From contig CP182352.1 in assembly GCA_048571215.1 (NCBI GenBank), positions 1,088,001 through 1,152,000 on the forward strand: a stretch of 64,000 nucleotides of DNA, in the 5' to 3' direction. Below, one piece after another: positions 1 through 64,000 of this stretch. The first letter of the stretch is position 1; each line of letters opens with the position of its first letter. A program made the translations under genes and the position numbers. The notes beneath the pieces were generated by a model, which did no database searches, was not told the DNA's origin, and saw only the letters and a program-made list of their open reading frames with translations. The stretch is from Halarcobacter sp. (lineage in GTDB: Bacteria > Campylobacterota > Campylobacteria > Campylobacterales > Arcobacteraceae).

Positions 1-1
1 G

Positions 2-3000
2 ATTGGTGATAGTAATAACAACACCCTAAAATCAAATGCAGGAGATGATACTTTAATAGGTGGAGCTGGAGATGACTATCTTGATGGGGGTAATGAAGCT
101 GACAATTCAGTAGGAAATGACTGGGTTGATTATTCTGGTGCTACTTCTACTGGTGTAAAAGTTGATTTATCTAAAACAACCTCACAAAATATTAGTGCAA
201 CAGAAGGTAATGATACCATAGTACATGTTGAACATGTAATTGGCTCTTCTTATGATGATACTTTAATAGGAAATGATGAAGATAACACTTTGGTTGGTGC
301 TGATGGTGATGATACCTTAAAAGGTAATGGTGGTGATGACTCATTTGAAGGTGGAAATGGTCTTGATACAGTTGATTATAGTGGTGTTGTAGAAAAATTA
401 AATATTGATTTGAAATCTTTAACTCCAACAGAAGTAGCTCCTGGTCAAGGAATAGATACTTATGATTCTATTGAAGGGGTAATTGGTGGAAGTAATGATG
501 ATACATTAGCGGGAACTACTAGTGCTAATGTTTTAGGTGGATCTGCTGGTGATGATACTTTAATAGGTTTCGGTGGTGATGATACTATAAATGGTGGTGA
601 TGGAAAAGATACAATTGATTTCTCTTATAGCTCAAATGATATTGTATTAGATTTATCAAATAGTTCGGCTCAAATTACTACAGAGGGGACTTTGTTAGTT
701 TCTAATGTAGAAAATATCCAAGGTGGTTCAGGAAATGATACTCTTACAGGAAGTAGTTTACAAAACACTTTATTTGGTGGAGATGGTAACGATACATTAT
801 TTGGTAATGCAGATAGTAATGTTTTAGATGGTGAAGCTGGAACAGATACAGCTGATTATTCATCAATCTCAACAGGAGTTGGTATTAATGCTAATTTAGA
901 CTCAGGAACAACAGATAAAGTTGAATATAACCTATTGTCGGTTGATACACTAATTAGTATAGAAAATATTAGAGGTTCAAAAAACAGTGATGAGATTATT
1001 GGAGATAAAACTGATAATGTAGATAATCTTTTTGAAGGAATGGCTTCAGGGGATACTATTAATGGTGGATCTGGAAATGATACAATTTATGGTAACAATA
1101 TTAACAATAATATTTCAGGTGGTATTGATGGAGACGATAAATTATCTGGAGGAACAGGTGATGATTCTATTTATGGACAAGGTGGAGATGATACTTTATA
1201 TGGAAATGATGGTAACGATATTTTAGATGGTGGAATAGGAAACGATAAATTATCTGGAGGAACAGGTGATGATTCTATTTATGGACAAGGTGGAGACGAT
1301 ACTTTATATGGAAATGATGGTAACGATATTTTAGATGGTGGAATAGGAGACGATACATTATCTGGAGGAACAGGTGATGATTCTATTTATGGACAAAGTG
1401 GCGATGATACTTTAATTGGAAATGATGGTAATGATATTTTAGATGGTGGAATAGGAAGCGATACTGTTGATTATAGTTATTTAGATACAAGTTCAGTTGG
1501 AATAGATGTTAATTTCGTAAATAGTACAGCAACTGATGGTACATATACTGATACCTTAACAAATATTGAAAATGCTAAAGGTACTATAAATGATGACTCA
1601 TTTATTATGAAAGAGGGTACAACAGCTAATACGATAAATGGGAAAGCTGGAACTGATTTAATTGATTATTCAAATTATTCTACATCTATTAATGTGGATT
1701 TAAGTCTAGCAACAGCCCAAGCAATAGCTACAAGTGATGATAATGATACTATTTTAAATGTAGAAAATTTAATAGCTACCTCTTTAAGTGACACTATTAC
1801 TGGGTCTTCTTTAGATAATAGTTTAGATGGTGGAGAATCAAGTGATACTTTTTATTCAAGTTTAGGGAATGACACGATAAATGGTGGAGTAGATGCTGGT
1901 TCAAATGATATTGATGTAGTTGATTATTCAAATGAAAGTCAAAGAATTATTGTATCAAATGGAGATAGTGTAGATAAAAATAATGGTTATACAGATACTT
2001 TAGTAGATATTGAACAAATTCAAGGTACAGATTATAAAGATACTATAAGTGGTGGAAGTTTATCAGATATTTTTAAAGGTGGAGAATCAAGTGACTTTTT
2101 ATCAGGAGCACAAGGAAATGACACTCTTTATGGAGAAAAAGGTGATGATACCCTAGTAGGTGGAACTGGAAATGACGAATTAAGAGGTGGAAGTAACCTA
2201 ACTACAGGAGATACAGTAGATTATAGTAGTAGAAATGAAGGTATTAATGTAGCTTTAGATTCTGGTAAAGGTACTGCATATATTGATACATCAAATGATG
2301 GATTACAAGGTACTTCAACTGGAGAAGAGGAAGATAGTCTTTATGGTATTGAAAATATTACAGGTTCATCTGTTGATGATATTATTGTAGGTGATATAAA
2401 TGAAAATATTATAAAAGGAAAAGGCGGTAATGATACTATAGATGGTGGAGCTGGTGATGATGACCTTCAAGGTGGAACAGGTGATGACATAATCACTGGT
2501 TCATCAGGAAATGACAATATTTCAGGTGGAGCAGGCGATGATACTTTTATTGATACTGATTTTATAGGTGACACAATAGATGGTGGTGATAATACAGCTG
2601 TTGGGGATACAATTGATTACCATAATTTATCAGAGAGCATTCAAGTAAATTTAAATGATAGTGATACAAGTTCAGTATTTGTACAAGTTGGTTCTGATAC
2701 TGCAAATCATAGAATAGAAAATATTGAAAATATTATTGGAACAGATGAATTAGATATTATTCATGGTAATAGTTCAGATAATTCATTTGAAGGAAGAAAT
2801 GGAAATGATATTTTAGATGGTGAATCAGGAGATGACATTTTAAGTGGTGGAAATGATAATGATACACTACTTGGAGGAGAAGGAGATGATACACTACAAG
2901 GTGATGCTGGAGACGATGTCTTAAGAGGTGGAGCAGGAAATGATGTCTTAGAGGGTGGTGCCGGAAATGATACTGCTGATTTCTCAGATGCTAAAGCAGG

Positions 3001-6000
3001 GATAAATGTAGATTTATCTGCAACTGGAAGCACTCCTGTAAATATTGGTGCAAATTTAGGTTTTGATACATTTGATTCAATAGAGGGTGTTATTGGTGGA
3101 GATTCTGATGATATATTAAAAGGAACCTCTTCTCAAAATACACTTATTGGTGGAGCAGGAAATGATACTTTATATGGTTTAGGTTCAAACAGTGGAGCTG
3201 ATTATTTAGATGGAGGAGAGGGAGATGAAGACTTTGTAAGTTTTAATTATACCTCACCTGTAGATATAACTGTAGATTTAGGTAAGGAAACTGCACAAGA
3301 TACAGATGGTGTAAATGGTGATGACCTAATTATAATAGATATTGAAAATGTTGAAGGTGGTGGTGGAAATGATACTATTACTGGAAACTCTTCAGATAAT
3401 ACAATTTCAACCTTAGCTGGTGATGATACTATATTTGTTAGTGGTGGAGATGATTATATAGATGGTGGGAATGGAGATGAAACCTTAGGAGACACTGTAG
3501 ATTACACTATAGAAAATGGAATTACTGTAACAATACAAGATGATGATTCTATTAAGGTTAATAAAAAATCAAATGGTGAAGATACTTTAGTAAATATTGA
3601 AAATCTAGTAGCTTCTAATGGAGATGATACTTTAAATGGTAATGATAACAATAATGTATTATATGGTGGAGCTGGAAATGACGCTTTCAATGGTAAAGAT
3701 GGAGATGATTCTTTATATGGTGAATCTGGGAATGACAGCTTTTTTGGTGGATTAGGTAATGATTATATTGATGGTGGAGCTGATATTGATACTGTTGATT
3801 ATAGTAAGAGAACTGATGGTGTTGATTTAACCTTAGTAAATAAAGCGGGAACAGCTTATATTGATACTTTCGATGATGGCTTAAAAGTACATACCTCAGG
3901 TGAAGAGGAAGATACTCTTGTTGACATAGAAAATGTTATAGGTTCTCAAGACCATGACTATATTGAAGGTGATATTAACTCAAATGTTATAAAAGGTGAA
4001 GCTGGAGATGATACCTTAAAAGGTGCTGCAGGTGACGATAGTATTGAAGGTGGACTAGGTAATGATTATATTGATGGTGGAGCTGGAGCTGATACTTTAA
4101 AAGGTGGAGAGGGTAATGATACCTTTATCGAAAGATCAAATGATACTAATGGTGACTTAATATATGGTGGAAGTGAAAGTGATAGTAGTAGAGGTAGTGA
4201 TACTGTTGATTATTCACAAAATGACCAAGGGGTTATATTAGATTTAAATGACTTAGGTTTATCAAGTGTTACAATTGGTTCAAGTGTAAATGACCATTAT
4301 TTATCAAATATTGAAAATGTTATTGGAACTACAGGAAATGATACTATTGAAGGGGATAGTGTTGATAATAGTTTAGATGGAAACTTAGGAACAGATACAA
4401 TTTCTTATGCAAATACCTCATCTTCAGTTACAGTAAACCTAGGTGGGGCAATAAGTTCTGATATAAATTTTGATTCAAACAATGAAAATATAACTGCTTC
4501 AACTGGACAAAGTGCTACGTCTGGTACAGATACTTTATCAGGTTTTGAAAATATAATTGGTACAGCCCATGCAGATACCCTAATTGGTGATTCAGATACA
4601 AATACAATTGATGGTGGTAAAGGTGATGATTTACTATTAGGTGGAGCAGGAAGTGACAGTTTTATAGGTGGTGTGGGTATTGATACCGTATCTTATGCTC
4701 TTGAAAGTTCAGTTGATGCCTCTTTACGAAATGGAACAGGTTTAGTTGGATCTGATACTGACCAGTTTACAGATATTGAAAATATTATAGGTACAACTGG
4801 AGATGACACTATAGAGGGTGATGAAAATAATAATAATTTAATAGGTGGAACAGGAACTGATACTTTATCTTATGCTGGTGCTATATCTTCTGATAATACA
4901 GGTGTTACAGTTGATTTATCACTTAATACAGTTGTAACAGTAAATGATGGTATAGATAAAATTAGTGGTTTTGAAAACCTTATAGGTTCTTCAAAAGATG
5001 ATATCTTATCAGGAGATAGTCAAGACAATGTAATAGATGCAGGTAGTGGAAATGATACCTTAAAAGGTGGATATGGTACAGATATATTAAATGGTCAAAA
5101 TGGTAATGATACCTTTATAATAGATGACTCTAATATAGATAATGCAAATGATCAAATAGATGGTGGAGCAAATACAGATACTATTGATTATAGTGCAATT
5201 AACTCTTCTAACTCTTCATACCATATAAATGTTAACTTATCAGTTCCAACAGCTGAGGTTTTAAATGGAGCAGTTACTTTAGATAGTGATACTCTAACTA
5301 GTATAGAAAATGTAATAGGTAGTTCAGGAGATGACACTATTACAGGAGATATACAAAATAATGTTTTAAATGGAAATGCAGGAGATGACATAATAGATGG
5401 TGGAGCAGGTGAAGATTCACTATTGGGTGGAGCAGGAGATGATTTATTTATTCAAAAAGATGGTGAAACTACAAATGATGTAATAAATGGTGGAATAAAT
5501 AATCTTGGAGGAGATACAGTTGATTATTCAAATGTAAACGCAAATATATCTGTAAATCTTCTAGATGGTGTTGCTTCAACAGTAAACCTATCAAGTAGTG
5601 CTGACCATACTATTCAAAATATAGAAAATATTACAGGTTCATCTTTAAATGACACCCTTACAGGAAATAGTTCAGCAAATACACTATTAGGTGGAGCAGG
5701 TGATGATACTATAGATGGTGGAGCGGGTGAAGATTATTTAGATGGTGGAACATCGACAGCCGTTGGAAATACTTTAACCTATGATAGTTCAACTCACTCT
5801 GTAAGAATTGATTTAAGTACAAATAGTGCAATTATTGATTTAGATGGTGATAAGTTTAGTTATGATGGAAATGGTACTAATACTGATGTTGATGATGAAC
5901 AAGATACTATTTATAATTTTAAAACAGCAAAAGGTTCAGATCACGATGATACCTTAATTGCAGGTGATACAGGAAATACACTTTTAGGAAGTGCTGGAGA

Positions 6001-6136
6001 TGATAATTTAATAAGTGGTGCTTCAGATGACTACCTTGATGGTGGAGAAAATAACGATACTTTTATTCTTGGAAATAATGAAGCTTTAAATGGTTCAGAT
6101 ACCATTTTGGGGGGGTACTGGAAAAGATACAGCTGA
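2..6136 (+). CDS. Giant RTX (Ca2+-binding beta-roll) repeat protein, upstream part; 5'-truncated by the window edge and ended by a frameshift at the G7 tract
   Basis: Frame is open from base 2 (IGDSNNNTLKSNAGDDTLIGGAGDDYLDGG...), so the ORF-track start at 290 is not the real start. Continuous GGxGxDxLx nonapeptides and DTVDYS...VDL...IENVIGS modules; ends ...DTILGGYWKRYS* right after the G run. Confidence 0.93.
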   Translation: MGDSNNNTLKSNAGDDTLIGGAGDDYLDGGNEADNSVGNDWVDYSGATSTGVKVDLSKTTSQNISATEGNDTIVHVEHVIGSSYDDTLIGNDEDNTLVGADGDDTLKGNGGDDSFEGGNGLDTVDYSGVVEKLNIDLKSLTPTEVAPGQGIDTYDSIEGVIGGSNDDTLAGTTSANVLGGSAGDDTLIGFGGDDTINGGDGKDTIDFSYSSNDIVLDLSNSSAQITTEGTLLVSNVENIQGGSGNDTLTGSSLQNTLFGGDGNDTLFGNADSNVLDGEAGTDTADYSSISTGVGINANLDSGTTDKVEYNLLSVDTLISIENIRGSKNSDEIIGDKTDNVDNLFEGMASGDTINGGSGNDTIYGNNINNNISGGIDGDDKLSGGTGDDSIYGQGGDDTLYGNDGNDILDGGIGNDKLSGGTGDDSIYGQGGDDTLYGNDGNDILDGGIGDDTLSGGTGDDSIYGQSGDDTLIGNDGNDILDGGIGSDTVDYSYLDTSSVGIDVNFVNSTATDGTYTDTLTNIENAKGTINDDSFIMKEGTTANTINGKAGTDLIDYSNYSTSINVDLSLATAQAIATSDDNDTILNVENLIATSLSDTITGSSLDNSLDGGESSDTFYSSLGNDTINGGVDAGSNDIDVVDYSNESQRIIVSNGDSVDKNNGYTDTLVDIEQIQGTDYKDTISGGSLSDIFKGGESSDFLSGAQGNDTLYGEKGDDTLVGGTGNDELRGGSNLTTGDTVDYSSRNEGINVALDSGKGTAYIDTSNDGLQGTSTGEEEDSLYGIENITGSSVDDIIVGDINENIIKGKGGNDTIDGGAGDDDLQGGTGDDIITGSSGNDNISGGAGDDTFIDTDFIGDTIDGGDNTAVGDTIDYHNLSESIQVNLNDSDTSSVFVQVGSDTANHRIENIENIIGTDELDIIHGNSSDNSFEGRNGNDILDGESGDDILSGGNDNDTLLGGEGDDTLQGDAGDDVLRGGAGNDVLEGGAGNDTADFSDAKAGINVDLSATGSTPVNIGANLGFDTFDSIEGVIGGDSDDILKGTSSQNTLIGGAGNDTLYGLGSNSGADYLDGGEGDEDFVSFNYTSPVDITVDLGKETAQDTDGVNGDDLIIIDIENVEGGGGNDTITGNSSDNTISTLAGDDTIFVSGGDDYIDGGNGDETLGDTVDYTIENGITVTIQDDDSIKVNKKSNGEDTLVNIENLVASNGDDTLNGNDNNNVLYGGAGNDAFNGKDGDDSLYGESGNDSFFGGLGNDYIDGGADIDTVDYSKRTDGVDLTLVNKAGTAYIDTFDDGLKVHTSGEEEDTLVDIENVIGSQDHDYIEGDINSNVIKGEAGDDTLKGAAGDDSIEGGLGNDYIDGGAGADTLKGGEGNDTFIERSNDTNGDLIYGGSESDSSRGSDTVDYSQNDQGVILDLNDLGLSSVTIGSSVNDHYLSNIENVIGTTGNDTIEGDSVDNSLDGNLGTDTISYANTSSSVTVNLGGAISSDINFDSNNENITASTGQSATSGTDTLSGFENIIGTAHADTLIGDSDTNTIDGGKGDDLLLGGAGSDSFIGGVGIDTVSYALESSVDASLRNGTGLVGSDTDQFTDIENIIGTTGDDTIEGDENNNNLIGGTGTDTLSYAGAISSDNTGVTVDLSLNTVVTVNDGIDKISGFENLIGSSKDDILSGDSQDNVIDAGSGNDTLKGGYGTDILNGQNGNDTFIIDDSNIDNANDQIDGGANTDTIDYSAINSSNSSYHINVNLSVPTAEVLNGAVTLDSDTLTSIENVIGSSGDDTITGDIQNNVLNGNAGDDIIDGGAGEDSLLGGAGDDLFIQKDGETTNDVINGGINNLGGDTVDYSNVNANISVNLLDGVASTVNLSSSADHTIQNIENITGSSLNDTLTGNSSANTLLGGAGDDTIDGGAGEDYLDGGTSTAVGNTLTYDSSTHSVRIDLSTNSAIIDLDGDKFSYDGNGTNTDVDDEQDTIYNFKTAKGSDHDDTLIAGDTGNTLLGSAGDDNLISGASDDYLDGGENNDTFILGNNEALNGSDTILGGYWKRYS
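1133..1456 (+). repeat. 108-bp tandem repeat x3 (36 aa = 4 RTX nonapeptides) inside the RTX gene
   Basis: Units start at 1133, 1241 and 1349, encoding DDKLSGGTGDDSIYGQGGDDTLYGNDGNDILDGGIG and variants; nearly identical DNA. Confidence 0.92.
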
Positions 6137-9100
6137 TTATAGTGGGATAACTGATACTTCAAGAAGTATAAGTGTTGAACTTGAAAGTTCTGAAGTTAAA
6201 ACTGTAACTATAAATGGAGCAGCTAATGATACTCTTCAAGATGTTGAGAATGTTACTGGTGGAGCAGGTGATGACACCTTAATTGGAGATGGAAATGTAA
6301 ATACCCTAAAAGGTGGCATTGGAAATGATATTATTGATGGAGCTGATGGAAAAGACTTATTATATGGTGGTGATGGAAACGATAATATAATAGGTGGAGA
6401 TAAAGAGGATACTATTTATGGTGATGCTGGAAATGATATTTTAAATGGAGAAGATGGAGCAGATTCACTTTTTGGTGGAGATGGAGATGACACTTTATTA
6501 GGTGGAGCAGGAATTGATTATTTAGATGGTGGAGCAGAAGATACACTTGGGGATAGTGTTGATTTCTCAACAGAATCAGGAAAACTCGATGTTAATTTTA
6601 GAAATGTAGATGTAAATGGTTATTCACAAGCATATATAGATAATATTGGGGATGATTATTTAAAAGATGTAGAGAATATAAAAGGTACAAATCAAGATGA
6701 TTATATTGGAGGTAATGCTTCAAATAATACAATTATAGCATTAAATGGTGATGATACTATTATTGGTGATGGTGGAGCTGACTATTTAACTGGTGGTGAA
6801 GGTGATGATATCTTTAAAGCTGGTATTGATGCTAATGGTGACAAAATTCTAGAAGATAGTGATGATGGAGTTGATTTTATAGATGGAGGGAACCTATCAG
6901 AAATAAATGGAGATACAGTTGATTATAGTGCAATTTCAAAATCAATAAATGTAACATTAAGTGGTTCAAATGATGCTACAGTTGTTGTAGGTGATTTGGA
7001 TTCTAATAATACAGTTGGTGATTATAAAGATGATACTATAAGAAATATTGAAAATATTATTGGTTCAAGTGCTAATGATACAATCACAGGTGATATAAAT
7101 AAAAATACTCTAGCTGGTAGTCTAGGTGATGATACTTTATATGGTGCAGGTGGAAACGACACTTTAGACGGTGGTAGTGGTATAGATACAGCAGATTATA
7201 CCCAAGCTGCTTCAAAAGTTGTTGTTGATATGAGTATTTCAACAGGAGAAGTTACAGTTGATGGAGATTCAGGAACTGATAATTTAATTGATATTGAAAA
7301 AATTATAGGTTCAACGCATGATGATACATTAAGTGGTTATGATCAAGCAGATACACTTTATGGTGGTGCTGGAAGTGATACTATTTCAGGTGGTAAAGGT
7401 GCTGATAACTTAAGTGGATATGGATTAACTACAGGAACTGATAGTGATTTAGATACTGTTTCTTATTCTTATGTGGCAGCAGCTGATGAAGTAAATATAG
7501 ATTTAACTGCTGGTACTGCAACTGTAGATGTATCAGGAGATACAAGTGATACAGATACCCTAAGTGATTTTGAGAATGTTATTGGTGGAGCAGGAGCAGA
7601 TACTATTAATGGATCATCTGTGGCAAATGTTATTAATGCAGGTTCAGGAGCGGATACAATAACAGGACAAGCTGGAGGTGATCAACTTAATGGAGAAGCA
7701 GGAAATGATACTTTTATTGCTACAGATGCTAATGATGGAGTTGATATTATAGATGGTGGAGCTGATAGTGATACCATTGATTATAGTATATTAGGTGTTG
7801 GAAATGAGATTACATTTACTTTAGCAGAAAGTGGAAACTCAAGTAATATAACAATTGCTGATAGCGGTGATTCTGATTTAATATCAAATGTTGAAAATAT
7901 TATAGCTTCTCAAGGTGATGATGATATTACAGGAAATAGTAGTGTAAATACAATATATGGACAAGCTGGTGATGATCAAATCAATGGTGAGGCAGGAAAT
8001 GATACTTTATATGGTGAAACTGGAGATGATACCTTAAAAGGTGGATTTGGTGATGATTATATAGATGGTGGAACAAATAGTACACAAGGGGATACGGTAG
8101 ATTATTCTGATGCCTCTTCTGGCGTGACTGTTAATATGTCAGGAAATTCAGTTTCAGTTGGAGCTGGACTTGGGACAGATACCCTTGTAGATATAGAAAA
8201 TGCTTTAGGTTCAGATTATGATGATACTTTTATAACAAATGAAAATGCAGATAATAAGTTTTATGGTGGTAATAATGAAGCAGCAGGGGATACAGTAGAT
8301 TATTCTTCTAGACTTACAGATGCAAATGATAAGATTGTTGCAGATTTAACTTCAGGAAATGTAGATATCTATAATGATGGAGCAGTTACTCCAAATGCAA
8401 CAGATACCCTTTTTGATATAGAAAATGTTACAGGTTCATCGGGAAATGACACTATTTCTGGTGATGTAAATAATAATACAATTATAGGTTTATCAGGTAA
8501 TGACACTATATCAGGTAATGATGGTATTGATTATCTTGATGGGGGTACTGGATTAGATGACAGAGTTGATTACTCTTATAGTAATGAAGGTGTAACTGTA
8601 GATTTAGAAAATGATACAGGTTATATAAATGCGGGAGATAATGATACTTTAATAGGTTTTGAAAATGTTAAAGGAACAACTGGAAATGATACTATTATTT
8701 TAAAATCAAATGCTGGATTATTAACTGGTGTTGAAAATGAAATTGATGGTAATAGTGGAGATAATGATACAGTAAGTTATGAAAACTATACAGATGATTT
8801 AACTATTGATATGACCGCTGGTGCTACTGCTACAGGTGATAATGATATTTTAACTAGTATAGAAAATGCAGTAGGTGGTACAGGTGATGATACCTTTATC
8901 TCTGATACTTTAATCGATAATGAGTTTGATGGAAACAGTGGTCAAGATACTGTAGATTATAGCTCTTCTAGTGATACAGTTAATGTTACTTTAAATGGTT
9001 CAATAGCTGCAAATCTTACTTTAGGAAATGGAACAGTTGATAGTGTAAAAAATATAGAAAATGTTATTGGTGGAAGTGTAAATGATACTATTACTGGTGA

Positions 9101-12100
9101 TGCAAATGATAATACCCTACAGGGAAATGAAGGCTTAGATATTTTAACTGGTGGTTTAGGAGATGACTATTTAGATGGTGGAGCCGATTCAGATAAATTA
9201 TATGGTTCTGCTGGTTTTGATACTATTTTTGGTAATGAGGGTGATGATTTAGTTGAAGGTGGAAGTGATGCCGATCTTATATATGGTGATGACTTAGCAA
9301 ATAGTGTAACAGGAAATGATTCCCTACTTGGACAGGGTGGAGATGATACTATTTACGGTGGTCTAGGAGATGATACTTTAGATGGTGATGTTGGAGATGA
9401 TACTTTAAAAGGTGGAGATGGAAATGATACTTTAATCGGTGGACAAAATAATGATGACCTTGATGGTGAAGCTGGAATCGACACAGTTGATTATAGATAT
9501 GCAAGTGGTAGTGTAACAGTTGATTTAGGTGATGATGGAACTACTTCTCAAAATATTGGTGCAGCTGAAGGTTTTGATAAATTAGCAAATATTGAAAATG
9601 TTATAGGTTCAAATTATGATGATACTTTTTATGGATCAAATGGTGTAGCAAACCTTTTTAATGGAGGTGATAGTGAATCTGGTGAAGTAAATGGTGATAC
9701 AGTTGATTATAGTACAAGATTAGATCAAGCTACAGATAGTATCTCAGTTGATTTATCAAATAGTGGAATTGTAACAGTAGTTAATGGAGGAGTTTCTCAA
9801 GCAGATGATACTTTAGTTAATATAGAAAATATTACTGGTACTGCTGGAAATGATTTTATAGGTGGAGATAGTGATAATAATACTTTAAAAGGTCAAGCAG
9901 GAGATGATACTTTAAGAGGTGATGCTGGTGATGATTATCTAGATGGTGGTGCTGATATTGATACTGTAACTTATGCAGGTGAGAGTTTAAATGTTACAGT
10001 AGATTTAAATAACAATAGTGCAACAGGAACAGGTATAGGAACAGATACTTTAATTGATATAGAAAATGTTATTGGTGGTGATGCTAATGATACTATTATC
10101 ATGAAAGAGGGAGCAATTGCTAATGATATAAAAGGTGGTTTAGGTTCAGATACAATTTCCTATGAAAACTATACCTCATCAGGAGTTGATATAAATTTAA
10201 GTACAACAGCTTCACAAACTGTAGCTACAGGAGATAATGATACCTTAGAAAGTATAGAAGATATTATAGGTTCAGATTTTGATGATACTTTTATAGGGTC
10301 ATCTTCAAACAATACAATTACTGGAAATGATGGTTCTGACACATTTATTGCAGGAACAGATGTAAATAATGATGGAAATTTAGATGCTTGGAGTGATGAT
10401 GGTGCAGACACTTATGATGGTGGAGCTGGAGTTAACGATTGGATAGATTATTCAGTAATCACTGGTGATGGCGTAAATGGAGCTAATGGTATTGAAATAA
10501 TTTTAGATACTACAAATCCTACAACAGTTACTGTTCAAGGTCAAGCAGATGTAGATACAATTGTAAATGTAGAACATATCTCAGGTACACAAGATTCAGA
10601 TATTATCCAAGGGGATATGGCAAATAACTCTTTATTGGGAAATGCAGGAGCAGATCAGATAAAAGGTGGAGCAGGTGCAGATAAAATCTATGGTGGTTCT
10701 GATGATGATAATTTATTAGGAGAATCTGGTAATGATACCCTTTATGGTGGAACAGGAAATGATGCTTTAACAGGAGATGTTGGAGATGATATTATTTATG
10801 GTGGAGATGGTACCACAGATTTTGGAAGTGATACAGTAGATTATACAAATGCTTTAGAGAGTTTAACAATTACCTTAGATACAAATTTAGATATAGATGA
10901 TGAGTTTGGAAATTACGATGCAGTTGGTACATCAGATGGGGCAAGTGGTGAACAAGGACAAGGTGATGATATACTTTATGGTATAGAAAACGTCATAGGT
11001 TCAGATTATGCCTCTGATATAGTTTATGGAAGTCATGGTGATAATAGTATATCAACCTTAGCCCATGATGATACTATTACTGCTTATAATGGTGATGACA
11101 CAATTGATGCTGGTAGTGGTGATGATTTGATTTTTGCTACAAGTAATAGTGATGGTAATGACACAATAGATGGTGGTACAGGTTCAGATACCTTAGATTA
11201 TCAAACAATATCAAATGGTATAAGTGTTGATTTTTCAGAAGCTAATACTGATTCAACACTTACAATTGCTTCAGGGAATAGTGATACTGTTAGAAATGTT
11301 GAAAATATTCTTTCTGGTAGTGCAAGTGATGTATTATCTGGAAATAGTAGTTCAAATACAATTGTGGGAAATGCTGGGAATGACACAATTTCTGGAGAAG
11401 CAGGAATTGATAAACTATATGGTGATGCAATTGATGGTACAGGAAGCGGAAATGATACTGTATCTTATGCTTATACATCAAGTGATGCACAAATTGATTT
11501 AAATGCAGAAACAGCTTATATAAATATTACAGACAATGATACTATTAGTTCTTTTGAAAATGTTATTAGTGGTAGCGGTAATGATATTATTACAGGTAGT
11601 AGTGTGGATAATACACTTGAAGGTGGTGCAGGAGATGATACCTTTAAAGGTTTAGGTGGAGATGATGTAATCTATGGTGGCACAAGTTTAGCTGATGCTG
11701 GTACTCAGGACACTATTGATTATACTTCACAAGCTAGAATTATTACTACTCTTTCAGAAGGTGCAAGTGTTACTGTTGGAACTAGTGGAGAAACAGATAC
11801 TATTTATGGTATTGAAAACATAATAGGGTCAAATACAGGAAATGACACAATTACAGGTGATGCTTCAGATAATACTATTCTTGGTCAAGGTGGTGATGAT
11901 ACCTTAAAAGGTGCAGCAGGAGCAGATAAACTTGATGGTGGAAGTGGTGATGACCTATTTATTATAGATACGGATGGGGATGCAACAGGTGATGAGATAA
12001 TTGGTGGAGCTGATTACGATACTGTTAGTTATTTAGGACTAAGTTCTGGAGTAACTGTTGATTTATTATCTGGAAGTACTGTTACTGTTGCCATTGGAAC

Positions 12101-15100
12101 AGATACTCATACTTTAACAGAGATAGAACATCTACAAGGTACAAATTATAATGATGTCTTAACAGGTGATAGTAACTTAAACAAAATGGAAGGTATGGGT
12201 GGAGATGACATTATTACTGGAAATGATGGAGCAGATCAACTTTATGGTGGAGCAAATGAGCTAAATAGTCAATCATCAGGTGATGATACTTTAGATGGAA
12301 AAGCTGGAGATGACTTCATAAGAGGTGGTGATGGAGCTGATTATATTTATGGTGGTGATGGAAAAGATACTTTATATGGTGAAGATGGAGTTGATAATAT
12401 AGATGGTGAAGCTGGTAATGATATACTTTATGGTGGAGCTTCTGATGATGCCTTAAATGGTGGTTTAGGTGCAGATACAATTTTTGGTGAGGCAGGTGAT
12501 GATACTATAACTTTTGTCCAAGCTGATAATAGTGTGGACTATGTTTATGGAGGAAATGCTTCTAATGATAGTGATACCTTAGTTGGTGATACCGTTGATT
12601 ATTCACAAGCAATTACTGGTATGACAGTTGATTTAGCTGAAAACAATCTTGAAGGTACAGCTTCAAGTGCAGATCAAGGAACAGATTATTTATATGGAAT
12701 TGAAAATATTATAGGTTCAAATCTGGCTAGCGATACTATTACAGGTAATAGTGAAGTAAATACTCTAAGTGGGATGGGTGATGATGATACTCTTTATGGT
12801 CTTGCAGGTGCAGATACACTATTAGGTGGAGCTGGTAACGATGAATTACATGGTGGAGATGATTCTGATTCTATTGATGGAGGAATTGGAAATGACTTAA
12901 TCTATGGTGATGCAGGTTTAGATACCTTAGTAGGTAATAGTGGAGATGATTCATTTATTGCTACAAGTGCAAGTGATGGAAGTGATTCAATTATCGGTGG
13001 AATAGGAAGTGATACTGTTGATTATAGTGTTATAACTGATTCAGGAAATAGTGTAACAGCAACACTGTTAGCTTCAGGTGACTCTACAGTTACTTTAGGA
13101 ACAGGAGATAATGACACTATTAATGGTATTGAAAATATCATAGGTACTTCAGGAGATGATACTTTTACAGGTAGCGCTTTAGTTAATACTTTAGTCGGTG
13201 GAGCAGGAACTGATGAGGTAAGATATGATTATGATAATGGTACAGGAGTAGTAGTAGATTTAGAAGCTGGAACTGCAACTGAAAATGGTGGAATAGTTGA
13301 TACTTTAGTAACTATTGAAAATGTAGTTGGTTCCTCTTATGATGATACTTTTGTTACAAAAAGTGGAGTTGTAAATGTAATAGATGGAGGTAATCATGTA
13401 AATGGAGATTTGATTGATTATAGTTCTACAAGTAGCTCAATTGATCTTACTTTAAATACCTCTACCCAAGCTACTGTTAATATAGCAGGTACAGTATATG
13501 ATGATATTATTTCAAATATTGAACATGTAAAGGGAAGTACATCTGCTGATACAATAACAGGGGATAGTTCAGTCAATACTCTTCTTGGAATGGCAGGAGA
13601 TGATACCCTTTCAGGGGCAGCAGGAGCCGATTATCTTGATGGTGGAGCTGGAAATGATACTTTAATAGGTGGAGCAGATGCTGATAGCTTATTTGGTGGA
13701 ATTGGTGATGATATATTTACAGGTAGTGATTTTACAGGTGATGTGATTGATGGTGGGGATGAAATAGACACTTCAAGGGGAAGTGATACTGTTGATTATA
13801 GTTCAGTTAATGTTACAACTTCTGGTGTTGAAGTTACATTAAATGATTCTACAGTTTCAAATGTAACAGTAGATGGTAATGCAAATAACCATACAATAGT
13901 AAATATAGAAAATATTTATGGAACCTCATTAGATGATATAATAATAGGTGATGCTGATTCAAATAGCTTAATTGGTAATGCAGGAACAGATTACATCGAT
14001 GGTTCAGCTGGAGATGATTATATTGATGGTGGAGCAAATACAACAGGAACTGAAACACTTATTGGTGGTTTGGGACTTGATACAATAACAGGTGGTACAG
14101 GTGTTGATTATATCTTAGGTGGAGATGATTCAGATTTACTTTATGGGAATGAAGATAATGATACCTTAGATGGTGGTGCTGGTGTTGATACCTTAGAAGG
14201 TGGAAGTGGTGATGATACTTTAATAGGTGGAGCTGGAAACGATAATCTTTCAGGTGGTACAGGAAGTGATACTGCTGATTATAGTAATGAAAGTGCCTCT
14301 ATTCAAGCAAATATTGCAAACTCTTTTGCTGTTGGTTCTTCAATAGGAACTGATACTTTTAATTCAATTGAAAATATTACAGGAACAGATTTAGGTGGTG
14401 ATGCTGATAATATTACTGGTAATGATTCTGATAATATTCTAAAAGGATTAGCCGGAGATGATACAATCTCTGAAATGGCTGGTGCAGATATTGTTGAAGG
14501 TGGAGCTGGAAATGATTATATAATTGCTGGTGCTGGAGATGATATTATAGATGGAGATGATACTGATGGGGGAACACTTAATGGAACAAGTGATACCTTA
14601 GATTATAGTTCTTTAGCAATCAACGATGATACTGGTGATACAAGAGATATTGATGGAAGTGGTATTGACTCAAATGTATCAGATGCTTATCTTGGGATAG
14701 AAGTTGACTTATCTGTAACATCTTCTCAAAGAATTCATGCAGAATATGGTAGTGATACTATTACAAATATAGAAAATATAATTGGATCTGACAAAGGAGA
14801 TTATATCTCAGGTAATGATTCAGCTAATATACTTGAAGGTAGAGCAGGAAACGATTATTTAGTAGGACTTGATGGAGCAGATAAACTTATAGGTGGTAGT
14901 GGAACTGATACAGGAGACTTTACCCTAGGTTCACAAGATGTGGTTATAGATATGACAAAATCACAAACAGATGGTAGCTCAAATACATATAGAATTGAAA
15001 ATGATGGTTATGGAAATGCTGAATATTTAGATGGTGTAGAAAATATTATAACAGGAAGTGGAGATGATACTATCTATGGGGATGCTTTATCAAATACAAT

Positions 15101-18100
15101 TATAACAGGAGCAGGAAATGATACCATAAGAGGTGGAGGTGATGCTGATGTTATTGATGGTGGAGCAGATGAAGATACAGCAGATTTTTCAGATTTAGCT
15201 TATGGGGTTACAGTTGATTTAGATACAGATAACAATAGTGGAAATAGTGCAGTAGGTACAGCTTTATCAAATGGTAAAACTGATACTTTAAGAGAAATAG
15301 AAAATGTAATAGGTACTGAAAGAGCTGATAATATAACAGGTGATGATAAAAATAACACTATATTGGGTGGAGCAGATAATGACACCTTAAGAGGTCTTGA
15401 AGGACAAGATTATTTTGATGGTGGAGATGGATCTGCTGATACAATAGATTTTAGTGATGGTACAGAAGGTATAGATGTAGATTTAAGTGTAACTCAAACT
15501 CTTGGAACAAGTTCAACATATACAGTTCAAAATGATGGGTTTGGAAATGCAGAATATGCAGCTGGTATAGAGAACATAATTGGTACAAACTCTGTAGATA
15601 TTATTACAGGAGATAGTAATAATAACTTACTTGATGGTGGAGCTTCTGGGGATACAATTTCAGGTGGAGCAGGAAGTGATACTCTTGTTGGGCAAACTGG
15701 TGCTGATACTTTCTTAGGTGGTGCAGGAGATGATTATATCTATGGTAATGCTCAAAATATATCAAGTGCAGATAGTGATAGAGATGTAGTTGATTATTCA
15801 AGTGCTTCTAACTCTATATTATTAAATCTTTCTTCAAGTGATAGCACTATAGAGTTATCAAATGAAACAACAACAACCTTAGGTACCCAAACAGCAGTTG
15901 GAGATGGTACAGATAGACTTTATGATATACAAGATGTTATTGGTTCAAATTTAGCTGATACTATAGTAGGAGATGATACAAGTAATTCACTTTTTGGTAA
16001 TGGTGGTAATGATATTTTAATTGGTGGACTTGGTGCTGATGTTATTGAAGGTCAAGGTGATAATGATACTATTTTAGGTGGTCTTGATGGTGATGTTATT
16101 TATGGGGGAACTGTAAGTGCTGGAACCCATACTGATAGTGGAAATGACACAGTTGATTATAGTTATCTAAGTGATGCAACAGCTATAAATGTTGATTTAT
16201 CTTTAGATGATAATGATGCAACTACAAACAATGAACAAGAGATAAAAGTTATAGGCGATGCAACTAGTTATGATTCTGTTGAAGGTATTGAAAATATTGT
16301 AGGTACTAGAAACAATGATATTATTAAAGGTAGTGATGATTTTGCCGAAACAAATATCTTAGATGGGTATAAAGGGAATGATACTTTTTATGCTTCAAAA
16401 GGGGTTGATACCTTTATTGGTGGAGATGGAATTGATACTTTAGATTTTAGCAATATTGATACAAATAGTAGCACTGTGACAACAGAAGATGATGGAAATG
16501 CAGTAATTGTTGATTTAGGTTTAGAACAAGCTACAGATGATGGGTATCAAAATGGAAGTGCTGTCGTTGATACAATTAGAGATATAGAAATTGTTATTGG
16601 TACAACAGGTGATGATCAATTAAGAGGTAGCAGTGAAGCTAATACTTTGATTGGTGGAGAAGGAAATGATACTATAACAGGTGTTGCAGGTACAAACTTA
16701 CTTCAAGGTGGAGATGGTGATGATTCTATTCTTGGTGGTTCTGATGCAGATACAATAGAAGGTGGAATAGGAGCCGATACTTTAAGTGGTGGTGTAGGTG
16801 ATGATAGTATTTCTGGTGGTGATGGTAATGATATTATAAATAAAACTAATGCAACAGGAAATGACTCTATTGATGCAGGTCTTGGAGATGATACTATCTA
16901 CTCAGGTGAGGGTGATAATATTCTTACAGGTGGAGATGGAAGTGATACTTTAACTTATGAGCAAATAACATCAACAGGTATTACAGCTAATCTTGGAAGT
17001 GGAGCAAGTGGAGATTTTGGAACTGTTACCATTGGAAGTGATACTGATACATTACAAGATCACTTTGAGATTGTAAAAGGTTCAGCTGATACAGATACTA
17101 TTCTAGGGTTTAATGGTACAGCAGTTGTTGGGGTTGATTATAGTGATACTCTATATGGTAAAGGTTCAAGTGATTCTCTTTTTGGTGGTATTGGAGATGA
17201 TATTATTTATGGTGAAAATGGTGATGATATCATAAGAGGACAAGCTGGAAATGATGTGATTGATGGAGGTGCTGGAACTGATACAATTGATTTTAGTGAT
17301 GCAAATGTTGGTGTAGAAGTCTATTTAAATGGTACAGATAAAAATAATAATGCAGTTGCCCATGAAGTTATCGAAGATGGATTTGGTGGTCAAGATGATA
17401 TAACATCTGTTGAAAAAGTTACTGGGTCTAATTATGACGATACAATAAAAGGAACAGATTCTTGGAATAATATAAGTTCAGGTTCTGGAGATGACACTAT
17501 AATTGCAACAAGTGGTGGAGATACTATCAATGGTGGTTCAAATACTACAGGTGCAGGTGGGGGAGATTGGTTAAGTTTTGAAGCTTTAACTTCAGCAGTT
17601 AATGCAAAAATGCAAGATGGTCAAATCTCTGGTGGACTTGGTAGTACAACCATATCAAATATCGAGAATCTACTGGGAACAACTTTAGATGATACTTTAA
17701 TAGGTGATGATAATAATAACTCTCTTGATGGAAATAGTGGAGATGATACTATAGATGGAGCAGGTGGTGCTGATAATTTATTTGGTAGTACAGGAAATGA
17801 TACTTTAATAGGTGGAGATGGAATTGATACCTATGATGGTGGAGATGGTAGTGATACTATTAGTTTCTACGATGTTGAAGCATCAGTCGATGTTGACTTA
17901 TCAAGCTCTACTGTAAATGAAGATGGATTTGGAAATACAGAATCAGGGGCGATAAGTGCTATTGAAAATATTATTGGTACACTAAACTATGCAGATATCT
18001 TGACAGGTGATAATAGTGATAATATTATTTATGGGTATGGTGGAAATGACACTATAAATGCTCTTGGTGGATTTGATACAGTTTATGGTGGAACTGGTAA

Positions 18101-21100
18101 TGATATTATAAACTCAGGAAACGACACAGATGATACAAGCGAAGATGTAGTTTTTGGTCAAGAGGGTATTGATACTATTACAGGAACTTTTGATAAAGCT
18201 GTACTTTATGGAGATAATGTTGGTGGTTCAAATGCCGAAGAGGATTGGATTGATTATTCTAGCTCAACAAGTGGTATAACTGTAGATTTAAGTGGAAATG
18301 TTGCAAATTCTACATACACTTTAGATAGTGCAAATGATGCTTTAGATGGAACCTATGTAAAAGTTACAAACAATGATTCTCCAACAGATTTTGATTTGAT
18401 TGCTCAAATAGAAAATATTATAGGTACAGACCAAGTTGATACTTTAGGTGGTAATGATAGTGAAGACAATTCTATTTTAGCTGGAGATGGTGATGATACA
18501 ATTTACCATTCAAACTCTGTTGGTAATAACTATGTAGATGGTCAAGGTGGAAGTGACTGGTTGAGTTTAGAGTATTATGCTGTTAACATTGACCTAAGTT
18601 CTGGAACTAACGGTATTTATAATATTGAGAATCTTATTGATAAACAAACTGGTTCTAGTAGAACTATTTGGGGGTCAAATACTGATAATATATTTATAAT
18701 GTATGATGGAAATGACCATGTTTTAGGAAGATCTGGTAATGATATTTATGATTTAGGTGATGGTGATGATAGAGCAAGTGCTAGTTTAGGTAGTGATACT
18801 ATTATTGGTGGTGCTGGACAAGATACACTTGATTATAGAAACTATTGGACAGGTCAAAGTACAAATATAATTTTACAAGATGTAAATATTGATACAAATG
18901 ATGATGGAATAGGCGATACAAGTGTAAGTAGTCTTGTTACAAATATTGATATAGCTGGATTACAAACCTTAACTGATGGTAATTATAGTTTCTTTAATGT
19001 TACAGATGCAAGAGGTTATACGGATTATATTTATAAAGAAGCTGATGGAACTGCTGATATTGAAAGATTTTATCTAAGTAATGTTGCTGATGTTTTTGTT
19101 GGTGATGAAGGAGATAATACTGTAAATGCCTATGAAGGAAATGATACTGTTCTTGGAATGGGTGGTGATGATATATTAAATGGTAATAGCGGAGCTGATT
19201 TAATCTATGGTGGAACAGGAAATGATGATTTAGATGGTAGTGATGGTGACGATAGAGTCTATGGTGAAGATGGAAATGATATTATAAATGGTGGAGAAAA
19301 CAACGATACACTTTGGGGTGGTATAGGAGATGATAACCTATATGGAGATAATGGAATTGATATTATTTATGATGAAGAGGGAACAGATTATATAAATGGT
19401 GGAGCTGATGAGGATACTGTTATATTTAAAGAGGGAACTCAAGGAGTAGATGTAGACTTAAATGCTGGAAGTAGTACAGATGCCTTTGGAAATTCACAAA
19501 CTATTACTAATGTGGAAAATATTACTGCTACTTCTATGGATGATATTATTATAGGTGAAGATGGGGTTACAAATATTATTTATGGTCTTGATGGTAATGA
19601 TACCTTTACAGTTACAACAAATGAAACTGGAAAATCAGACTATATATATGGTGGAGATGGAACAAATGATAAAGTAATATTAAGTGATAATGTTGATGGA
19701 TCAGTTGGAGATGCAAATGGTAATATTTTAGTTGATCCAGATAGTGATTCTACAACTTATGATACCACTGTTGATATGTTGACTGATAATAATATTGAAT
19801 TTGTCTCTTCAGGTGCAAATAATTCTACTAAGATTTACGATATTGAAGATGTAGATGGTAGTATAAAAGATGATTATATAAAAGCTGACGGGGAAGATAA
19901 TACTATAACAGGTAATGCAGGTAATGACTATATCCAGGGATTAGCAGGTGCTGATAATATAGATGCTGGAACTGGAGATGATATTGTTGAAGGTGGAACT
20001 GGAAATGATACTTTAGATGGTGGAACAGGAGTTGATACCTTAGTTTATACTAACTCTTTATCAGGGGTTACAGTAAATCTAAATACTTCAACATCAACAG
20101 GTGCAGATATTGGTACAGACAATATCTCAAATTTTGAAAATATCTTAGGAAGTTCTTCAGGTGATGTTTTAACAGGTGATAATAGTACAAGTGTAGGAAA
20201 TACGATTTATGGTCAAGGTGGAGCAGATTCTATATATGGTTTAGCAGGTGATGATGAACTTCATGGTGGAGATAACAATGACTATATAGATGGTGGAGCT
20301 GGAAATGATAATCTTTTTGGTGATGGGGGAGATGATTCTTTTGTGACAAGTGCAGGCGATGATACTATAGATGGTGGAGCAAATAGTGATACTGTTGATT
20401 ATAGTAGTGCAACAGGGCCTTTAAATGTTACCCTAACAGATAGTGGTACAACAACCATAACAATAGATGGAAATGATTCCTTAACTAATGTAGAAAATCT
20501 TATTGGGACTAGTGCAGATGATATTATCACAGGTGAGTCAAATAACAATACTTTTGTAGGTAATGCAGGTGATGATACCTTAAAAGGTGCAGGTGGTGAT
20601 GATAACCTTCAAGGTGGAACAGGTGATGATACCCTTTATGGTGGAACAGGAACAAATATTATAAATGGTGGAGAAGGAAGTGAAACTACAGGAGACTGGA
20701 TAAGTTATACTGATGTTGTAGGAGATGTTAATATAAATTTAGCTTCTGGAACTGCAACAGGTGCTGTTGATGATACTATATCATTTATAGAACATATAGA
20801 GATGGGTGATGGAAATGATACTGTTCAAGGTGATATTTATGACAATAGCTTACTTGGTGGAAATGGAAGTGATACGCTAAGTGTTTCAACTGCAACAGGA
20901 GGAGTTACTTTCAATGTTACAAATAACAATGGTACCACTTCAGGTGCAGGAGTTGGAACTGACAATTTTGAAAGTTTTGAAAACTTTGAGGGTTCAAGTT
21001 ATGCAGATACTTTAAACACAGCAGCTATTGATAATATCACCTTCAATGGAGCAGGAAACACTGATACTATAGATTATACAGGCTTAAGTACAGCAGTTAC

Positions 21101-24100
21101 TGTTACAGTAAACAATAACAATCCAATAACAGTAAATGATGGAACAAATGAAGATACATTAACAAATGTTGAACATATAATCTCAGGTAGTGGTGATGAT
21201 ACTTTCAATTATACAGGAACTCCAAATGTAACAATTCTTGATGCTGGAGCTGGAAGTGATACCTTGGCATTAAATGGAGATGTTGATTTATCTGGTGTAA
21301 CTCTTTTAAATTTTGAAAATATAATCGTAAAAGATGGAGATACAGCAACTTTAAGTGCTACAGATTTAGATGATAAAACATATGATATAGAACTTCAAGG
21401 AAGCGGAAGTTTAATAGTTAATGCTACTGCATTGGCAAGTGACCATGACTTTGATAATATAACTGTAACAAAAACAGGAACAGCTACAGGAACTTTTACC
21501 CTTCAAGTAGATAATAGTGTAGATTTAACAGCTCATGATATAAATGGAACAAATAATATTATTGATATTATTAAAGTAAACAGTGGAACGGTAACCCTTA
21601 GTGAAACACAAGTTACAAGTGGCACAGTTGTAGTAAATGGTGCAGGAAGTGCAGTTGTTGAAGTAAGTAGTGATAGTTCAACTGATTTCTCTACGATTTT
21701 AGCTTTAGATACACCTTCAAATGAAACTATACAGTTTACCGCAGACTCAACCTTTAGCGGGAACTTTGGAGATTCTACTGGAAGTGTAGATAGTGGAGTA
21801 ACTCTAACAGCAGATGCAGTTATTATTGATGGAGTAAGTGTAACGAATAGTGGAACTGTTAATGTAACAGATTTAGACAATGATGCAGGTTTAAATGATG
21901 CTGATGCAGATTTATCAACTATCATTGGTGGAACAATTAACGCTACATGGAATGGCACAGATACCTTTACTGGTAACTTAGGTAACGCTATAGTTGATAT
22001 AGCAAGTGGAACAATGAGCACTGATGGTTCTTTAATTGATGGAAAAATAATTTTAGGGGCAGGAACTTTAACAATAACTGGAAGTGGCGATGGTAGTTTA
22101 GATGTAAGTAATATTACAACAACTCCAGCATTAGATATTAATATAACAGATGGAGCAACTACACTTACAGGAGTATCTATTGATGTTGATGCAAGTGGGT
22201 CATCATCAGCAATTACTGTTGAAACAGGTGATGGTAGCTTAGATATAACTGGTGGAAGTGGAAGTGATAATGTAACATATACCTCTTCAACAACTCTTAG
22301 TGGAACATTAACAAGCGTTGAGAGTGTTACTATAAATAGTGGTATAACATTAACTTCTGCATTTAGTGATATTAATGTTGTAGCAAGTATTACAGGTACA
22401 GGAACATTAACCTTGACTGATACCAGTATTGATGCTACAGATTTAAATAATCTTGATACTAAAACAAATGGAACTGTAGATGCTTCTTCTTTAACTTCAA
22501 TGAATGGTTCTATAGCTGACTTAACTACTGCATATAATGCTTCAGGAATATCTGGCTTAGGTAATGAAAATGTTACAACAACAGATACAGGAACAGTTGT
22601 ATCAACAGATATAACAACTTTATCTGGATTAACAACAGGGACAGTAACTATTGATTCAGCAGTTACTGAACTTACTGGAACAATATCTGAAGTACAAGCA
22701 GTGTATGATGCAAGTAATGTAACTATTGATGCAGATGAAAATGTTACAGTTAGTGATATAAATGCTTCTGCAAGCAGTTTAAATACTCTTAACTCTTCTA
22801 CCACAGGCTTAGTAACAGCAACAAATGTAGCAAATATAACAAGTAGTAGCTTTGCAGATGTAAATACCTTGATAAGTAATAAAGGAACAAGTGGAGATGC
22901 AATAAATGTAGATGGGAACTATAATGTAGTACTTTCAGATACATCAATAAGTGCGGCAAATGTAAAAGTAGTAAATGATGATACAAGTGGAGCTATAGAT
23001 ATATCAGCAGCAACAACAATAACAAGCTCAAGTGTATCAGATGTGTTAGAAATAGTAAATAATACAGGATCTAACTTTACAACAGCAAGTAATTATGCAG
23101 TAACATTAAGTGATAGTTCATTATCAGCAGCAGATGTAAAAACAATTAATGATGATAATGGAACAGGAGCTATAGATATATCAGCAGCAACAACAATAAC
23201 AAGCTCAAGTGTGTCAGATGTGTTAGAGATAGTAAATAATACAGGATCTAACTTTACAACAGCAAGTAATTATGCAGTAACATTAAGTGATAGTTCATTA
23301 TCAGCAGCAGATGTAAAAACAATTAATGATGATAATGGAACAGGAGCTATAGATATATCAGCAGCAACAACAATAACAAGCTCAAGTGTGTCAGATGTGC
23401 TAGAGATAGTAAATGATACAAATTCTAACTTTACAACAGCAAGTGATTATACAGTAACATTAAGTGATACAAGTGCAAGTGCAGCAGATTTAAATGCAAT
23501 AAATGCAGATACCACAGGCTTAGTAACAGCAACAAATGTAGCAAATATAACAAGTAGTAGCTTCGCAGATGTAAATACCTTGATAAGTAATAAAGGAACA
23601 AGTGGAGATGCAATAAATGTAGATGGGAACTATAATGTAGTACTTTCAGATACATCAATAAGTGCGGCAAATGTAAAAGTAGTAAATGATGATACAAGTG
23701 GAGCTATAGATATATCAGCAGCAACAACAATAACAAGCTCAAGTGTGTCAGATGTGTTAGAGATAGTAAATAATACAGGATCTAACTTTACAACAGCAAG
23801 TAATTATGCAGTAACATTAAGTGATAGTTCATTATCAGCAGCAGATGTAAAAACAATTAATGATGATAATGGAACAGGAGCTATAGATATATCAGCAGCA
23901 ACAACAATAACAAGCTCAAGTGTGTCAGATGTGCTAGAGATAGTAAATGATACAAATTCTAACTTTACAACAGCAAGTGATTATACAGTAACATTAAGTG
24001 ATAGTTCATTATCAGCAGCAGATGTAAAAACAATTAATGATGATAATGGAACAGGAGCTATAGATATATCAGCAGCAACAACAATAACAAGCTCAAGTGT

Positions 24101-27100
24101 GTCAGATGTGCTAGAGATAGTAAATGATACAAATTCTAACTTTACAACAGCAAGTGATTATACAGTAACATTAAGTGATACAAGTGCAAGTGCAGCAGAT
24201 TTAAATGCAATAAATGCAGATACCACAGGCTTAGTAACAGCAACAAATGTAGCAAATATAACAAGTAGTAGCTTCGCAGATGTAAATACCTTGATAAGTA
24301 ATAAAGGAACAAGTGGAGATGCAATAAATGTAGATGGGAACTATAATGTAGTACTTTCAGATACATCAATAAGTGCGGCAAATGTAAAAGTAGTAAATGA
24401 TGATACAAGTGGAGCTATAGATATATCAGCAGCAACAACAATAACAAGCTCAAGTGTGTCAGATGTGTTAGAGATAGTAAATAATACAGGATCTAACTTT
24501 ACAACAGCAAGTAATTATGCAGTAACATTAAGTGATAGTTCATTATCAGCAGCAGATGTAAAAACAATTAATGATGATAATGGAACAGGAGCTATAGATA
24601 TATCAGCAGCAACAACAATAACAAGCTCAAGTGTGTCAGATGTGCTAGAGATAGTAAATGATACAAATTCTAACTTTACAACAGCAAGTGATTATACAGT
24701 AACATTAAGTGATACAAGTGCAAGTGCAGCAGATTTAAATGCAATAAATGCAGATACCACAGGCTTAGTAACAGCAACAAATGTAGCAAATATAACAAGT
24801 AGTAGCTTCGCAGATGTAAATACCTTGATAAGTAATAAAGGAACAAGTGGAGATGCAATAAATGTAGATGGGAACTATAATGTAGTACTTTCAGATACAT
24901 CAATAAGTGCGGCAAATGTAAAAGTAGTAAATGATGATACAAGTGGAGCTATAGATATATCAGCAGCAACAACAATAACAAGCTCAAGTGTATCAGATGT
25001 GTTAGAGATAGTAAATAATACAGGATCTAACTTTACAACAGCAAGTAATTATGCAGTAACATTAAGTGATAGTTCATTATCAGCAGCAGATGTAAAAACA
25101 ATTAATGATGATAATGGAACAGGAGCTATAGATATATCAGCAGCAACAACAATAACAAGCTCAAGTGTGTCAGATGTGTTAGAGATAGTAAATAATACAG
25201 GATCTAACTTTACAACAGCAAGTAATTATGCAGTAACATTAAGTGATAGTTCATTATCAGCAGCAGATGTAAAAACAATTAATGATGATAATGGAACAGG
25301 AGCTATAGATATATCAGCAGCAACAACAATAACAAGCTCAAGTGTGTCAGATGTGCTAGAGATAGTAAATGATACAAATTCTAACTTTACAACAGCAAGT
25401 GATTATACAGTAACATTAAGTGATACAAGTGCAAGTGCAGCAGATTTAAATGCAATAAATGCAGATACCACAGGCTTAGTAACAGCAACAAATGTAGCAA
25501 ATATAACAAGTAGTAGCTTCGCAGATGTAAATACCTTGATAAGTAATAAAGGAACAAGTGGAGATGCAATAAATGTAGATGGGAACTATAATGTAGTACT
25601 TTCAGATACATCAATAAGTGCGGCAAATGTAAAAGTAGTAAATGATGATACAAGTGGAGCTATAGATATATCAGCAGCAACAACAATAACAAGCTCAAGT
25701 GTGTCAGATGTGTTAGAAATAGTAAATAATACAGGATCTAACTTTACAACAGCAAGTAATTATGCAGTAACATTAAGTGATAGTTCATTATCAGCAGCAG
25801 ATGTAAAAACAATTAATGATGATAATGGAACAGGAGCTATAGATATATCAGCAGCAACAACAATAACAAGCTCAAGTGTGTCAGATGTGTTAGAGATAGT
25901 AAATAATACAGGATCTAACTTTACAACAGCAAGTGATTATACAGTAACATTAAGTGATAGTGCTAGTGCCTCTGAATTAAATAGTATTGCAGGAGATACA
26001 ACAGGTGTAGTAACAGCAACTTTAGATGCAAATACAACAATAAGTGATGCAACATTAACCTCTTTAGCTAATGTTGATGTTAATGATATAATAACTTTAA
26101 ATTCAACAGTAACAACAGCTGATGCAACTGCATTAAACGATTTAGATGCTTTGCTTGATACAAAAACATACTCAATTAGTGAAATTACAGAAGCTTATGA
26201 TACAGCAAACTTAACAACAGAGATAAATGATGCCTTGGTAATAGTACCAAACGCAAATGTGACAATTACAGGTGGTGAAATATCTGCATCAAATGCAAAT
26301 ACTATAGCAGACCAAACATCTGGTAAACTAAATGCTACTATTACAGCAGCAACAGCAGCAGTCTTAGCTGGAGCTCTTGTAAATGCAAGTGCTAGTGATG
26401 AATTAACTATAAGTGTGAATGATGATGCAAGTGCAACACAAGCTTCAAATTTAGTTACTTTAGATTCAAAAACATCAATAGCTGTAAATGCAAATGCAGT
26501 AACTTCTATTACAGGGACTTTAAGTGAATATAATAACCTTGTAAGTGCAGATGTAAATATAGACAACGATTATCTCTTAGAAATTAGTGATACTAATACT
26601 GCAAGTGATATTAATGCAATATTAAATAATACAAGTTCAGCAGTAACTGCAACAATTAGTTCAGATAGTGCTTCAAATCTTAAAACAAATCTTTCAAATG
26701 CTACAAGCTCAGATGCCTTAAATCTTACTATATCAGGGGCAAGTGCAAATGCATCTGATTTATTGGCACTTGATTTAAAAACTTCACAAACAATTGACGC
26801 ATCTAGTTTAACTAATATCAGTGGTTCTTTAGATAATTTAAATAGTATATATAATAGTGGAGATTTTAGTGGATTAGGAGATGAGAATTTATCTATAACA
26901 GATACAGGTAGTGTTACATCAACTCAATTAAATGATATATTAACAGAGACAAGTGGAACTATAACTTTAAGTGGGACAGGTTCATTACAAGTTTCAGTTG
27001 CAAATGGGGATAGTTTAGATTTAAGTGGAGTAACAAATAGTTTAAGTGGTAACTTAACTATAAATGATACAACAGGAAATGAAAATATCACAGGAACATC

Positions 27101-28001
27101 AGCAGATGATATTTTGAACTTAAGTTCTGGAAATGATACGATTAATTTAGGAGATGGAGATGATACTGTAAATGTATCAACTATCTCAAATCTTGATACA
27201 AATGATAACATTGATGGTGGTGCAGGAACTAACGATACCTTAAACATAACAGGAACAGGCACTATTGACTCAGCTAATTTAATAGATGTAACAGGTTTTG
27301 AAAATCTTAATCTATCAAGTGGAGATGATACGGTAACTTTTGATAATACAACAGAGTTTGGTAACTTTATAAATGAGTTTACGAATATAGTTGATACTGG
27401 TGGAAATGATACTTTATCATTTGGAACAACTGCTGTAAATGGAGATTTAGATTTTAGCAAACTAGGTGATTTTGAAAACCTTAATCTATCAAGTGTAGGA
27501 GACAATATCACACTAAGTGGGGATGAAGCTACAAATGTAAATGGATTAGGAGGAGATGATAATTTTTCACTTGATTTTACAAATATAGATAATTTCCAAA
27601 TAGATGGTGGAAGTGGTAGTGATACAGTTTCTATGACAGGTTCAACATCAGCTATTACAGCAGATACTGTATTTGGAGGTGTAAACGATTTCTCTAATAT
27701 GGAAACAATAGATTTAACAGGATTAAGTCTAAATGTTGGTGCTGATACAAGTGATGGTGGAACAAATGCAGAATGGACTCTTGATGGTTCATTAATTGAT
27801 GCATGGGATAATGGAACTGATCCTTTACATATTAGTTTAAATTCATCAGATGCAAATAAATTAGAGTTTATAGATAATGGTGGAAATAAAATTGGTGGTG
27901 ATGATTCAGATAGCACTTCAGCAATTAATTCAGGGTATACCTATACTTTAGATGATGGTTCAGGTGGTACAGTTGATCTTGTGATTGATTTACAACCATA
28001 A
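6090..28001 (+). CDS. Giant RTX/beta-roll adhesin-like T1SS substrate, downstream part (7303 aa), continuation of the upstream ORF
   Basis: Same module grammar resumes exactly (GGTGKDTADYS). RTX modules to ~21300, S/T/D-rich repeats ~22300-27000, terminal RTX repeats, C-terminus ...GGTVDLVIDLQP. No Cys seen. Adjacent to a complete T1SS. Confidence 0.93.
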   Translation: MVQIPFWGGTGKDTADYSGITDTSRSISVELESSEVKTVTINGAANDTLQDVENVTGGAGDDTLIGDGNVNTLKGGIGNDIIDGADGKDLLYGGDGNDNIIGGDKEDTIYGDAGNDILNGEDGADSLFGGDGDDTLLGGAGIDYLDGGAEDTLGDSVDFSTESGKLDVNFRNVDVNGYSQAYIDNIGDDYLKDVENIKGTNQDDYIGGNASNNTIIALNGDDTIIGDGGADYLTGGEGDDIFKAGIDANGDKILEDSDDGVDFIDGGNLSEINGDTVDYSAISKSINVTLSGSNDATVVVGDLDSNNTVGDYKDDTIRNIENIIGSSANDTITGDINKNTLAGSLGDDTLYGAGGNDTLDGGSGIDTADYTQAASKVVVDMSISTGEVTVDGDSGTDNLIDIEKIIGSTHDDTLSGYDQADTLYGGAGSDTISGGKGADNLSGYGLTTGTDSDLDTVSYSYVAAADEVNIDLTAGTATVDVSGDTSDTDTLSDFENVIGGAGADTINGSSVANVINAGSGADTITGQAGGDQLNGEAGNDTFIATDANDGVDIIDGGADSDTIDYSILGVGNEITFTLAESGNSSNITIADSGDSDLISNVENIIASQGDDDITGNSSVNTIYGQAGDDQINGEAGNDTLYGETGDDTLKGGFGDDYIDGGTNSTQGDTVDYSDASSGVTVNMSGNSVSVGAGLGTDTLVDIENALGSDYDDTFITNENADNKFYGGNNEAAGDTVDYSSRLTDANDKIVADLTSGNVDIYNDGAVTPNATDTLFDIENVTGSSGNDTISGDVNNNTIIGLSGNDTISGNDGIDYLDGGTGLDDRVDYSYSNEGVTVDLENDTGYINAGDNDTLIGFENVKGTTGNDTIILKSNAGLLTGVENEIDGNSGDNDTVSYENYTDDLTIDMTAGATATGDNDILTSIENAVGGTGDDTFISDTLIDNEFDGNSGQDTVDYSSSSDTVNVTLNGSIAANLTLGNGTVDSVKNIENVIGGSVNDTITGDANDNTLQGNEGLDILTGGLGDDYLDGGADSDKLYGSAGFDTIFGNEGDDLVEGGSDADLIYGDDLANSVTGNDSLLGQGGDDTIYGGLGDDTLDGDVGDDTLKGGDGNDTLIGGQNNDDLDGEAGIDTVDYRYASGSVTVDLGDDGTTSQNIGAAEGFDKLANIENVIGSNYDDTFYGSNGVANLFNGGDSESGEVNGDTVDYSTRLDQATDSISVDLSNSGIVTVVNGGVSQADDTLVNIENITGTAGNDFIGGDSDNNTLKGQAGDDTLRGDAGDDYLDGGADIDTVTYAGESLNVTVDLNNNSATGTGIGTDTLIDIENVIGGDANDTIIMKEGAIANDIKGGLGSDTISYENYTSSGVDINLSTTASQTVATGDNDTLESIEDIIGSDFDDTFIGSSSNNTITGNDGSDTFIAGTDVNNDGNLDAWSDDGADTYDGGAGVNDWIDYSVITGDGVNGANGIEIILDTTNPTTVTVQGQADVDTIVNVEHISGTQDSDIIQGDMANNSLLGNAGADQIKGGAGADKIYGGSDDDNLLGESGNDTLYGGTGNDALTGDVGDDIIYGGDGTTDFGSDTVDYTNALESLTITLDTNLDIDDEFGNYDAVGTSDGASGEQGQGDDILYGIENVIGSDYASDIVYGSHGDNSISTLAHDDTITAYNGDDTIDAGSGDDLIFATSNSDGNDTIDGGTGSDTLDYQTISNGISVDFSEANTDSTLTIASGNSDTVRNVENILSGSASDVLSGNSSSNTIVGNAGNDTISGEAGIDKLYGDAIDGTGSGNDTVSYAYTSSDAQIDLNAETAYINITDNDTISSFENVISGSGNDIITGSSVDNTLEGGAGDDTFKGLGGDDVIYGGTSLADAGTQDTIDYTSQARIITTLSEGASVTVGTSGETDTIYGIENIIGSNTGNDTITGDASDNTILGQGGDDTLKGAAGADKLDGGSGDDLFIIDTDGDATGDEIIGGADYDTVSYLGLSSGVTVDLLSGSTVTVAIGTDTHTLTEIEHLQGTNYNDVLTGDSNLNKMEGMGGDDIITGNDGADQLYGGANELNSQSSGDDTLDGKAGDDFIRGGDGADYIYGGDGKDTLYGEDGVDNIDGEAGNDILYGGASDDALNGGLGADTIFGEAGDDTITFVQADNSVDYVYGGNASNDSDTLVGDTVDYSQAITGMTVDLAENNLEGTASSADQGTDYLYGIENIIGSNLASDTITGNSEVNTLSGMGDDDTLYGLAGADTLLGGAGNDELHGGDDSDSIDGGIGNDLIYGDAGLDTLVGNSGDDSFIATSASDGSDSIIGGIGSDTVDYSVITDSGNSVTATLLASGDSTVTLGTGDNDTINGIENIIGTSGDDTFTGSALVNTLVGGAGTDEVRYDYDNGTGVVVDLEAGTATENGGIVDTLVTIENVVGSSYDDTFVTKSGVVNVIDGGNHVNGDLIDYSSTSSSIDLTLNTSTQATVNIAGTVYDDIISNIEHVKGSTSADTITGDSSVNTLLGMAGDDTLSGAAGADYLDGGAGNDTLIGGADADSLFGGIGDDIFTGSDFTGDVIDGGDEIDTSRGSDTVDYSSVNVTTSGVEVTLNDSTVSNVTVDGNANNHTIVNIENIYGTSLDDIIIGDADSNSLIGNAGTDYIDGSAGDDYIDGGANTTGTETLIGGLGLDTITGGTGVDYILGGDDSDLLYGNEDNDTLDGGAGVDTLEGGSGDDTLIGGAGNDNLSGGTGSDTADYSNESASIQANIANSFAVGSSIGTDTFNSIENITGTDLGGDADNITGNDSDNILKGLAGDDTISEMAGADIVEGGAGNDYIIAGAGDDIIDGDDTDGGTLNGTSDTLDYSSLAINDDTGDTRDIDGSGIDSNVSDAYLGIEVDLSVTSSQRIHAEYGSDTITNIENIIGSDKGDYISGNDSANILEGRAGNDYLVGLDGADKLIGGSGTDTGDFTLGSQDVVIDMTKSQTDGSSNTYRIENDGYGNAEYLDGVENIITGSGDDTIYGDALSNTIITGAGNDTIRGGGDADVIDGGADEDTADFSDLAYGVTVDLDTDNNSGNSAVGTALSNGKTDTLREIENVIGTERADNITGDDKNNTILGGADNDTLRGLEGQDYFDGGDGSADTIDFSDGTEGIDVDLSVTQTLGTSSTYTVQNDGFGNAEYAAGIENIIGTNSVDIITGDSNNNLLDGGASGDTISGGAGSDTLVGQTGADTFLGGAGDDYIYGNAQNISSADSDRDVVDYSSASNSILLNLSSSDSTIELSNETTTTLGTQTAVGDGTDRLYDIQDVIGSNLADTIVGDDTSNSLFGNGGNDILIGGLGADVIEGQGDNDTILGGLDGDVIYGGTVSAGTHTDSGNDTVDYSYLSDATAINVDLSLDDNDATTNNEQEIKVIGDATSYDSVEGIENIVGTRNNDIIKGSDDFAETNILDGYKGNDTFYASKGVDTFIGGDGIDTLDFSNIDTNSSTVTTEDDGNAVIVDLGLEQATDDGYQNGSAVVDTIRDIEIVIGTTGDDQLRGSSEANTLIGGEGNDTITGVAGTNLLQGGDGDDSILGGSDADTIEGGIGADTLSGGVGDDSISGGDGNDIINKTNATGNDSIDAGLGDDTIYSGEGDNILTGGDGSDTLTYEQITSTGITANLGSGASGDFGTVTIGSDTDTLQDHFEIVKGSADTDTILGFNGTAVVGVDYSDTLYGKGSSDSLFGGIGDDIIYGENGDDIIRGQAGNDVIDGGAGTDTIDFSDANVGVEVYLNGTDKNNNAVAHEVIEDGFGGQDDITSVEKVTGSNYDDTIKGTDSWNNISSGSGDDTIIATSGGDTINGGSNTTGAGGGDWLSFEALTSAVNAKMQDGQISGGLGSTTISNIENLLGTTLDDTLIGDDNNNSLDGNSGDDTIDGAGGADNLFGSTGNDTLIGGDGIDTYDGGDGSDTISFYDVEASVDVDLSSSTVNEDGFGNTESGAISAIENIIGTLNYADILTGDNSDNIIYGYGGNDTINALGGFDTVYGGTGNDIINSGNDTDDTSEDVVFGQEGIDTITGTFDKAVLYGDNVGGSNAEEDWIDYSSSTSGITVDLSGNVANSTYTLDSANDALDGTYVKVTNNDSPTDFDLIAQIENIIGTDQVDTLGGNDSEDNSILAGDGDDTIYHSNSVGNNYVDGQGGSDWLSLEYYAVNIDLSSGTNGIYNIENLIDKQTGSSRTIWGSNTDNIFIMYDGNDHVLGRSGNDIYDLGDGDDRASASLGSDTIIGGAGQDTLDYRNYWTGQSTNIILQDVNIDTNDDGIGDTSVSSLVTNIDIAGLQTLTDGNYSFFNVTDARGYTDYIYKEADGTADIERFYLSNVADVFVGDEGDNTVNAYEGNDTVLGMGGDDILNGNSGADLIYGGTGNDDLDGSDGDDRVYGEDGNDIINGGENNDTLWGGIGDDNLYGDNGIDIIYDEEGTDYINGGADEDTVIFKEGTQGVDVDLNAGSSTDAFGNSQTITNVENITATSMDDIIIGEDGVTNIIYGLDGNDTFTVTTNETGKSDYIYGGDGTNDKVILSDNVDGSVGDANGNILVDPDSDSTTYDTTVDMLTDNNIEFVSSGANNSTKIYDIEDVDGSIKDDYIKADGEDNTITGNAGNDYIQGLAGADNIDAGTGDDIVEGGTGNDTLDGGTGVDTLVYTNSLSGVTVNLNTSTSTGADIGTDNISNFENILGSSSGDVLTGDNSTSVGNTIYGQGGADSIYGLAGDDELHGGDNNDYIDGGAGNDNLFGDGGDDSFVTSAGDDTIDGGANSDTVDYSSATGPLNVTLTDSGTTTITIDGNDSLTNVENLIGTSADDIITGESNNNTFVGNAGDDTLKGAGGDDNLQGGTGDDTLYGGTGTNIINGGEGSETTGDWISYTDVVGDVNINLASGTATGAVDDTISFIEHIEMGDGNDTVQGDIYDNSLLGGNGSDTLSVSTATGGVTFNVTNNNGTTSGAGVGTDNFESFENFEGSSYADTLNTAAIDNITFNGAGNTDTIDYTGLSTAVTVTVNNNNPITVNDGTNEDTLTNVEHIISGSGDDTFNYTGTPNVTILDAGAGSDTLALNGDVDLSGVTLLNFENIIVKDGDTATLSATDLDDKTYDIELQGSGSLIVNATALASDHDFDNITVTKTGTATGTFTLQVDNSVDLTAHDINGTNNIIDIIKVNSGTVTLSETQVTSGTVVVNGAGSAVVEVSSDSSTDFSTILALDTPSNETIQFTADSTFSGNFGDSTGSVDSGVTLTADAVIIDGVSVTNSGTVNVTDLDNDAGLNDADADLSTIIGGTINATWNGTDTFTGNLGNAIVDIASGTMSTDGSLIDGKIILGAGTLTITGSGDGSLDVSNITTTPALDINITDGATTLTGVSIDVDASGSSSAITVETGDGSLDITGGSGSDNVTYTSSTTLSGTLTSVESVTINSGITLTSAFSDINVVASITGTGTLTLTDTSIDATDLNNLDTKTNGTVDASSLTSMNGSIADLTTAYNASGISGLGNENVTTTDTGTVVSTDITTLSGLTTGTVTIDSAVTELTGTISEVQAVYDASNVTIDADENVTVSDINASASSLNTLNSSTTGLVTATNVANITSSSFADVNTLISNKGTSGDAINVDGNYNVVLSDTSISAANVKVVNDDTSGAIDISAATTITSSSVSDVLEIVNNTGSNFTTASNYAVTLSDSSLSAADVKTINDDNGTGAIDISAATTITSSSVSDVLEIVNNTGSNFTTASNYAVTLSDSSLSAADVKTINDDNGTGAIDISAATTITSSSVSDVLEIVNDTNSNFTTASDYTVTLSDTSASAADLNAINADTTGLVTATNVANITSSSFADVNTLISNKGTSGDAINVDGNYNVVLSDTSISAANVKVVNDDTSGAIDISAATTITSSSVSDVLEIVNNTGSNFTTASNYAVTLSDSSLSAADVKTINDDNGTGAIDISAATTITSSSVSDVLEIVNDTNSNFTTASDYTVTLSDSSLSAADVKTINDDNGTGAIDISAATTITSSSVSDVLEIVNDTNSNFTTASDYTVTLSDTSASAADLNAINADTTGLVTATNVANITSSSFADVNTLISNKGTSGDAINVDGNYNVVLSDTSISAANVKVVNDDTSGAIDISAATTITSSSVSDVLEIVNNTGSNFTTASNYAVTLSDSSLSAADVKTINDDNGTGAIDISAATTITSSSVSDVLEIVNDTNSNFTTASDYTVTLSDTSASAADLNAINADTTGLVTATNVANITSSSFADVNTLISNKGTSGDAINVDGNYNVVLSDTSISAANVKVVNDDTSGAIDISAATTITSSSVSDVLEIVNNTGSNFTTASNYAVTLSDSSLSAADVKTINDDNGTGAIDISAATTITSSSVSDVLEIVNNTGSNFTTASNYAVTLSDSSLSAADVKTINDDNGTGAIDISAATTITSSSVSDVLEIVNDTNSNFTTASDYTVTLSDTSASAADLNAINADTTGLVTATNVANITSSSFADVNTLISNKGTSGDAINVDGNYNVVLSDTSISAANVKVVNDDTSGAIDISAATTITSSSVSDVLEIVNNTGSNFTTASNYAVTLSDSSLSAADVKTINDDNGTGAIDISAATTITSSSVSDVLEIVNNTGSNFTTASDYTVTLSDSASASELNSIAGDTTGVVTATLDANTTISDATLTSLANVDVNDIITLNSTVTTADATALNDLDALLDTKTYSISEITEAYDTANLTTEINDALVIVPNANVTITGGEISASNANTIADQTSGKLNATITAATAAVLAGALVNASASDELTISVNDDASATQASNLVTLDSKTSIAVNANAVTSITGTLSEYNNLVSADVNIDNDYLLEISDTNTASDINAILNNTSSAVTATISSDSASNLKTNLSNATSSDALNLTISGASANASDLLALDLKTSQTIDASSLTNISGSLDNLNSIYNSGDFSGLGDENLSITDTGSVTSTQLNDILTETSGTITLSGTGSLQVSVANGDSLDLSGVTNSLSGNLTINDTTGNENITGTSADDILNLSSGNDTINLGDGDDTVNVSTISNLDTNDNIDGGAGTNDTLNITGTGTIDSANLIDVTGFENLNLSSGDDTVTFDNTTEFGNFINEFTNIVDTGGNDTLSFGTTAVNGDLDFSKLGDFENLNLSSVGDNITLSGDEATNVNGLGGDDNFSLDFTNIDNFQIDGGSGSDTVSMTGSTSAITADTVFGGVNDFSNMETIDLTGLSLNVGADTSDGGTNAEWTLDGSLIDAWDNGTDPLHISLNSSDANKLEFIDNGGNKIGGDDSDSTSAINSGYTYTLDDGSGGTVDLVIDLQP
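6109..6115 (+). other. G7 homopolymer causing the +1 frameshift (candidate slipped-strand switch or sequencing error)
   Basis: accatttt-ggggggg-tactgga; G6 gives ATT TTG GGG GGT ACT GGA = I-L-G-G-T-G and fuses the two ORFs. Confidence 0.85.
22800..25960 (+). repeat. Higher-order near-identical tandem repeat in the RTX gene (~177-bp subunits in 534/711-bp superunits)
   Basis: accacaggcttagtaacagca recurs at 22800, 23511, 24222, 24756 and 25467 (spacings 711, 711, 534, 711); subunit GAIDISAATTITSSSVSDVLEIV... is 59 aa. Confidence 0.95.
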
Positions 28002-28017
28002 TTAAATAGGAAATAAA

Positions 28018-28869
28018 ATGGATAAAAACTTTAATAAATTAATAAAAGCAAGAAATGGCTATTGTCTATTTAATAAAAATGATAAATATATAGGTTATTC
28101 TCTCGAAAAATATGGTGAATTTTCCCACTTGGAAGTTGAACTTTTTAAACAAATTTGTAAAAAAGGAGATACTATCATTGAAGTTGGTGCAAATATTGGT
28201 GCTCATACTCAGTTTTTTTCAAATAGAGTAGGGCACAGTGGTAAAATACTTGCCTTTGAACCACAAAGGATAGTTTTTCAAACTCTTTGTGCAAATATAT
28301 CAATAAATTCTATGACAAATGTATATACCTATCATATGGCATTATCCAATGAAGAGGGTACAGCTTTGATTGCTCCAATTGATTACACAAAATTGGGAAA
28401 TTTTGGTGGTATTAGTATAGAAAATTCCAGAAAAGGTGAATCTGTACAACAAAAAACACTAGATGATTTTATTGAGCAAGTTGATAACTTAAAGTTAATA
28501 AAAGTAGATGTTGAAGGTATGGAAGAAAAAGTGTTAAAAGGTGCAAAAAAAATTATCAAAAAATATAAACCCTTTTTATATGTGGAAAATGATAGACAAG
28601 AAAAATCACAATCTTTAATAGAGTATATAAAGTCTTTAGATTATGAATTATATTGGCATATGCCAAAACTATATAACCCAAATAATTTTTATAAAAGTAG
28701 TGAAAATATTTTTGGAAATATAGTTTCAGTAAATATGATATGTATCCATAAAAGTTTAAAAGTAAATGTGGAAAAAATGATAAAAATTGAAGATAGTAAA
28801 TTTCATCCTATGAAGAAAGGTAAAAAAGAAAATAGTAATAAAAAAAATAGTGGAGAAACCAATGAATAA
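28018..28869 (+). CDS. FkbM-family SAM-dependent methyltransferase
   Basis: IIEVGANIGAHT, LAFEPQ and LIKVDVEGMEEKVLKGA motifs typical of FkbM/Methyltransf_21. Confidence 0.9.
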   Translation: MDKNFNKLIKARNGYCLFNKNDKYIGYSLEKYGEFSHLEVELFKQICKKGDTIIEVGANIGAHTQFFSNRVGHSGKILAFEPQRIVFQTLCANISINSMTNVYTYHMALSNEEGTALIAPIDYTKLGNFGGISIENSRKGESVQQKTLDDFIEQVDNLKLIKVDVEGMEEKVLKGAKKIIKKYKPFLYVENDRQEKSQSLIEYIKSLDYELYWHMPKLYNPNNFYKSSENIFGNIVSVNMICIHKSLKVNVEKMIKIEDSKFHPMKKGKKENSNKKNSGETNE

Positions 28870-30658
28870 ACAAGAAAATATAAAAAAACTATTAAATAAA
28901 GCATATGAAGATTATAAAAAAAATGATTTTGAAACTTCAAAACAAACATATTTAGATATCTTAATAGAGGATAAAAATAATAGCGAAGCTTTAGGAAATC
29001 TTGGAGTTATTTATAGAGCATTAGGAGATAATAATAAATCATATGAATACTATATAAAAGCGATAAATTCAAATCCAAAAAATATAATGGTTTATAACAA
29101 TCTAGGAAATCTTTTAAAAGATACTGGAAATTATAAAGCTGCATTAAAAGTATACTCTGATGCTATAAAGATTGAACCCAAAAACTATTTAATGTACAAC
29201 AATTTAGGAATGGTTTATGAAAAATTAAAAGATTATAACAAGGCTATACAAAGCTATAAAGAATCTGTGAGAATCAATCCAAATTATGATAAAGCAGTAA
29301 ACAATATAGGGGTAGTTTTATATAAACAAAAAAAATATAAAGAGTCTATTGAAATATTTAAAATAGCTTTAAAAATAAACCCAAAATATTATGAGTTATA
29401 CAGTAATATTGGGGCTTGTTATAATAAACTTAAAATGTATGATGAATCAATTGAGGCTTTAAATATTGCCATAGAAAAAAATCCAAAAAATGGGGGAGCA
29501 TACACAAACCTTGGAAATGTTTATAATAAACTTTTTGACTATAAAAAAGCTGCTAAGCTACATGAAAAATCGATAGAATTAGACCCAAATGGTTCAAATG
29601 CCTATAGCAATGTGGGAACTTCATACAAACACTTAGGACAAGTAAAAAAAGCTATTGATTCTTATAAAAAAGCCATAGAACTTGACCCAAATTTCGTAAA
29701 TGCTCACTTTGATTTGGCAACTATGTATTTAGGAAAAGGTGATTATAAAAATGGATTTAGAGAATATGAGTGGAGATTTAAAAAAGAGGAGATGATATCT
29801 CATATAGTAAACAATAAAGATATTTTTTCAAAGCCTATGTTTACAGGGAAAGATGAGATTAAGGATAAAACAATACTTATCCACTCCGAGCAAGGTTTTG
29901 GAGATTCTATTCAATTTATAAGATTTCTAAAGCCATTTAAAGAAAAATTTAAATGTAAAATTGCAGTTAAATGTAGAGATGAGTTAAAGAAATTATTTAA
30001 GTCTATTGATGAAATTGATGTTTTAACAAATAGAAGTGAAGCTACACCAGAATTTGATTATCATTTACCAATAATGAGTATGCCATATATTTTAGAGATA
30101 AATTCAGCGAAAGATCTTATCACTGAGACGCCTTATTTAAATATTCCAAAAAAGAATATTTTTGATATTAAAAAAGAGAAAGGGAAGATTAATGTAGGTA
30201 TTTGTTGGTCAGCATCTGTTACTTCTGAAAGTTATGAGGAGAGAGTTTTAGAATTAGAAAGATTTTTACCAATAATTAATAATAATAAGATAAATGTCTA
30301 TTCACTTCAATTAGGTCCAGATAAAGAAGCTATAAAAAAGCTTGGATTAGAAGATAAAGTTATTGATATCACTGATAAATTAACTGATTTTTCAAAAACA
30401 GCAGATTTAGTTCAAGAGTTGGACTTAGTAGTTAGTTCTGATACTTCTGTTGTTCATCTTTGTGGTGCTATGAATATTCCAGTTTGGGTAATGGTACCTA
30501 AAATTCCAGATTGGAGATGGGGAAATAAAGGAGAAACATCACCTTGGTATAAAAGTGCAAAACTTTTTAGACAAAAAAGCGCTAGAGTCTGGGATAGTGT
30601 ATTTCAGTCTATTTATGATAAACTATTTTCTAATTTTAAAATCAAAATAGATAGGTAG
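28862..30658 (+). CDS. TPR-repeat glycosyltransferase (N-terminal TPRs + GT-B/GT9-like domain)
   Basis: About nine TPRs (AYTNLGNVYNKLFDYKKAAKLHEKSIELDP) followed by HSEQGFGDSIQFIRF, DLVVSSDTSVVHLCGAM, DWRW and SPWY motifs. ATG 28862 (GGAGA upstream) preferred over GTG 28850. Confidence 0.85.
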   Translation: MNKQENIKKLLNKAYEDYKKNDFETSKQTYLDILIEDKNNSEALGNLGVIYRALGDNNKSYEYYIKAINSNPKNIMVYNNLGNLLKDTGNYKAALKVYSDAIKIEPKNYLMYNNLGMVYEKLKDYNKAIQSYKESVRINPNYDKAVNNIGVVLYKQKKYKESIEIFKIALKINPKYYELYSNIGACYNKLKMYDESIEALNIAIEKNPKNGGAYTNLGNVYNKLFDYKKAAKLHEKSIELDPNGSNAYSNVGTSYKHLGQVKKAIDSYKKAIELDPNFVNAHFDLATMYLGKGDYKNGFREYEWRFKKEEMISHIVNNKDIFSKPMFTGKDEIKDKTILIHSEQGFGDSIQFIRFLKPFKEKFKCKIAVKCRDELKKLFKSIDEIDVLTNRSEATPEFDYHLPIMSMPYILEINSAKDLITETPYLNIPKKNIFDIKKEKGKINVGICWSASVTSESYEERVLELERFLPIINNNKINVYSLQLGPDKEAIKKLGLEDKVIDITDKLTDFSKTADLVQELDLVVSSDTSVVHLCGAMNIPVWVMVPKIPDWRWGNKGETSPWYKSAKLFRQKSARVWDSVFQSIYDKLFSNFKIKIDR

Positions 30659-30662
30659 TTAT

Positions 30663-32765
30663 TTGGACGAAATTTCACAAAATGAAGAGTATAGAGAGCA
30701 ACAACCGTTGTTATACTCTTTAAAGTATATTTTAGATTTTTATTTTGGAGAGATATCAATTGATACTATTTTAAATCTCTCTGCAACTTCAGTTAAGGGT
30801 TTTACATCTGAAATAGCAATAGATGTTACAAATGAAGTGGGACTAAATGCTGTAGAAAAAACTATCAATGCTCTTGATATCCCCACACACTTTTACCCTT
30901 GTATTATTTTTGATAAAAATGATGCCCCTTTTGTACTTATAAAAAAAGATAATAAAGTATTAATCTATGACCCTATCAAAAATGAAAAAATAGAAGAAAA
31001 TGTAAGTTTTTTAAAACATTTCAAAAAAGCAATTTTGATATTTAGGGACCCAAATAAAGAGAAACTTTTGGAACAAACTAGAACAAGAGATTGGTTTTGG
31101 ACTCCTGTTAAAGCCTTTTGGCGTTCATATATTGAAATTGGTCTTTTAACTTTTTTTATCAATATTTTTGCCCTTGCAGTTCCCCTTTTTACAATGAGTG
31201 TATATGATAGGGTAGTTCCAAATAATGCAACAGAAACCCTATTTGTATTGGCTTCAGGGGTTATTATTATTTTGATATTTGATGTTTATTTTAAAAGTGT
31301 AAGAAATCATATTATAGAAAATGTTGGTAAAAAGCTTGGGGTTTATTTAGAAGAAGAGCTTATGAAACGAATGCTTTGTATCAAGTCAGAGTTCGATAAT
31401 ATGTTGGTTGGTTCAAAGGCAAATCTATTTAGAGAATTAAATCAAATAAAAGAGTTTTTTGCTACAAGATCTGTTTTACAAGTAATTGATTTACCTTTTT
31501 TCTTTATAGCTATTTTTGTTATTTTTCTTATATCTCCAGCAGTTGCTGCTGTACCTTTTGGGATTGCTATTTTTATTATTATTTTTAATATTATTATGCA
31601 AGTACCCATCTCAAATCTAAGTAAAAAAAATGTTGAAAATATTCAATCAAAAAATAGTTATTTGGTTGAAACAATCCAAGGAAGTGAAAGTATAAAGTTA
31701 TCAAATGCAGCTTCAACTAAACTATTCAATTGGAGAAACTTAATTGCAAGCACAGATGCTGTAAGTAGAAAGATTCAATCATTAAATGTATTTTCAATGA
31801 ATCTATCACAAACTGTTGTTCAATTTGTAACTATGGCAGTTATAGTTGTAGGTGTATTTGAAATAGCAAATAAAAACTTAACTGTTGGTGGTCTTATTGC
31901 TGTTACCATCCTTTCTAGTCGTGCTATGGTGCCAGTTATACAAACCTCAATGATGGTTATTCGTTTCAAAGAGATAAAGGAGTCATTAAACAATATAAAT
32001 GAGTTTTGGCACCTACCTTTAGAAAATGATAAAAACATTGAAATAGGAGTTGGTAAATTAAAGGGTGAAATAGAGTTTTCAAAGGTGAATTTCTTTTATA
32101 AAAATAGTAAATACCCATCTTTACAAGAGTGTAACTTAAAAATAAATCCTGGTGAAAAAGTTGGTATTATTGGACAAACTGGGGCTGGTAAAACTACTTT
32201 CTTAAGACTTTTAACCGGACTAGATAGTGTTAGTAGTGGAAGTATATATTTAGATGGACATGAGATATCAACTCTTCATCCTGTTGAGATAAGACAAAAT
32301 ATTGGAGTTATGCCCCAAGAACCATTTTTATTTTCAGGATCTTTAAAAGAGAATATAGAGCTGTCAAACCCAATAAGTAAAGACAAGATGATGTCTTTGA
32401 TTAAATTAACTGGTTTAGATGATTTAGTTAAAAAAACAGGGCAGGGTGATGCTTTACAAGTGGGGGAAAGAGGAAGTAATTTATCTGTAGGACAAAGGCA
32501 TTTAGTAGCTTTAGCGAGGGCTATATTAAATGATCCATCAATTATTGTATTAGATGAACCTACAACAGGTCTTGATGTTGGATTAGAAAAAACACTTATA
32601 ACACATCTTAAAAATCTATTAGAAGAAAAAACACTTCTAGTGATAACCCATAGGTTTGCAGCTTTGGAGTTAGTTGATAGGGTTATAGTATTAAACAATG
32701 GGAAAATAGTTGCAGATGGACCAAAAGATAAAGTCTTAGCTGCATTGCAACAAAAGGGTAAGTAA
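30663..32765 (+). CDS. Type I secretion ABC transporter/permease, LapB/LssB-like, with an inactive C39-like N-terminal domain
   Basis: FINIFALAVPLFTMSVYDRVVPNNATETL, Walker A GQTGAGKTT, signature LSVGQR, Walker B IIVLDEPT. Confidence 0.93.
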   Translation: MDEISQNEEYREQQPLLYSLKYILDFYFGEISIDTILNLSATSVKGFTSEIAIDVTNEVGLNAVEKTINALDIPTHFYPCIIFDKNDAPFVLIKKDNKVLIYDPIKNEKIEENVSFLKHFKKAILIFRDPNKEKLLEQTRTRDWFWTPVKAFWRSYIEIGLLTFFINIFALAVPLFTMSVYDRVVPNNATETLFVLASGVIIILIFDVYFKSVRNHIIENVGKKLGVYLEEELMKRMLCIKSEFDNMLVGSKANLFRELNQIKEFFATRSVLQVIDLPFFFIAIFVIFLISPAVAAVPFGIAIFIIIFNIIMQVPISNLSKKNVENIQSKNSYLVETIQGSESIKLSNAASTKLFNWRNLIASTDAVSRKIQSLNVFSMNLSQTVVQFVTMAVIVVGVFEIANKNLTVGGLIAVTILSSRAMVPVIQTSMMVIRFKEIKESLNNINEFWHLPLENDKNIEIGVGKLKGEIEFSKVNFFYKNSKYPSLQECNLKINPGEKVGIIGQTGAGKTTFLRLLTGLDSVSSGSIYLDGHEISTLHPVEIRQNIGVMPQEPFLFSGSLKENIELSNPISKDKMMSLIKLTGLDDLVKKTGQGDALQVGERGSNLSVGQRHLVALARAILNDPSIIVLDEPTTGLDVGLEKTLITHLKNLLEEKTLLVITHRFAALELVDRVIVLNNGKIVADGPKDKVLAALQQKGK

Positions 32766-32769
32766 AACA

Positions 32770-34044
32770 ATGAATAATCTATTATTTGAAGAGAAAAAAT
32801 GGAACTATTATGTATCTGTAGTGCCAATCATGCTTTTTTTTATTGCTTTTATTACCTGGGCATCTTTTAGTCAAGTTGATGAAGTTGTAAGGGGTACTGG
32901 TAAGATAGTACCTTCAGGACAAACAAAAATTTTACAAAATTTAGAGGGTGGAATTATCTCTGATATTAAAGTAAAAGAGGGTGATACTGTATCAAAAGGG
33001 CAGATTATTTATACCCTTTCAAATGAGTTTTTTAGAGCAGATTCTAGAACAAAAAAATTAGACTTATTGGCTTTCCAAGCAGCAGAACAGAGATTAGAAG
33101 CCTCAATTAATGAAAAAGAAACTATAGATTTTTCAAAAGATTTAGTTGAAAAAATTCCAGAGATTATAAATAATGAAAAAAGAATATTTTTTGAAGATTT
33201 AAAAAATAGAAATACACAAATTGCAATTGCACAAGATCAATTAAGACAAAAAAAATATAAACTAAAAGAAGCTGAAACAAAGTTTGAGAATTTAAGTTTA
33301 GAGTTAAACTTAGCTCAAACAAATATGAAGATATTGGAGTCTTTATATAAGAAAAAAGTTGTATCAAAAAAAGATTATATTACTGAACTTTCAAAAAAAC
33401 AAAACATTGTTACTAAATTATCTGAAACTCGTAATAGTATTCCTATTATAAAAGAAGAGATATCTGAAGCAAAAAAAAGAATAGATACTGTTAAATCTGA
33501 AATCAAATCAAAATATCTTCAAAAATACTCAAGTTTAAAAGCTGAAATAAATAAATTAATAGAGAGAAACAAAGCAGATACTGATAGGGAACTACGTAAA
33601 GATGTAGTATCTCCCGTAAAAGGGATAATAAACAAGTTATATTTTTACACTATTGGGGGTATTGTAAAATCAGGAGATAAATTAGCTGAGATTACACCTT
33701 TGGATGATTCTTTGACAATAGAGGCACGGGTTTCTACAAGTAATAGAGCACAAATTTGGGCTGGTCAAAATGTATCCGTAGAAATTACTGCTTATGATTT
33801 CTCAAAATATGGTCTTTTAAATGGTACTTTGATCTCTATTTCACCTGATTCTTTTGAAGATAGAACTGGAAATATCTATTATCTTGTAAAAGTAAAAGTT
33901 GATACAAATCAATTTGCTCCTGATTTACCTATTATGCCAGGGATGATAGCGAATATTAATATTTTAACTGGTAAAAAAACTATACTTCAATATATTATTA
34001 AACCATTAAAAGATATTAGTAGAAATGCATTAGGTGAACAATAA
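32770..34044 (+). CDS. HlyD-family T1SS membrane fusion protein
   Basis: WASFSQVDEVVRGTGKIVPSGQTKILQNLEGGII, coiled coil, ITAYDFSKYG, IMPGM, ILTGKKTILQYIIKP. Confidence 0.94.
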   Translation: MNNLLFEEKKWNYYVSVVPIMLFFIAFITWASFSQVDEVVRGTGKIVPSGQTKILQNLEGGIISDIKVKEGDTVSKGQIIYTLSNEFFRADSRTKKLDLLAFQAAEQRLEASINEKETIDFSKDLVEKIPEIINNEKRIFFEDLKNRNTQIAIAQDQLRQKKYKLKEAETKFENLSLELNLAQTNMKILESLYKKKVVSKKDYITELSKKQNIVTKLSETRNSIPIIKEEISEAKKRIDTVKSEIKSKYLQKYSSLKAEINKLIERNKADTDRELRKDVVSPVKGIINKLYFYTIGGIVKSGDKLAEITPLDDSLTIEARVSTSNRAQIWAGQNVSVEITAYDFSKYGLLNGTLISISPDSFEDRTGNIYYLVKVKVDTNQFAPDLPIMPGMIANINILTGKKTILQYIIKPLKDISRNALGEQ

Positions 34045-34156
34045 TATATCATCTAGTTATTATTTTTTAATATTTCCCTTTATTTTCATCTATTTAAAAG
34101 GTTATTTTAAATAATATAGTATTTACTTTTTAATAAAAATATTTAAGGGTTAATTA

Positions 34157-35110
34157 ATGTTTAGCTTCTTCAAGTTTCTACAAAAATTTATAAAAGATTT
34201 AAAGTCAAATAAGGGATTATGGTTTACAATTTTAGCAGTTGTTTCTGTGTTGGGTATATTCTTATCTCTTTACCTTTTAACACATATGACTAAAAGTGTA
34301 TCAAAAGATGTATATTATAATATGTCTTCAACATATGTAAAAAATTATAAGAATAGAGTTACTAAAAAAGAGCAAAATTTTAAAAAGATTTTGTTAACAG
34401 TAAAAGCTGATGATAATTTTATATCAAATATAGCAAATAGTAACTTAGTAGAGGTGGGAAATTATATCTCTAGGTTCAATGATGAGTACAAAACAAATGG
34501 ATTTAATAGTTATCAACTAAGTTTCTATCCTATTTTTAATCAAGTTAACCAATACAGAACAACTATTAATTCGGCAATAAACGCAAAGAATAAAATTTTT
34601 GGTGTAGAGGTTTTACAAGATGGTGTATATTATGTTTATATAGAACCACTTATAAGAGATGATAAATTAATTGGAGTTTTAGAACTAAAAGAAGAGTTAC
34701 ACGATTTCAAAGTTGAATATACAAAAGATGATTTAATTTTTCTATTCCTTATAGAAGAGAGAATGCTAAATAAACTTTCAATAAAAGCAAGAAATGGTAA
34801 ATATAGAGAAGTTGTTGAAACTTTATATGTAAATGAAGAGAGATACGATGGACAATTTTTTGCAAAAATCATAGATGGTGGAAGAGAAAACTATAAAATG
34901 ATGATGGACAATGGTTATTCTGTAGATGATACTTATTTTAGAGCTGTTCAAAAAGTTGCTGATATGGAGGGTAATATTATTGGTTTAGTTGTAATTGGAG
35001 AACCTGTTGAGGGAAGTGGAGCCTTTGTAAACATTGTTGATAATATGACAAAAACAGTTACAACTGTTGCTTTAGGTTTAGTTATTTCAATTTTACTATT
35101 TATGTTTTAA
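34157..35110 (+). CDS. Two-TM membrane protein with a periplasmic Cache-like domain and no cytoplasmic output domain
   Basis: TM1 (LWFTILAVVSVLGIFLSLYLL), ~250-aa loop with Cache-like YVYIEPLIRDDKLIGVLEL and DMEGNIIGLVVIG, TM2 at the extreme C-terminus. Confidence 0.65.
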   Translation: MFSFFKFLQKFIKDLKSNKGLWFTILAVVSVLGIFLSLYLLTHMTKSVSKDVYYNMSSTYVKNYKNRVTKKEQNFKKILLTVKADDNFISNIANSNLVEVGNYISRFNDEYKTNGFNSYQLSFYPIFNQVNQYRTTINSAINAKNKIFGVEVLQDGVYYVYIEPLIRDDKLIGVLELKEELHDFKVEYTKDDLIFLFLIEERMLNKLSIKARNGKYREVVETLYVNEERYDGQFFAKIIDGGRENYKMMMDNGYSVDDTYFRAVQKVADMEGNIIGLVVIGEPVEGSGAFVNIVDNMTKTVTTVALGLVISILLFMF

Positions 35111-35119
35111 GGCACTTAG

Positions 35120-36268
35120 ATGAGACGTATTAAGATATTAAAAATATATTTTATATTTATACTATTTGTAGTTTTTTTAATTTTTTCAAATATTCAAGTA
35201 ATAAAAAGCTTCTTTATGGCGACATTAACATTTAATGTTGCAATTTTAACAATATTTTCTATTGGATTATTGATACTTTATCAAGCAGCTATAAAACTTA
35301 CAATGCTTTCAGGTACATTTGGGATTTTGGCTTATAAAAAAGGTAAAGCCTTGGAGTTTTATCTTCAAGGGATTACAGGGGTTTTTCCTGCAACTATAGC
35401 CCATATGTTTAACAAAAGAGCAAAAAAAGGTGTTTTGTATTTTACTCAAGATGAAGCAAAAAATGTAAGTGAATGGTTAGGTGAACAGTTTTTTAATCAA
35501 AAGGGTTATACAAACTTTTTTGTTGGTACCTCACTTATGCTTGGGCTTTTTGGTACATTTACTGGTCTTTTGGTTGCTATTGATGAGATGGGTGCTATTA
35601 TTTTATCATTTGGTGGAGACGATATAGATATTGGTGAAGTTATGACTAAGTTCTCTGGACCATTAGGTGGTATGTCTATTGGATTTGCTTCATCTTTATT
35701 TGGGGTAGCTTCAGCAGTTATTTTAAATGTAATGCAATATATTCTTACTAGAAATCAAGCAGGATTTTTACAAGATGTAGAGGATTGGATGAAAGGTAAA
35801 ATCATCGACTCTCAATCATCTGAAACCTTAGAAGAAGCAAAAGAACAATTAGGATTAATAGTAAGTTCTCAAGGTTCAGGATCTGGTGGTGGAGGAAATA
35901 TGCAAGGTTTCCTAGATGTATTTATTGATACTATGGGAGATTTTACAGATAAGTTAGAAAAATCTAACAAATCAACAGAAAAAGTTTATGATCTGATAAT
36001 AGAAAGTTTCTCAAATGACAATAGTTTTAAAGAAAAAGAGTCTGTACTCTTGGAAAATATTGTAACAAGTTTAAGGGAATCAAATGTAAATCAATTTTCA
36101 AATGCTTCTATGATGGAGGAATCTTTACAAGAGATTTCAAATGTAATTTTATCTGAACATAGAAGTGTTAAAAAGAGTTTAGCATTGCAAGAGGAAAATA
36201 ATAAACTTTTATTACAGTTAGTAAACTCTTTAAATAGTAGACTAGATAAGTTAGAATCAAATAAGTGA
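35120..36268 (+). CDS. MotA/TolQ/ExbB-family ion-channel subunit, SiiB-like, with a helical cytoplasmic tail
   Basis: SLMLGLFGTFTGL and PLGGMSIGFASSLFGVASAVIL are the two conserved TM motifs of this family. Confidence 0.85.
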   Translation: MRRIKILKIYFIFILFVVFLIFSNIQVIKSFFMATLTFNVAILTIFSIGLLILYQAAIKLTMLSGTFGILAYKKGKALEFYLQGITGVFPATIAHMFNKRAKKGVLYFTQDEAKNVSEWLGEQFFNQKGYTNFFVGTSLMLGLFGTFTGLLVAIDEMGAIILSFGGDDIDIGEVMTKFSGPLGGMSIGFASSLFGVASAVILNVMQYILTRNQAGFLQDVEDWMKGKIIDSQSSETLEEAKEQLGLIVSSQGSGSGGGGNMQGFLDVFIDTMGDFTDKLEKSNKSTEKVYDLIIESFSNDNSFKEKESVLLENIVTSLRESNVNQFSNASMMEESLQEISNVILSEHRSVKKSLALQEENNKLLLQLVNSLNSRLDKLESNK

Positions 36269-36280
36269 TAGGTATCTTTA

Positions 36281-37045
36281 ATGGCAAATAGATGTGAAGA
36301 TGAGTTTAACCCTTGGCCTTCATTTGTTGATATCTTTTCATCGGTTATTCTTGTAATGCTTCTTTTCTTACTGGTTGTACTTGTAAATTTGGGGTTTTAT
36401 GCACAATTTAAATATAAAGTATCATATACAGGTTCAATAGCTACAGATGATTTGATAGTAAATGATAATCCTAGTGAGGGAACTGAAAAATTGTTTCAAA
36501 AACAGCAAGCACAACCAGTGACCCAAATAGAAACAAAAACAAAAGAACAATCACAAGCTGTATCTCAAATGCAAAGTGAGATTATTAGATTAAGAAAAAT
36601 GATTAAAGAGAGAACAGTAAAAGCAAAAGAGAAACACGAATCAGAAATTGAAGCTGGTGGGATTGATGTAAAAGATAGAAAAGATGATGACAATAAATCT
36701 AAACAAACTATTATTAATAGTGAAGATTACTTTATTATTACCTTTAAAGGAAATGAGATATTTTTTGATAATGAGATAACTAAAAAATTAAAAGGTTTTT
36801 TAAATGATGCAAAAGAAAAATATAAAAAATATAAAATCTCAATTACAGCTGCTGATGTTCAAGGGCAAGCTAGTGCAACAGTTGCAAAACAGATCTCGTT
36901 AGCTAGAACAATTGGTGCAAGAAATCTTATTCGAAAATTTGGTTATGAGAAAAAAGATGTAAGAGTTGATTTATTATCTAGCACAGACGTAAAAGAAAAT
37001 ATAAACAAAAAAAATGGATATTTAGTTATTAGGATAAAAAGATAG
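36281..37045 (+). CDS. MotB/SiiA-like single-TM subunit with conserved Asp and an OmpA-like C-terminal domain
   Basis: EDEFNPWPSFVDIFS precedes a TM helix and closely resembles the Salmonella SiiA N-terminus as I recall it; ISLARTIGARNLI resembles the OmpA/MotB LSxxRA motif. Confidence 0.82.
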   Translation: MANRCEDEFNPWPSFVDIFSSVILVMLLFLLVVLVNLGFYAQFKYKVSYTGSIATDDLIVNDNPSEGTEKLFQKQQAQPVTQIETKTKEQSQAVSQMQSEIIRLRKMIKERTVKAKEKHESEIEAGGIDVKDRKDDDNKSKQTIINSEDYFIITFKGNEIFFDNEITKKLKGFLNDAKEKYKKYKISITAADVQGQASATVAKQISLARTIGARNLIRKFGYEKKDVRVDLLSSTDVKENINKKNGYLVIRIKR

Positions 37046-40000
37046 TGATAAGCAGATTTATAAAATATATATTATTTACTTTTTTAATTGTTTCCTCAAC
37101 TATGGCATTAAATGATGAAAATAATCTTAATTTAATAGCGCCTAAAAAACTCAATCAGCTTGAAGGAGAAAAAGATTCTTTAAAAAAAATAGAAAGAACA
37201 TATGTATCAGAAACACCTTCTGTAAGAACTGCAAAAATAAAAAAAGCAAATCAAGACCAAGCTTTAAATACTAAACTTTATACAAAAGTAAAACTTATAG
37301 ATGTTGTACTAGAAACACTATCAAGAAGTGATACTTTAAAATCATCAAGAGAAAATGTAATTCAGTATGAATTAAAAGTTAAAAATGCAATTGCTGATTA
37401 TTATCCTACTGTAAATTTTAGTTATGAATATGGTCGAACTAAAACAAAACCTGATAGTAGTGGAAATAATCATTTTAGATTTTATACTGATGATAACTTT
37501 GAATTTATATTAAGACAAAACTTATATTCAGGTTTTGCAACTAATTATAATATTAAAAGTATTGGAAAAAAACTTGAAGTAGCTAGAAATCAATACAGAA
37601 TTACCCTTGATGAAGAGATTAAAAAAGCTGTAAAGGCTTATTTTGATGTTGTATTTGCAAATCGTTCAGTAAAAGTCAATGAACGAAATATGAAAAAACT
37701 TAATAGAATTTTGAAAATTGTTACAACAAAATATGATAATGGTGGTGCATCATTAGGGGATATGACCTCAATAAAAGCTAGCGTTGCAAATTCAATGACA
37801 AAATTAGTAAAAATCAAATCTAAATTTATTGAGTCATTGAGATATTATGAGTATATTGCAGGTGTTGATTTTCAAAAAACCTTACCATATGAGATGAATT
37901 TTGATATCTCTTTAAAAGAGTTTCAAGAGTTATATGAACATGCCTTAGAAAAAAATAGAAATTTGATTAATTATTATGAGAGTATAGAAGCTGAAAAGTA
38001 TGAACAAAAAAAGAGAAGAGCAGCTTTTGAACCGAAACTTGATTTTGAATTATCTTATGGGGAGATTTATCAAGGTGATGGTATAGCTAAAACTGAAACA
38101 GATGTAAGTGGAAAAGTAAAACTTACATATAATCTATTTAATGGTGGAAAAGATAAAAATAAAGTCCTAGAATCAAATAGTAAGGTTAGAAATCTAAACT
38201 ATAAACTTGAAGAAGAGAAGAAAAAAATCAAATGGAACCTTTCTAAGATACACACTTCTATGCAAAGTATTAATGAAGCCTTAAAAAGTACTATAGAAGA
38301 GATTAAAGCCTCTAGAAAGATGGTTTCAGCATATTGGGATGCTTTTAAGCTTGGAGAGCAAGATTTACAAACACTACTGCAAGGACAAAGACAATTAAAC
38401 TCAGCAGAAACAGAACTTGTTGGTTTTGAAAAAAGTCAAATTATCAACTTCTTTAATACTTTAGAGTTAACAGGAGAACTATCTTCATTTTTCAATGTTG
38501 ATCCAGGAAATCCTAAATTTATAGATTTTTCAAAAAGTGATTATAAAAAAACAGTTATAGCAAAAGATGGACAATTATTATCTTTAACTGGCGATATTGC
38601 AAAAGATAAACTTGAAAAAGAAAAAGAGATTAAAAAACAAGAAGAAAAACCAAAAGAGATTGTAGCTACAAAAATCCCTTTAGATGAAAAACTTAGTAAA
38701 TATGTAGAAGAGTTTAAGAGTTTTGATGATAATAGTTTTACAATAGAGATTGGTGACTTTGATTCGATTTTTGATGCCTTTGATTTCATGATAAAAAATA
38801 AAATAGATGATAACTCTTTTACCTATGAAGTTGTTGATAAATATAATATAAAAACAAAAATTGCCCACAATAATTTTAAAACAAAAGAGGAAGCAAATAA
38901 CTATATAAAACTTTTGGAAGAGAAAAAGTTAGGAAAAGAGTATAAGGTAAGGTTAGTAAAAGATATTAAAGCTTTATATGATAGTTATATGAAAGGTTTA
39001 GCAATAAAACCTCCTAAACCAAAAGTTAAAACTAAAATAAAAATTGTTGAAAAGCTAATTCAAGCACCAGTTAAAAAAGAGTTTCAACCTGATGAACAGT
39101 TTAAAAATAAGTTTTTATCTTCACCTGATGATTTTTATACTATAAATGTATCATCTTTTACAGATTTGAAAACTTTAGAGAAATTTGTTTTAAAAAATGA
39201 GATCAAAGATAATTCATTTTTCTTTAGATATGGCAATAATGGACAACTTATTAAGTTAGTATATGGGGTTTATGAAAATTATACTAATAATATAGAAGAT
39301 CAAATAAATAAGTTGATTTTAGAAAATAAAAATATTTTTCCACTAGTGGAAAAGCTTGGACCTGTAAAAGAGCTATATAATGAAAATATTCAATTTAATA
39401 AAAAAGATGAAAAAGAAGATAAAGAAGACAAAGCTATCCATGAGAACAAATCTAAAGAGATAAAAGAAAATAAAAAAGATGATGAAGTTTTAACTTTAAC
39501 AAAAAGAGTCTCATTAGATGATATAAATAAAGAGAAAAAAGAAAAAATAGAAAAAGCAAAAAAAGAGATTGTTAAAATCTTAGATAAGAATAAAGCTTCA
39601 AATGATAATCAAAAAAATAAAAAAGAGAATATAACAAAAGAAGAAGAGGCAAATTTAGATAGTGTAGTACAAAAAGAAGTATTACAAAAATCTGATGAAA
39701 AACTTGAAAAAGACAAACCTAAAGAGGATATTAAAAAAACTTTAGAAAAAGAAGTAAAAAAAGAGATTATTGATGCACCAAAAAAAGAAGTTAAAAAAGA
39801 GTTAAGCTTAGAAAAAAACTTTTTAAATAGCTTCATAGAGGCACCAAGAAGTTCATATACTATTAATTTAGCTTCATTTCCTACAAAAGAATTAGCAAAA
39901 GAGTATATATCAAATAACAATATTCAAGAAAACAGTTTATTTGTAAGAGCTGATAATGGTGTTATTAAAGTTTTAAATGGGATATATAATACAAGAGAAA

Positions 40001-41562
40001 AGGCAAATAAAGCGATAACTTCATTACCTGAATCAATACAAAGAAATAATCCTTATCTACAAAAAATATTTAGAGTTCAAGATTTGATTAAAGCTAATAG
40101 TTCAAACATTGAAGCACTTCAATTGACAAATAAAGTTGATTTAGAAGAGGAAAAACTTGCAAAAGTAGAAGTAGAAAAAAAAGCTAAACTTGAACTTGAA
40201 AGAAAAGCAAAACTTGATGCAGAAAAACTTGCAAAAGTAGAAGCACAGAAAGAAGCTGAAGATGAAGCTAAAGAAAAAGCAAAACTAGAGGCACAAAAGT
40301 TAGAAAAAGAAAGATTAGCAAAATTAGAAGCTAAAGAAAAAGAAAAAGAAGAAGCTCAAAGAAAAGCAAAACTTGAAGCAGAAAAATTTGCAAAATTGGA
40401 AGCACAGAAAAAAACTGAAGAGGAAGTTAAAGAAAAAGCAAAAGAAGAGGCTCAAAGAAAAGCTAAACTTGAAGCAGAAAAACTTGCAAAATTAGAAGCA
40501 CAGAAAAAAGCTGAAGAGGAAGCTAAAGAAAAAGAAAAATTAGAAGCACAAAAGTTAGAAAAAGAAAGACTTGCTAAAGAAGAAGCAGATAAAAAAGATA
40601 AATTAGCAAAAGAAGAAGCTGAAAGAAAAGCTAAACTTCTTGATGAAAAAGCAGCGCAAAAGGCTAAAGAAGAGGCTTATAAAAAAGCTCAACTTGAAGT
40701 TGAAAGATTAAGAAAAGAGCGACTTGAAAAAGAAGAGATACAAAGAAAAGCTCATGCAGAAGCTATAAAGCAAGCAAGATTAAAAGCACAAATGAAAGCA
40801 AAACTTGAAGCAAAAAAAGCAGAAATTGAAAGAATAGGAAAAGAAAAAGCAGCAAAAAAAGCAAAAGAGATTGCTGAAAGAAAAGCTAAACTCGAAGCTG
40901 AGCAAAAAGCAAAAGAGATTGCTGAAAGAAAAGCTAAACTTGAAGCTGAGCAAAAAGCAAAAGAAGAAGCAGAGAAAAAAGCTAAACTCGAAGCTGAGCA
41001 AAAAGCAAAAGAAGCAGCAGAAAAAAAAGCTAAAGAAGCACAAAAGTTAGAAAAAGAAAGATTGGCAAAACTTGAAGCTAAAAGAAAAGTAAAAAGCATA
41101 GAGAACAAAAAAGAGGATATAGAAAAAGATGCAAGTTTAGAGATAAGTGGATTAAAAAATGAAAAAACTAGCACTTTAAATCCTAATAAAACTACTGTAA
41201 ATAAGCTAAAATTATCATCTAGTCCAATTGAAGAGATAGATTTTGGAGCAAATGGAACAGAAAAAAAACAGAAGGTAATCCCTTATAACAAAAGACAAGA
41301 TAATTTTGCTAATAAATTTGCAAATACATCTAAAAATAAATATACATTAAAAATCATCACATTAAAACCTAGTGAAGTTAAATGGTTTGAAAATGTGCGT
41401 GGATTGTCTCCTACTCATGTTGTAGTTAAAAATAAAAAAAGAGCGACTATCTATTATGGTATCTATGATACTATTGAAGAAGCAAAAAAAGATATAGTAA
41501 ATCTTCATCCTTTAATCTATGAGTCAAATCCTCCTGTTGTAAAAATAGGAACTGTAAAATGA
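37045..41562 (+). CDS. TolC-family outer-membrane channel fused to four SPOR-like domains and a TolA-like K/A/E-rich helical segment (1505 aa)
   Basis: Signal peptide; efflux-protein motifs (ADYYPTVNFSY, LRQNLYSGF, LTYNLFNGG, YWDAFKLGEQDLQTLLQGQ) to ~38500; SPOR-like units at ~38725, 39121, 39841 and 41330 (e.g. YTINLASF...GIYNTREKANKAITSLP); KAKLEAE repeats ~40140-41095. Confidence 0.88.
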   Translation: MISRFIKYILFTFLIVSSTMALNDENNLNLIAPKKLNQLEGEKDSLKKIERTYVSETPSVRTAKIKKANQDQALNTKLYTKVKLIDVVLETLSRSDTLKSSRENVIQYELKVKNAIADYYPTVNFSYEYGRTKTKPDSSGNNHFRFYTDDNFEFILRQNLYSGFATNYNIKSIGKKLEVARNQYRITLDEEIKKAVKAYFDVVFANRSVKVNERNMKKLNRILKIVTTKYDNGGASLGDMTSIKASVANSMTKLVKIKSKFIESLRYYEYIAGVDFQKTLPYEMNFDISLKEFQELYEHALEKNRNLINYYESIEAEKYEQKKRRAAFEPKLDFELSYGEIYQGDGIAKTETDVSGKVKLTYNLFNGGKDKNKVLESNSKVRNLNYKLEEEKKKIKWNLSKIHTSMQSINEALKSTIEEIKASRKMVSAYWDAFKLGEQDLQTLLQGQRQLNSAETELVGFEKSQIINFFNTLELTGELSSFFNVDPGNPKFIDFSKSDYKKTVIAKDGQLLSLTGDIAKDKLEKEKEIKKQEEKPKEIVATKIPLDEKLSKYVEEFKSFDDNSFTIEIGDFDSIFDAFDFMIKNKIDDNSFTYEVVDKYNIKTKIAHNNFKTKEEANNYIKLLEEKKLGKEYKVRLVKDIKALYDSYMKGLAIKPPKPKVKTKIKIVEKLIQAPVKKEFQPDEQFKNKFLSSPDDFYTINVSSFTDLKTLEKFVLKNEIKDNSFFFRYGNNGQLIKLVYGVYENYTNNIEDQINKLILENKNIFPLVEKLGPVKELYNENIQFNKKDEKEDKEDKAIHENKSKEIKENKKDDEVLTLTKRVSLDDINKEKKEKIEKAKKEIVKILDKNKASNDNQKNKKENITKEEEANLDSVVQKEVLQKSDEKLEKDKPKEDIKKTLEKEVKKEIIDAPKKEVKKELSLEKNFLNSFIEAPRSSYTINLASFPTKELAKEYISNNNIQENSLFVRADNGVIKVLNGIYNTREKANKAITSLPESIQRNNPYLQKIFRVQDLIKANSSNIEALQLTNKVDLEEEKLAKVEVEKKAKLELERKAKLDAEKLAKVEAQKEAEDEAKEKAKLEAQKLEKERLAKLEAKEKEKEEAQRKAKLEAEKFAKLEAQKKTEEEVKEKAKEEAQRKAKLEAEKLAKLEAQKKAEEEAKEKEKLEAQKLEKERLAKEEADKKDKLAKEEAERKAKLLDEKAAQKAKEEAYKKAQLEVERLRKERLEKEEIQRKAHAEAIKQARLKAQMKAKLEAKKAEIERIGKEKAAKKAKEIAERKAKLEAEQKAKEIAERKAKLEAEQKAKEEAEKKAKLEAEQKAKEAAEKKAKEAQKLEKERLAKLEAKRKVKSIENKKEDIEKDASLEISGLKNEKTSTLNPNKTTVNKLKLSSSPIEEIDFGANGTEKKQKVIPYNKRQDNFANKFANTSKNKYTLKIITLKPSEVKWFENVRGLSPTHVVVKNKKRATIYYGIYDTIEEAKKDIVNLHPLIYESNPPVVKIGTVK
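40864..41040 (+). repeat. 48-bp (16-aa) tandem repeat, ~3.5 copies, in the TolA-like stalk
   Basis: KEIAERKAKLEAEQKA KEIAERKAKLEAEQKA KEEAEKKAKLEAEQKA KEAAEKKAK. Confidence 0.8.
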
Positions 41563-43751
41563 TAAAAAGATTTACTAAATTAAATAAATTTACTGACACA
41601 ACTTCTAGTACTACAACTATATTATTAGTTTTGTTTGGGATTGCTTTAATTTTTTTATCTTATATATTTTTTCAAGATTATAAAAAAAACCTTATCAAAC
41701 AAAAAATTGATAGTTATAATATAAATGTGGCGTATCTAAATACAAAACTTGATGAGATTATTTTAAACCACAATAAAGCACAAATAAAAAAAGAGATTGA
41801 AAAACTATCTAAAACTTCACTTTTTAGCCTAATAAAATTGGAAAACAATAGATTTATTTTCAATAAAAATAGTTTATTTGAAAACTCAAAAGAGTTTAAA
41901 GATAGAACTTGGAATATTGGTGAAGTTGTAGTTGATATTAGGTTTGGTTCAATAATAAAACTACCAAACAGTTCTTTATATGAGTTTATCCCATCAAATA
42001 ATTATAATATAGACCAAACTATAAAAGTAAGATATCAAGTATATAAAAACTCACAAATAAAAAACATAATCGCAGAGTTTGATTTCTCAAGTATTGATGA
42101 TAAGATAAGAGTAGAAAAAAGTGCAAATGAATTGTCATTGAGTGGTTTTTTAAATACTTTTGAATTAAATAAATCTTATGAGATAAAAAAACAAAAATAT
42201 ACAGTATCAACTGTCACATACAATATCAATTTATATTATATAAATAAGCAGATTCAGGATTTTATGTTTAAAATAATACTTTTTAGTATTTTAATGTATC
42301 TACCAATACTATTTGTTTTAGGTTTTTACCATAAATATCTATTTAATAAATATGTTACAAAATCAATAAATTACTTAAACACTTATATTGATAATATTTT
42401 AGATAATAAATTTTCAATTATGGATAAAACTAAATTTGAGGGTACTCCTGAGATAAAACAGCTTACAAAAAAAGTTTCTAAGCTTTCATCTAAAGTTGCT
42501 TCACTTAGAAATGAACTAAATATAAATAAAGAAACTCTAGAGTTAAAGGCCTCAATAGATACCTTAACAAACCTGCCAAATAAAAATGTATTTGATTTTG
42601 ATATTAAAAGTATGTATGTATCAACAATCTCTGGTTATGTATTTATACTAAAAATTGAAAAACTAACACAAATCAGTGAAAAATACGATTCGGGTTATAT
42701 AAATAGTTTTATTCAAAGTTATGTAAATGTTCTAAAAAATGTGATTTTTAAATACAATAAAGAGATAAAACTATATAGATTTTATGGTTCAAAATTTGCA
42801 ATCATAGCTAGAAACTTTGATATGGAACAAGCTCAAAAGATGTGTGAAGAGATTATCTCAAAGCTTTATGATAATTTAAGTGACATTTACTATCTTCCTG
42901 ACGATTATATCCAAATTGGTGGTACTTTTTTTGATGTTTATGGCTCATTGGATAGTTTATTAAAAAGTACAGATAAGGCATATGAAAGTGCAAGAGCTAA
43001 GGGTGTTAATTCATATCATATAATTGCAGAGGAAGATATCGACAGAAACTATACTAAGTTAGATAATAGTGTTGTAGAAGTTATTGAAAGAGCAGATTTT
43101 GAATTGAAGTTTGTTATGGACTCGTATTTATTTGATGATGAAAATAAATTGATAATGAGTGAAGCCTCACCACAATTATTTGATGAAAATCAAGAAAAAA
43201 TACAAATAGGTTCTTTTATATCAATTGCAGACAAGTTGCATATAGCAGACAAATTTGACAAGTTAGTTATTGTAAAAGTGATTGCTTATATTAGAGGAAA
43301 TGATATACAACATAAAATTGCAATAAATCTATCTATGACTTCTATAAAAAATAGAGACTTTATGGCATGGCTTACTACTGTATTAGAACAAAATCATGAT
43401 ATTATAGATAAAATAGTATTTAGTATAACTTCATATACAGCATATTTGAATAAAGATACTTTTATGAATTTTATTGAAGAGATACATAAAGTTGGTGCAC
43501 AGATTATTTTAAAACGTTATAAAACTACAGAATATCCTTTAGATGAGATACAAAAATTAAATTTAGATTTTATTAGAATGAGTAATGAATATACAGAGAA
43601 TTTTGTAAATGATGTGGTAAAAAAACATAAAGTTAAAAATATCATAATTTTTGCAGAGTTAAATAATATAAAAGTGATAACTGATAGTGTAAAAAATGAT
43701 GCAGATTATGATTTATTGGAAAGACTTGGAACATATGCAACAAGTAGATAG
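41559..43751 (+). CDS. LapD-like membrane protein: TM-periplasmic-TM-HAMP-like-degenerate GGDEF-degenerate EAL
   Basis: DTLTNLPN opens the GGDEF domain but the active site reads YGSKF; EAL site reads EASPQ, with AINLS present and KRYKTTEYP in place of DDFGTGYSS. Confidence 0.82.
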   Translation: MIKRFTKLNKFTDTTSSTTTILLVLFGIALIFLSYIFFQDYKKNLIKQKIDSYNINVAYLNTKLDEIILNHNKAQIKKEIEKLSKTSLFSLIKLENNRFIFNKNSLFENSKEFKDRTWNIGEVVVDIRFGSIIKLPNSSLYEFIPSNNYNIDQTIKVRYQVYKNSQIKNIIAEFDFSSIDDKIRVEKSANELSLSGFLNTFELNKSYEIKKQKYTVSTVTYNINLYYINKQIQDFMFKIILFSILMYLPILFVLGFYHKYLFNKYVTKSINYLNTYIDNILDNKFSIMDKTKFEGTPEIKQLTKKVSKLSSKVASLRNELNINKETLELKASIDTLTNLPNKNVFDFDIKSMYVSTISGYVFILKIEKLTQISEKYDSGYINSFIQSYVNVLKNVIFKYNKEIKLYRFYGSKFAIIARNFDMEQAQKMCEEIISKLYDNLSDIYYLPDDYIQIGGTFFDVYGSLDSLLKSTDKAYESARAKGVNSYHIIAEEDIDRNYTKLDNSVVEVIERADFELKFVMDSYLFDDENKLIMSEASPQLFDENQEKIQIGSFISIADKLHIADKFDKLVIVKVIAYIRGNDIQHKIAINLSMTSIKNRDFMAWLTTVLEQNHDIIDKIVFSITSYTAYLNKDTFMNFIEEIHKVGAQIILKRYKTTEYPLDEIQKLNLDFIRMSNEYTENFVNDVVKKHKVKNIIIFAELNNIKVITDSVKNDADYDLLERLGTYATSR

Positions 43752-43760
43752 GATAGGGTG

Positions 43761-44555
43761 ATGTATAAAATTTTATATTTATTTATTTTAATATTTTTTA
43801 GTGGATGTAGTATTTCAAATAACAATCTAAAAGTTCCAGAAAAAGAAAAATATACCACAGTAAGAGAATATAAAGATATTTCGAAAGATGCAATATTTGA
43901 AGCTGCAAAAAAGGTTTTTATAATCTCAGGTGGTTCAGAGTTTAGAATTGATTCCTATAGAGATAATCTTCAAGTTTCAAAAACAAAACTTACCCATTAC
44001 CCTTTTTATGCTTATACAACAGATGATATTTGGAATATTTCTATAGATGAGAAAGAGAATGTTTCAACAGTAAAAGTAAGCCTAAAAAGAGTAAAAGATT
44101 TTGATAAACAAAATGCAAGCTATTTATCTAAAGATTTACATGAATTATTATTAGATAGAGTAGATTTTCTTTTAGGTTTAAAAGATAGTTGGCCTTGGTG
44201 TATTGGCTACTTTACCTTTGATGATGCCTTGTGTGATGTTATAGATTTGCATCTATATACAAGACCTACTAAAGAAGACAAAGTAAAAGATATTTTGATT
44301 TCACAAAGAAAACCAAGTCAATCTATACCTGATATAGATAAGGATATTTTAAATGATGATATAGTATTGTCTTTAGAAGATGGTGATACAGATATTCTTA
44401 ATGGCAATGTAGCAGATAAAAAAGAAGAAAAAAGTAAAGAACCAACGGCAGAAGATGATGCTTTAGATAAAAGAATTTTAGAATTAAATGATAAAGTTAA
44501 CTCAAATGTTAAAGAGATGTTAGATAAAAATGAGGAAAAGATAAAAGATGAGTAG
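43761..44555 (+). CDS. Putative lipoprotein, function unknown
   Basis: MYKILYLFILIFFSG-C lipobox; acidic low-complexity C-terminus. Confidence 0.75.
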   Translation: MYKILYLFILIFFSGCSISNNNLKVPEKEKYTTVREYKDISKDAIFEAAKKVFIISGGSEFRIDSYRDNLQVSKTKLTHYPFYAYTTDDIWNISIDEKENVSTVKVSLKRVKDFDKQNASYLSKDLHELLLDRVDFLLGLKDSWPWCIGYFTFDDALCDVIDLHLYTRPTKEDKVKDILISQRKPSQSIPDIDKDILNDDIVLSLEDGDTDILNGNVADKKEEKSKEPTAEDDALDKRILELNDKVNSNVKEMLDKNEEKIKDE

Positions 44556-45486
44556 AGTATTTTTATTAGTATGTTTAATTTTTTTTTCACTTAATGCAAC
44601 ACAGCTTGATGAAGCAATAAAGAATATAAAAAATAAAAAATACTCTTTGGCATTAGAACAATTAAATACTCTTGCTTTAGATGAAAACCCTTTAGCTCAA
44701 TATAACCTTGGACTACTGAACTACAAAGGTTTAGGAACTGAACAAAATAAAAGCTTGGCTTTTTTTTGGTATGAATTAGCTGCAAAAAATGGAAATAAAC
44801 AAGCACAAAACAATTTAGCTCATATGTATTATATGGGGGAAGTTGTAGAAAAAGATTTAGCAAAAGCAAAATACTGGTATGAAAAATCTGCAAAACAAGG
44901 TTATGCTTTGGCACAACTAAATCTTGGGATGATTTATGAGCGTAATCCAACAAAAGAAAACTTAAAAAAAGCCTTTGATATGTATAAAAAAGCTTCATTG
45001 CAAGGGGTTATAATAGCTCAAAATAATCTAGCTTCTATGTATTATTATGGCAAAGGTGTAAAAAAAGATAAAGTAAAAGCTTTATATTGGTATAAAACTT
45101 CTGCAAATGCTGATGATAGTATTGCTCAATATAATCTAGGAATAATGCACCTAATAGGTGATACTGCTAAAAAAGACCCTGAAAAAGCTATCTCCTTACT
45201 TGAAAAATCTGCACAACAAGGTTATAAAAATGCTATGCTAAAATTGGCAGATTTATATAGAGAAGGTAATGTAGTATCACAAAACTATAAAAGAGCCTTA
45301 GAGTTATATGAAAAAACGGCAAAAAATTATAATAATACAAAAGCAATGTATTATGTAGGTCTTTTTAATTTTCATGGATATGGTACTGTAAAAAATATGT
45401 CACAAGCTAAATATTGGATAAAAAGGGCAGCATTACTAGGTCATGAAAGATCAAAAAACTTTTTATCAACACATAATTTTTACTAA
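44548..45486 (+). CDS. Secreted Sel1-like repeat protein
   Basis: Signal peptide and about seven AQYNLG..Y..G.G....D...A..WY..AA repeats. Confidence 0.92.
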   Translation: MSRVFLLVCLIFFSLNATQLDEAIKNIKNKKYSLALEQLNTLALDENPLAQYNLGLLNYKGLGTEQNKSLAFFWYELAAKNGNKQAQNNLAHMYYMGEVVEKDLAKAKYWYEKSAKQGYALAQLNLGMIYERNPTKENLKKAFDMYKKASLQGVIIAQNNLASMYYYGKGVKKDKVKALYWYKTSANADDSIAQYNLGIMHLIGDTAKKDPEKAISLLEKSAQQGYKNAMLKLADLYREGNVVSQNYKRALELYEKTAKNYNNTKAMYYVGLFNFHGYGTVKNMSQAKYWIKRAALLGHERSKNFLSTHNFY

Positions 45487-45525
45487 AATCAGATTTATAT
45501 ACTATATATTGACAAAATTGTTAAA

Positions 45526-45559
45526 TTTAAGAGTAAATCAATTAAGTTTTAATTATAAT
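45526..45559 (+). promoter_or_regulatory. Probable sigma70 promoter for the tRNA
   Basis: TATAAT at 45554-45559, 14 bp before the tRNA, with an AT-rich upstream tract containing TTTAAG. Confidence 0.45.
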
Positions 45560-45573
45560 TTCAATCTCACAAT

Positions 45574-45649
45574 GACCCTATCGTCTAGTGGCCAAGGACG
45601 ACAGGATTTCCTCCTGTAAACGGATGTTCGAATCATCCTGGGGTCGCCA
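45574..45649 (+). tRNA. tRNA-Glu (TTC)
   Basis: GACCCTA/TGGGGTC acceptor stem, GTCT/GGAC D-arm, ACAGG-ATTTCCT-CCTGT anticodon arm, GGATG-TTCGAAT-CATCC T-arm, encoded CCA; 76 nt. Confidence 0.92.
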
Positions 45650-45730
45650 TCTATTTTATGATATTTGTAGAAGTTTTTAAGGTTTGTTATTTTAAACTTT
45701 CCAACTGGAATATGAAATATGTTTTAATAT

Positions 45731-46185
45731 TGATCCGGCTACAATAATTCATATTTAGAGTTTTTAAAAATCATAAGTTAAAATATAAAGTATGAAAGAA
45801 GTAGAGAAAATGAGAAATAGTAAATATACTAAAGAATTCAGAGATGGGGCAGTTAAATTTGTTTTTGAGAGTGATAAAACAGCAGTATAAATTGCTAAAT
45901 ATCTTGGTTAAGTAAAAAAACTTTTTACAACTGGATTAAAGTTTAAAAAAAGAACATAATATCTAAGCCAGTATCAATGAATCAAAATTCAATAAACAAA
46001 CCACTCAAGAAGACATGACTTAAGAACTAAACGATTAAGAACAGAGAATAAGTTATTAAAGTAAGAGAGGGATATTTTAAAAAAGGCAACCACATATTTT
46101 GCGATAGAAACCCTGTAAGTATGCATGGATTAAAAAGCATAAAATGAGTTTCATATTACACACTCATGTGTAAAATATTTTGAGT
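45731..46185 (+). mobile_element. Degraded IS3-family element (left end, broken orfA, start of orfB)
   Basis: Begins TGATCCGGCT (IS3-like TG end). ATG 45810 gives MRNSKYTKEFRDGAVK..*..; then TFYNWI, ERDILKKATTYFA and KYAWIKKH. Several stops and frameshifts; no DDE core. Confidence 0.8.
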
Positions 46186-46274
46186 ATGATATAGGGTTGA
46201 CAGATTATTTTTAAATAGGCATAATTACTAGCTTAATCCTGCTCTAAATATTGAAGGTTACATACTGTATTACA

Positions 46275-46433
46275 TGGATTAATAGTTCTGAAGTACTTAT
46301 TGAACAAAAACATATAAAAGATTATGAATATATGGTAAAATTATTTTGATTATTTACTACAGTTTTTTAAAGATGAAAGATATATAAGAATTGAAAACAA
46401 ACCGGTACTATGTATTTATCGAATATATGGATG
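46275..46433 (+). pseudogene. Fragment of a WbsX-like (GH99-like) glycosyltransferase
   Basis: W..SEVLIEQK, then in a shifted frame YFDYLLQFFKDERYIRIENKPVLCIYR*, matching the WbsX FxDxRYIxIxxKPVxxIYR motif. Confidence 0.65.
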
Positions 46434-46675
46434 AATATATTGATTTTTTTATTAACGAAGCTATAACAAATGGATTTGATGAAATTTAAAAATGATAAAT
46501 TAATTATGATATATAAGTTAAATGAATTAGAAGATAAACAATTAGATGTTACTTTAAAATTTGATAAATCTATCGTCAAAGCATTAGATATCAAAAATAA
46601 ACTCTTAAATAGAAAACTTGAATATTCATCTGTTTTAGTTTCTTGTGATATTTTTACTAAAGACGAAATGGAAAC

Positions 46676-47419
46676 ATGCTTGATAAACAAATAAAAATAT
46701 CAATTATTACAATAGTCTTAAATGATAAACAAAATATCGAAGAAACTATACAGTCAGTTGTATCTCAAAATATTGAAATAGAGTATATCGTCATAGATGG
46801 TGCTTCAACTGATGGCACTTTGGATGTGTTACAAAAGCACAAAGATAAAATAGACACTATAATTAGTGAAAAAGATAGCGGTATTTATAAGGCAATGAAT
46901 AAAGCTATTGATATGGCAAATGGTGAGTGGATTTGTTTTATGAATAGTGGAGATATGTTTTATGATTCAAAAGTTTTAAAAAATATATTGCCAAAAATTG
47001 ATGATAGTGTAGATATAGTCTATGGAGATCAAGAAGTAAGATATGCTTCAAAAAAAAAGATAGTTAAAGCTAATATGAGTATCCAAGATATATGGAAGGG
47101 AATGATATTTTCACACCAAAGCTGTTTTGTAAAAAAAGATATTTTACAACAATATAAATTTAATGAATCAAACCGTATAACAGCTGATTACGAGCTTTTT
47201 TATACTCTTTATATAGCAAAGAAAAAATTTAGCTATGAACCGATGATAATAGCAAGTGTAAGTACTGGTGGAGTTTCTGATATAAAAAGAATTGATAGCA
47301 TTGTAAGTAGATGGAAGATAGTCGATAAAAGTTTTGGTGCAAATATCTACTATCTAAAACTAATAATAGGTGAACTGGTAAAACTACCTATCAAGAAAAT
47401 TTTAGGAATAGGTAAATGA
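46676..47419 (+). CDS. GT2 glycosyltransferase (WcaE-like)
   Basis: ISIITIVLN, IVIDGASTDGT, EKDSGIYKAMNKAI, FMNSGD. Confidence 0.92.
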   Translation: MLDKQIKISIITIVLNDKQNIEETIQSVVSQNIEIEYIVIDGASTDGTLDVLQKHKDKIDTIISEKDSGIYKAMNKAIDMANGEWICFMNSGDMFYDSKVLKNILPKIDDSVDIVYGDQEVRYASKKKIVKANMSIQDIWKGMIFSHQSCFVKKDILQQYKFNESNRITADYELFYTLYIAKKKFSYEPMIIASVSTGGVSDIKRIDSIVSRWKIVDKSFGANIYYLKLIIGELVKLPIKKILGIGK

Positions 47420-47420
47420 T

Positions 47421-48488
47421 ATGAAAATCGTTTATGACAATATTATATACTCTTTACAAAAAGCTGGTGGGATATCTGCTTATTGGAAAGGATTGAGTTC
47501 AAGACTTAAAAACTCTGGTATAGATATAATATTTTATGGCTACCCTAATGACAATATTTTTATGTCATATTTGGATGTTGATTTTAAAAAAGAGTCATCT
47601 ATAAACTATAAAATAAATCGATACCTAGACTTTCAACAAAAGCTTCCTAAAGGCTCTATTTTTCATAGTAGCTACTATCGTATTGCAAATCAAAAAGATG
47701 TTGTGAATATAACTACAGTACATGATTTTACTTATGAGTACTATAGAAGTGACTTAGCAAGACTTATTCATTCTTGGCAGAAATCTCGGGCTATCAATAA
47801 AAGTGATGGAATCATTTGTATATCTGAAAATACAAAAAAAGATCTTTTAAAGTTTTATCCAAATATAAAAGAAGAAAAAATAGAAGTGATTTACAATGGG
47901 GTAGATGATACATTTTGTCAACTTAAAGATCCATCTCAATATTTGAAAATTAGGTACCCTGTACTTTACAATAAAAAATATATCCTTTATGTTGGAAATA
48001 GAAATAGCTACAAAAATTTTGATATTGCGGTTAAAGTTGTAGAACAGATACATAACTGCGTTTTGGTTATTGTTGGAGGAGGAGATATATCTGATAAGGA
48101 AAAAAAGTTATTACAAAAAGAATATTTCCATTACCAAGGTATAAATGCAAAAGATTTAAATATTTTATATAACAATGCATTCTGTCTTTTATACCCATCT
48201 AGTTATGAAGGTTTTGGGATACCAATAGTAGAAGTTATGAGTGCAGGATGTCCTGTAATAAGTACTAATACTTCTTCCATACCAGAAGTTGCTGGTGATG
48301 CTGGATTATTGGTAGATAAAATAGAAGTTGAAGAGTTTATTCGACTCATATTAAAACTAGAAAATAAAAACTATAGAGATGAAATAATCAAAAAAGGGTT
48401 AAATCAAGCAAAAAAGTTTAGCTGGGATAAGTGTTTTGAAGAAACACTTGAATTTTATAAAAAAGTAGTAGGTAAAAAGTTTTCATGA
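47421..48488 (+). CDS. GT4 glycosyltransferase
   Basis: TTVHDF, VIYNGVD, YPSSYEGFGIPIVEVMSAGCPV. Confidence 0.92.
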   Translation: MKIVYDNIIYSLQKAGGISAYWKGLSSRLKNSGIDIIFYGYPNDNIFMSYLDVDFKKESSINYKINRYLDFQQKLPKGSIFHSSYYRIANQKDVVNITTVHDFTYEYYRSDLARLIHSWQKSRAINKSDGIICISENTKKDLLKFYPNIKEEKIEVIYNGVDDTFCQLKDPSQYLKIRYPVLYNKKYILYVGNRNSYKNFDIAVKVVEQIHNCVLVIVGGGDISDKEKKLLQKEYFHYQGINAKDLNILYNNAFCLLYPSSYEGFGIPIVEVMSAGCPVISTNTSSIPEVAGDAGLLVDKIEVEEFIRLILKLENKNYRDEIIKKGLNQAKKFSWDKCFEETLEFYKKVVGKKFS

Positions 48489-48697
48489 AAATTCCAATAA
48501 TAACAGTTGTTTTAAATGGTGCCAAGACTATCAGAGGAACCATAGAATCTGTATTGAGCCAAACATATGACAATATTGAATATATTGTTATTGATGAAGA
48601 AAGTATAGATGATACCATGGATATAATTAATGAATATCAAAACAAGATTAGTAAGAGTTGGAAAGAGAAAAAATTGAATGGAGTATATTTTAGGTGA
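48485..48697 (+). pseudogene. Truncated GT2 glycosyltransferase (N-terminal ~57 aa only)
   Basis: IITVVLNGAKTIRGTIESVLSQTYDNIEYIVIDEESIDDT, then unrelated sequence. Confidence 0.8.
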
Positions 48698-49725
48698 AAA
48701 ATATTGTAAAAGTGGTTTTAATAAATATGTGTATTTTTTTCTCAATAATTGGGTTTATTGTTTTATCTCCAATAATAATTTATAAAGGATATAAAAGTTT
48801 AAAAGATTTAATTATACAAGAGAAAACAAATGACAGTTTTTATAAAGAATATAAAAAAGTAAAACAAAAATATCATGATTTTGTAACTTATAAGGATGAA
48901 GAATTTCAAGGTAAAATTATAAATATTGATAAAAATGGGAATAGATTTACTCATGTATCTAAAAATTTTATTGATAATGATTCTAAGTACATATTTTTTG
49001 GAGGATCAATTATTTGGGGGTATGGAGAAAGTGATGAAAAAACTATTCCCTCAATTTATTCTCAAAAAAATAGAGTTTATACTGAAAATTTTGCAGTGAG
49101 TGGATATACTTCAAGACAATCACTAGCAAAATTAATTAACTATTATGTTAAAAACCCAATTTCAACAAAAAAAAGGATAATAATTTTTACTGATGGGGCC
49201 CTTGATTATTATATGAATTGTAGGGATGATGATATGACATTAAAAACAGGGTATAGTGAAAAAATAGTAAATATGTTAAATACAAAAAATCCATTGAGCT
49301 TTGAAATATTATCAAGTCCTAGTTTAGCTTTTTTTAAAGAATTAAAAAATAGATTAGAGAATAAAGAAGAAATATCTTTAAGAAAAGTTTGTTCTAAAGA
49401 AAAGATTAAATTTATTACAACATCTATATTAAGAGTTTGGAGTATTGCAAATCAACTTGCAAAAGCACATGGAGATGAGTTTATAGCAGTGCTTCCACCT
49501 TCAATATTAGATAAAGAAGATAATACTGAAGATTATAAAAAAGAGTATAAAGAATTAAGAAAAAATATTAAAAATTATACAGATATTAACTTTATTGATT
49601 TAAGTAAAATTTTTACAGATAATAAAAATGCATATTTAGATAGTATGCATTATTCATTTGAAGGAAAAAAGATATATGTTAAAGAATTAACAAAAGAAAT
49701 AAAAAAATTGGAAAAAAATAAATGA
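48694..49725 (+). CDS. Membrane-anchored SGNH/GDSL-like protein
   Basis: N-terminal TM, FFGGSIIWGYG (block I-like), NFAVSGY, C-terminal DSMH (DxxH). Confidence 0.7.
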   Translation: MKNIVKVVLINMCIFFSIIGFIVLSPIIIYKGYKSLKDLIIQEKTNDSFYKEYKKVKQKYHDFVTYKDEEFQGKIINIDKNGNRFTHVSKNFIDNDSKYIFFGGSIIWGYGESDEKTIPSIYSQKNRVYTENFAVSGYTSRQSLAKLINYYVKNPISTKKRIIIFTDGALDYYMNCRDDDMTLKTGYSEKIVNMLNTKNPLSFEILSSPSLAFFKELKNRLENKEEISLRKVCSKEKIKFITTSILRVWSIANQLAKAHGDEFIAVLPPSILDKEDNTEDYKKEYKELRKNIKNYTDINFIDLSKIFTDNKNAYLDSMHYSFEGKKIYVKELTKEIKKLEKNK

Positions 49726-50666
49726 AAAATATTTTTATAAATAGTATTATTTTTATTATATCTTTTATTATTATGTTATTTATAATAGAAGGTGTATTAA
49801 GAATTAAAAACTTAGATATGCGTAATTATAATATCGAAATGTGGAAATATACAAAAGAATTAAAAGTTAAAAGTGAGAATCCAAAACTTGGTTTTTATCA
49901 TAAACCATCAAGTGAAGCAATTCTTCAATCTGTAAAAATCCGTACAAATAGCTTTGGATTAAGAGGTAGAGAGATTTCAAAAGAAAGAAGTGTAAATAGA
50001 AGAGTTCTTTTTTTAGGTAGTTCTGCTACACTTGGATGGGGGGTTAAAGAAGAAAATACTATGATTTCACTTTTAAATAAGAGAATGGGTAGTGATGTAG
50101 AAGTTTTAAATGCAGGAGTTGGAAACTATAATAGTGTACGATATATTGAATTATTTTTCACAAAATTAAAAGAATTACATCCTACAGATATTGTTATACA
50201 TTTCTTTTTAAATGATGCAGAAGAACTCCATGTTCCTAAATCAAATTGGTTTTTACAAAATAGTCAATTAGCAGTTGTTACTTGGAACTTAATAAATAAG
50301 TTTGGTAATAATGGTACATTAATAGATTATTATAATAAAATATATGATGAAAATTATATAGGATATATCAATATGAATAATGCATTAGATAAATTAATTA
50401 AATATTGTGAAAAAAAAGATATTAGATTATATTTTACATTAATGCCAGATTTACATTATTTAAATAATACTGAGTTAGTACCATATTATAAAAAAGTAAC
50501 TAATTTAGTAAATAATAAAGGGATTAAATTTTTAGATTTAGGAGCTAAATTTAATAATAATGTAGAGGTAACAAAATATTGGGTTATGCCAAATGATGCA
50601 CATCCAAACGAATTAGCGCATAAAATTATGGCTGATCAAATTTATCCTTTTTTGCGCTTAAAATAA
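49722..50666 (+). CDS. Membrane-anchored SGNH/GDSL hydrolase or acyltransferase
   Basis: FLGSSATLGWGV, LNAGVGNY, FLNDA, DAHPNELAH. Confidence 0.82.
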   Translation: MKNIFINSIIFIISFIIMLFIIEGVLRIKNLDMRNYNIEMWKYTKELKVKSENPKLGFYHKPSSEAILQSVKIRTNSFGLRGREISKERSVNRRVLFLGSSATLGWGVKEENTMISLLNKRMGSDVEVLNAGVGNYNSVRYIELFFTKLKELHPTDIVIHFFLNDAEELHVPKSNWFLQNSQLAVVTWNLINKFGNNGTLIDYYNKIYDENYIGYINMNNALDKLIKYCEKKDIRLYFTLMPDLHYLNNTELVPYYKKVTNLVNNKGIKFLDLGAKFNNNVEVTKYWVMPNDAHPNELAHKIMADQIYPFLRLK

Positions 50667-50669
50667 AAA

Positions 50670-52010
50670 ATGATATTTAGTTCTTTAGACTTTTTAGTTT
50701 TTTTTATTGTTTATACTTTAATTTGGTTTTTAACGCCAAAAAAGTATAAGATAGCAACTATATTAATATTTAGTTTATTCTTTTATGGATATTGGAATTG
50801 GAATTATATTTTATTGCCAATTTTGTTAACATTAGTTGCTTTTATCTTTACTAAAATATTTCAAAATAATAAAAGTAAAACTAATTTAACAATTTCAATT
50901 ATTTTAATTCTCCTACCACTTATTTATTTTAAGTATTTTGATTTTATTTTAAATACAAAATTAATTGATATGCCAATACCTTTAGGTATTTCATTTATAA
51001 CTTTTACTTTAATTTCATATGTAGTTGATGTTTATAAAAATAAATCCCCATATGAAAATAGTTTTTCAATACTTTTATCTTATATTATGTATTTTCCTCA
51101 ATTAATTGCTGGACCTATTTTAAGACCAAATGAACTTATACCTCAATTAAAAGAGTTTATTGATGTAAAAATGAGACTTCGTTTTGTTGCATTTGTAATT
51201 TTTACGATTGGCTTGGCAAAAAAAACTGTTTTTGCTGATCAATTAGCCCATTATGTCGATCCAATATATTTAAATCCTATTGAGGCTAGTTTTGAAGAAT
51301 GGTTGATTACATTTTATGCATTTCCTGTTCAACTTTATTGCGATTTTAGTGGATATACTGATATGGCAATTGGATTAGCTTTATTTTTTGGGGTTAATTT
51401 GCCTTTAAACTTTAATAAACCTTATTTAGTTAAAACAATTCCTGATTTTTGGAGAAATTGGCATATTTCATTATCAACATGGATAAGAGATTATGCTTAT
51501 TTCCCTTTAGGTAAAATACTTAGTAACATGTATCTTAGAACATTGATTGTAATGACATTAGTTGGGTTGTGGCATGGTGCTTCATGGACAATGGTTATTT
51601 TTGGTTTTATACATGGAATACTTGTTGCTTTTTCTAATTTTTTAAGAATAAAGAAAATTAAAAATCCATTGCCTGTTTTTATGCAAATAATTTTAACTTT
51701 TCATATATTTAGTGCAACACTAATATTATTCCGGGCAACAGATTTAGATAATGCACTTGATATGATAAGTGTATTAATTAATTTTGAGAGTTTAAATATC
51801 CAAAGTTTTCAATATTTTTTATACCCTATACTTTTAATAAGTATATTTTTTATATCTCATCCTTTTGATAACATTGAACAGATTAAAGGTTATGCAAATA
51901 AATATAAAAATTTATATATAGGATTATTTTTAGTTTTTTTATGGATATTATCTATAAGTTTGAGTATATCTAACAGCGGAAGTGATAAATTTATATACTT
52001 TGATTTTTAG
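50670..52010 (+). CDS. MBOAT O-acyltransferase (AlgI/DltB-like)
   Basis: PLGISFITF, FPQLIAGPI, DFSGYTDMAIG, FWRNWHISLS, GLWHGASW, FIYFDF C-terminus. Confidence 0.93.
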   Translation: MIFSSLDFLVFFIVYTLIWFLTPKKYKIATILIFSLFFYGYWNWNYILLPILLTLVAFIFTKIFQNNKSKTNLTISIILILLPLIYFKYFDFILNTKLIDMPIPLGISFITFTLISYVVDVYKNKSPYENSFSILLSYIMYFPQLIAGPILRPNELIPQLKEFIDVKMRLRFVAFVIFTIGLAKKTVFADQLAHYVDPIYLNPIEASFEEWLITFYAFPVQLYCDFSGYTDMAIGLALFFGVNLPLNFNKPYLVKTIPDFWRNWHISLSTWIRDYAYFPLGKILSNMYLRTLIVMTLVGLWHGASWTMVIFGFIHGILVAFSNFLRIKKIKNPLPVFMQIILTFHIFSATLILFRATDLDNALDMISVLINFESLNIQSFQYFLYPILLISIFFISHPFDNIEQIKGYANKYKNLYIGLFLVFLWILSISLSISNSGSDKFIYFDF

Positions 52011-52040
52011 TTTTTTGAAAAGTGTATATTATTAATATTT

Positions 52041-52049
52041 TGATATAAT
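52041..52049 (+). promoter_or_regulatory. Possible extended -10 element (TGnTATAAT) upstream of the SxtJ-like gene
   Basis: tgatataat in the ~50-bp gap; weak because the region is very AT-rich and the site is close to the RBS. Confidence 0.3.
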
Positions 52050-52064
52050 AAAAGAGGGATGATA

Positions 52065-52445
52065 ATGATTAAAAAAAATGATTTAAAGATTTTTGTATAT
52101 ATATGGGCAATAATTTTCTTAATGATTGGTGTTTATCCTATACTAAAAGAAGAACCCTTACGATATATTTTTATTATAATATCTATAAGTATGTTTATCA
52201 TATCTTTAGTAAATATAAATTTATATATAAAACCATATAATATTTGGATGAAATTTGGTAAAATTATGAATAAAATTTCAACTTTCATTATAATGTTTAT
52301 TTTATTTTATTTTTTATTTACTCCTATATCTTTAATATTGAAAGTGTTTTCAAAAGATTTATTAAATAAAAAAATAGACTCTACTGTATCATCTTATTGG
52401 ATAAAAAGAGAAGAACAACCTCAATCTATGAAAAAACAATTTTAG
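52065..52445 (+). CDS. SxtJ-family membrane protein
   Basis: PYNIWMKFG...ILFYFLFTPISLILKVFSKDLL...SYWIKRE...SMKKQF. ATG 52065 is better spaced from the GAGGG RBS than 52059. Confidence 0.8.
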   Translation: MIKKNDLKIFVYIWAIIFLMIGVYPILKEEPLRYIFIIISISMFIISLVNINLYIKPYNIWMKFGKIMNKISTFIIMFILFYFLFTPISLILKVFSKDLLNKKIDSTVSSYWIKREEQPQSMKKQF

Positions 52446-52454
52446 GATAAATAA

Positions 52455-52598
52455 ATGTTAAAAGAACTTTGGGATTTTATTAAAGTAAGAAAAAAATATT
52501 GGTTAGCACCTATTATATTATTGATGTTATTATTAGGGACTATAATTGTATCTGCAACAGGATCTAGTGTTTCTCCATTTGTTTATGCTTTATTTTAA
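52455..52598 (+). CDS. Small SxtK/DUF5989-family membrane protein (47 aa), absent from the ORF track
   Basis: Translated by hand: MLKELWDFIKVRKKYWLAPIILLMLLLGTIIVSATGSSVSPFVYALF*; AGGA RBS upstream. Confidence 0.85.
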   Translation: MLKELWDFIKVRKKYWLAPIILLMLLLGTIIVSATGSSVSPFVYALF

Positions 52599-52607
52599 GA
52601 ATAAGCT

Positions 52608-54494
52608 ATGTATATTTTAGGAATTTCAGCATATTACCATGATAGTGCGGCAGTGCTAATAGATGATGAAAATATTATTGCAGCTGTACAAGAAGAAAGA
52701 TTTACGAGAATAAAGCAAGATGAATCTTTTCCTAAAGAATCTATTAAATATTGTTTAGAAGAAGCAAATATTTCTTTAGAAGATATTGATTATATAGCTT
52801 TTTATGATAAACCTTTTATAAAATTTGAGAGATTATTAGAAACCTATCTTAATGAAGCACCTAAAGGCTTCAAATCCTTTTTTAAATCTATGCCTATTTG
52901 GTTAAAAGATAAATTATTTTTAAAAGATACTTTGGCTAATGAATTTAAAGATTTATTAGAAAGTTTGAAACCACAGCTTAAAGATAAAGAATTAAAGTTA
53001 TTTAAAAAAAATATATTAACTAAAATAAGATTTAGTGAACACCATCAAAGTCATGCATCAAGTGCATTTTATCCAAGTAGTTTTGAAAATGCTGCAATAT
53101 TAACAATAGATGGAGTAGGTGAATGGACTACTACATCTTTAGCTTATGGAAATGGAAACAAAATTACATTTTTAAATGAAATTAATTTTCCCCATTCTTT
53201 AGGATTATTATATTCAGCGTTTACTTATTATTTAGGATTTAAAGTAAATAGTGGTGAATATAAAGTTATGGGATTAGCACCATATGGAAAACCAATTTAT
53301 GTAGATATCATAAAAAGTAAATTAATAGATATAAAAGAGGATGGATCCTTTAGACTTGATATGAGTTATTTTAATTATACAACTGGTTTGACAATGACAA
53401 ATAGTAAATTTCATAATCTTTTTGGAGGTAAACCTAGAGAAAAAGAAGGAACCTTAACTCAAAAAGAAATGGATTTGGCAGCTTCAATTCAAGCAATTAC
53501 AGAAGAAATAATGATAAAACTTGCAAAATATGCAAAAGAAATAACAGGTAGCAATAATTTGTGTTTAGCTGGGGGAGTAGCTTTAAACTGTGTTGGTAAT
53601 GGGAAAATATATAAGGAAAAGATTTTTGAAAATATATGGATACAACCAGCCTCTGGTGACGCAGGTGGAGCATTAGGGGCTGCATATTGTTTATATTTTC
53701 AAGAATTTGATAATTTAAGAAAAATAGAAAGTAATAAAATTGATAAAATGCAAGGTTCCTATCTTGGACCTAAATACTCAAATGAATATATAAAAAACTT
53801 TTTAGATAGTGAAGGTGCAAAATACGAATTTATAGAAAATGAAGAATCATTATTATCAATAGTTGCACAAGAACTTGTCAACGGAAAAGTTGTTGGTTGG
53901 CATCAAGGTAGAATGGAATATGGACCTAGATCTTTAGGAAATAGAAGTATTATAGGAGATCCTCAAAATATTGATATGCAAACTACAATGAATATGAAGA
54001 TTAAGTTTAGAGAAAGCTTTAGACCATTTGCACCATCGGTAATAAAAGAAAAAGTAGATAAATGGTTTGATATAAAAGATGAATCTCCATATATGTTATT
54101 GGTTAGTGATGTTAGAGATGATAAACGATTATCATTATGTGATACGGAAAAAAATTTAGAAGGTATAGAAAAACTAAAACAAAAACGAAGTGAAATACCT
54201 GCAGTAACACATATTGATTATTCTGCAAGAGTTCAAACAGTTGATAAAAATACCAATAAAAGATATTATCATTTATTAAGTAAGTTTGATAGTTTAACCT
54301 CTTGTCCTATTTTGGTTAATACATCATTTAATGTACGAGGTGAGCCTATTGTCTGTTCTCCTAAAGATAGTTATATATGTTTTATGCGTACTGGAATTGA
54401 TATATTAGTTTTGGAAGACTTTATATTATATAAAACTGAACAAAATGCCAATGATTATGATGATAACTGGAAAGAGACTTTTGAGCTTGATTAG
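52608..54494 (+). CDS. O-carbamoyltransferase (NodU/CmcH/SxtI family)
   Basis: ILGISAYYHDSAA, QEERFTR, EHHQSHA, EYKVMGLAPYG, AGGVALNC, PRSLGNRSI, NTSFNVRGEPIV. Confidence 0.95.
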   Translation: MYILGISAYYHDSAAVLIDDENIIAAVQEERFTRIKQDESFPKESIKYCLEEANISLEDIDYIAFYDKPFIKFERLLETYLNEAPKGFKSFFKSMPIWLKDKLFLKDTLANEFKDLLESLKPQLKDKELKLFKKNILTKIRFSEHHQSHASSAFYPSSFENAAILTIDGVGEWTTTSLAYGNGNKITFLNEINFPHSLGLLYSAFTYYLGFKVNSGEYKVMGLAPYGKPIYVDIIKSKLIDIKEDGSFRLDMSYFNYTTGLTMTNSKFHNLFGGKPREKEGTLTQKEMDLAASIQAITEEIMIKLAKYAKEITGSNNLCLAGGVALNCVGNGKIYKEKIFENIWIQPASGDAGGALGAAYCLYFQEFDNLRKIESNKIDKMQGSYLGPKYSNEYIKNFLDSEGAKYEFIENEESLLSIVAQELVNGKVVGWHQGRMEYGPRSLGNRSIIGDPQNIDMQTTMNMKIKFRESFRPFAPSVIKEKVDKWFDIKDESPYMLLVSDVRDDKRLSLCDTEKNLEGIEKLKQKRSEIPAVTHIDYSARVQTVDKNTNKRYYHLLSKFDSLTSCPILVNTSFNVRGEPIVCSPKDSYICFMRTGIDILVLEDFILYKTEQNANDYDDNWKETFELD

Positions 54495-54516
54495 ACTTAA
54501 ATTAAGAAAATAGATC

Positions 54517-55389
54517 ATGAAAATTATAATTACAGGAGCTAGCGGTTTTTTAGGAAGTTATCTTTTAAAATCATTTGTAAATAGTAGGCATGAAGTAATA
54601 GCTTTAAAAAGAATTACTTCAACTACTTACAGAATTGAAAGTTACTTAGAAAAAGTAACATTGTATGATATTGATAAAGTTAATTTAGAAGATATTTTTA
54701 AAAATCATAAAATAGATATAGTTATAAATACAGTTACAAACTATGGAAGAAAAGATTCAAAAGTATCTTCAATAGTAGACACAAATTTAATCTTTGGATT
54801 AAAGCTTTTAGAAGAGTGTGTAAACAATAATGTAAAAGCATTTATTAATACAGATACATCACTTGATAGAAATATCAATGCGTATGCTCTTTCTAAATCT
54901 CAATTAGTAGATTGGATGAAGTTTTTATCTAACAAAAATACTAAAATAATAAATATAAAAATAGAGTATATGTATGGACCTCTTGATGATGAAAATAAAT
55001 TTATTTATTGGTTAATTAATCAATTAAAACAAAATGTAAAAAAAATAGATTTAACATCGGGTATTCAAAAAAGAGATTTTATTTACATTGATGATATTGT
55101 AAGTGCATATGAAATTATTGTTAAAAACATAGATTCATTTCCAAATGATGAGGAGTTTGAACTTGGAAGTGGTAATTCAATAGAAGTTAAAAAATTTATA
55201 GAATTAATAGTTGAAGAATTACAAACAAAAATTAAAATAGATACGAATTTAAACTTTGGTGCAATTTCATATAGAAATAATGAGAATATGGAAATGAAAG
55301 CAAATATAAAAAAATTAAATGAACTTGGATGGAAATCTGAAGTTTCTTTAAGAAATGGAATAAAAAATATAATTGACAAGAAGAATTAA
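54517..55389 (+). CDS. NAD-dependent epimerase/reductase, CDP-abequose/paratose synthase-like
   Basis: ITGASGFLGS, TNYGR, FINTDT, YALSK, QKRDFIYIDD; directly upstream of rfbH. Confidence 0.75.
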   Translation: MKIIITGASGFLGSYLLKSFVNSRHEVIALKRITSTTYRIESYLEKVTLYDIDKVNLEDIFKNHKIDIVINTVTNYGRKDSKVSSIVDTNLIFGLKLLEECVNNNVKAFINTDTSLDRNINAYALSKSQLVDWMKFLSNKNTKIINIKIEYMYGPLDDENKFIYWLINQLKQNVKKIDLTSGIQKRDFIYIDDIVSAYEIIVKNIDSFPNDEEFELGSGNSIEVKKFIELIVEELQTKIKIDTNLNFGAISYRNNENMEMKANIKKLNELGWKSEVSLRNGIKNIIDKKN

Positions 55390-55390
55390 T

Positions 55391-56722
55391 ATGATAAAAC
55401 AAGAACAATTAAAGCAAGAGATATTACAAAAAACAAAAGAGTATTATGAATTAGTACATAAGCCACAACAAACAAAAAAGTTTGTCGAAGGTCAAAGTAG
55501 AGTTAATTATGCTGGTCGAGTATTTGATGAAACTGAGATGCAATATCTTGTGGATAGTTCATTGGATTTTTGGTTAACATTTGGAGACTATTCTAAAAAA
55601 TTTGAAAAAGGTTTAGCAAAATATTTAGGAGTTAGATATGTATTTTTAGTTAATTCTGGAAGTTCTGCTAATCTACTTGCTTTTTATGCTTTAACTTCAC
55701 CACTTCTAAAAGAGAGACAAATAAAAAGAGGTGATGAAGTAATAACTGTTGCAGCTGGTTTCCCTACTACTGTAGCTCCTATTGTTCAATATGGAGCAGT
55801 TCCTGTATTTTTAGATATGGAATTAGAGTGTGCAAATATAGATGTATCTAAATTAGAATCAGCACTTAGTCCTAAAACAAAAGCTATCATGATTGCACAT
55901 ACTTTAGGAAATCCATTTGATTTAAGAGCTGTGAAAGACTTCTGTGATAAACATAATCTTTGGCTTATTGAAGATAACTGTGATGCTTTAGGTTCTTTAT
56001 ATGAAGGGAAACCAACTGGAACTTGGGGAGATATTGGTACAAGTTCATTTTATCCTCCTCATCACATGACAATGGGTGAAGGTGGAGCTACATATACAAG
56101 TAATCCTCTACTTAAAAAAATCATGCTTTCAATGAGAGATTGGGGAAGAGATTGTTGGTGTGAAAGTGGAATAGATAATACTTGTGGATGTAGATTTTCG
56201 CAAACATTTGGAACTCTACCAAAAGGATATGACCATAAATATGTTTATTCTCACTTTGGTTTTAACTTAAAAGTATCAGATATGCAAGCAGCGGTAGGTG
56301 TAGCTCAACTTGAAAAGTTTCCTACATTTGTAGAAAAAAGAAAAGAAAACCAAAAGAAACTATATGATGGATTAAAAGATTTAGAACAACTTCAATTAGT
56401 TGAAACTCAACCAAACTCAGATCCAAGTTGGTTTGGATTTATGATGACATTAACAGATAAAGCAAAATTTACAAGAAATGAACTTGTAGAATTTTTAGAA
56501 GCGAATAAAATCCAAACAAGAAATTTATTTGCTGGAAATATGACAAGACATCCTATGTTTGATTCATTAGAACTAAATAAAAATTATAGAATAGTAGGTG
56601 ATTTAACTGTAACTGATAAGATTATGAATGATAGTTTTTGGATTGGATTATATCCAGGAATGGATGATGATGCTATTAATTATATGATTAAAAAAATTAG
56701 AGAGTTTGTAGAAAGTAAATAA
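55391..56722 (+). CDS. rfbH: CDP-4-keto-6-deoxyglucose 3-dehydrase (RfbH/DdhC)
   Basis: VNSGSSANL, SFYPPHHMTMGEGG, DWGRDCWC..G.DNTC..RF, GYDHKY; ATG at 55391. Confidence 0.93.
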   Translation: MIKQEQLKQEILQKTKEYYELVHKPQQTKKFVEGQSRVNYAGRVFDETEMQYLVDSSLDFWLTFGDYSKKFEKGLAKYLGVRYVFLVNSGSSANLLAFYALTSPLLKERQIKRGDEVITVAAGFPTTVAPIVQYGAVPVFLDMELECANIDVSKLESALSPKTKAIMIAHTLGNPFDLRAVKDFCDKHNLWLIEDNCDALGSLYEGKPTGTWGDIGTSSFYPPHHMTMGEGGATYTSNPLLKKIMLSMRDWGRDCWCESGIDNTCGCRFSQTFGTLPKGYDHKYVYSHFGFNLKVSDMQAAVGVAQLEKFPTFVEKRKENQKKLYDGLKDLEQLQLVETQPNSDPSWFGFMMTLTDKAKFTRNELVEFLEANKIQTRNLFAGNMTRHPMFDSLELNKNYRIVGDLTVTDKIMNDSFWIGLYPGMDDDAINYMIKKIREFVESK

Positions 56723-56732
56723 GGGTAATAAA

Positions 56733-57641
56733 ATGGCTTTAAAAAATAAACCAAATTTTTTGATAGTCGGTGCTGCAAAATGCGGAACGACTTCTCTTTT
56801 TCACTATCTTAATAAACATCCTGATATTTATATACCTGAGGTGAAAGAGTGTAGATTTTTTTCTCAACTTCCAAAAAACTTCAATGGCTTAGGTGCAGAA
56901 TCTTTTGTAAATACTGGAATAACTGATGAAAAGGAATATTTCAGTTTATTTGATAATCAAAATCAGAATTGTGGAGATATTTCAAATGATTATTTATATT
57001 ATTACGAAGAATCAATAAAAAATATTAAAAAATACTTAGATGATGATGTGAAAATAATAATACTAAGAAATCCTGTAGATAGAGCATATTCTAATTATAT
57101 GCATGCTGTTCGTGATGGCTGGGAAAATCTTACTTTTGAAGATGCTATAATAGAAGAAGAAAAGAGAATTAATGATAATTGGGGATGGCCTTATTATTAT
57201 ATAAAAGTTGGATTTTATTTTGAACAAGTTAAAGCTTATCTTGATAGTTTTAAAAATGTAAAAGTTTATTTATTTGATGATTTAAAAAATAAAAATGAGT
57301 TTTTAAATGATTTGTATGAATTTTTAGAAGTTGAACAAATAGAAAGCTTAGAAGACGACAAAGAGTATAATGTATCTGGATACCCTAAGAATAAGTTTAT
57401 TCATAATTTTTTGAATAAAGATAGTAAATTAAAAAGTTTTATAAAGCCAATTGTGAAATTAATAATTTCTAAAGAAAAAAGGCAACAAGTAATTCAAAAT
57501 CTAAAAAATAACAATTTAGAAAAAAGAAAAATGTTAAAAAATTCTAGAATTAACTTAATAGATATTTATAAAGATGATATTAATAATTTAAGTGGTTTAA
57601 TTAATAAAGATTTAAGTCATTGGATAAAACATGAAGTGTAA
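56733..57641 (+). CDS. Sulfotransferase
   Basis: PNFLIVGAAKCGTTSL (5'-PSB) and LRNPVDRAYS (3'-PB). Confidence 0.9.
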   Translation: MALKNKPNFLIVGAAKCGTTSLFHYLNKHPDIYIPEVKECRFFSQLPKNFNGLGAESFVNTGITDEKEYFSLFDNQNQNCGDISNDYLYYYEESIKNIKKYLDDDVKIIILRNPVDRAYSNYMHAVRDGWENLTFEDAIIEEEKRINDNWGWPYYYIKVGFYFEQVKAYLDSFKNVKVYLFDDLKNKNEFLNDLYEFLEVEQIESLEDDKEYNVSGYPKNKFIHNFLNKDSKLKSFIKPIVKLIISKEKRQQVIQNLKNNNLEKRKMLKNSRINLIDIYKDDINNLSGLINKDLSHWIKHEV

Positions 57642-58395
57642 AGTTTGTGAAACAAATAATGATGTATTATTTACTGCAAAAGTTTTAAAAAAGTATGATG
57701 TTAAATATTACCATTGTAAAAGTTGTGGTTTTCTGCAAACAGAAGAACCTTATTGGTTAGAGGAAGCTTATAATGAATCAATAAATATTTCTGATACAGG
57801 TATAATGAATAGAAATTTATTTTTATCTCAAAGTGTAACTAATATTATAAATGTATTTTTTAACAAAAATGATAAATTTTTGGATTATGCAGGAGGATAT
57901 GGAATTTTTGTAAGACTTATGAGAGATATTGGTTTTGATTTTTATTGGAATGATAAATATAGTAAAAATTTAGTAGCTAGAAAATTTGAATTTAACGAAA
58001 AAGACAGTTATAGTCTACTTACTTCTTTTGAATCATTTGAACATTTCGATAAACCTATTCTTGAGATAGAGGATATGCTGAAGATATCTAAAAGTATATT
58101 ATTCTCAACTGAATTATGTGAAGATAACCCTCCTAAACCAGATGACTGGAGATACTATGGATTAAATCATGGTCAACATATTTCATTTTATAGTATAAAA
58201 ACACTAAAATATATTGCAAAAAAGTATAATTTAAATTTATACTCTTATAGAAGCTCATTACATTTATTAACTGATAAAAAAATCAACAATTACTTTTTTT
58301 CATTGATTTTAAAATTAAATAGATTAGGTTTATTTTATTTTTTAAGAAAATTGAATAATTCTAAAACAATAAAGGATTGGGAATTACTTAGATGA
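57631..58395 (+). CDS. Class I SAM-dependent methyltransferase with N-terminal CxxC..CxxC
   Basis: CKVC...CKSC, FLDYAGGYG, FESFEHF, GQHISFY. Confidence 0.85.
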   Translation: MKCKVCETNNDVLFTAKVLKKYDVKYYHCKSCGFLQTEEPYWLEEAYNESINISDTGIMNRNLFLSQSVTNIINVFFNKNDKFLDYAGGYGIFVRLMRDIGFDFYWNDKYSKNLVARKFEFNEKDSYSLLTSFESFEHFDKPILEIEDMLKISKSILFSTELCEDNPPKPDDWRYYGLNHGQHISFYSIKTLKYIAKKYNLNLYSYRSSLHLLTDKKINNYFFSLILKLNRLGLFYFLRKLNNSKTIKDWELLR

Positions 58396-59058
58396 TTTCA
58401 AAAATCAAAATACTTACAAGGTTTATTATTTATTTATAGATTTATTTATAAAACCATCAAAGAATATTAAGCCAAAATCTATTTTGATTGTACGTTTAGA
58501 TGCAATTGGAGATTATGTACTTTTTAGATACTATATAGAAATAGTTAAGAAAAGTGAAAAATATAAGGATTATTCAATTACACTTCTTGGGAATATATCT
58601 TGGAAAAGTATTAGCAACGAGCTAGATAAAGAAATTATAGATGAGTTTTTATGGTTAGATAGAAATAAATTTATAAAAGACTTTAAATATAGATATACTA
58701 AGCTTCAAGAAATCACGTCTAAAGAGTATGAAGTATTACTAAATCCAGTATATAGTAGAGAATTTTTTCTTGGCGATAGTATATCAAAATTAGTTTGTGC
58801 TAAAGAAAAAATTGCAAGTAAAGGAGATTTGTCAAATATAGAAAAGTGGCAAAAAGACTTAACTGATAATTATTTTACTAACTTAATAGAGGCAAAAAAT
58901 GATGTATTATTTGAGTTTGATAGAAATAAAGAATTTTTTGAAAATTTATTTGATATAAATTTAGATATAATAAAACCATATATTGAATTAAAAGATAAAA
59001 ATTTAGGATTTAGTCTTCCAAAAAACTATGTTGTATTTTTTATAGGAGCCAGTGCATT
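58392..59058 (+). pseudogene. GT9 (heptosyltransferase-like) pseudogene, frameshifted near the start and 3'-truncated
   Basis: ATG 58392 frame stops after 15 codons; ILIVRLDAIGD is in another frame; similarity ends at YVVFFIGASA. Confidence 0.75.
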
Positions 59059-59355
59059 TCAACTGTTTACTCCTTTGTATCTCCATATAGAGAATCTTGA
59101 AAAGCTATTAGAGAAATGGTTAAAAATAATATAGTTATTTACCTAAAAACTCATATAGAAACTTGTAAGAGTAGAGATTATAAAGGTGTATATGAAAAAG
59201 CACTAAAAGGTGAACTTCAAAACTTTACAGGTATAAATGATATATATGAAGAACCACAACATGCAGAAATAGTTATAGATACAACAAAAACATCAATTGA
59301 TGAAGCAGTTGAAAGAATAGTAAAATTTGTAAAAAAAGAGTTTGTAAGTAGATGA
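59056..59355 (+). pseudogene. cysC: 3' half of adenylyl-sulfate (APS) kinase with an in-frame stop
   Basis: ISTVYSFVSPYRES*KAIREM...ETCKSRDYKGVYEKALKGELQNFTGINDIYEEP; the N-terminal P-loop is missing. Confidence 0.85.
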
Positions 59356-60656
59356 TAAATAAAATTAATACTTTTAAAAATAATGAAGGTGCCATGAAAT
59401 ACTTTAAAAATACAACATGGCTTATTATTGAAAAAATATTTCGTTTGGTTGTAGGTTTTTTAGTTGGAGTTTGGGTTGCAAGATATTTAGGACCTGAACA
59501 ATTTGGTCTATTTTCGTATGCGCAAAGTTTTGTAGGACTTTTTATTGCCATTTCTTCATTTGGACTTGATAATATTGTAGTACGAGAGTTATTAAAAGAT
59601 GGAGGTAATAAAGATGAAATTGTTACAACAGTCTTTATACTAAAACTTATTGGGGCCTTTTTTGTATTGATTTTTCTTGCTATTACTGTTAATTTTACAT
59701 CTAATGATGATTATACTAATGTATTAATATTTATAATTGCATCTGCAATTATATTTCAATCTTTTAATGTAATAGATTTTTATTTTCAAAGTAAAGTTTT
59801 AAGTAAATATATAGTTTTTGCAAATATAATTTCTCTTTTAATTAGTAGTCTTACAAAAATATTATTTATTTTCTATGAATTTCCCTTAATATATTTTGCA
59901 GGAGTAGTACTTTTTGATAGTATGATATTAGCTTTAGGATATATCTATTTTTATATTAAACATAATAAATTTATTAAAATTAATAATCTTAAATTTAATA
60001 AAAATACAGCTATTTTACTTCTTAAAGATAGTTGGCCTTTAATGCTTAGTGGTTTAATTATATCAATTTATATGAAAATAGATCAAGTAATGATAAAAGA
60101 AATACTAGGAAATGAGGCAGTTGGACAATATTCAGCAGCAGTAAGACTTAGCGAAACATGGTATTTTATACCTTCTGTAATAGCTGCCTCTTTATTTCCT
60201 GCTATCGTAAGTGCTAAAAAACAAAATGAAGAATTTTACATTGCAAGACTTCAAAAACTTTATAATTTTATGGTGTGGCTTGCTATTCCTATAACTTTAT
60301 TCATAACATTTTCAGCTGATTGGCTTATTACTATTCTTTATGGACATGTATATAGAGAAGCGGGAGGTGTTTTAGTAATTCATATTTGGACAAGTGTATT
60401 CGTATTTATAGGTGTAGTTTTTGCTAAATATTTAACTATAGAAAATTGGACAAAAAAATCATTTTACAGGACATTGTATGGTGCAATTATTAATATAATA
60501 CTAAATTATATATTAATCCCTATATATGGCATTTATGGTGCAGCTATTGCGACATTAATTGCCCAAATAGTCACTAATTATTTATATGATATTTTTGATA
60601 AAGACTTACACAAAAGTTTTTATATGAAAACTAAAAGTTTATTGTTAATAAGTTAA
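59352..60656 (+). CDS. wzx: Wzx-type polysaccharide flippase
   Basis: NTTWLIIEKIFRL, VARYLGPEQFG, IYMKIDQVMIK, AVGQYSAAVRLSE; multiple TMs. Confidence 0.9.
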   Translation: MINKINTFKNNEGAMKYFKNTTWLIIEKIFRLVVGFLVGVWVARYLGPEQFGLFSYAQSFVGLFIAISSFGLDNIVVRELLKDGGNKDEIVTTVFILKLIGAFFVLIFLAITVNFTSNDDYTNVLIFIIASAIIFQSFNVIDFYFQSKVLSKYIVFANIISLLISSLTKILFIFYEFPLIYFAGVVLFDSMILALGYIYFYIKHNKFIKINNLKFNKNTAILLLKDSWPLMLSGLIISIYMKIDQVMIKEILGNEAVGQYSAAVRLSETWYFIPSVIAASLFPAIVSAKKQNEEFYIARLQKLYNFMVWLAIPITLFITFSADWLITILYGHVYREAGGVLVIHIWTSVFVFIGVVFAKYLTIENWTKKSFYRTLYGAIINIILNYILIPIYGIYGAAIATLIAQIVTNYLYDIFDKDLHKSFYMKTKSLLLIS

Positions 60657-60679
60657 ACATAGATAGAAAAAGGGTAATA

Positions 60680-61681
60680 ATGATTGTAAGTATATGTATA
60701 CCAACACTAAATAGATCTAAATATTTAGAAATAGCATTAAAATCAATATTTTCATTGAAACATAATCAAGATAATTTTCAAATATGTATATCAAATAATA
60801 ATTCAGATGAAGATTATACAAATATTGAAAATTTAATAACTAAGAATAGTAAAGAATGGAAAATAAAATATAAAAAACATGATAAAAGATTAGAGTTAGA
60901 TAATAATATACAATATGTAACTTCTATGGCAGAGGGGGAATATGTATACTATTTAGGAGATGATGATTTATTTATTACAGAAGATTTAATAAAATTATTG
61001 AATTTACTTCAAAAAGAAAAACCAGATTTATTAGTTTTTAATTCAAATGTTATAAATAAAGATGGAGAAATAATTTCTATTTGTAATAATTTTGAATTAA
61101 AAAAATATACCAATGCTTTTGACGCATTTAAAGATTTGCAAACAAAATGTACATTTGGTTCTATATTAGTAAAAAGAGTGCATTTAGATCTTGAAGAGTT
61201 TAAAAGATATTATGGTTCATCACATGCATATGGATATGTATATTGGATAAAGTTTTTGAATGAAGATAAAAAATACAATATAGTTGTACCAGACTTCCCA
61301 TGTTCATGCATAAGAGCTGCAGAGAAGAATTATAATTTTATTAAAGTTTGGTATAGAGATATACCATTTGGATTATCTATTTATTTTAGATATCTTGAAG
61401 CACCAGAAAATAAATTATATGTCTACAATGTATTAAAAAAAATCAAAAAGTATATTTTTAGTGTGAAGTTTATTGCACGAGAATTATATAATGGCGCTAA
61501 ACGAAATGATTTTTATGTTATAAATCCAGTTTTTACAAATTCTATTAGATTTAATTTAAATTATTTAATTGCATTTTTTATTGTAAAGGTTAAGATTTAT
61601 ACATTTTTAAAAAAGATTAAAATAAAGGTAAAAAATGAAAGTTGTATTACTAGCAGGTGGATTAGGAACAAGAATAAGTGA
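60680..61681 (+). CDS. GT2 glycosyltransferase (possibly dideoxyhexose transferase)
   Basis: VSICIPTLNR, ISNNNSDE, AEGEYVYYLGDDD; lies next to the CDP-sugar genes. Confidence 0.82.
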   Translation: MIVSICIPTLNRSKYLEIALKSIFSLKHNQDNFQICISNNNSDEDYTNIENLITKNSKEWKIKYKKHDKRLELDNNIQYVTSMAEGEYVYYLGDDDLFITEDLIKLLNLLQKEKPDLLVFNSNVINKDGEIISICNNFELKKYTNAFDAFKDLQTKCTFGSILVKRVHLDLEEFKRYYGSSHAYGYVYWIKFLNEDKKYNIVVPDFPCSCIRAAEKNYNFIKVWYRDIPFGLSIYFRYLEAPENKLYVYNVLKKIKKYIFSVKFIARELYNGAKRNDFYVINPVFTNSIRFNLNYLIAFFIVKVKIYTFLKKIKIKVKNESCITSRWIRNKNK

Positions 61682-62408
61682 AGAGACAGGTATTCGACCT
61701 AAACCAATGGTTGAAATAGGAGGGAAGCCTATATTATGGCATATAATGAAGATATATTCAAAATATGGTTTTAATGAATTTGTAATATTACTAGGGTATA
61801 AAGGGTATTATATAAAAGAATACTTTGCAAATTATTTTCTTCATCAAAGTGATGTTACAATTGATATGAAAAATGGTAAGATGGAAGTATTAAATAATAG
61901 TAGTGAACCATGGGAAGTGACACTTCTTGATACAGGATTTGATAGTATGACAGGTGGCAGAATAAAAAGGGCTCAATCATTTATTGGAAATGAACCTTTT
62001 ATGTTAACTTATGGAGATGGTGTAAGTGATATAAATATAAAAGAACTTATAGCTTTTCATAAAGCACATGGAAAAGCATTAACAATGACATCAGTACAAC
62101 CAGCAGGAAGATTTGGTGCGTTAAATATAGATGAAAAAAATAGAGTTCATGAGTTTAAAGAAAAACCAAAAGGTGATTGGGCATGGATTAATGCTGGTTT
62201 TTTTATATGTGAACCAAAAGTGTTTGATTATATACTAGAAGGGGATAGTACTGTATTTGAGCAAGAGCCATTACAAGGTTTAGCACGAGATGGGGAAATT
62301 TATACATATAAACATGAAGGTTTTTGGAAACCCATAGATACTTTAAAAGATAAGAATGATTTAAATAAAATGTGGAATGGAAACAATGCCCCATGGAAAG
62401 TATGGTAA
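61635..62408 (+). CDS. rfbF: Glucose-1-phosphate cytidylyltransferase
   Basis: LAGGLGTRISEET..PKPMVEIGGKPILWHIMK, MTGGRIK, LTYGDGV, INAGFF. Confidence 0.95.
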   Translation: MKVVLLAGGLGTRISEETGIRPKPMVEIGGKPILWHIMKIYSKYGFNEFVILLGYKGYYIKEYFANYFLHQSDVTIDMKNGKMEVLNNSSEPWEVTLLDTGFDSMTGGRIKRAQSFIGNEPFMLTYGDGVSDINIKELIAFHKAHGKALTMTSVQPAGRFGALNIDEKNRVHEFKEKPKGDWAWINAGFFICEPKVFDYILEGDSTVFEQEPLQGLARDGEIYTYKHEGFWKPIDTLKDKNDLNKMWNGNNAPWKVW

Positions 62409-63508
62409 TAGAAAATTTATTTGGTGGAATATATAAAAATAAAACAGTATTAGTTACTGGACATACAGGATTTAAAGGTTCATGGCTTGTATATTGGCTT
62501 ACTCAAATGGGAGCAAATGTAATAGGGTATTCTCTTGAAGCAGCAACTAATCCTAATCATATTTCACTTTTAGATATTGATATAATATCTGTAATAGGTG
62601 ATATAAGAGATTTAGGTAAACTTGATGAAACTTTCAAACAATATAAACCAGATATTGTTTTTCATCTAGCAGCCCAACCTTTGGTGAGACTTTCTTATGA
62701 AAACCCTATAGAAACATATGAAACAAATGTTATAGGAACTCTCAAAGTTTTTGAAGCATGTAGAAAACACAATGTAAAAGCTATAGTAAATATTACAAGT
62801 GATAAAGCTTATGAAAATAAAGAATGGATTTGGGGATATAGAGAAGATGATCCAATGGGTGGATATGATCCATATAGCTCATCTAAAGGGTGCGCAGATC
62901 TTTTAGCAAGTTCTTATAGAAACTCTTATTTCAATTTAAATGACTACAGATCTAAACACAATACACTATTAGCTACTTGTAGAGCAGGAAATGTTATAGG
63001 TGGTGGTGATTGGGCAAAAGACAGACTTATAACTGACATTATGGTTTCCGTTTCACAAAATAAAAAAGTAAATATACGAAATCCAAAAGCTACAAGACCT
63101 TGGGAACATGTACTTGAACCACTTAGTGGATATTTACATATTGGACAAAAACTACTAGAAGAAAAAAAAGAGTTTGCAGAAGCTTGGAACTTTGGACCAA
63201 GTGATGAAGGAAGTATTACAGTTGAAGAAGTAGTTCAAAATGTTAAAAAACATTGGGATAAAATAGATTATGAAATAAATCGTGACCCAAATCAACTTCA
63301 TGAAGCAAATCTTTTAAAGCTAGACTGTTCTAAAGTACATATTCAATTAAAATGGAAAGATGTTTGGGACAGTGATAAGACATTTGAAAAAACTGTAAAG
63401 TGGTATAAAACTTATTATGAAGAAAACAAAAAAGTTTTAACTGAGAGTGATTTGGAGTCTTATATACAAGATGCAAAGGCAAAAAAAATAGAATGGGCGA
63501 TTGTCTGA
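62402..63508 (+). CDS. rfbG: CDP-glucose 4,6-dehydratase
   Basis: VTGHTGFKGSWL, HLAAQPLVR, TSDKAY, GGYDPYSSSK, RAGNVIGGGDW. Start probably ATG 62402 overlapping the rfbF stop (ORF track gives 62372). Confidence 0.95.
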   Translation: MVIENLFGGIYKNKTVLVTGHTGFKGSWLVYWLTQMGANVIGYSLEAATNPNHISLLDIDIISVIGDIRDLGKLDETFKQYKPDIVFHLAAQPLVRLSYENPIETYETNVIGTLKVFEACRKHNVKAIVNITSDKAYENKEWIWGYREDDPMGGYDPYSSSKGCADLLASSYRNSYFNLNDYRSKHNTLLATCRAGNVIGGGDWAKDRLITDIMVSVSQNKKVNIRNPKATRPWEHVLEPLSGYLHIGQKLLEEKKEFAEAWNFGPSDEGSITVEEVVQNVKKHWDKIDYEINRDPNQLHEANLLKLDCSKVHIQLKWKDVWDSDKTFEKTVKWYKTYYEENKKVLTESDLESYIQDAKAKKIEWAIV

Positions 63509-64000
63509 TGAGTAAAAAATTTAAAAGTTTAACTATAATAATTACAAATCTTGCGATTTTCTTTTTATTAATTGGGATAATTATTAGTTTTCCTATTTTT
63601 ACATATAATTTTTATAAATTATTTACTAGCGAAGATAAAAAGTCTAAAAACTATAATTATCAAAACCCTAAAATAATAAAAGAAACAGATGGTTTAAAAC
63701 AAAAATTTTCAGATACTGAAGGTCTTATATATGTAAAATATACTGGAAAATATGTGAATATAGATAAAATTGGAAATCGTAAGACTGATTTATCTGAGGA
63801 AATTTTGTTAGACCAAGCAGAATATTTTTTCTTTGGTCCATCAGTGATTTGGGGGTATGGAGAGGAAGATAAAAAAACTATTCCATCAATTTTTTCTCAA
63901 ACAAATAATGTTTTTGTTAAAAACTTTTCTTCAAATGGATACACTAGTCATTATTCATTGAGTAAATTAATTAATTTTTATATAGATAATCCTAAATCAG
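63508..64000 (+). CDS. Partial membrane-anchored SGNH-like protein, paralogue of 48694-49725 (runs off the window)
   Basis: Open from ATG 63508 to the end: MSKKFKSL...FFFGPSVIWGYGEEDKKTIPSIFSQ...NGYTSHYSLSKLINFYIDNP. Confidence 0.8.
   Translation, partial: MSKKFKSLTIIITNLAIFFLLIGIIISFPIFTYNFYKLFTSEDKKSKNYNYQNPKIIKETDGLKQKFSDTEGLIYVKYTGKYVNIDKIGNRKTDLSEEILLDQAEYFFFGPSVIWGYGEEDKKTIPSIFSQTNNVFVKNFSSNGYTSHYSLSKLINFYIDNPKS

Follow-up and report, generated by a model that had tools for sequence, protein, structure and literature searches.

The locus described here raises the question of what a pair of stator-like membrane proteins, preceded by a sensor gene, does when its genes share an operon with a type I secretion system (T1SS) that serves one giant protein. 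The window, i.e., the whole stretch of DNA that was analysed, comprises 64,000 nucleotides from Halarcobacter sp., a marine bacterium of the Arcobacter family. The answer that we consider probable, taken as a whole, is that positions 1 to 45486 together with 7.1 kb upstream form a locus devoted to the type I secretion of a single RTX beta-roll protein of about 11,700 residues, and that this locus carries an accessory stator of the SiiAB type, ion-driven and equipped with its own sensor, which governs what becomes of the giant protein once it is secreted. The features of the locus are the following:

1..6136, + strand: giant RTX protein, first frame, open at its 5' end in the window; 27 HemolysinCabind stretches, E 2.9e-151
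6109..6115, + strand: G7 homopolymer with a +1 shift in the giant ORF, read from the sequence
6090..28001, + strand: giant RTX protein, second frame, 7,303 codons, from ORF calls and RTX family matches
22956..25961, + strand: a 177-nt (59-aa) unit, repeated about 17 times in tandem within the non-RTX C-terminal part
28018..28869, + strand: FkbM-family methyltransferase (PF05050 E 1.2e-21; TIGR01444 E 4.3e-28; PDB 2py6 E 4.6e-6)
28850..30658, + strand: TPR protein with a GT9-like, perhaps GT-B, C-terminal half (TPR_1 E 2.6e-58; GT9 sub-threshold)
30663..32765, + strand: T1SS ABC transporter of the LssB/LapB type with an N-terminal C39-like domain (TIGR03375; PF03412 E 2.7e-10)
32770..34044, + strand: HlyD-family T1SS periplasmic adaptor (TIGR01843 E 2e-103)
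34157..35110, + strand: two-TM periplasmic dCache-like protein without cytoplasmic output domain; hydrophobic segments 19-45 and 297-317
35120..36268, + strand: stator A subunit with ExbB/TolQ/ZorA fold, from an AF2 model, structural search and HMMs of relatives
36281..37045, + strand: stator B subunit, TM helix, disordered linker, helix and minimal OmpA-like SiiA-type domain, from alignment, AF2 model and Foldseek
37045..41562, + strand: TolC-family outer-membrane channel (residues 82-480) with a C-terminal extension of about 1,000 residues (OEP E 2.8e-37; TIGR01844 E 8.9e-49)
41559..43751, + strand: LapD-like inner-membrane protein with degenerate GGDEF and EAL, TM at 14-41 and 234-258, from family and structure matches
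43758..44555, + strand: lipoprotein without family match, with a lipobox Cys
44548..45486, + strand: Sel1-repeat protein with seven repeats (PF08238 E 1.1e-62)

The preliminary description had listed a co-directional run of twelve genes from the giant RTX gene to the Sel1 gene, and the ORF coordinates place all twelve where it had put them, on the plus strand. The genes are separated by gaps of 16, 4, 4, 112, 9, 12 and 6 nt or overlap by 20, 1, 4 and 8 nt; the stator A and B genes lie 12 nt apart, the stop of the B gene overlaps the start of the TolC gene at 37045, and 11 of the 11 genes downstream of the giant gene are intact. The T1SS set is complete, with ABC exporter, HlyD adaptor, TolC-family channel and a Cys-free substrate with C-proximal RTX repeats, and the exporter scores 730.5 bits against the LssB family model TIGR03375 (cut-off 693.1). 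The giant gene starts with an ATG at genome position 1080889, 7,111 nt upstream of the window, and its product contains 27+42+11 HemolysinCabind stretches. RTX nonapeptides extend to about residue 9,500 and are followed by a non-RTX tail and by a final RTX block before the C-terminus. The protein has no Cys, 14.4% Asp, 14.1% Gly and 132 strict GGxGxD motifs, and is extremely acidic (D+E 2093 vs K+R 272); with about 1.2 MDa it is a calcium-binding, putative surface protein. The C-terminal half of the TPR protein reaches 20.9 bits against GT9 (cut-off 22), and its relatives combine PF01075 with fused methyltransferases; this weak signal and these fusions suggest that the FkbM and TPR-GT9-like proteins may glycosylate or otherwise modify the giant protein.

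The dCache, A and B proteins themselves have no significant match in Pfam or NCBIfam, and neither subunit reaches a curated threshold; nevertheless, the labels Cache-like, MotA-like and MotB-like given to them earlier are upheld by their relatives and by structural models. For the two-TM sensor, 13 of 27 homologues match dCache_3 (best E 1.7e-8), and its Atlas features match Cache/CHASE clusters. The A subunit consists of a membrane core (residues 1-230) followed by a cytoplasmic helix of about 120 residues, and PF01618 matches its relatives at E<=0.01 in 12 of 30 sequences and above the cut-off in four of the 30. The AF2 model of the A subunit (pLDDT 80.7) was compared with solved structures: the 21 highest-ranking rows of VIA-align consist solely of ExbB, TolQ and ZorA (Z 10.3-12.1, 177-235 residues aligned), with ExbB at Z 12.1 and TolQ at Z 11.9 vs flagellar MotA at Z 8.6-9.5, where by the tool's own caveat a Z near 12 can also arise between unrelated helical bundles, and the Foldseek top matches belong to the same families. 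By HMM, six ZorA models of PADLOC match the window protein, and ZorA3 does so with E 1.2e-6; against an orthologue with a long tail, that of locus L086, ZorA3 reaches E 5.3e-19 and 66 bits over core and tail. This ZorA-likeness was absent from the preliminary description. The genome encodes six ordinary MotA_ExbB genes elsewhere.

The B subunit carries a transmembrane Asp17 within the hydrophobic stretch 12-44; all 30 of the orthologues in the alignment share this Asp, and Arg209 in the second helix of the periplasmic domain is likewise invariant there. Its AF2 model, of moderate quality (mean pLDDT 72, pTM 0.45), shows a helix 15-50 with the TM segment, a stretch with pLDDT <50 at 51-86 and a beta/alpha/beta/alpha/beta/beta domain at 143-253. 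In Foldseek, ranks 1-3 for the periplasmic domain are all the periplasmic domain of Salmonella SiiA (SiiA-PD, 6qvp; E 1.8e-6 to 4.5e-6, TMt 0.82-0.83, identity 20-21%, with 20-22% given overall for the structural alignment), followed by H. pylori MotB, OmpA-like domains and Pal. With the B-subunit sequence profile, SiiA-PD is not among the four matches at E<=10, and because of this the likeness of the modelled B subunit to SiiA is a structural one only and could be due to convergence on the minimal OmpA fold.

A lack of synteny of the pair with T1SS genes had been named beforehand as the first point that would refute the proposal, and the linkage was found across the phylum. Within the Arcobacteraceae, 25 of 61 genomes and 14 of 22 genera have the A subunit, and the same block was recovered in 14 of 14 fetched loci. 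Among 80 Campylobacterota loci, many of them on cut contigs, the dCache gene was found in 77, B in 77, TolC in 74, HlyD in 55 and ABC in 54; the TolC gene follows directly after the B gene in 74 of the 80, and the dCache-A-B trio lies between HlyD and TolC in the majority of loci in at least three families. Adjacency is kept even where ABC and HlyD are inverted (loci L019, L020, L024, L059, L066, L069, L071 and L074). Because the same block recurs in the 14 Arcobacteraceae and the 80 Campylobacterota loci, its arrangement is not due to chance.

The genes of the LapD-like protein, the lipoprotein and the Sel1 protein form a second layer together with the long TolC. These three are missing from about half of the 80 loci (LapD-like protein from 42, lipoprotein from 38, Sel1 protein from 41) and are thus not core; that the layer, long TolC included, is confined to one clade had been missed earlier. 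The TolC extension contains a SPOR domain at residues 935-1005 (E 5.9e-12) and a second, weak one (E 0.004), while the part that had been called TolA-like is merely a K/E/A-rich coiled-coil stretch without family match. Where TolC has no long periplasmic extension, the A-subunit tail measures 500-855 residues; in a distant clade the cytoplasmic helical tail extends to as much as ~600 residues, vs 120 in the window copy. The LapD-like protein has two TM segments around a periplasmic domain of about 190 residues without family match; its GGDEF motif is degenerate ([YFHN]G[SA]xF) in 15 of 15 orthologues, and the nearest solved structures of its cytoplasmic module are LapD 6pwj and 3pjw (E ~1e-12). 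Against the NCBIfam model of LapD it reaches E 7.5e-33, with 114 bits at a cut-off of 1020. The lipoprotein has only A49, K51 and H128 invariant; it matched no Pfam, NCBIfam, PADLOC or Atlas family, lacks a conserved Cys-His-Asp set and is not LapG-like. The N-terminus of the Sel1 protein resembles, by eye, a signal peptide.

The locus had also been proposed to contain a Lap layer. It shares with the Pseudomonas fluorescens Lap system the LssB/LapB-type ABC transporter, a giant RTX-bearing T1SS substrate and an inner-membrane protein with two TM segments, a periplasmic domain and a degenerate GGDEF-EAL module whose nearest solved relative is LapD, and this part of the proposal holds. It differs in that LapD_MoxY_N matched neither the whole LapD-like protein nor its residues 1-314, and in that no LapG (Peptidase_C93, PF06035) was found in the locus, all five matches in the genome, four of them above the cut-off and counted as LapG-type genes, lying elsewhere. 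Canonical LapD/LapG pairs are located at about 589 kb and about 2,296 kb, and LapD_MoxY_N was detected in the two LapD-type genes at 589 kb and 2,297 kb. In the N-terminus of the giant protein, residues 1-1000 match RTX-type families only and no retention-module family was detected; Ala-Ala, the di-alanine LapG site, is absent from the first ~250 residues as printed. The layer is only loosely Lap-like.

What the analysis shows is the gene content of the locus, the folds of its proteins, the conserved Asp and the synteny. Among the closest known systems is SPI-4 of Salmonella. SiiAB was described as proton-conducting and peptidoglycan-binding (bioRxiv 10.1101/641415), and SiiA is described with the same three-part build of TM Asp, disordered linker and minimal domain as the B subunit (bioRxiv 10.1101/641415; PMC12607715). 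According to the latter report, deletion of siiAB leaves secretion intact and lowers invasion, SiiF binds SiiB, and how the use of the proton gradient by SiiAB decides between SiiE retention and release is stated to be unclear (PMC12607715). In both systems the operon of a T1SS for one giant calcium-binding surface protein also contains the genes of a MotA-like and a MotB-like inner-membrane protein, the B subunit has a TM Asp (Asp13 in SiiA), a linker and a minimal OmpA-type domain, with SiiA-PD as best structural match here, and the ABC transporter carries a C39-like domain, for Salmonella as given in PMC12607715. Arg209 is the putative counterpart of SiiA Arg162, the conserved Arg of peptidoglycan binding. 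A sensor is linked to the stator in both. For SiiAB of Salmonella this is CheM, which senses ligands in the periplasm; here an operon-encoded dCache protein takes this place, a dedicated two-TM protein without chemotaxis domains. Further differences are that SiiA-PD is not matched by sequence, that the substrate is an RTX beta-roll of ~11,700 residues with putative adhesion vs 53 BIg domains in SiiE, that the A subunit bears a ZorA-like tail, that LapD-like, lipoprotein and Sel1 genes and a SPOR-bearing TolC are added, and that the host belongs to Campylobacterota vs Enterobacteriaceae.

The Sii-like layer of the earlier proposal thus stood up, with the TM Asp in 30 of 30 orthologues, SiiA-PD as best match, an A subunit of ExbB/TolQ/ZorA/MotA fold and phylum-wide T1SS synteny. 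In mechanistic terms, the A subunit of the MotA/ExbB/TolQ/ZorA family, the SiiA-like B subunit and the output-less dCache protein would form an accessory module of the inner membrane, in which the A/B pair would be an ion-driven, peptidoglycan-anchored stator of the 5:2 type. Like SPI-4 SiiAB, it would not power export and would instead set retention of the giant substrate at the cell vs its release, with the dCache protein as a built-in ligand gate in the role that CheM plays toward SiiAB. Loci of the Arcobacteraceae and of a neighbouring clade labelled Sulfurimonas have the second layer in addition. In it the SPOR domains would tether TolC to the wall, and a LapD-like receptor, its GGDEF-EAL module catalytically dead and its periplasmic domain new, with the lipoprotein and the Sel1 protein as likely periplasmic partners, would place the decision between retention and release under c-di-GMP control. 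By analogy with SiiAB and CheM, the whole may be viewed as the sensor-gated, ion-gradient-driven retention machine suggested earlier; A5B2 assembly, ion flux, contact with the T1SS, control of retention and c-di-GMP binding are what we infer in this reading.

The stator might instead be the energy source of export itself, in the manner of ExbBD-TonB or TolQRA-Pal, acting on TolC or on the substrate by opening the channel, by pulling or ratcheting the unfolded chain of 1.2 MDa or by driving Ca-dependent folding of the chain on the cell surface, so that no export would occur without it. This is unlikely. In its favour, the A-subunit fold is nearer to ExbB and TolQ than to flagellar MotA, and the substrate is about twice as long as SiiE or more (11,703 aa vs 595 kDa, the latter from PMC12607715). 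The gene also lies near an outer-membrane protein that it possibly acts on, TolC following B so regularly and with a start/stop overlap in the window, and the short TolC is paired with the 500-855-residue A tail as though one long element were always required. However, the B domain is OmpA-type and not ExbD/TolR-type, and no transducer of the TonB/TolA families was matched, the TolA-like stretch being compositional only. Many T1SS export giant RTX adhesins such as LapA without a stator module of this kind. In the sole case studied, moreover, deletion of siiA or siiB leaves SiiE secretion going (PMC12607715).

A bolder reading, to which we attach little credence, would make a tail-bearing, ZorA-type rotary 5:2 motor a working part of the T1SS: gated by the dCache protein and driven by ions, it would hold, wind out or release a 1.2-MDa beta-roll filament via the long tail in Sulfurimonas, Sulfuricurvum and Sulfurospirillum, or via the wall-tethered TolC and the c-di-GMP receptor in Arcobacteraceae, and the defence motors of Zorya and SiiAB would both have branched off from a single ancient class of envelope-status motors.

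Very improbable is a role of the dCache-A-B trio in envelope sensing or phage defence in the manner of Zorya, or as another stand-alone signalling motor, in which it would merely travel with the T1SS island and leave the giant protein untouched. The locus shares with Zorya an A subunit that matches ZorA HMMs, with ZorA3 as the best, a membrane core with a long helical tail in the cytoplasm, which in the distant clade becomes a long coiled coil, and a predicted peptidoglycan-binding domain on the B subunit. By sequence the A subunit matches ZorA models best, not those of a secretion protein, ZorA chains are among its top structural matches, its alignment profile weakly matches 8vvn (E 0.016), and the distribution is patchy, as the count of genomes indicates. 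Against this, sequence searches with the A subunit found no solved ZorA, and none of the four accessory proteins scanned (dCache, LapD-like, lipoprotein, Sel1) matched a ZorC, ZorD, ZorE, ZorF or ZorG model, their sole PADLOC match being Sel1 to PtuA1 (E 5.3e-8). PADLOC models were also run against three B subunits: nothing matched the window copy, ZorB models included, that of locus L096 matches only ZorB1 (E 0.0066), and that of L086 matches only an unrelated model, and weakly. The placement between HlyD and TolC inside a secretion operon is unlike that of defence islands, and the neighbours at other loci are T1SS genes as well.

If the accessory-stator reading is taken, the significance lies in the fact that no stator-like ion channel on a T1SS other than SiiAB has been studied and that the layout has so far been studied in Salmonella alone; the present family would be a second, phylum-wide and sequence-divergent lineage with an RTX substrate, and literature searches found no description of a dCache-stator T1SS locus. 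The sensor is hard-wired in the operon, which agrees with the link between CheM and SiiAB. The two natural versions, a long motor tail with short TolC vs a short tail with wall-tethered TolC and a c-di-GMP-receptor-like protein, hint at which parts substitute for one another, and the A subunit ties T1SS-associated motors to ZorA by HMM, which bears on the origin of the Zorya motor. Sulfidic interfaces are dominated by Arcobacteraceae, Sulfurimonas and related groups, whose attachment is likely to depend centrally on a megadalton surface protein controlled in this way.

That this strain carries a decaying or silent locus, with a frameshifted pseudogene as giant gene and functionless relics as accessory genes, is scarcely credible, since the G7 tract that splits the ORF, although present in the contigs of three of four sequencing runs (X1-X3), is one base shorter at 6109 (G6, depth 87) in that of X4, a run of the same sample as X1 and X2, and this restores the 11,703-aa frame, while all 11 downstream genes are intact and a one-base homopolymer difference is better explained by an assembly error or by phase variation. 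With G6 at 6109-6115 the giant gene would be a single ORF, G7 being its sole interruption, and apart from this shift its 35 kb are free of other stops.

The window, G000:C1:1088001-1152000, carries an uninterrupted run of + strand genes from 1 to 45486, in a host genome of 3.61 Mb that consists of a single contig. Structural models and operon context argue that this is a type I secretion (T1SS) locus with an accessory stator of the SiiAB kind, which combines a ZorA-like A subunit with an operon-encoded sensor; the function as accessory stator is one that we infer. The set of genes that the preliminary description had read from the sequence was confirmed, with family scans backing those for which a family match is given:

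frames 1-6136 and 6090-28001, + strand, giant RTX protein, HemolysinCabind stretches 27+42+11
next gene, + strand, FkbM methyltransferase (PF05050, TIGR01444)
28850-30658, + strand, TPR protein (TPR families)
next gene, + strand, ABC exporter with C39-like domain (LssB family, 730.5 bits, cut-off 693.1)
next gene, + strand, HlyD adaptor (E 2e-103)
34157-35110, + strand, dCache protein (putative sensor)
35120-36268, + strand, A subunit of the proposed stator
36281-37045, + strand, B subunit of the proposed stator
37045-41562, + strand, TolC-family protein of 1,505 aa (OEP from 92-265 onward; SPOR 935-1005)
next gene, + strand, GGDEF-EAL protein (PF00990, PF00563)
43758-44555, + strand, lipoprotein
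next gene, + strand, Sel1 protein (7 repeats)

Inside the run, neighbouring genes either leave 4-16 nt between them or overlap by 1-20 nt, with the sole exception of 112 nt between the HlyD and the dCache gene. For the genes of the dCache protein, the A and B subunits and the lipoprotein no significant Pfam or NCBIfam match was obtained, and sub-threshold traces only were seen among these four (MotA_ExbB E 0.055, Cache E 0.05-0.07). In the long extension of the TolC-family protein four SPOR-like segments can be recognised by eye (residues ~565-640, ~697-770, 935-1005 and ~1432-1505), of which Pfam backs one strongly (E 5.9e-12) and another weakly (E 0.004). Promoter-like sites in 27900-46800 (127 versus 112 +/- 12 in shuffles) and terminator-like sites (7 versus 4.0 +/- 2.2) are uninformative in this AT-rich DNA. 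A scan of the window and 18 kb upstream returned no Rfam family and thus no c-di-GMP riboswitch. The 1.19 kb located 3' of the Sel1 gene (45487-46675) also contain no Rfam family, and their ORFs of at least 60 aa are limited to a short overlapping pair at 46367-46694.

For the B subunit (254 aa), Pfam found a relevant family in 0/30 orthologues and a profile searched against PDB sequences returned noise only. In the structural model (pLDDT 72), residues 15-50 form a helix, 51-86 a linker of low confidence and 86-121 a second helix, in addition to a b/a/b/a/b/b domain, and in Foldseek the peptidoglycan-binding domain of SiiA (6qvp) came first (E 1.8e-6, TMt 0.82-0.83), followed by H. pylori MotB, OmpA-like domains and Pal. 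Invariant in the alignment are N10, P11, V16 and D17 where the single transmembrane helix begins and, within the C-terminal domain, D192, S198, K203, Q204, L207 and R209. As far as the cited passages go, SiiA combines a transmembrane helix that carries Asp13 with a disordered linker and a minimal OmpA core (bioRxiv 10.1101/641415; PMC12607715), and the modelled B subunit appears to have the same layout of Asp-bearing helix, disordered linker and minimal OmpA core. The analogy to Sii drawn in the preliminary description is therefore supported by structure, with 6qvp as first match, and by context, with the genes placed in a T1SS operon. A passage of a 2025 paper names SiiAB as the representative of type I secretion within the 5:2 motor class (PMC12204202), and the passages searched of a 2025 survey on MotAB mention neither Sii nor Campylobacterota (PMC12505986). 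Open-licence full-text literature, in which papers on SiiAB, Lap and Zorya surfaced, yielded no description of this locus type, which may be described elsewhere.

A clustered protein set contains 693 relatives of the A subunit (382 aa) at E<=1e-3; the best 120 of these all share at least 63% identity, and wherever one of them carries an organism name, it is that of an Arcobacter-group member or another Campylobacterota. An exhaustive search retrieved 840 representatives, many of which share the first ~350 residues and carry tails of up to 786 aa. MotA_ExbB was matched at E<=0.01 in 12 of 30 relatives scanned and the curated cut-off was passed by 4/30. PADLOC ZorA models fit the A subunit better than Pfam does, with ZorA3 at E 1.2e-6 for the window protein and at E 5.3e-19 across core and tail of a long-tailed orthologue (L086, 782 aa). 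Using the AF2 model (pLDDT 80.7), Foldseek returned ExbB, ZorA and TolQ first and MotA lower (best E 1.2e-3), and in VIA-align the 21 best rows were ExbB, TolQ or ZorA with Z 10.3-12.1, MotA/PomA following with Z 8.6-9.5, values that helical bundles may reach by chance. A chance fold match seems unlikely given the uniform list of ExbB, TolQ and ZorA together with the HMM evidence. A PDB search with the A-subunit profile was dominated by coiled-coil matches, and neither of two single A subunits searched against PDB sequences matched a solved stator or ZorA chain. That the trio of dCache protein, A and B subunit represents a Zorya anti-phage system is a weakened reading, since none of the four accessory proteins scanned matches a Zorya partner model in PADLOC and the trio sits within a secretion operon. 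A further divergent MotA_ExbB-family ORF (363 aa, 36 bits) is present on the same contig at G000:C1:1560503-1560760.

The dCache protein (317 aa) possesses hydrophobic segments at 19-45 and 297-317 with nothing past the second one; of 27 orthologues, 13 match dCache_3 (best E 1.7e-8) and 4 match sCache_3_3, and an Atlas feature search led to Cache and CHASE clusters. On these features it is predicted to be a periplasmic ligand-binding protein that lacks a cytoplasmic output domain. When the A subunit (1-240) and the dCache protein were modelled as a complex, the score was 0.13 where the mark is 0.32, which counts neither for nor against a contact. Weak MotA_ExbB matches were seen in 5 of 27 dCache-protein homologues (alignment A3, rows 21, 22, 25, 26 and 27; best E 0.0014).

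Of 61 Arcobacteraceae genomes sampled, 25 contain the A subunit, and these cover 14 of 22 genera. The expectation that the accessory genes are syntenic with T1SS genes in other genomes held: in 14 Arcobacteraceae stretches of 19.5 kb the order dCache-A-B-TolC-LapD-like-lipoprotein is kept in all 14 and Sel1 in 13, and ABC and HlyD adjoin the block in 12, three of them with ABC and HlyD in the opposite orientation to it. Scanning one genome per species by pattern resulted in 80 loci, labelled as Arcobacteraceae, Sulfurimonas, Sulfurospirillum, Sulfuricurvum and 'Helicobacteraceae' MAGs; one is titled only 'metagenome genome assembly' and the rest all bear Campylobacterota labels. In tblastn with the window proteins, and with many contigs ending inside the locus, matches were obtained for dCache in 77/80, B subunit in 77/80, TolC in 74/80, HlyD in 55/80, ABC in 54/80, TPR in 44/80, LapD-like in 42/80, Sel1 in 41/80, lipoprotein in 38/80, RTX C-terminus in 30/80, RTX middle in 19/80 and FkbM in 15/80 loci.

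Two forms of the locus are apparent among 29 of the 80 loci picked by hand for length and spread. Form 1 (14 loci) encodes an A subunit of 366-395 aa, a TolC of 743-1,206 aa (1,505 in the window) and the LapD-like protein; form 2 (15 loci) encodes an A subunit of 501-855 aa and a TolC of 450-597 aa (14 scored), and the LapD-like protein is absent. A-subunit tail length and TolC length are thereby inversely related (L081-L107 versus L034-L078, stretches from related loci), in a split between two clades and not as independent events, and as the two forms are two clades their difference may go back to one evolutionary event instead of a repeated correlation. Among distant A-subunit relatives from metagenomes (25-35% identity) HlyD or TolC occurs in 0/39 long loci, and three loci scanned with Pfam carry an OmpA / MotA-like / OmpA trio beside efp, suhB and thiE-type genes, so that only the Campylobacterota clade shows the T1SS link of the family. 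Near the distant relatives, 19/39 long loci have an MsbA-like ABC gene. Examples of an OmpA / MotA-like / OmpA(coiled-coil) trio are L131:6958-10487 and L193:7258-10133.

The frame of the giant gene is open at the left edge of the window and its ATG is genome position 1080889. A G7 run at 6109-6115 shifts the frame, and the flanking text reads as one RTX motif once one G is removed; the G6 version is one ORF of 35,112 nt encoding 11,703 aa. Over 5800-6500, contigs of three of four public sequencing runs, which may be the source of the present assembly, read G7, and the fourth run (X4), sharing its sample with two others, has one base fewer at 6109 at depth 87. Phase-variable homopolymer tracts are known in Campylobacterota. 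The frameshift could be an assembly error or such a tract, two readings that look alike here because G6 and G7 were read from contigs, in which minor variants stay hidden. The protein contains no Cys, 14.4% Asp and 14.1% Gly, with 2,093 D+E versus 272 K+R, and 132 strict GGxGxD motifs evenly spaced from about residue 485 to 9,500. Beyond ~9,500 a non-RTX part follows, and then a last RTX block ~280 residues from the C-terminus; the non-RTX part includes a 59-aa unit rich in Thr, Ser and Asn that is repeated in tandem ~17 times (22956-25961) and for which no family was matched. Ig-type or other adhesin families were not found in the giant protein, and its N-terminal 1,000 residues match RTX-type families only.

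Among the putative modification genes, the one for the TPR protein encodes a C-terminal half that reaches 20.9 bits for GT9, just below the cut-off; it found nothing in a PDB sequence search, and many orthologues carry a precomputed PF01075 match. In related Arcobacteraceae, the TPR-GT9-like protein occurs in fusions of 809-830 aa with class-I or FkbM methyltransferase domains (P0272-P0277 and P0351), and these fusions suggest a Rosetta-stone link of the TPR-GT9-like protein to the neighbouring FkbM, not yet to the giant protein. After the secretion locus, a co-directional glycan-type cluster at 46676-64000 encodes GT2, GT4, two GDSL, MBOAT, SxtJ-like, carbamoyltransferase, epimerase, DegT aminotransferase, sulfotransferase, methyltransferase, Wzx-like flippase, a further GT2, nucleotidyltransferase and dehydratase. 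This cluster was ruled out as part of the system, as its GT2 and GT4 have no match in any of the 80 related loci and the adjacency is thus not conserved.

The analogy to Lap stood for the cytoplasmic GGDEF-EAL module and failed for the remainder. The GGDEF-EAL protein has transmembrane segments at 14-41 and 234-258, and its nearest solved relatives by sequence are of the LapD type (6pwj, E 2.3e-12; 3pjw, E 7.3e-12). The GGDEF site reads YGSKF where LapD has RGGEF, and 15/15 orthologues lack the first Gly and have another residue in place of the Leu of EAL. The periplasmic part has no family match. The lipoprotein, in which only A49, K51 and H128 are invariant, was rejected as LapG analogue, having no family, no catalytic triad and no named relatives in Atlas. 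By its sequence relations the GGDEF-EAL protein would be a LapD-like receptor in a locus that does not qualify as a Lap system, considering the periplasmic part, the lipoprotein, the RTX-only N-terminus of the giant protein and the presence of LapG/LapD pairs elsewhere. Outside of the locus, the genome has four LapG-type genes (Peptidase_C93) and encodes two proteins with LapD_MoxY_N, and canonical pairs of the two are located at G000:C1 ~589,100-590,000 and ~2,295,700-2,297,750 (L108-L115), so that true Lap-type regulation probably acts on other adhesins in the same organism.

What the first reader, a model, noticed from the sequence alone, without database searches (positions are those of the whole stretch)
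34157..35110. Orphan Cache-like sensor with no signalling domain, 9 bp upstream of the motor pair
Seen: the protein ends at the last residue of TM2 (..LGLVISILLFMF*), with no HAMP, MCP or kinase remnant before the next ATG. Inference: it can only signal laterally in the membrane, plausibly gating the MotA/MotB-like channel or the LapD-like protein. I recall a reported link between SiiAB and a chemoreceptor in Salmonella, which should be verified.
Basis: partly seen in the sequence, partly recalled or inferred. Interest (0 to 1): 0.7.

Follow-up and report, generated by a model that had tools for sequence, protein, structure and literature searches.

The report
Sensor-derived subunit of adhesin secretion motor
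A receptor sensor domain that stops at the membrane, with no signalling part, is conserved in Arcobacter-group bacteria and their relatives beside a proton motor like Salmonella's SiiAB and a giant-adhesin exporter, and it likely works as a built-in membrane subunit of that motor that would help decide whether the adhesin is held or released.

Summary
Observation confirmed. The 317-aa ORF has two membrane helices around a dCache_3 domain and stops at the end of TM2, 9 nt before the next gene. This is no local truncation: 119 of the 120 listed orthologues end at the same residue, and the family is one branch apart from dCache_3 chemoreceptors. The downstream pair is SiiB/SiiA-like (hhalign 96-98%; best fold match SiiA; Asp17 aligns with SiiA Asp13). 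Cache and SiiB-like genes co-occur in 63 of 63 positive genomes among 161 Arcobacteraceae and 12 of 12 among 301 class genomes. The LapD-like gene was found in only 6 of those 12. Conservation is inverted: TM2 is 55% identical against 15% in long receptors at matched periplasmic identity. A pocket motif in 43 of 50 long relatives survives in 1 of 35 family members. Best reading (inferred): a chemoreceptor-derived membrane accessory subunit of a SiiAB-type motor, a hard-wired counterpart of Salmonella CheM, probably not binding the ancestral ligand. Physical contact is not shown. Ten literature searches found no description. New variant of a known kind.

The parts
34157..35110 (+). Stand-alone two-TM dCache_3 protein, 317 aa, no cytoplasmic output domain
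34157..34213 (+). N-terminal amphipathic helix (residues 1-19), predicted on the cytoplasmic face; F2 and K19 invariant in 34 diverse members; longer than the 6-13 residues most long relatives have before TM1
34217..34285 (+). TM1 (residues 21-43), conserved on one face (F23, L26, S30, G33, I34, S37)
34289..35011 (+). Periplasmic double Cache domain (residues 45-285), fast-evolving
34520..34558 (+). Residues 122-134: the place where chemoreceptor relatives carry an S-F-x-R-x-W...G-D-D-L loop that is shortened or absent in this family; close orthologues conserve a different polar patch here
35051..35107 (+). TM2 (residues 299-317), the last 19 residues, conserved on most helix faces; most conserved part of the protein
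35108..35119 (+). TAA stop and 9-nt spacer to the next ATG; spacer 7-17 nt in 74 of 76 paired loci, in all three frames, so no conserved readthrough
35120..36268 (+). SiiB-like (MotA/ExbB/ZorA-type) subunit, 382 aa, four hydrophobic segments and a cytoplasmic tail of variable length
36281..37045 (+). SiiA-like (MotB-type) subunit, 254 aa; invariant Asp17 (36329-36331) aligns with SiiA Asp13; C-terminal OmpA-like domain with invariant Arg209
37045..41562 (+). TolC-family outer membrane protein with SPOR domain(s) and a long charged region, 1505 aa
41559..43751 (+). LapD/CsrD-like GGDEF-EAL membrane protein (below the LapD cut-off); present in only part of the loci
30663..32765 (+). Type I secretion ABC transporter (TIGR03375, above cut-off)
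32770..34044 (+). HlyD-family type I secretion adaptor (TIGR01843, above cut-off)
6090..28001 (+). Giant RTX-repeat protein, 7303 aa, the presumed secreted adhesin; preceded by an overlapping RTX ORF in another frame that ends at 6136
28018..30658 (+). FkbM-family methyltransferase and TPR protein, recurrent in related loci (presumed adhesin modifiers; that role is inferred)

Best explanation
This is a conserved stand-alone two-helix dCache_3 membrane protein that likely docks through its membrane helices on the SiiAB-type proton motor encoded right behind it and would act as a built-in accessory subunit coupling that motor to holding or releasing the giant RTX adhesin. Shown: the architecture, the family, its link to a SiiB/SiiA-like pair in a type I secretion locus, inverted conservation, and loss of the ancestral pocket motif. 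Inferred: an ancestral dCache_3 chemoreceptor lost everything after TM2 and gained an N-terminal amphipathic helix; TM2, TM1 and that helix became a fixed interface with the motor; the periplasmic domain now more likely serves as a protein-contact or spacer module (as LuxQ's does, recalled) than as a receptor for the ancestral small ligand. By analogy with Salmonella, where CheM contacts SiiAB without the chemotaxis relay, it would set motor activity or assembly and so adhesin retention.
For: Co-occurrence with the SiiB-like gene: same 63 of 161 Arcobacteraceae genomes and same 12 of 301 class genomes in five families. Directly upstream of it in 61 of 63 (the other 2 are split over contigs) and 8 of 12, while the upstream neighbour changes between HlyD, a divergent ABC gene, TolC and unrelated genes. 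TM2 identity 0.55 (259 pairs) against 0.15 (612 pairs) in long homologues at 20-30% periplasmic identity. In 76 paired loci TM2 (0.77) is as conserved as the motor's TM3/TM4 (0.74/0.76), the periplasm 0.33. TM2 is conserved on most faces. R-x-W..G-D motif in 43 of 50 long homologues, 1 of 35 family representatives, 0 of 76 paired members. One branch, 100/99 support. Pair is SiiAB-like. Precedent: CheM-SiiAB preprint.
Against: Co-occurrence cannot separate the motor from the rest of the locus: T1SS, TolC or RTX genes were seen beside the Cache gene in all 12 class-level genomes. In 2 of 12 the Cache gene lies several genes away from the motor pair and directly before the RTX gene; in 2 more an opposite-strand ORF lies between. 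TM conservation could reflect self-association. The long homologues are not one orthologous group and their TM2s may be aligned out of register, which would lower the control value. Part of the 76 loci were found with TM2 and N-terminal patterns, so one search is biased upward; avoids those patterns. Close orthologues conserve a polar patch (Y124, N128, Q129, N131, Q132, Y133, R134, N138) that could be a new ligand site. Salmonella SPI-4 has six genes, siiA-F, so a SiiAB motor can work without such a locus-encoded subunit.
Confidence: 0.42

Rival explanations
1. It is a true small-molecule sensor that gates the SiiAB-type channel: ligand binding moves TM2 like a piston and opens or closes the motor.
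For: Whole double Cache fold retained. Core residues G149, E151, P164, G173 kept. A polar patch including R134 is invariant or nearly so in 54 close orthologues. Aspartate acting through CheM shifts SiiE from secreted to retained in Salmonella.
Against: The motif conserved in chemoreceptor relatives is lost (1 of 35 against 43 of 50). No polar pocket residue unique to the family is conserved at 70% or more across it; what is conserved there is mostly Gly, Pro, aromatic and shared core residues. Periplasmic identity between representatives averages 0.21.
Confidence: 0.21
2. Its partner is the secretion conduit (ABC transporter, HlyD adaptor, TolC) or the N-terminus of the adhesin, not the motor; it would be an inner-membrane anchor or retention factor.
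For: Secretion or RTX genes accompany it in all 12 class-level genomes; in G131 and G191 it sits directly before the RTX gene, away from the motor pair. CheM also gave a two-hybrid signal with SiiD. A ligand-free Cache domain suits protein contact; LuxQ is tied for the best fold match.
Against: Adjacency to the SiiB-like gene survives rearrangements that move or invert ABC/HlyD/TolC.
Confidence: 0.2
3. TM2 mimics the last helix of ExbB/TolQ proteins and enters the motor ring as a pseudo-subunit.
For: 5 of 23 divergent members hit PF01618 positions about 79-109 with TM2, E 7e-4 to 0.01. An ExbB/TolQ last-helix profile puts the window's TM2 at rank 56-71 of about 3,200 membrane sites of the genome, in the same Gly register; 6-10 of 34 family members reach the top 1%, against 0 of 50 long-receptor TM2s.
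Against: All hits are below the Pfam cut-off and unrelated membrane families hit as well or better (DUF624 at 1e-5). About 55-70 other sites rank higher. hhalign finds nothing against the locus's own SiiB-like protein or SiiB. A TM2 profile does not retrieve ExbB/TolQ from the genome's top 25 or from the PDB.
Confidence: 0.06
4. It is the input module of the LapD-like GGDEF-EAL protein.
For: Same gene run in Arcobacteraceae loci.
Against: The LapD-like orthologue was found in 6 of 12 genomes that carry the Cache gene; it was not found in G054, G057, G131, G191, G249, G256, all 99% complete, where the TM2 core is retained. It has its own periplasmic region. LapG-family genes lie elsewhere in the genome.
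Confidence: 0.06
5. It is one half of a split receptor and feeds an unlinked sensor-less chemoreceptor or kinase, or it is a decayed chemoreceptor.
For: Nearest long relatives are chemoreceptors: 18 of 18 tested carry MCPsignal. Other output-less dCache_3 forms lie beside kinase-like genes in the class.
Against: Strict linkage to this locus, a fixed stop position and strong TM conservation do not fit decay. No adjacent sensor-less receptor recurs in the loci read.
Confidence: 0.04

Closest known systems
Salmonella SPI-4 SiiAB-SiiCDF-SiiE with the chemoreceptor CheM
   Same: SiiA-like and SiiB-like pair in a locus with ABC, HlyD, TolC and a giant Ca-binding-type substrate; a chemoreceptor-type membrane protein is implicated without the chemotaxis relay (preprint).
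   Different: CheM is a complete Tar orthologue encoded elsewhere and still does chemotaxis. Here a dedicated, output-less dCache_3 protein is in the locus. Gene order is siiB-like then siiA-like, the substrate has RTX repeats rather than SiiE's BIg domains, and TolC carries SPOR domains.
dCache_3 (PF14827) chemoreceptors
   Same: Homologous TM1-dCache_3-TM2 module.
   Different: No HAMP or MCP domain; extra N-terminal amphipathic helix; TM helices conserved instead of variable; distal-module motif lost.
SMP_2 (PF10144) and stand-alone sCache_heme proteins
   Same: [quoted passage not shown]
   Different: Different Cache families; no link to a motor or T1SS in the passages read; no CxxCH motif here (the protein has no Cys).
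Eukaryotic alpha2-delta / CACHD1 channel subunits
   Same: Cache-domain proteins that work as auxiliary subunits of an ion channel (search listing and abstract starts).
   Different: Analogy only: dCache_1 plus other domains on a calcium channel; no homology claimed beyond the Cache superfamily.
Zorya ZorAB
   Same: Weak ZorA/ZorB profile hits; best PDB sequence hit of the SiiB-like profile is 8vvn, a type I ZorAB entry, E 0.21; long cytoplasmic tails in some members.
   Different: The MotB-type domain matches SiiA much better (Z 13.5 against 6.6-7.8 for three ZorAB entries); the context is a secretion locus.

Membership tests
dCache_3 (PF14827) domain family | Double Cache fold between two TM helices | tested here: met
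   AF2 model and fold searches; hydropathy
dCache_3 (PF14827) domain family | Match to the Pfam profile | tested here: inconclusive
   Window protein 13.1 bits, cut-off 25.7; 40 of 76 orthologues hit at E<=0.01; 5 of 23 divergent members pass the cut-off
Chemoreceptor / sensor kinase / diguanylate cyclase with Cache input | Cytoplasmic HAMP or output domain after TM2 | tested here: not met
   Stop at the end of TM2 in 119 of 120 listed homologues; no fusion among 240 SiiB-like proteins
Ligand-binding Cache sensor | Conserved pocket motif of its nearest chemoreceptor relatives (R-x-W..G-D; its role as the pocket is inferred) | tested here: not met
   1 of 35 and 0 of 76 against 43 of 50
Ligand-binding Cache sensor | Binds a small molecule | not testable with these tools
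   Needs thermal shift or ITC
SiiAB-type T1SS auxiliary motor (neighbouring pair) | SiiA-like: TM helix with the critical Asp | tested here: met
   Asp17 invariant in 19 sequences, aligned to SiiA Asp13, hhalign 97.9%
SiiAB-type T1SS auxiliary motor (neighbouring pair) | SiiA-like: OmpA-like peptidoglycan-binding domain | tested here: met
   Top match 6qvp, Z 13.5, rmsd 2.1, 98 aligned, next Z 11.5; top five Foldseek rows are 6qvp
SiiAB-type T1SS auxiliary motor (neighbouring pair) | SiiB-like MotA/ExbB-type pore helices | tested here: met
   hhalign 96.3%, 40% identity over 68 columns; 97.1% over 101 columns
SiiAB-type T1SS auxiliary motor (neighbouring pair) | Encoded with ABC, adaptor, TolC and a giant substrate | tested here: met
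SiiAB-type T1SS auxiliary motor (neighbouring pair) | Proton translocation and control of adhesin retention | not testable with these tools
   Shown only for Salmonella
Zorya | ZorAB with ZorC/D/E-type effector genes | tested here: inconclusive
   Weak ZorA/ZorB hits only; the flanking genes were identified as T1SS parts but were not scanned against PADLOC
LapD/LapG adhesin control | LapD plus a linked LapG protease | tested here: not met
   LapD model 113.7 bits against cut-off 1020; PF06035 genes lie outside the locus in G000

The most novel reading that the evidence does not exclude
This is a bacterial Cache-domain auxiliary subunit of a 5:2 proton motor, a functional parallel of alpha2-delta on calcium channels: a chemoreceptor cut at TM2 and fixed as a third subunit of SiiAB-type motors across Campylobacterota, gating proton flow and adhesin retention through a membrane helix that resembles the motor family's own last helix.
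Probability: 0.27. Interest if true: 0.85.

Novelty: new variant of a known kind. Interest (0 to 1): 0.63.

Why it matters
How SiiAB uses proton motive force to control adhesin retention and release is stated as unresolved in a 2025 review (PMC12607715), and the CheM link rests on a preprint. A SiiAB-type system in five families of Campylobacterales, with its own dedicated receptor-derived membrane protein, gives a compact three-gene module that can be purified and solved, in environmental bacteria. [quoted passage not shown]

Tried and rejected
Complex prediction of two SiiB-like chains (1-230), SiiA-like 1-60 and the Cache protein: no verdict, score 0.00, controls not run; not used as evidence either way. 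Inter-protein mutual information on 76 pairs (Neff 38): top pairs join periplasmic with cytoplasmic positions, read as noise. Readthrough or fusion with the SiiB-like gene: in frame in this window but 35/20/21 over the three frames in 76 loci, and no Cache domain in 240 SiiB-like proteins up to 782 aa; rejected. Local truncation or pseudogene: rejected. Expression: one RNA run held part of the region; the listed contigs did not cover the Cache gene and 165 pieces were not shown, so inconclusive. Promoter scan: 18 sites against 10.9 +/- 3.4 in shuffles, no terminator; uninformative. PDB sequence searches with the Cache and SiiA-like profiles found nothing significant. A phylum-level search re-sampled genomes of the class set and added no new member. 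The C-terminal count failed through a faulty pattern and was redone. Three look-ups of earlier scan findings returned nothing. ESM Atlas: nearest clusters are the family itself and other Cache proteins.

Full report
Observation. The ORF at 34157-35110 encodes 317 aa and stops at the last residue of its second hydrophobic segment; the next ATG follows after 9 nt. Pfam and NCBIfam find no HAMP or output domain. An AF2 model from 54 orthologues (pLDDT 83.7) matches double Cache sensor domains by Foldseek (TlpA, TlpC, Tlp3) and VIA-align (KinD, LuxQ, DctB tied at Z about 11). 40 of 76 orthologues hit dCache_3 at E<=0.01, though the window protein is below the cut-off.

It is a family, not a truncation. 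The first search gave 502 hits among proteins of 174-555 aa; of the 120 listed, 116 are 314-318 aa and 119 end in L/I-F-M-F. Named hits are Arcobacteraceae, the closest Halarcobacter at 78%. In the HMMER search of 1.84 billion representatives (150 of 287 hits listed) all hits better than E 1e-19 are at most 376 aa; long proteins start at E 3.5e-19, and 18 of 18 long ones tested are dCache_3 chemoreceptors. On a tree of periplasmic regions, 35 stand-alone proteins form one side of a branch (100/99) against 50 long and 4 one-TM relatives; the root is not known. The spacer to the next gene falls in all three frames and no Cache domain was found in 240 SiiB-like proteins.

The neighbours are SiiB- and SiiA-like. 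The 36281 product's model (pLDDT 68.8) has SiiA's peptidoglycan-binding domain as best match of 48,161 chains (Z 13.5, rmsd 2.1, 98 aligned; next 11.5) and by Foldseek. A tblastn of a plasmid collection hit Salmonella siiA with its N-terminus (E 5); with that record hhalign gives 97.9% for SiiA, Asp17 on Asp13, and 96-97% for the 35120 product against SiiB. Asp13 is needed for proton translocation in SiiAB (10.1101/641415, abstract and passages). The locus also encodes an ABC transporter, HlyD adaptor, TolC-SPOR protein and giant RTX ORFs.

What travels with what. In 301 class genomes 36 matched the Cache profile; 12 had the short form matching from residue 1 (one split over two contigs), the other 24 had only long receptors, one-TM forms or weak matches. 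The SiiB-like profile matched 12 of 301, the same 12, in five families; none in the two largest families (0 of 90, 0 of 124). In 161 Arcobacteraceae genomes I counted as orthologues the matches at E 1.1e-49 or better, all in short frames: 63 genomes, identical to the 63 with the SiiB-like gene; 124 weaker matches were not listed, so a fragment could be missed. The genes are adjacent in 61 of 63, split over contigs in 2. At class level 8 of 12 are adjacent, 2 have a 666-672 nt gap with an opposite-strand ORF, and in 2 the Cache gene lies several genes downstream, directly before the RTX gene. The LapD-like orthologue was found in 6 of the 12. Kin are not independent, and the whole locus is inherited together, so co-occurrence ties the gene to the locus; only adjacency points to the motor.

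Inverted conservation. Among 34 full-length representatives mean identity is 0.52 in TM2, 0.46 in the N-terminal helix, 0.40 in TM1 and 0.21 in the periplasm; among 50 long homologues it is 0.16 in both TMs and 0.31 in the periplasm. At 20-30% periplasmic identity TM2 is 0.55 against 0.15. In 76 paired loci TM2 equals the motor's TM3/TM4 in conservation (biased, since 80 metagenome loci were found with TM2 and N-terminal patterns). TM1 is conserved on one face, TM2 on most faces, as expected of a helix packed against protein (inference). The control is imperfect: the long homologues are not one orthologous group.

The sensor looks degenerate. Long relatives conserve H-x-H, S-F-x-R-x-W and G-D-D-L-x-x-x-R in the distal module; the family has deleted or replaced this stretch. 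The R-x-W..G-D pattern is in 43 of 50 long proteins, 1 of 35 representatives and 0 of 76 paired members. That this is the ligand pocket is inferred: a central Arg in the distal module binds formate in related Cache_3-type domains (10.1101/2024.05.17.594639, passages; I did not align to those proteins), and a like motif in CitA/DcuS is recalled. Against this reading, close orthologues keep their own polar patch at residues 124-138.

A weak lead. TM2 of 5 of 23 divergent members hits the last helix of PF01618 below cut-off, and an ExbB/TolQ helix profile ranks the window's TM2 in the top 2% of the genome's membrane sites. Profile comparisons and reverse searches were negative, so mimicry stays a low-odds rival.

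Mechanism. With no cytoplasmic part, a fixed C-terminus, conserved membrane helices and a place directly before the SiiB-like gene, the protein most likely docks on the motor in the membrane (inferred; contact with the motor about 0.69 over three readings, with the conduit or adhesin about 0.2). In Salmonella, CheM interacts with SiiA and SiiB by mass spectrometry, two-hybrid and co-IP, and aspartate shifts SiiE from secreted to retained without the chemotaxis relay (10.1101/2021.05.14.443827, preprint; parts 1-2 of 5 and passages). The Campylobacterota protein would be a dedicated version of that arrangement, more likely coupling or assembling the motor than reading the ancestral ligand.

Prior art. 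Ten full-text searches found no description of this protein or of SiiAB-type motors in Campylobacterota; two searches returned no paper, and none of the 25 of 101 papers listed contains 'Arcobacter'. The library lacks most subscription papers, including Wille 2014 (seen only as a citation). An A. butzleri preprint mentions a T1SS cluster with a 2517-aa RTX agglutinin (10.1101/775932, passages); its supplements were not seen, so I cannot tell whether it is this locus. Output-less Cache families are known (SMP_2, PMC4822843 section 9 and passages; sCache_heme, passages). PMC12204202 lists SiiAB among 5:2 motors and has no occurrence of 'Cache' (passages); PMC11890865 only cites SiiA; PMC12607715 calls the mechanism unclear (passages); 10.64898/2026.04.10.717710 (passages) added nothing. 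An annotated Arcobacter plasmid carries the locus with all three genes as hypothetical proteins.

Verdict. Real, conserved and, in the papers searched, undescribed: a SiiAB-type secretion locus with a chemoreceptor-derived, output-less membrane protein. New variant of a known kind; interest 0.63.

Noticed in passing
window 2-6136 and 6090-28001 (G000:C1:1080889-1116001): Two RTX-repeat ORFs of 4415 and 7303 aa overlap by 47 nt in different frames; possibly one very large adhesin gene interrupted there, or an assembly error.
   Followed up: partly
window 37045-41562: TolC-family protein with SPOR domain(s) and a long Lys/Glu/Ala-rich region; length varies from about 460 to 1505 aa among loci. 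A TolA-like tether fused to TolC (label recalled) could be what the motor pulls on.
   Followed up: no
window 35120-36268 and relatives (L040, L042, L043; P0390-P0509): The SiiB-like cytoplasmic tail varies from about 150 to 550 residues (proteins of 366-786 aa), recalling ZorA's tail.
   Followed up: partly
L246 (CP146529.1, 121-kb Arcobacter plasmid): The whole locus lies on a plasmid beside IS3 transposases, with ABC and LapD-like genes annotated in two pieces; consistent with the patchy distribution within genera.
   Followed up: partly
L032, L033, L034, L036-L038: A second output-less dCache_3 group (278-292 aa, apparently one N-terminal TM) forms its own branch inside the chemoreceptor side of the tree; in 5 of these 6 loci it faces a 372-375-aa kinase-like gene on the opposite strand (label from sequence look, not scanned).
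   Followed up: partly
window 28018-30658; L003, L008, L246: FkbM methyltransferase, TPR protein (C-terminal part read as glycosyltransferase-like, recalled) and in some loci a SapC-family gene sit between the RTX gene and the ABC transporter; FkbM and TPR are fused in L003.
   Followed up: no
L013, L053, L054, L172, L183: A 274-276-aa ORF recurs next to HlyD or between HlyD and the Cache gene in several loci; not identified.
   Followed up: no
G000:C1:2295741-2297990: Two LapG-family (PF06035) genes lie next to a paralogue of the LapD-like gene, a separate Lap-type module.
   Followed up: partly
G000:C1 (whole genome): The genome has several other giant ORFs: 12400, 6788, 4978 and 4092 aa.
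   Followed up: no
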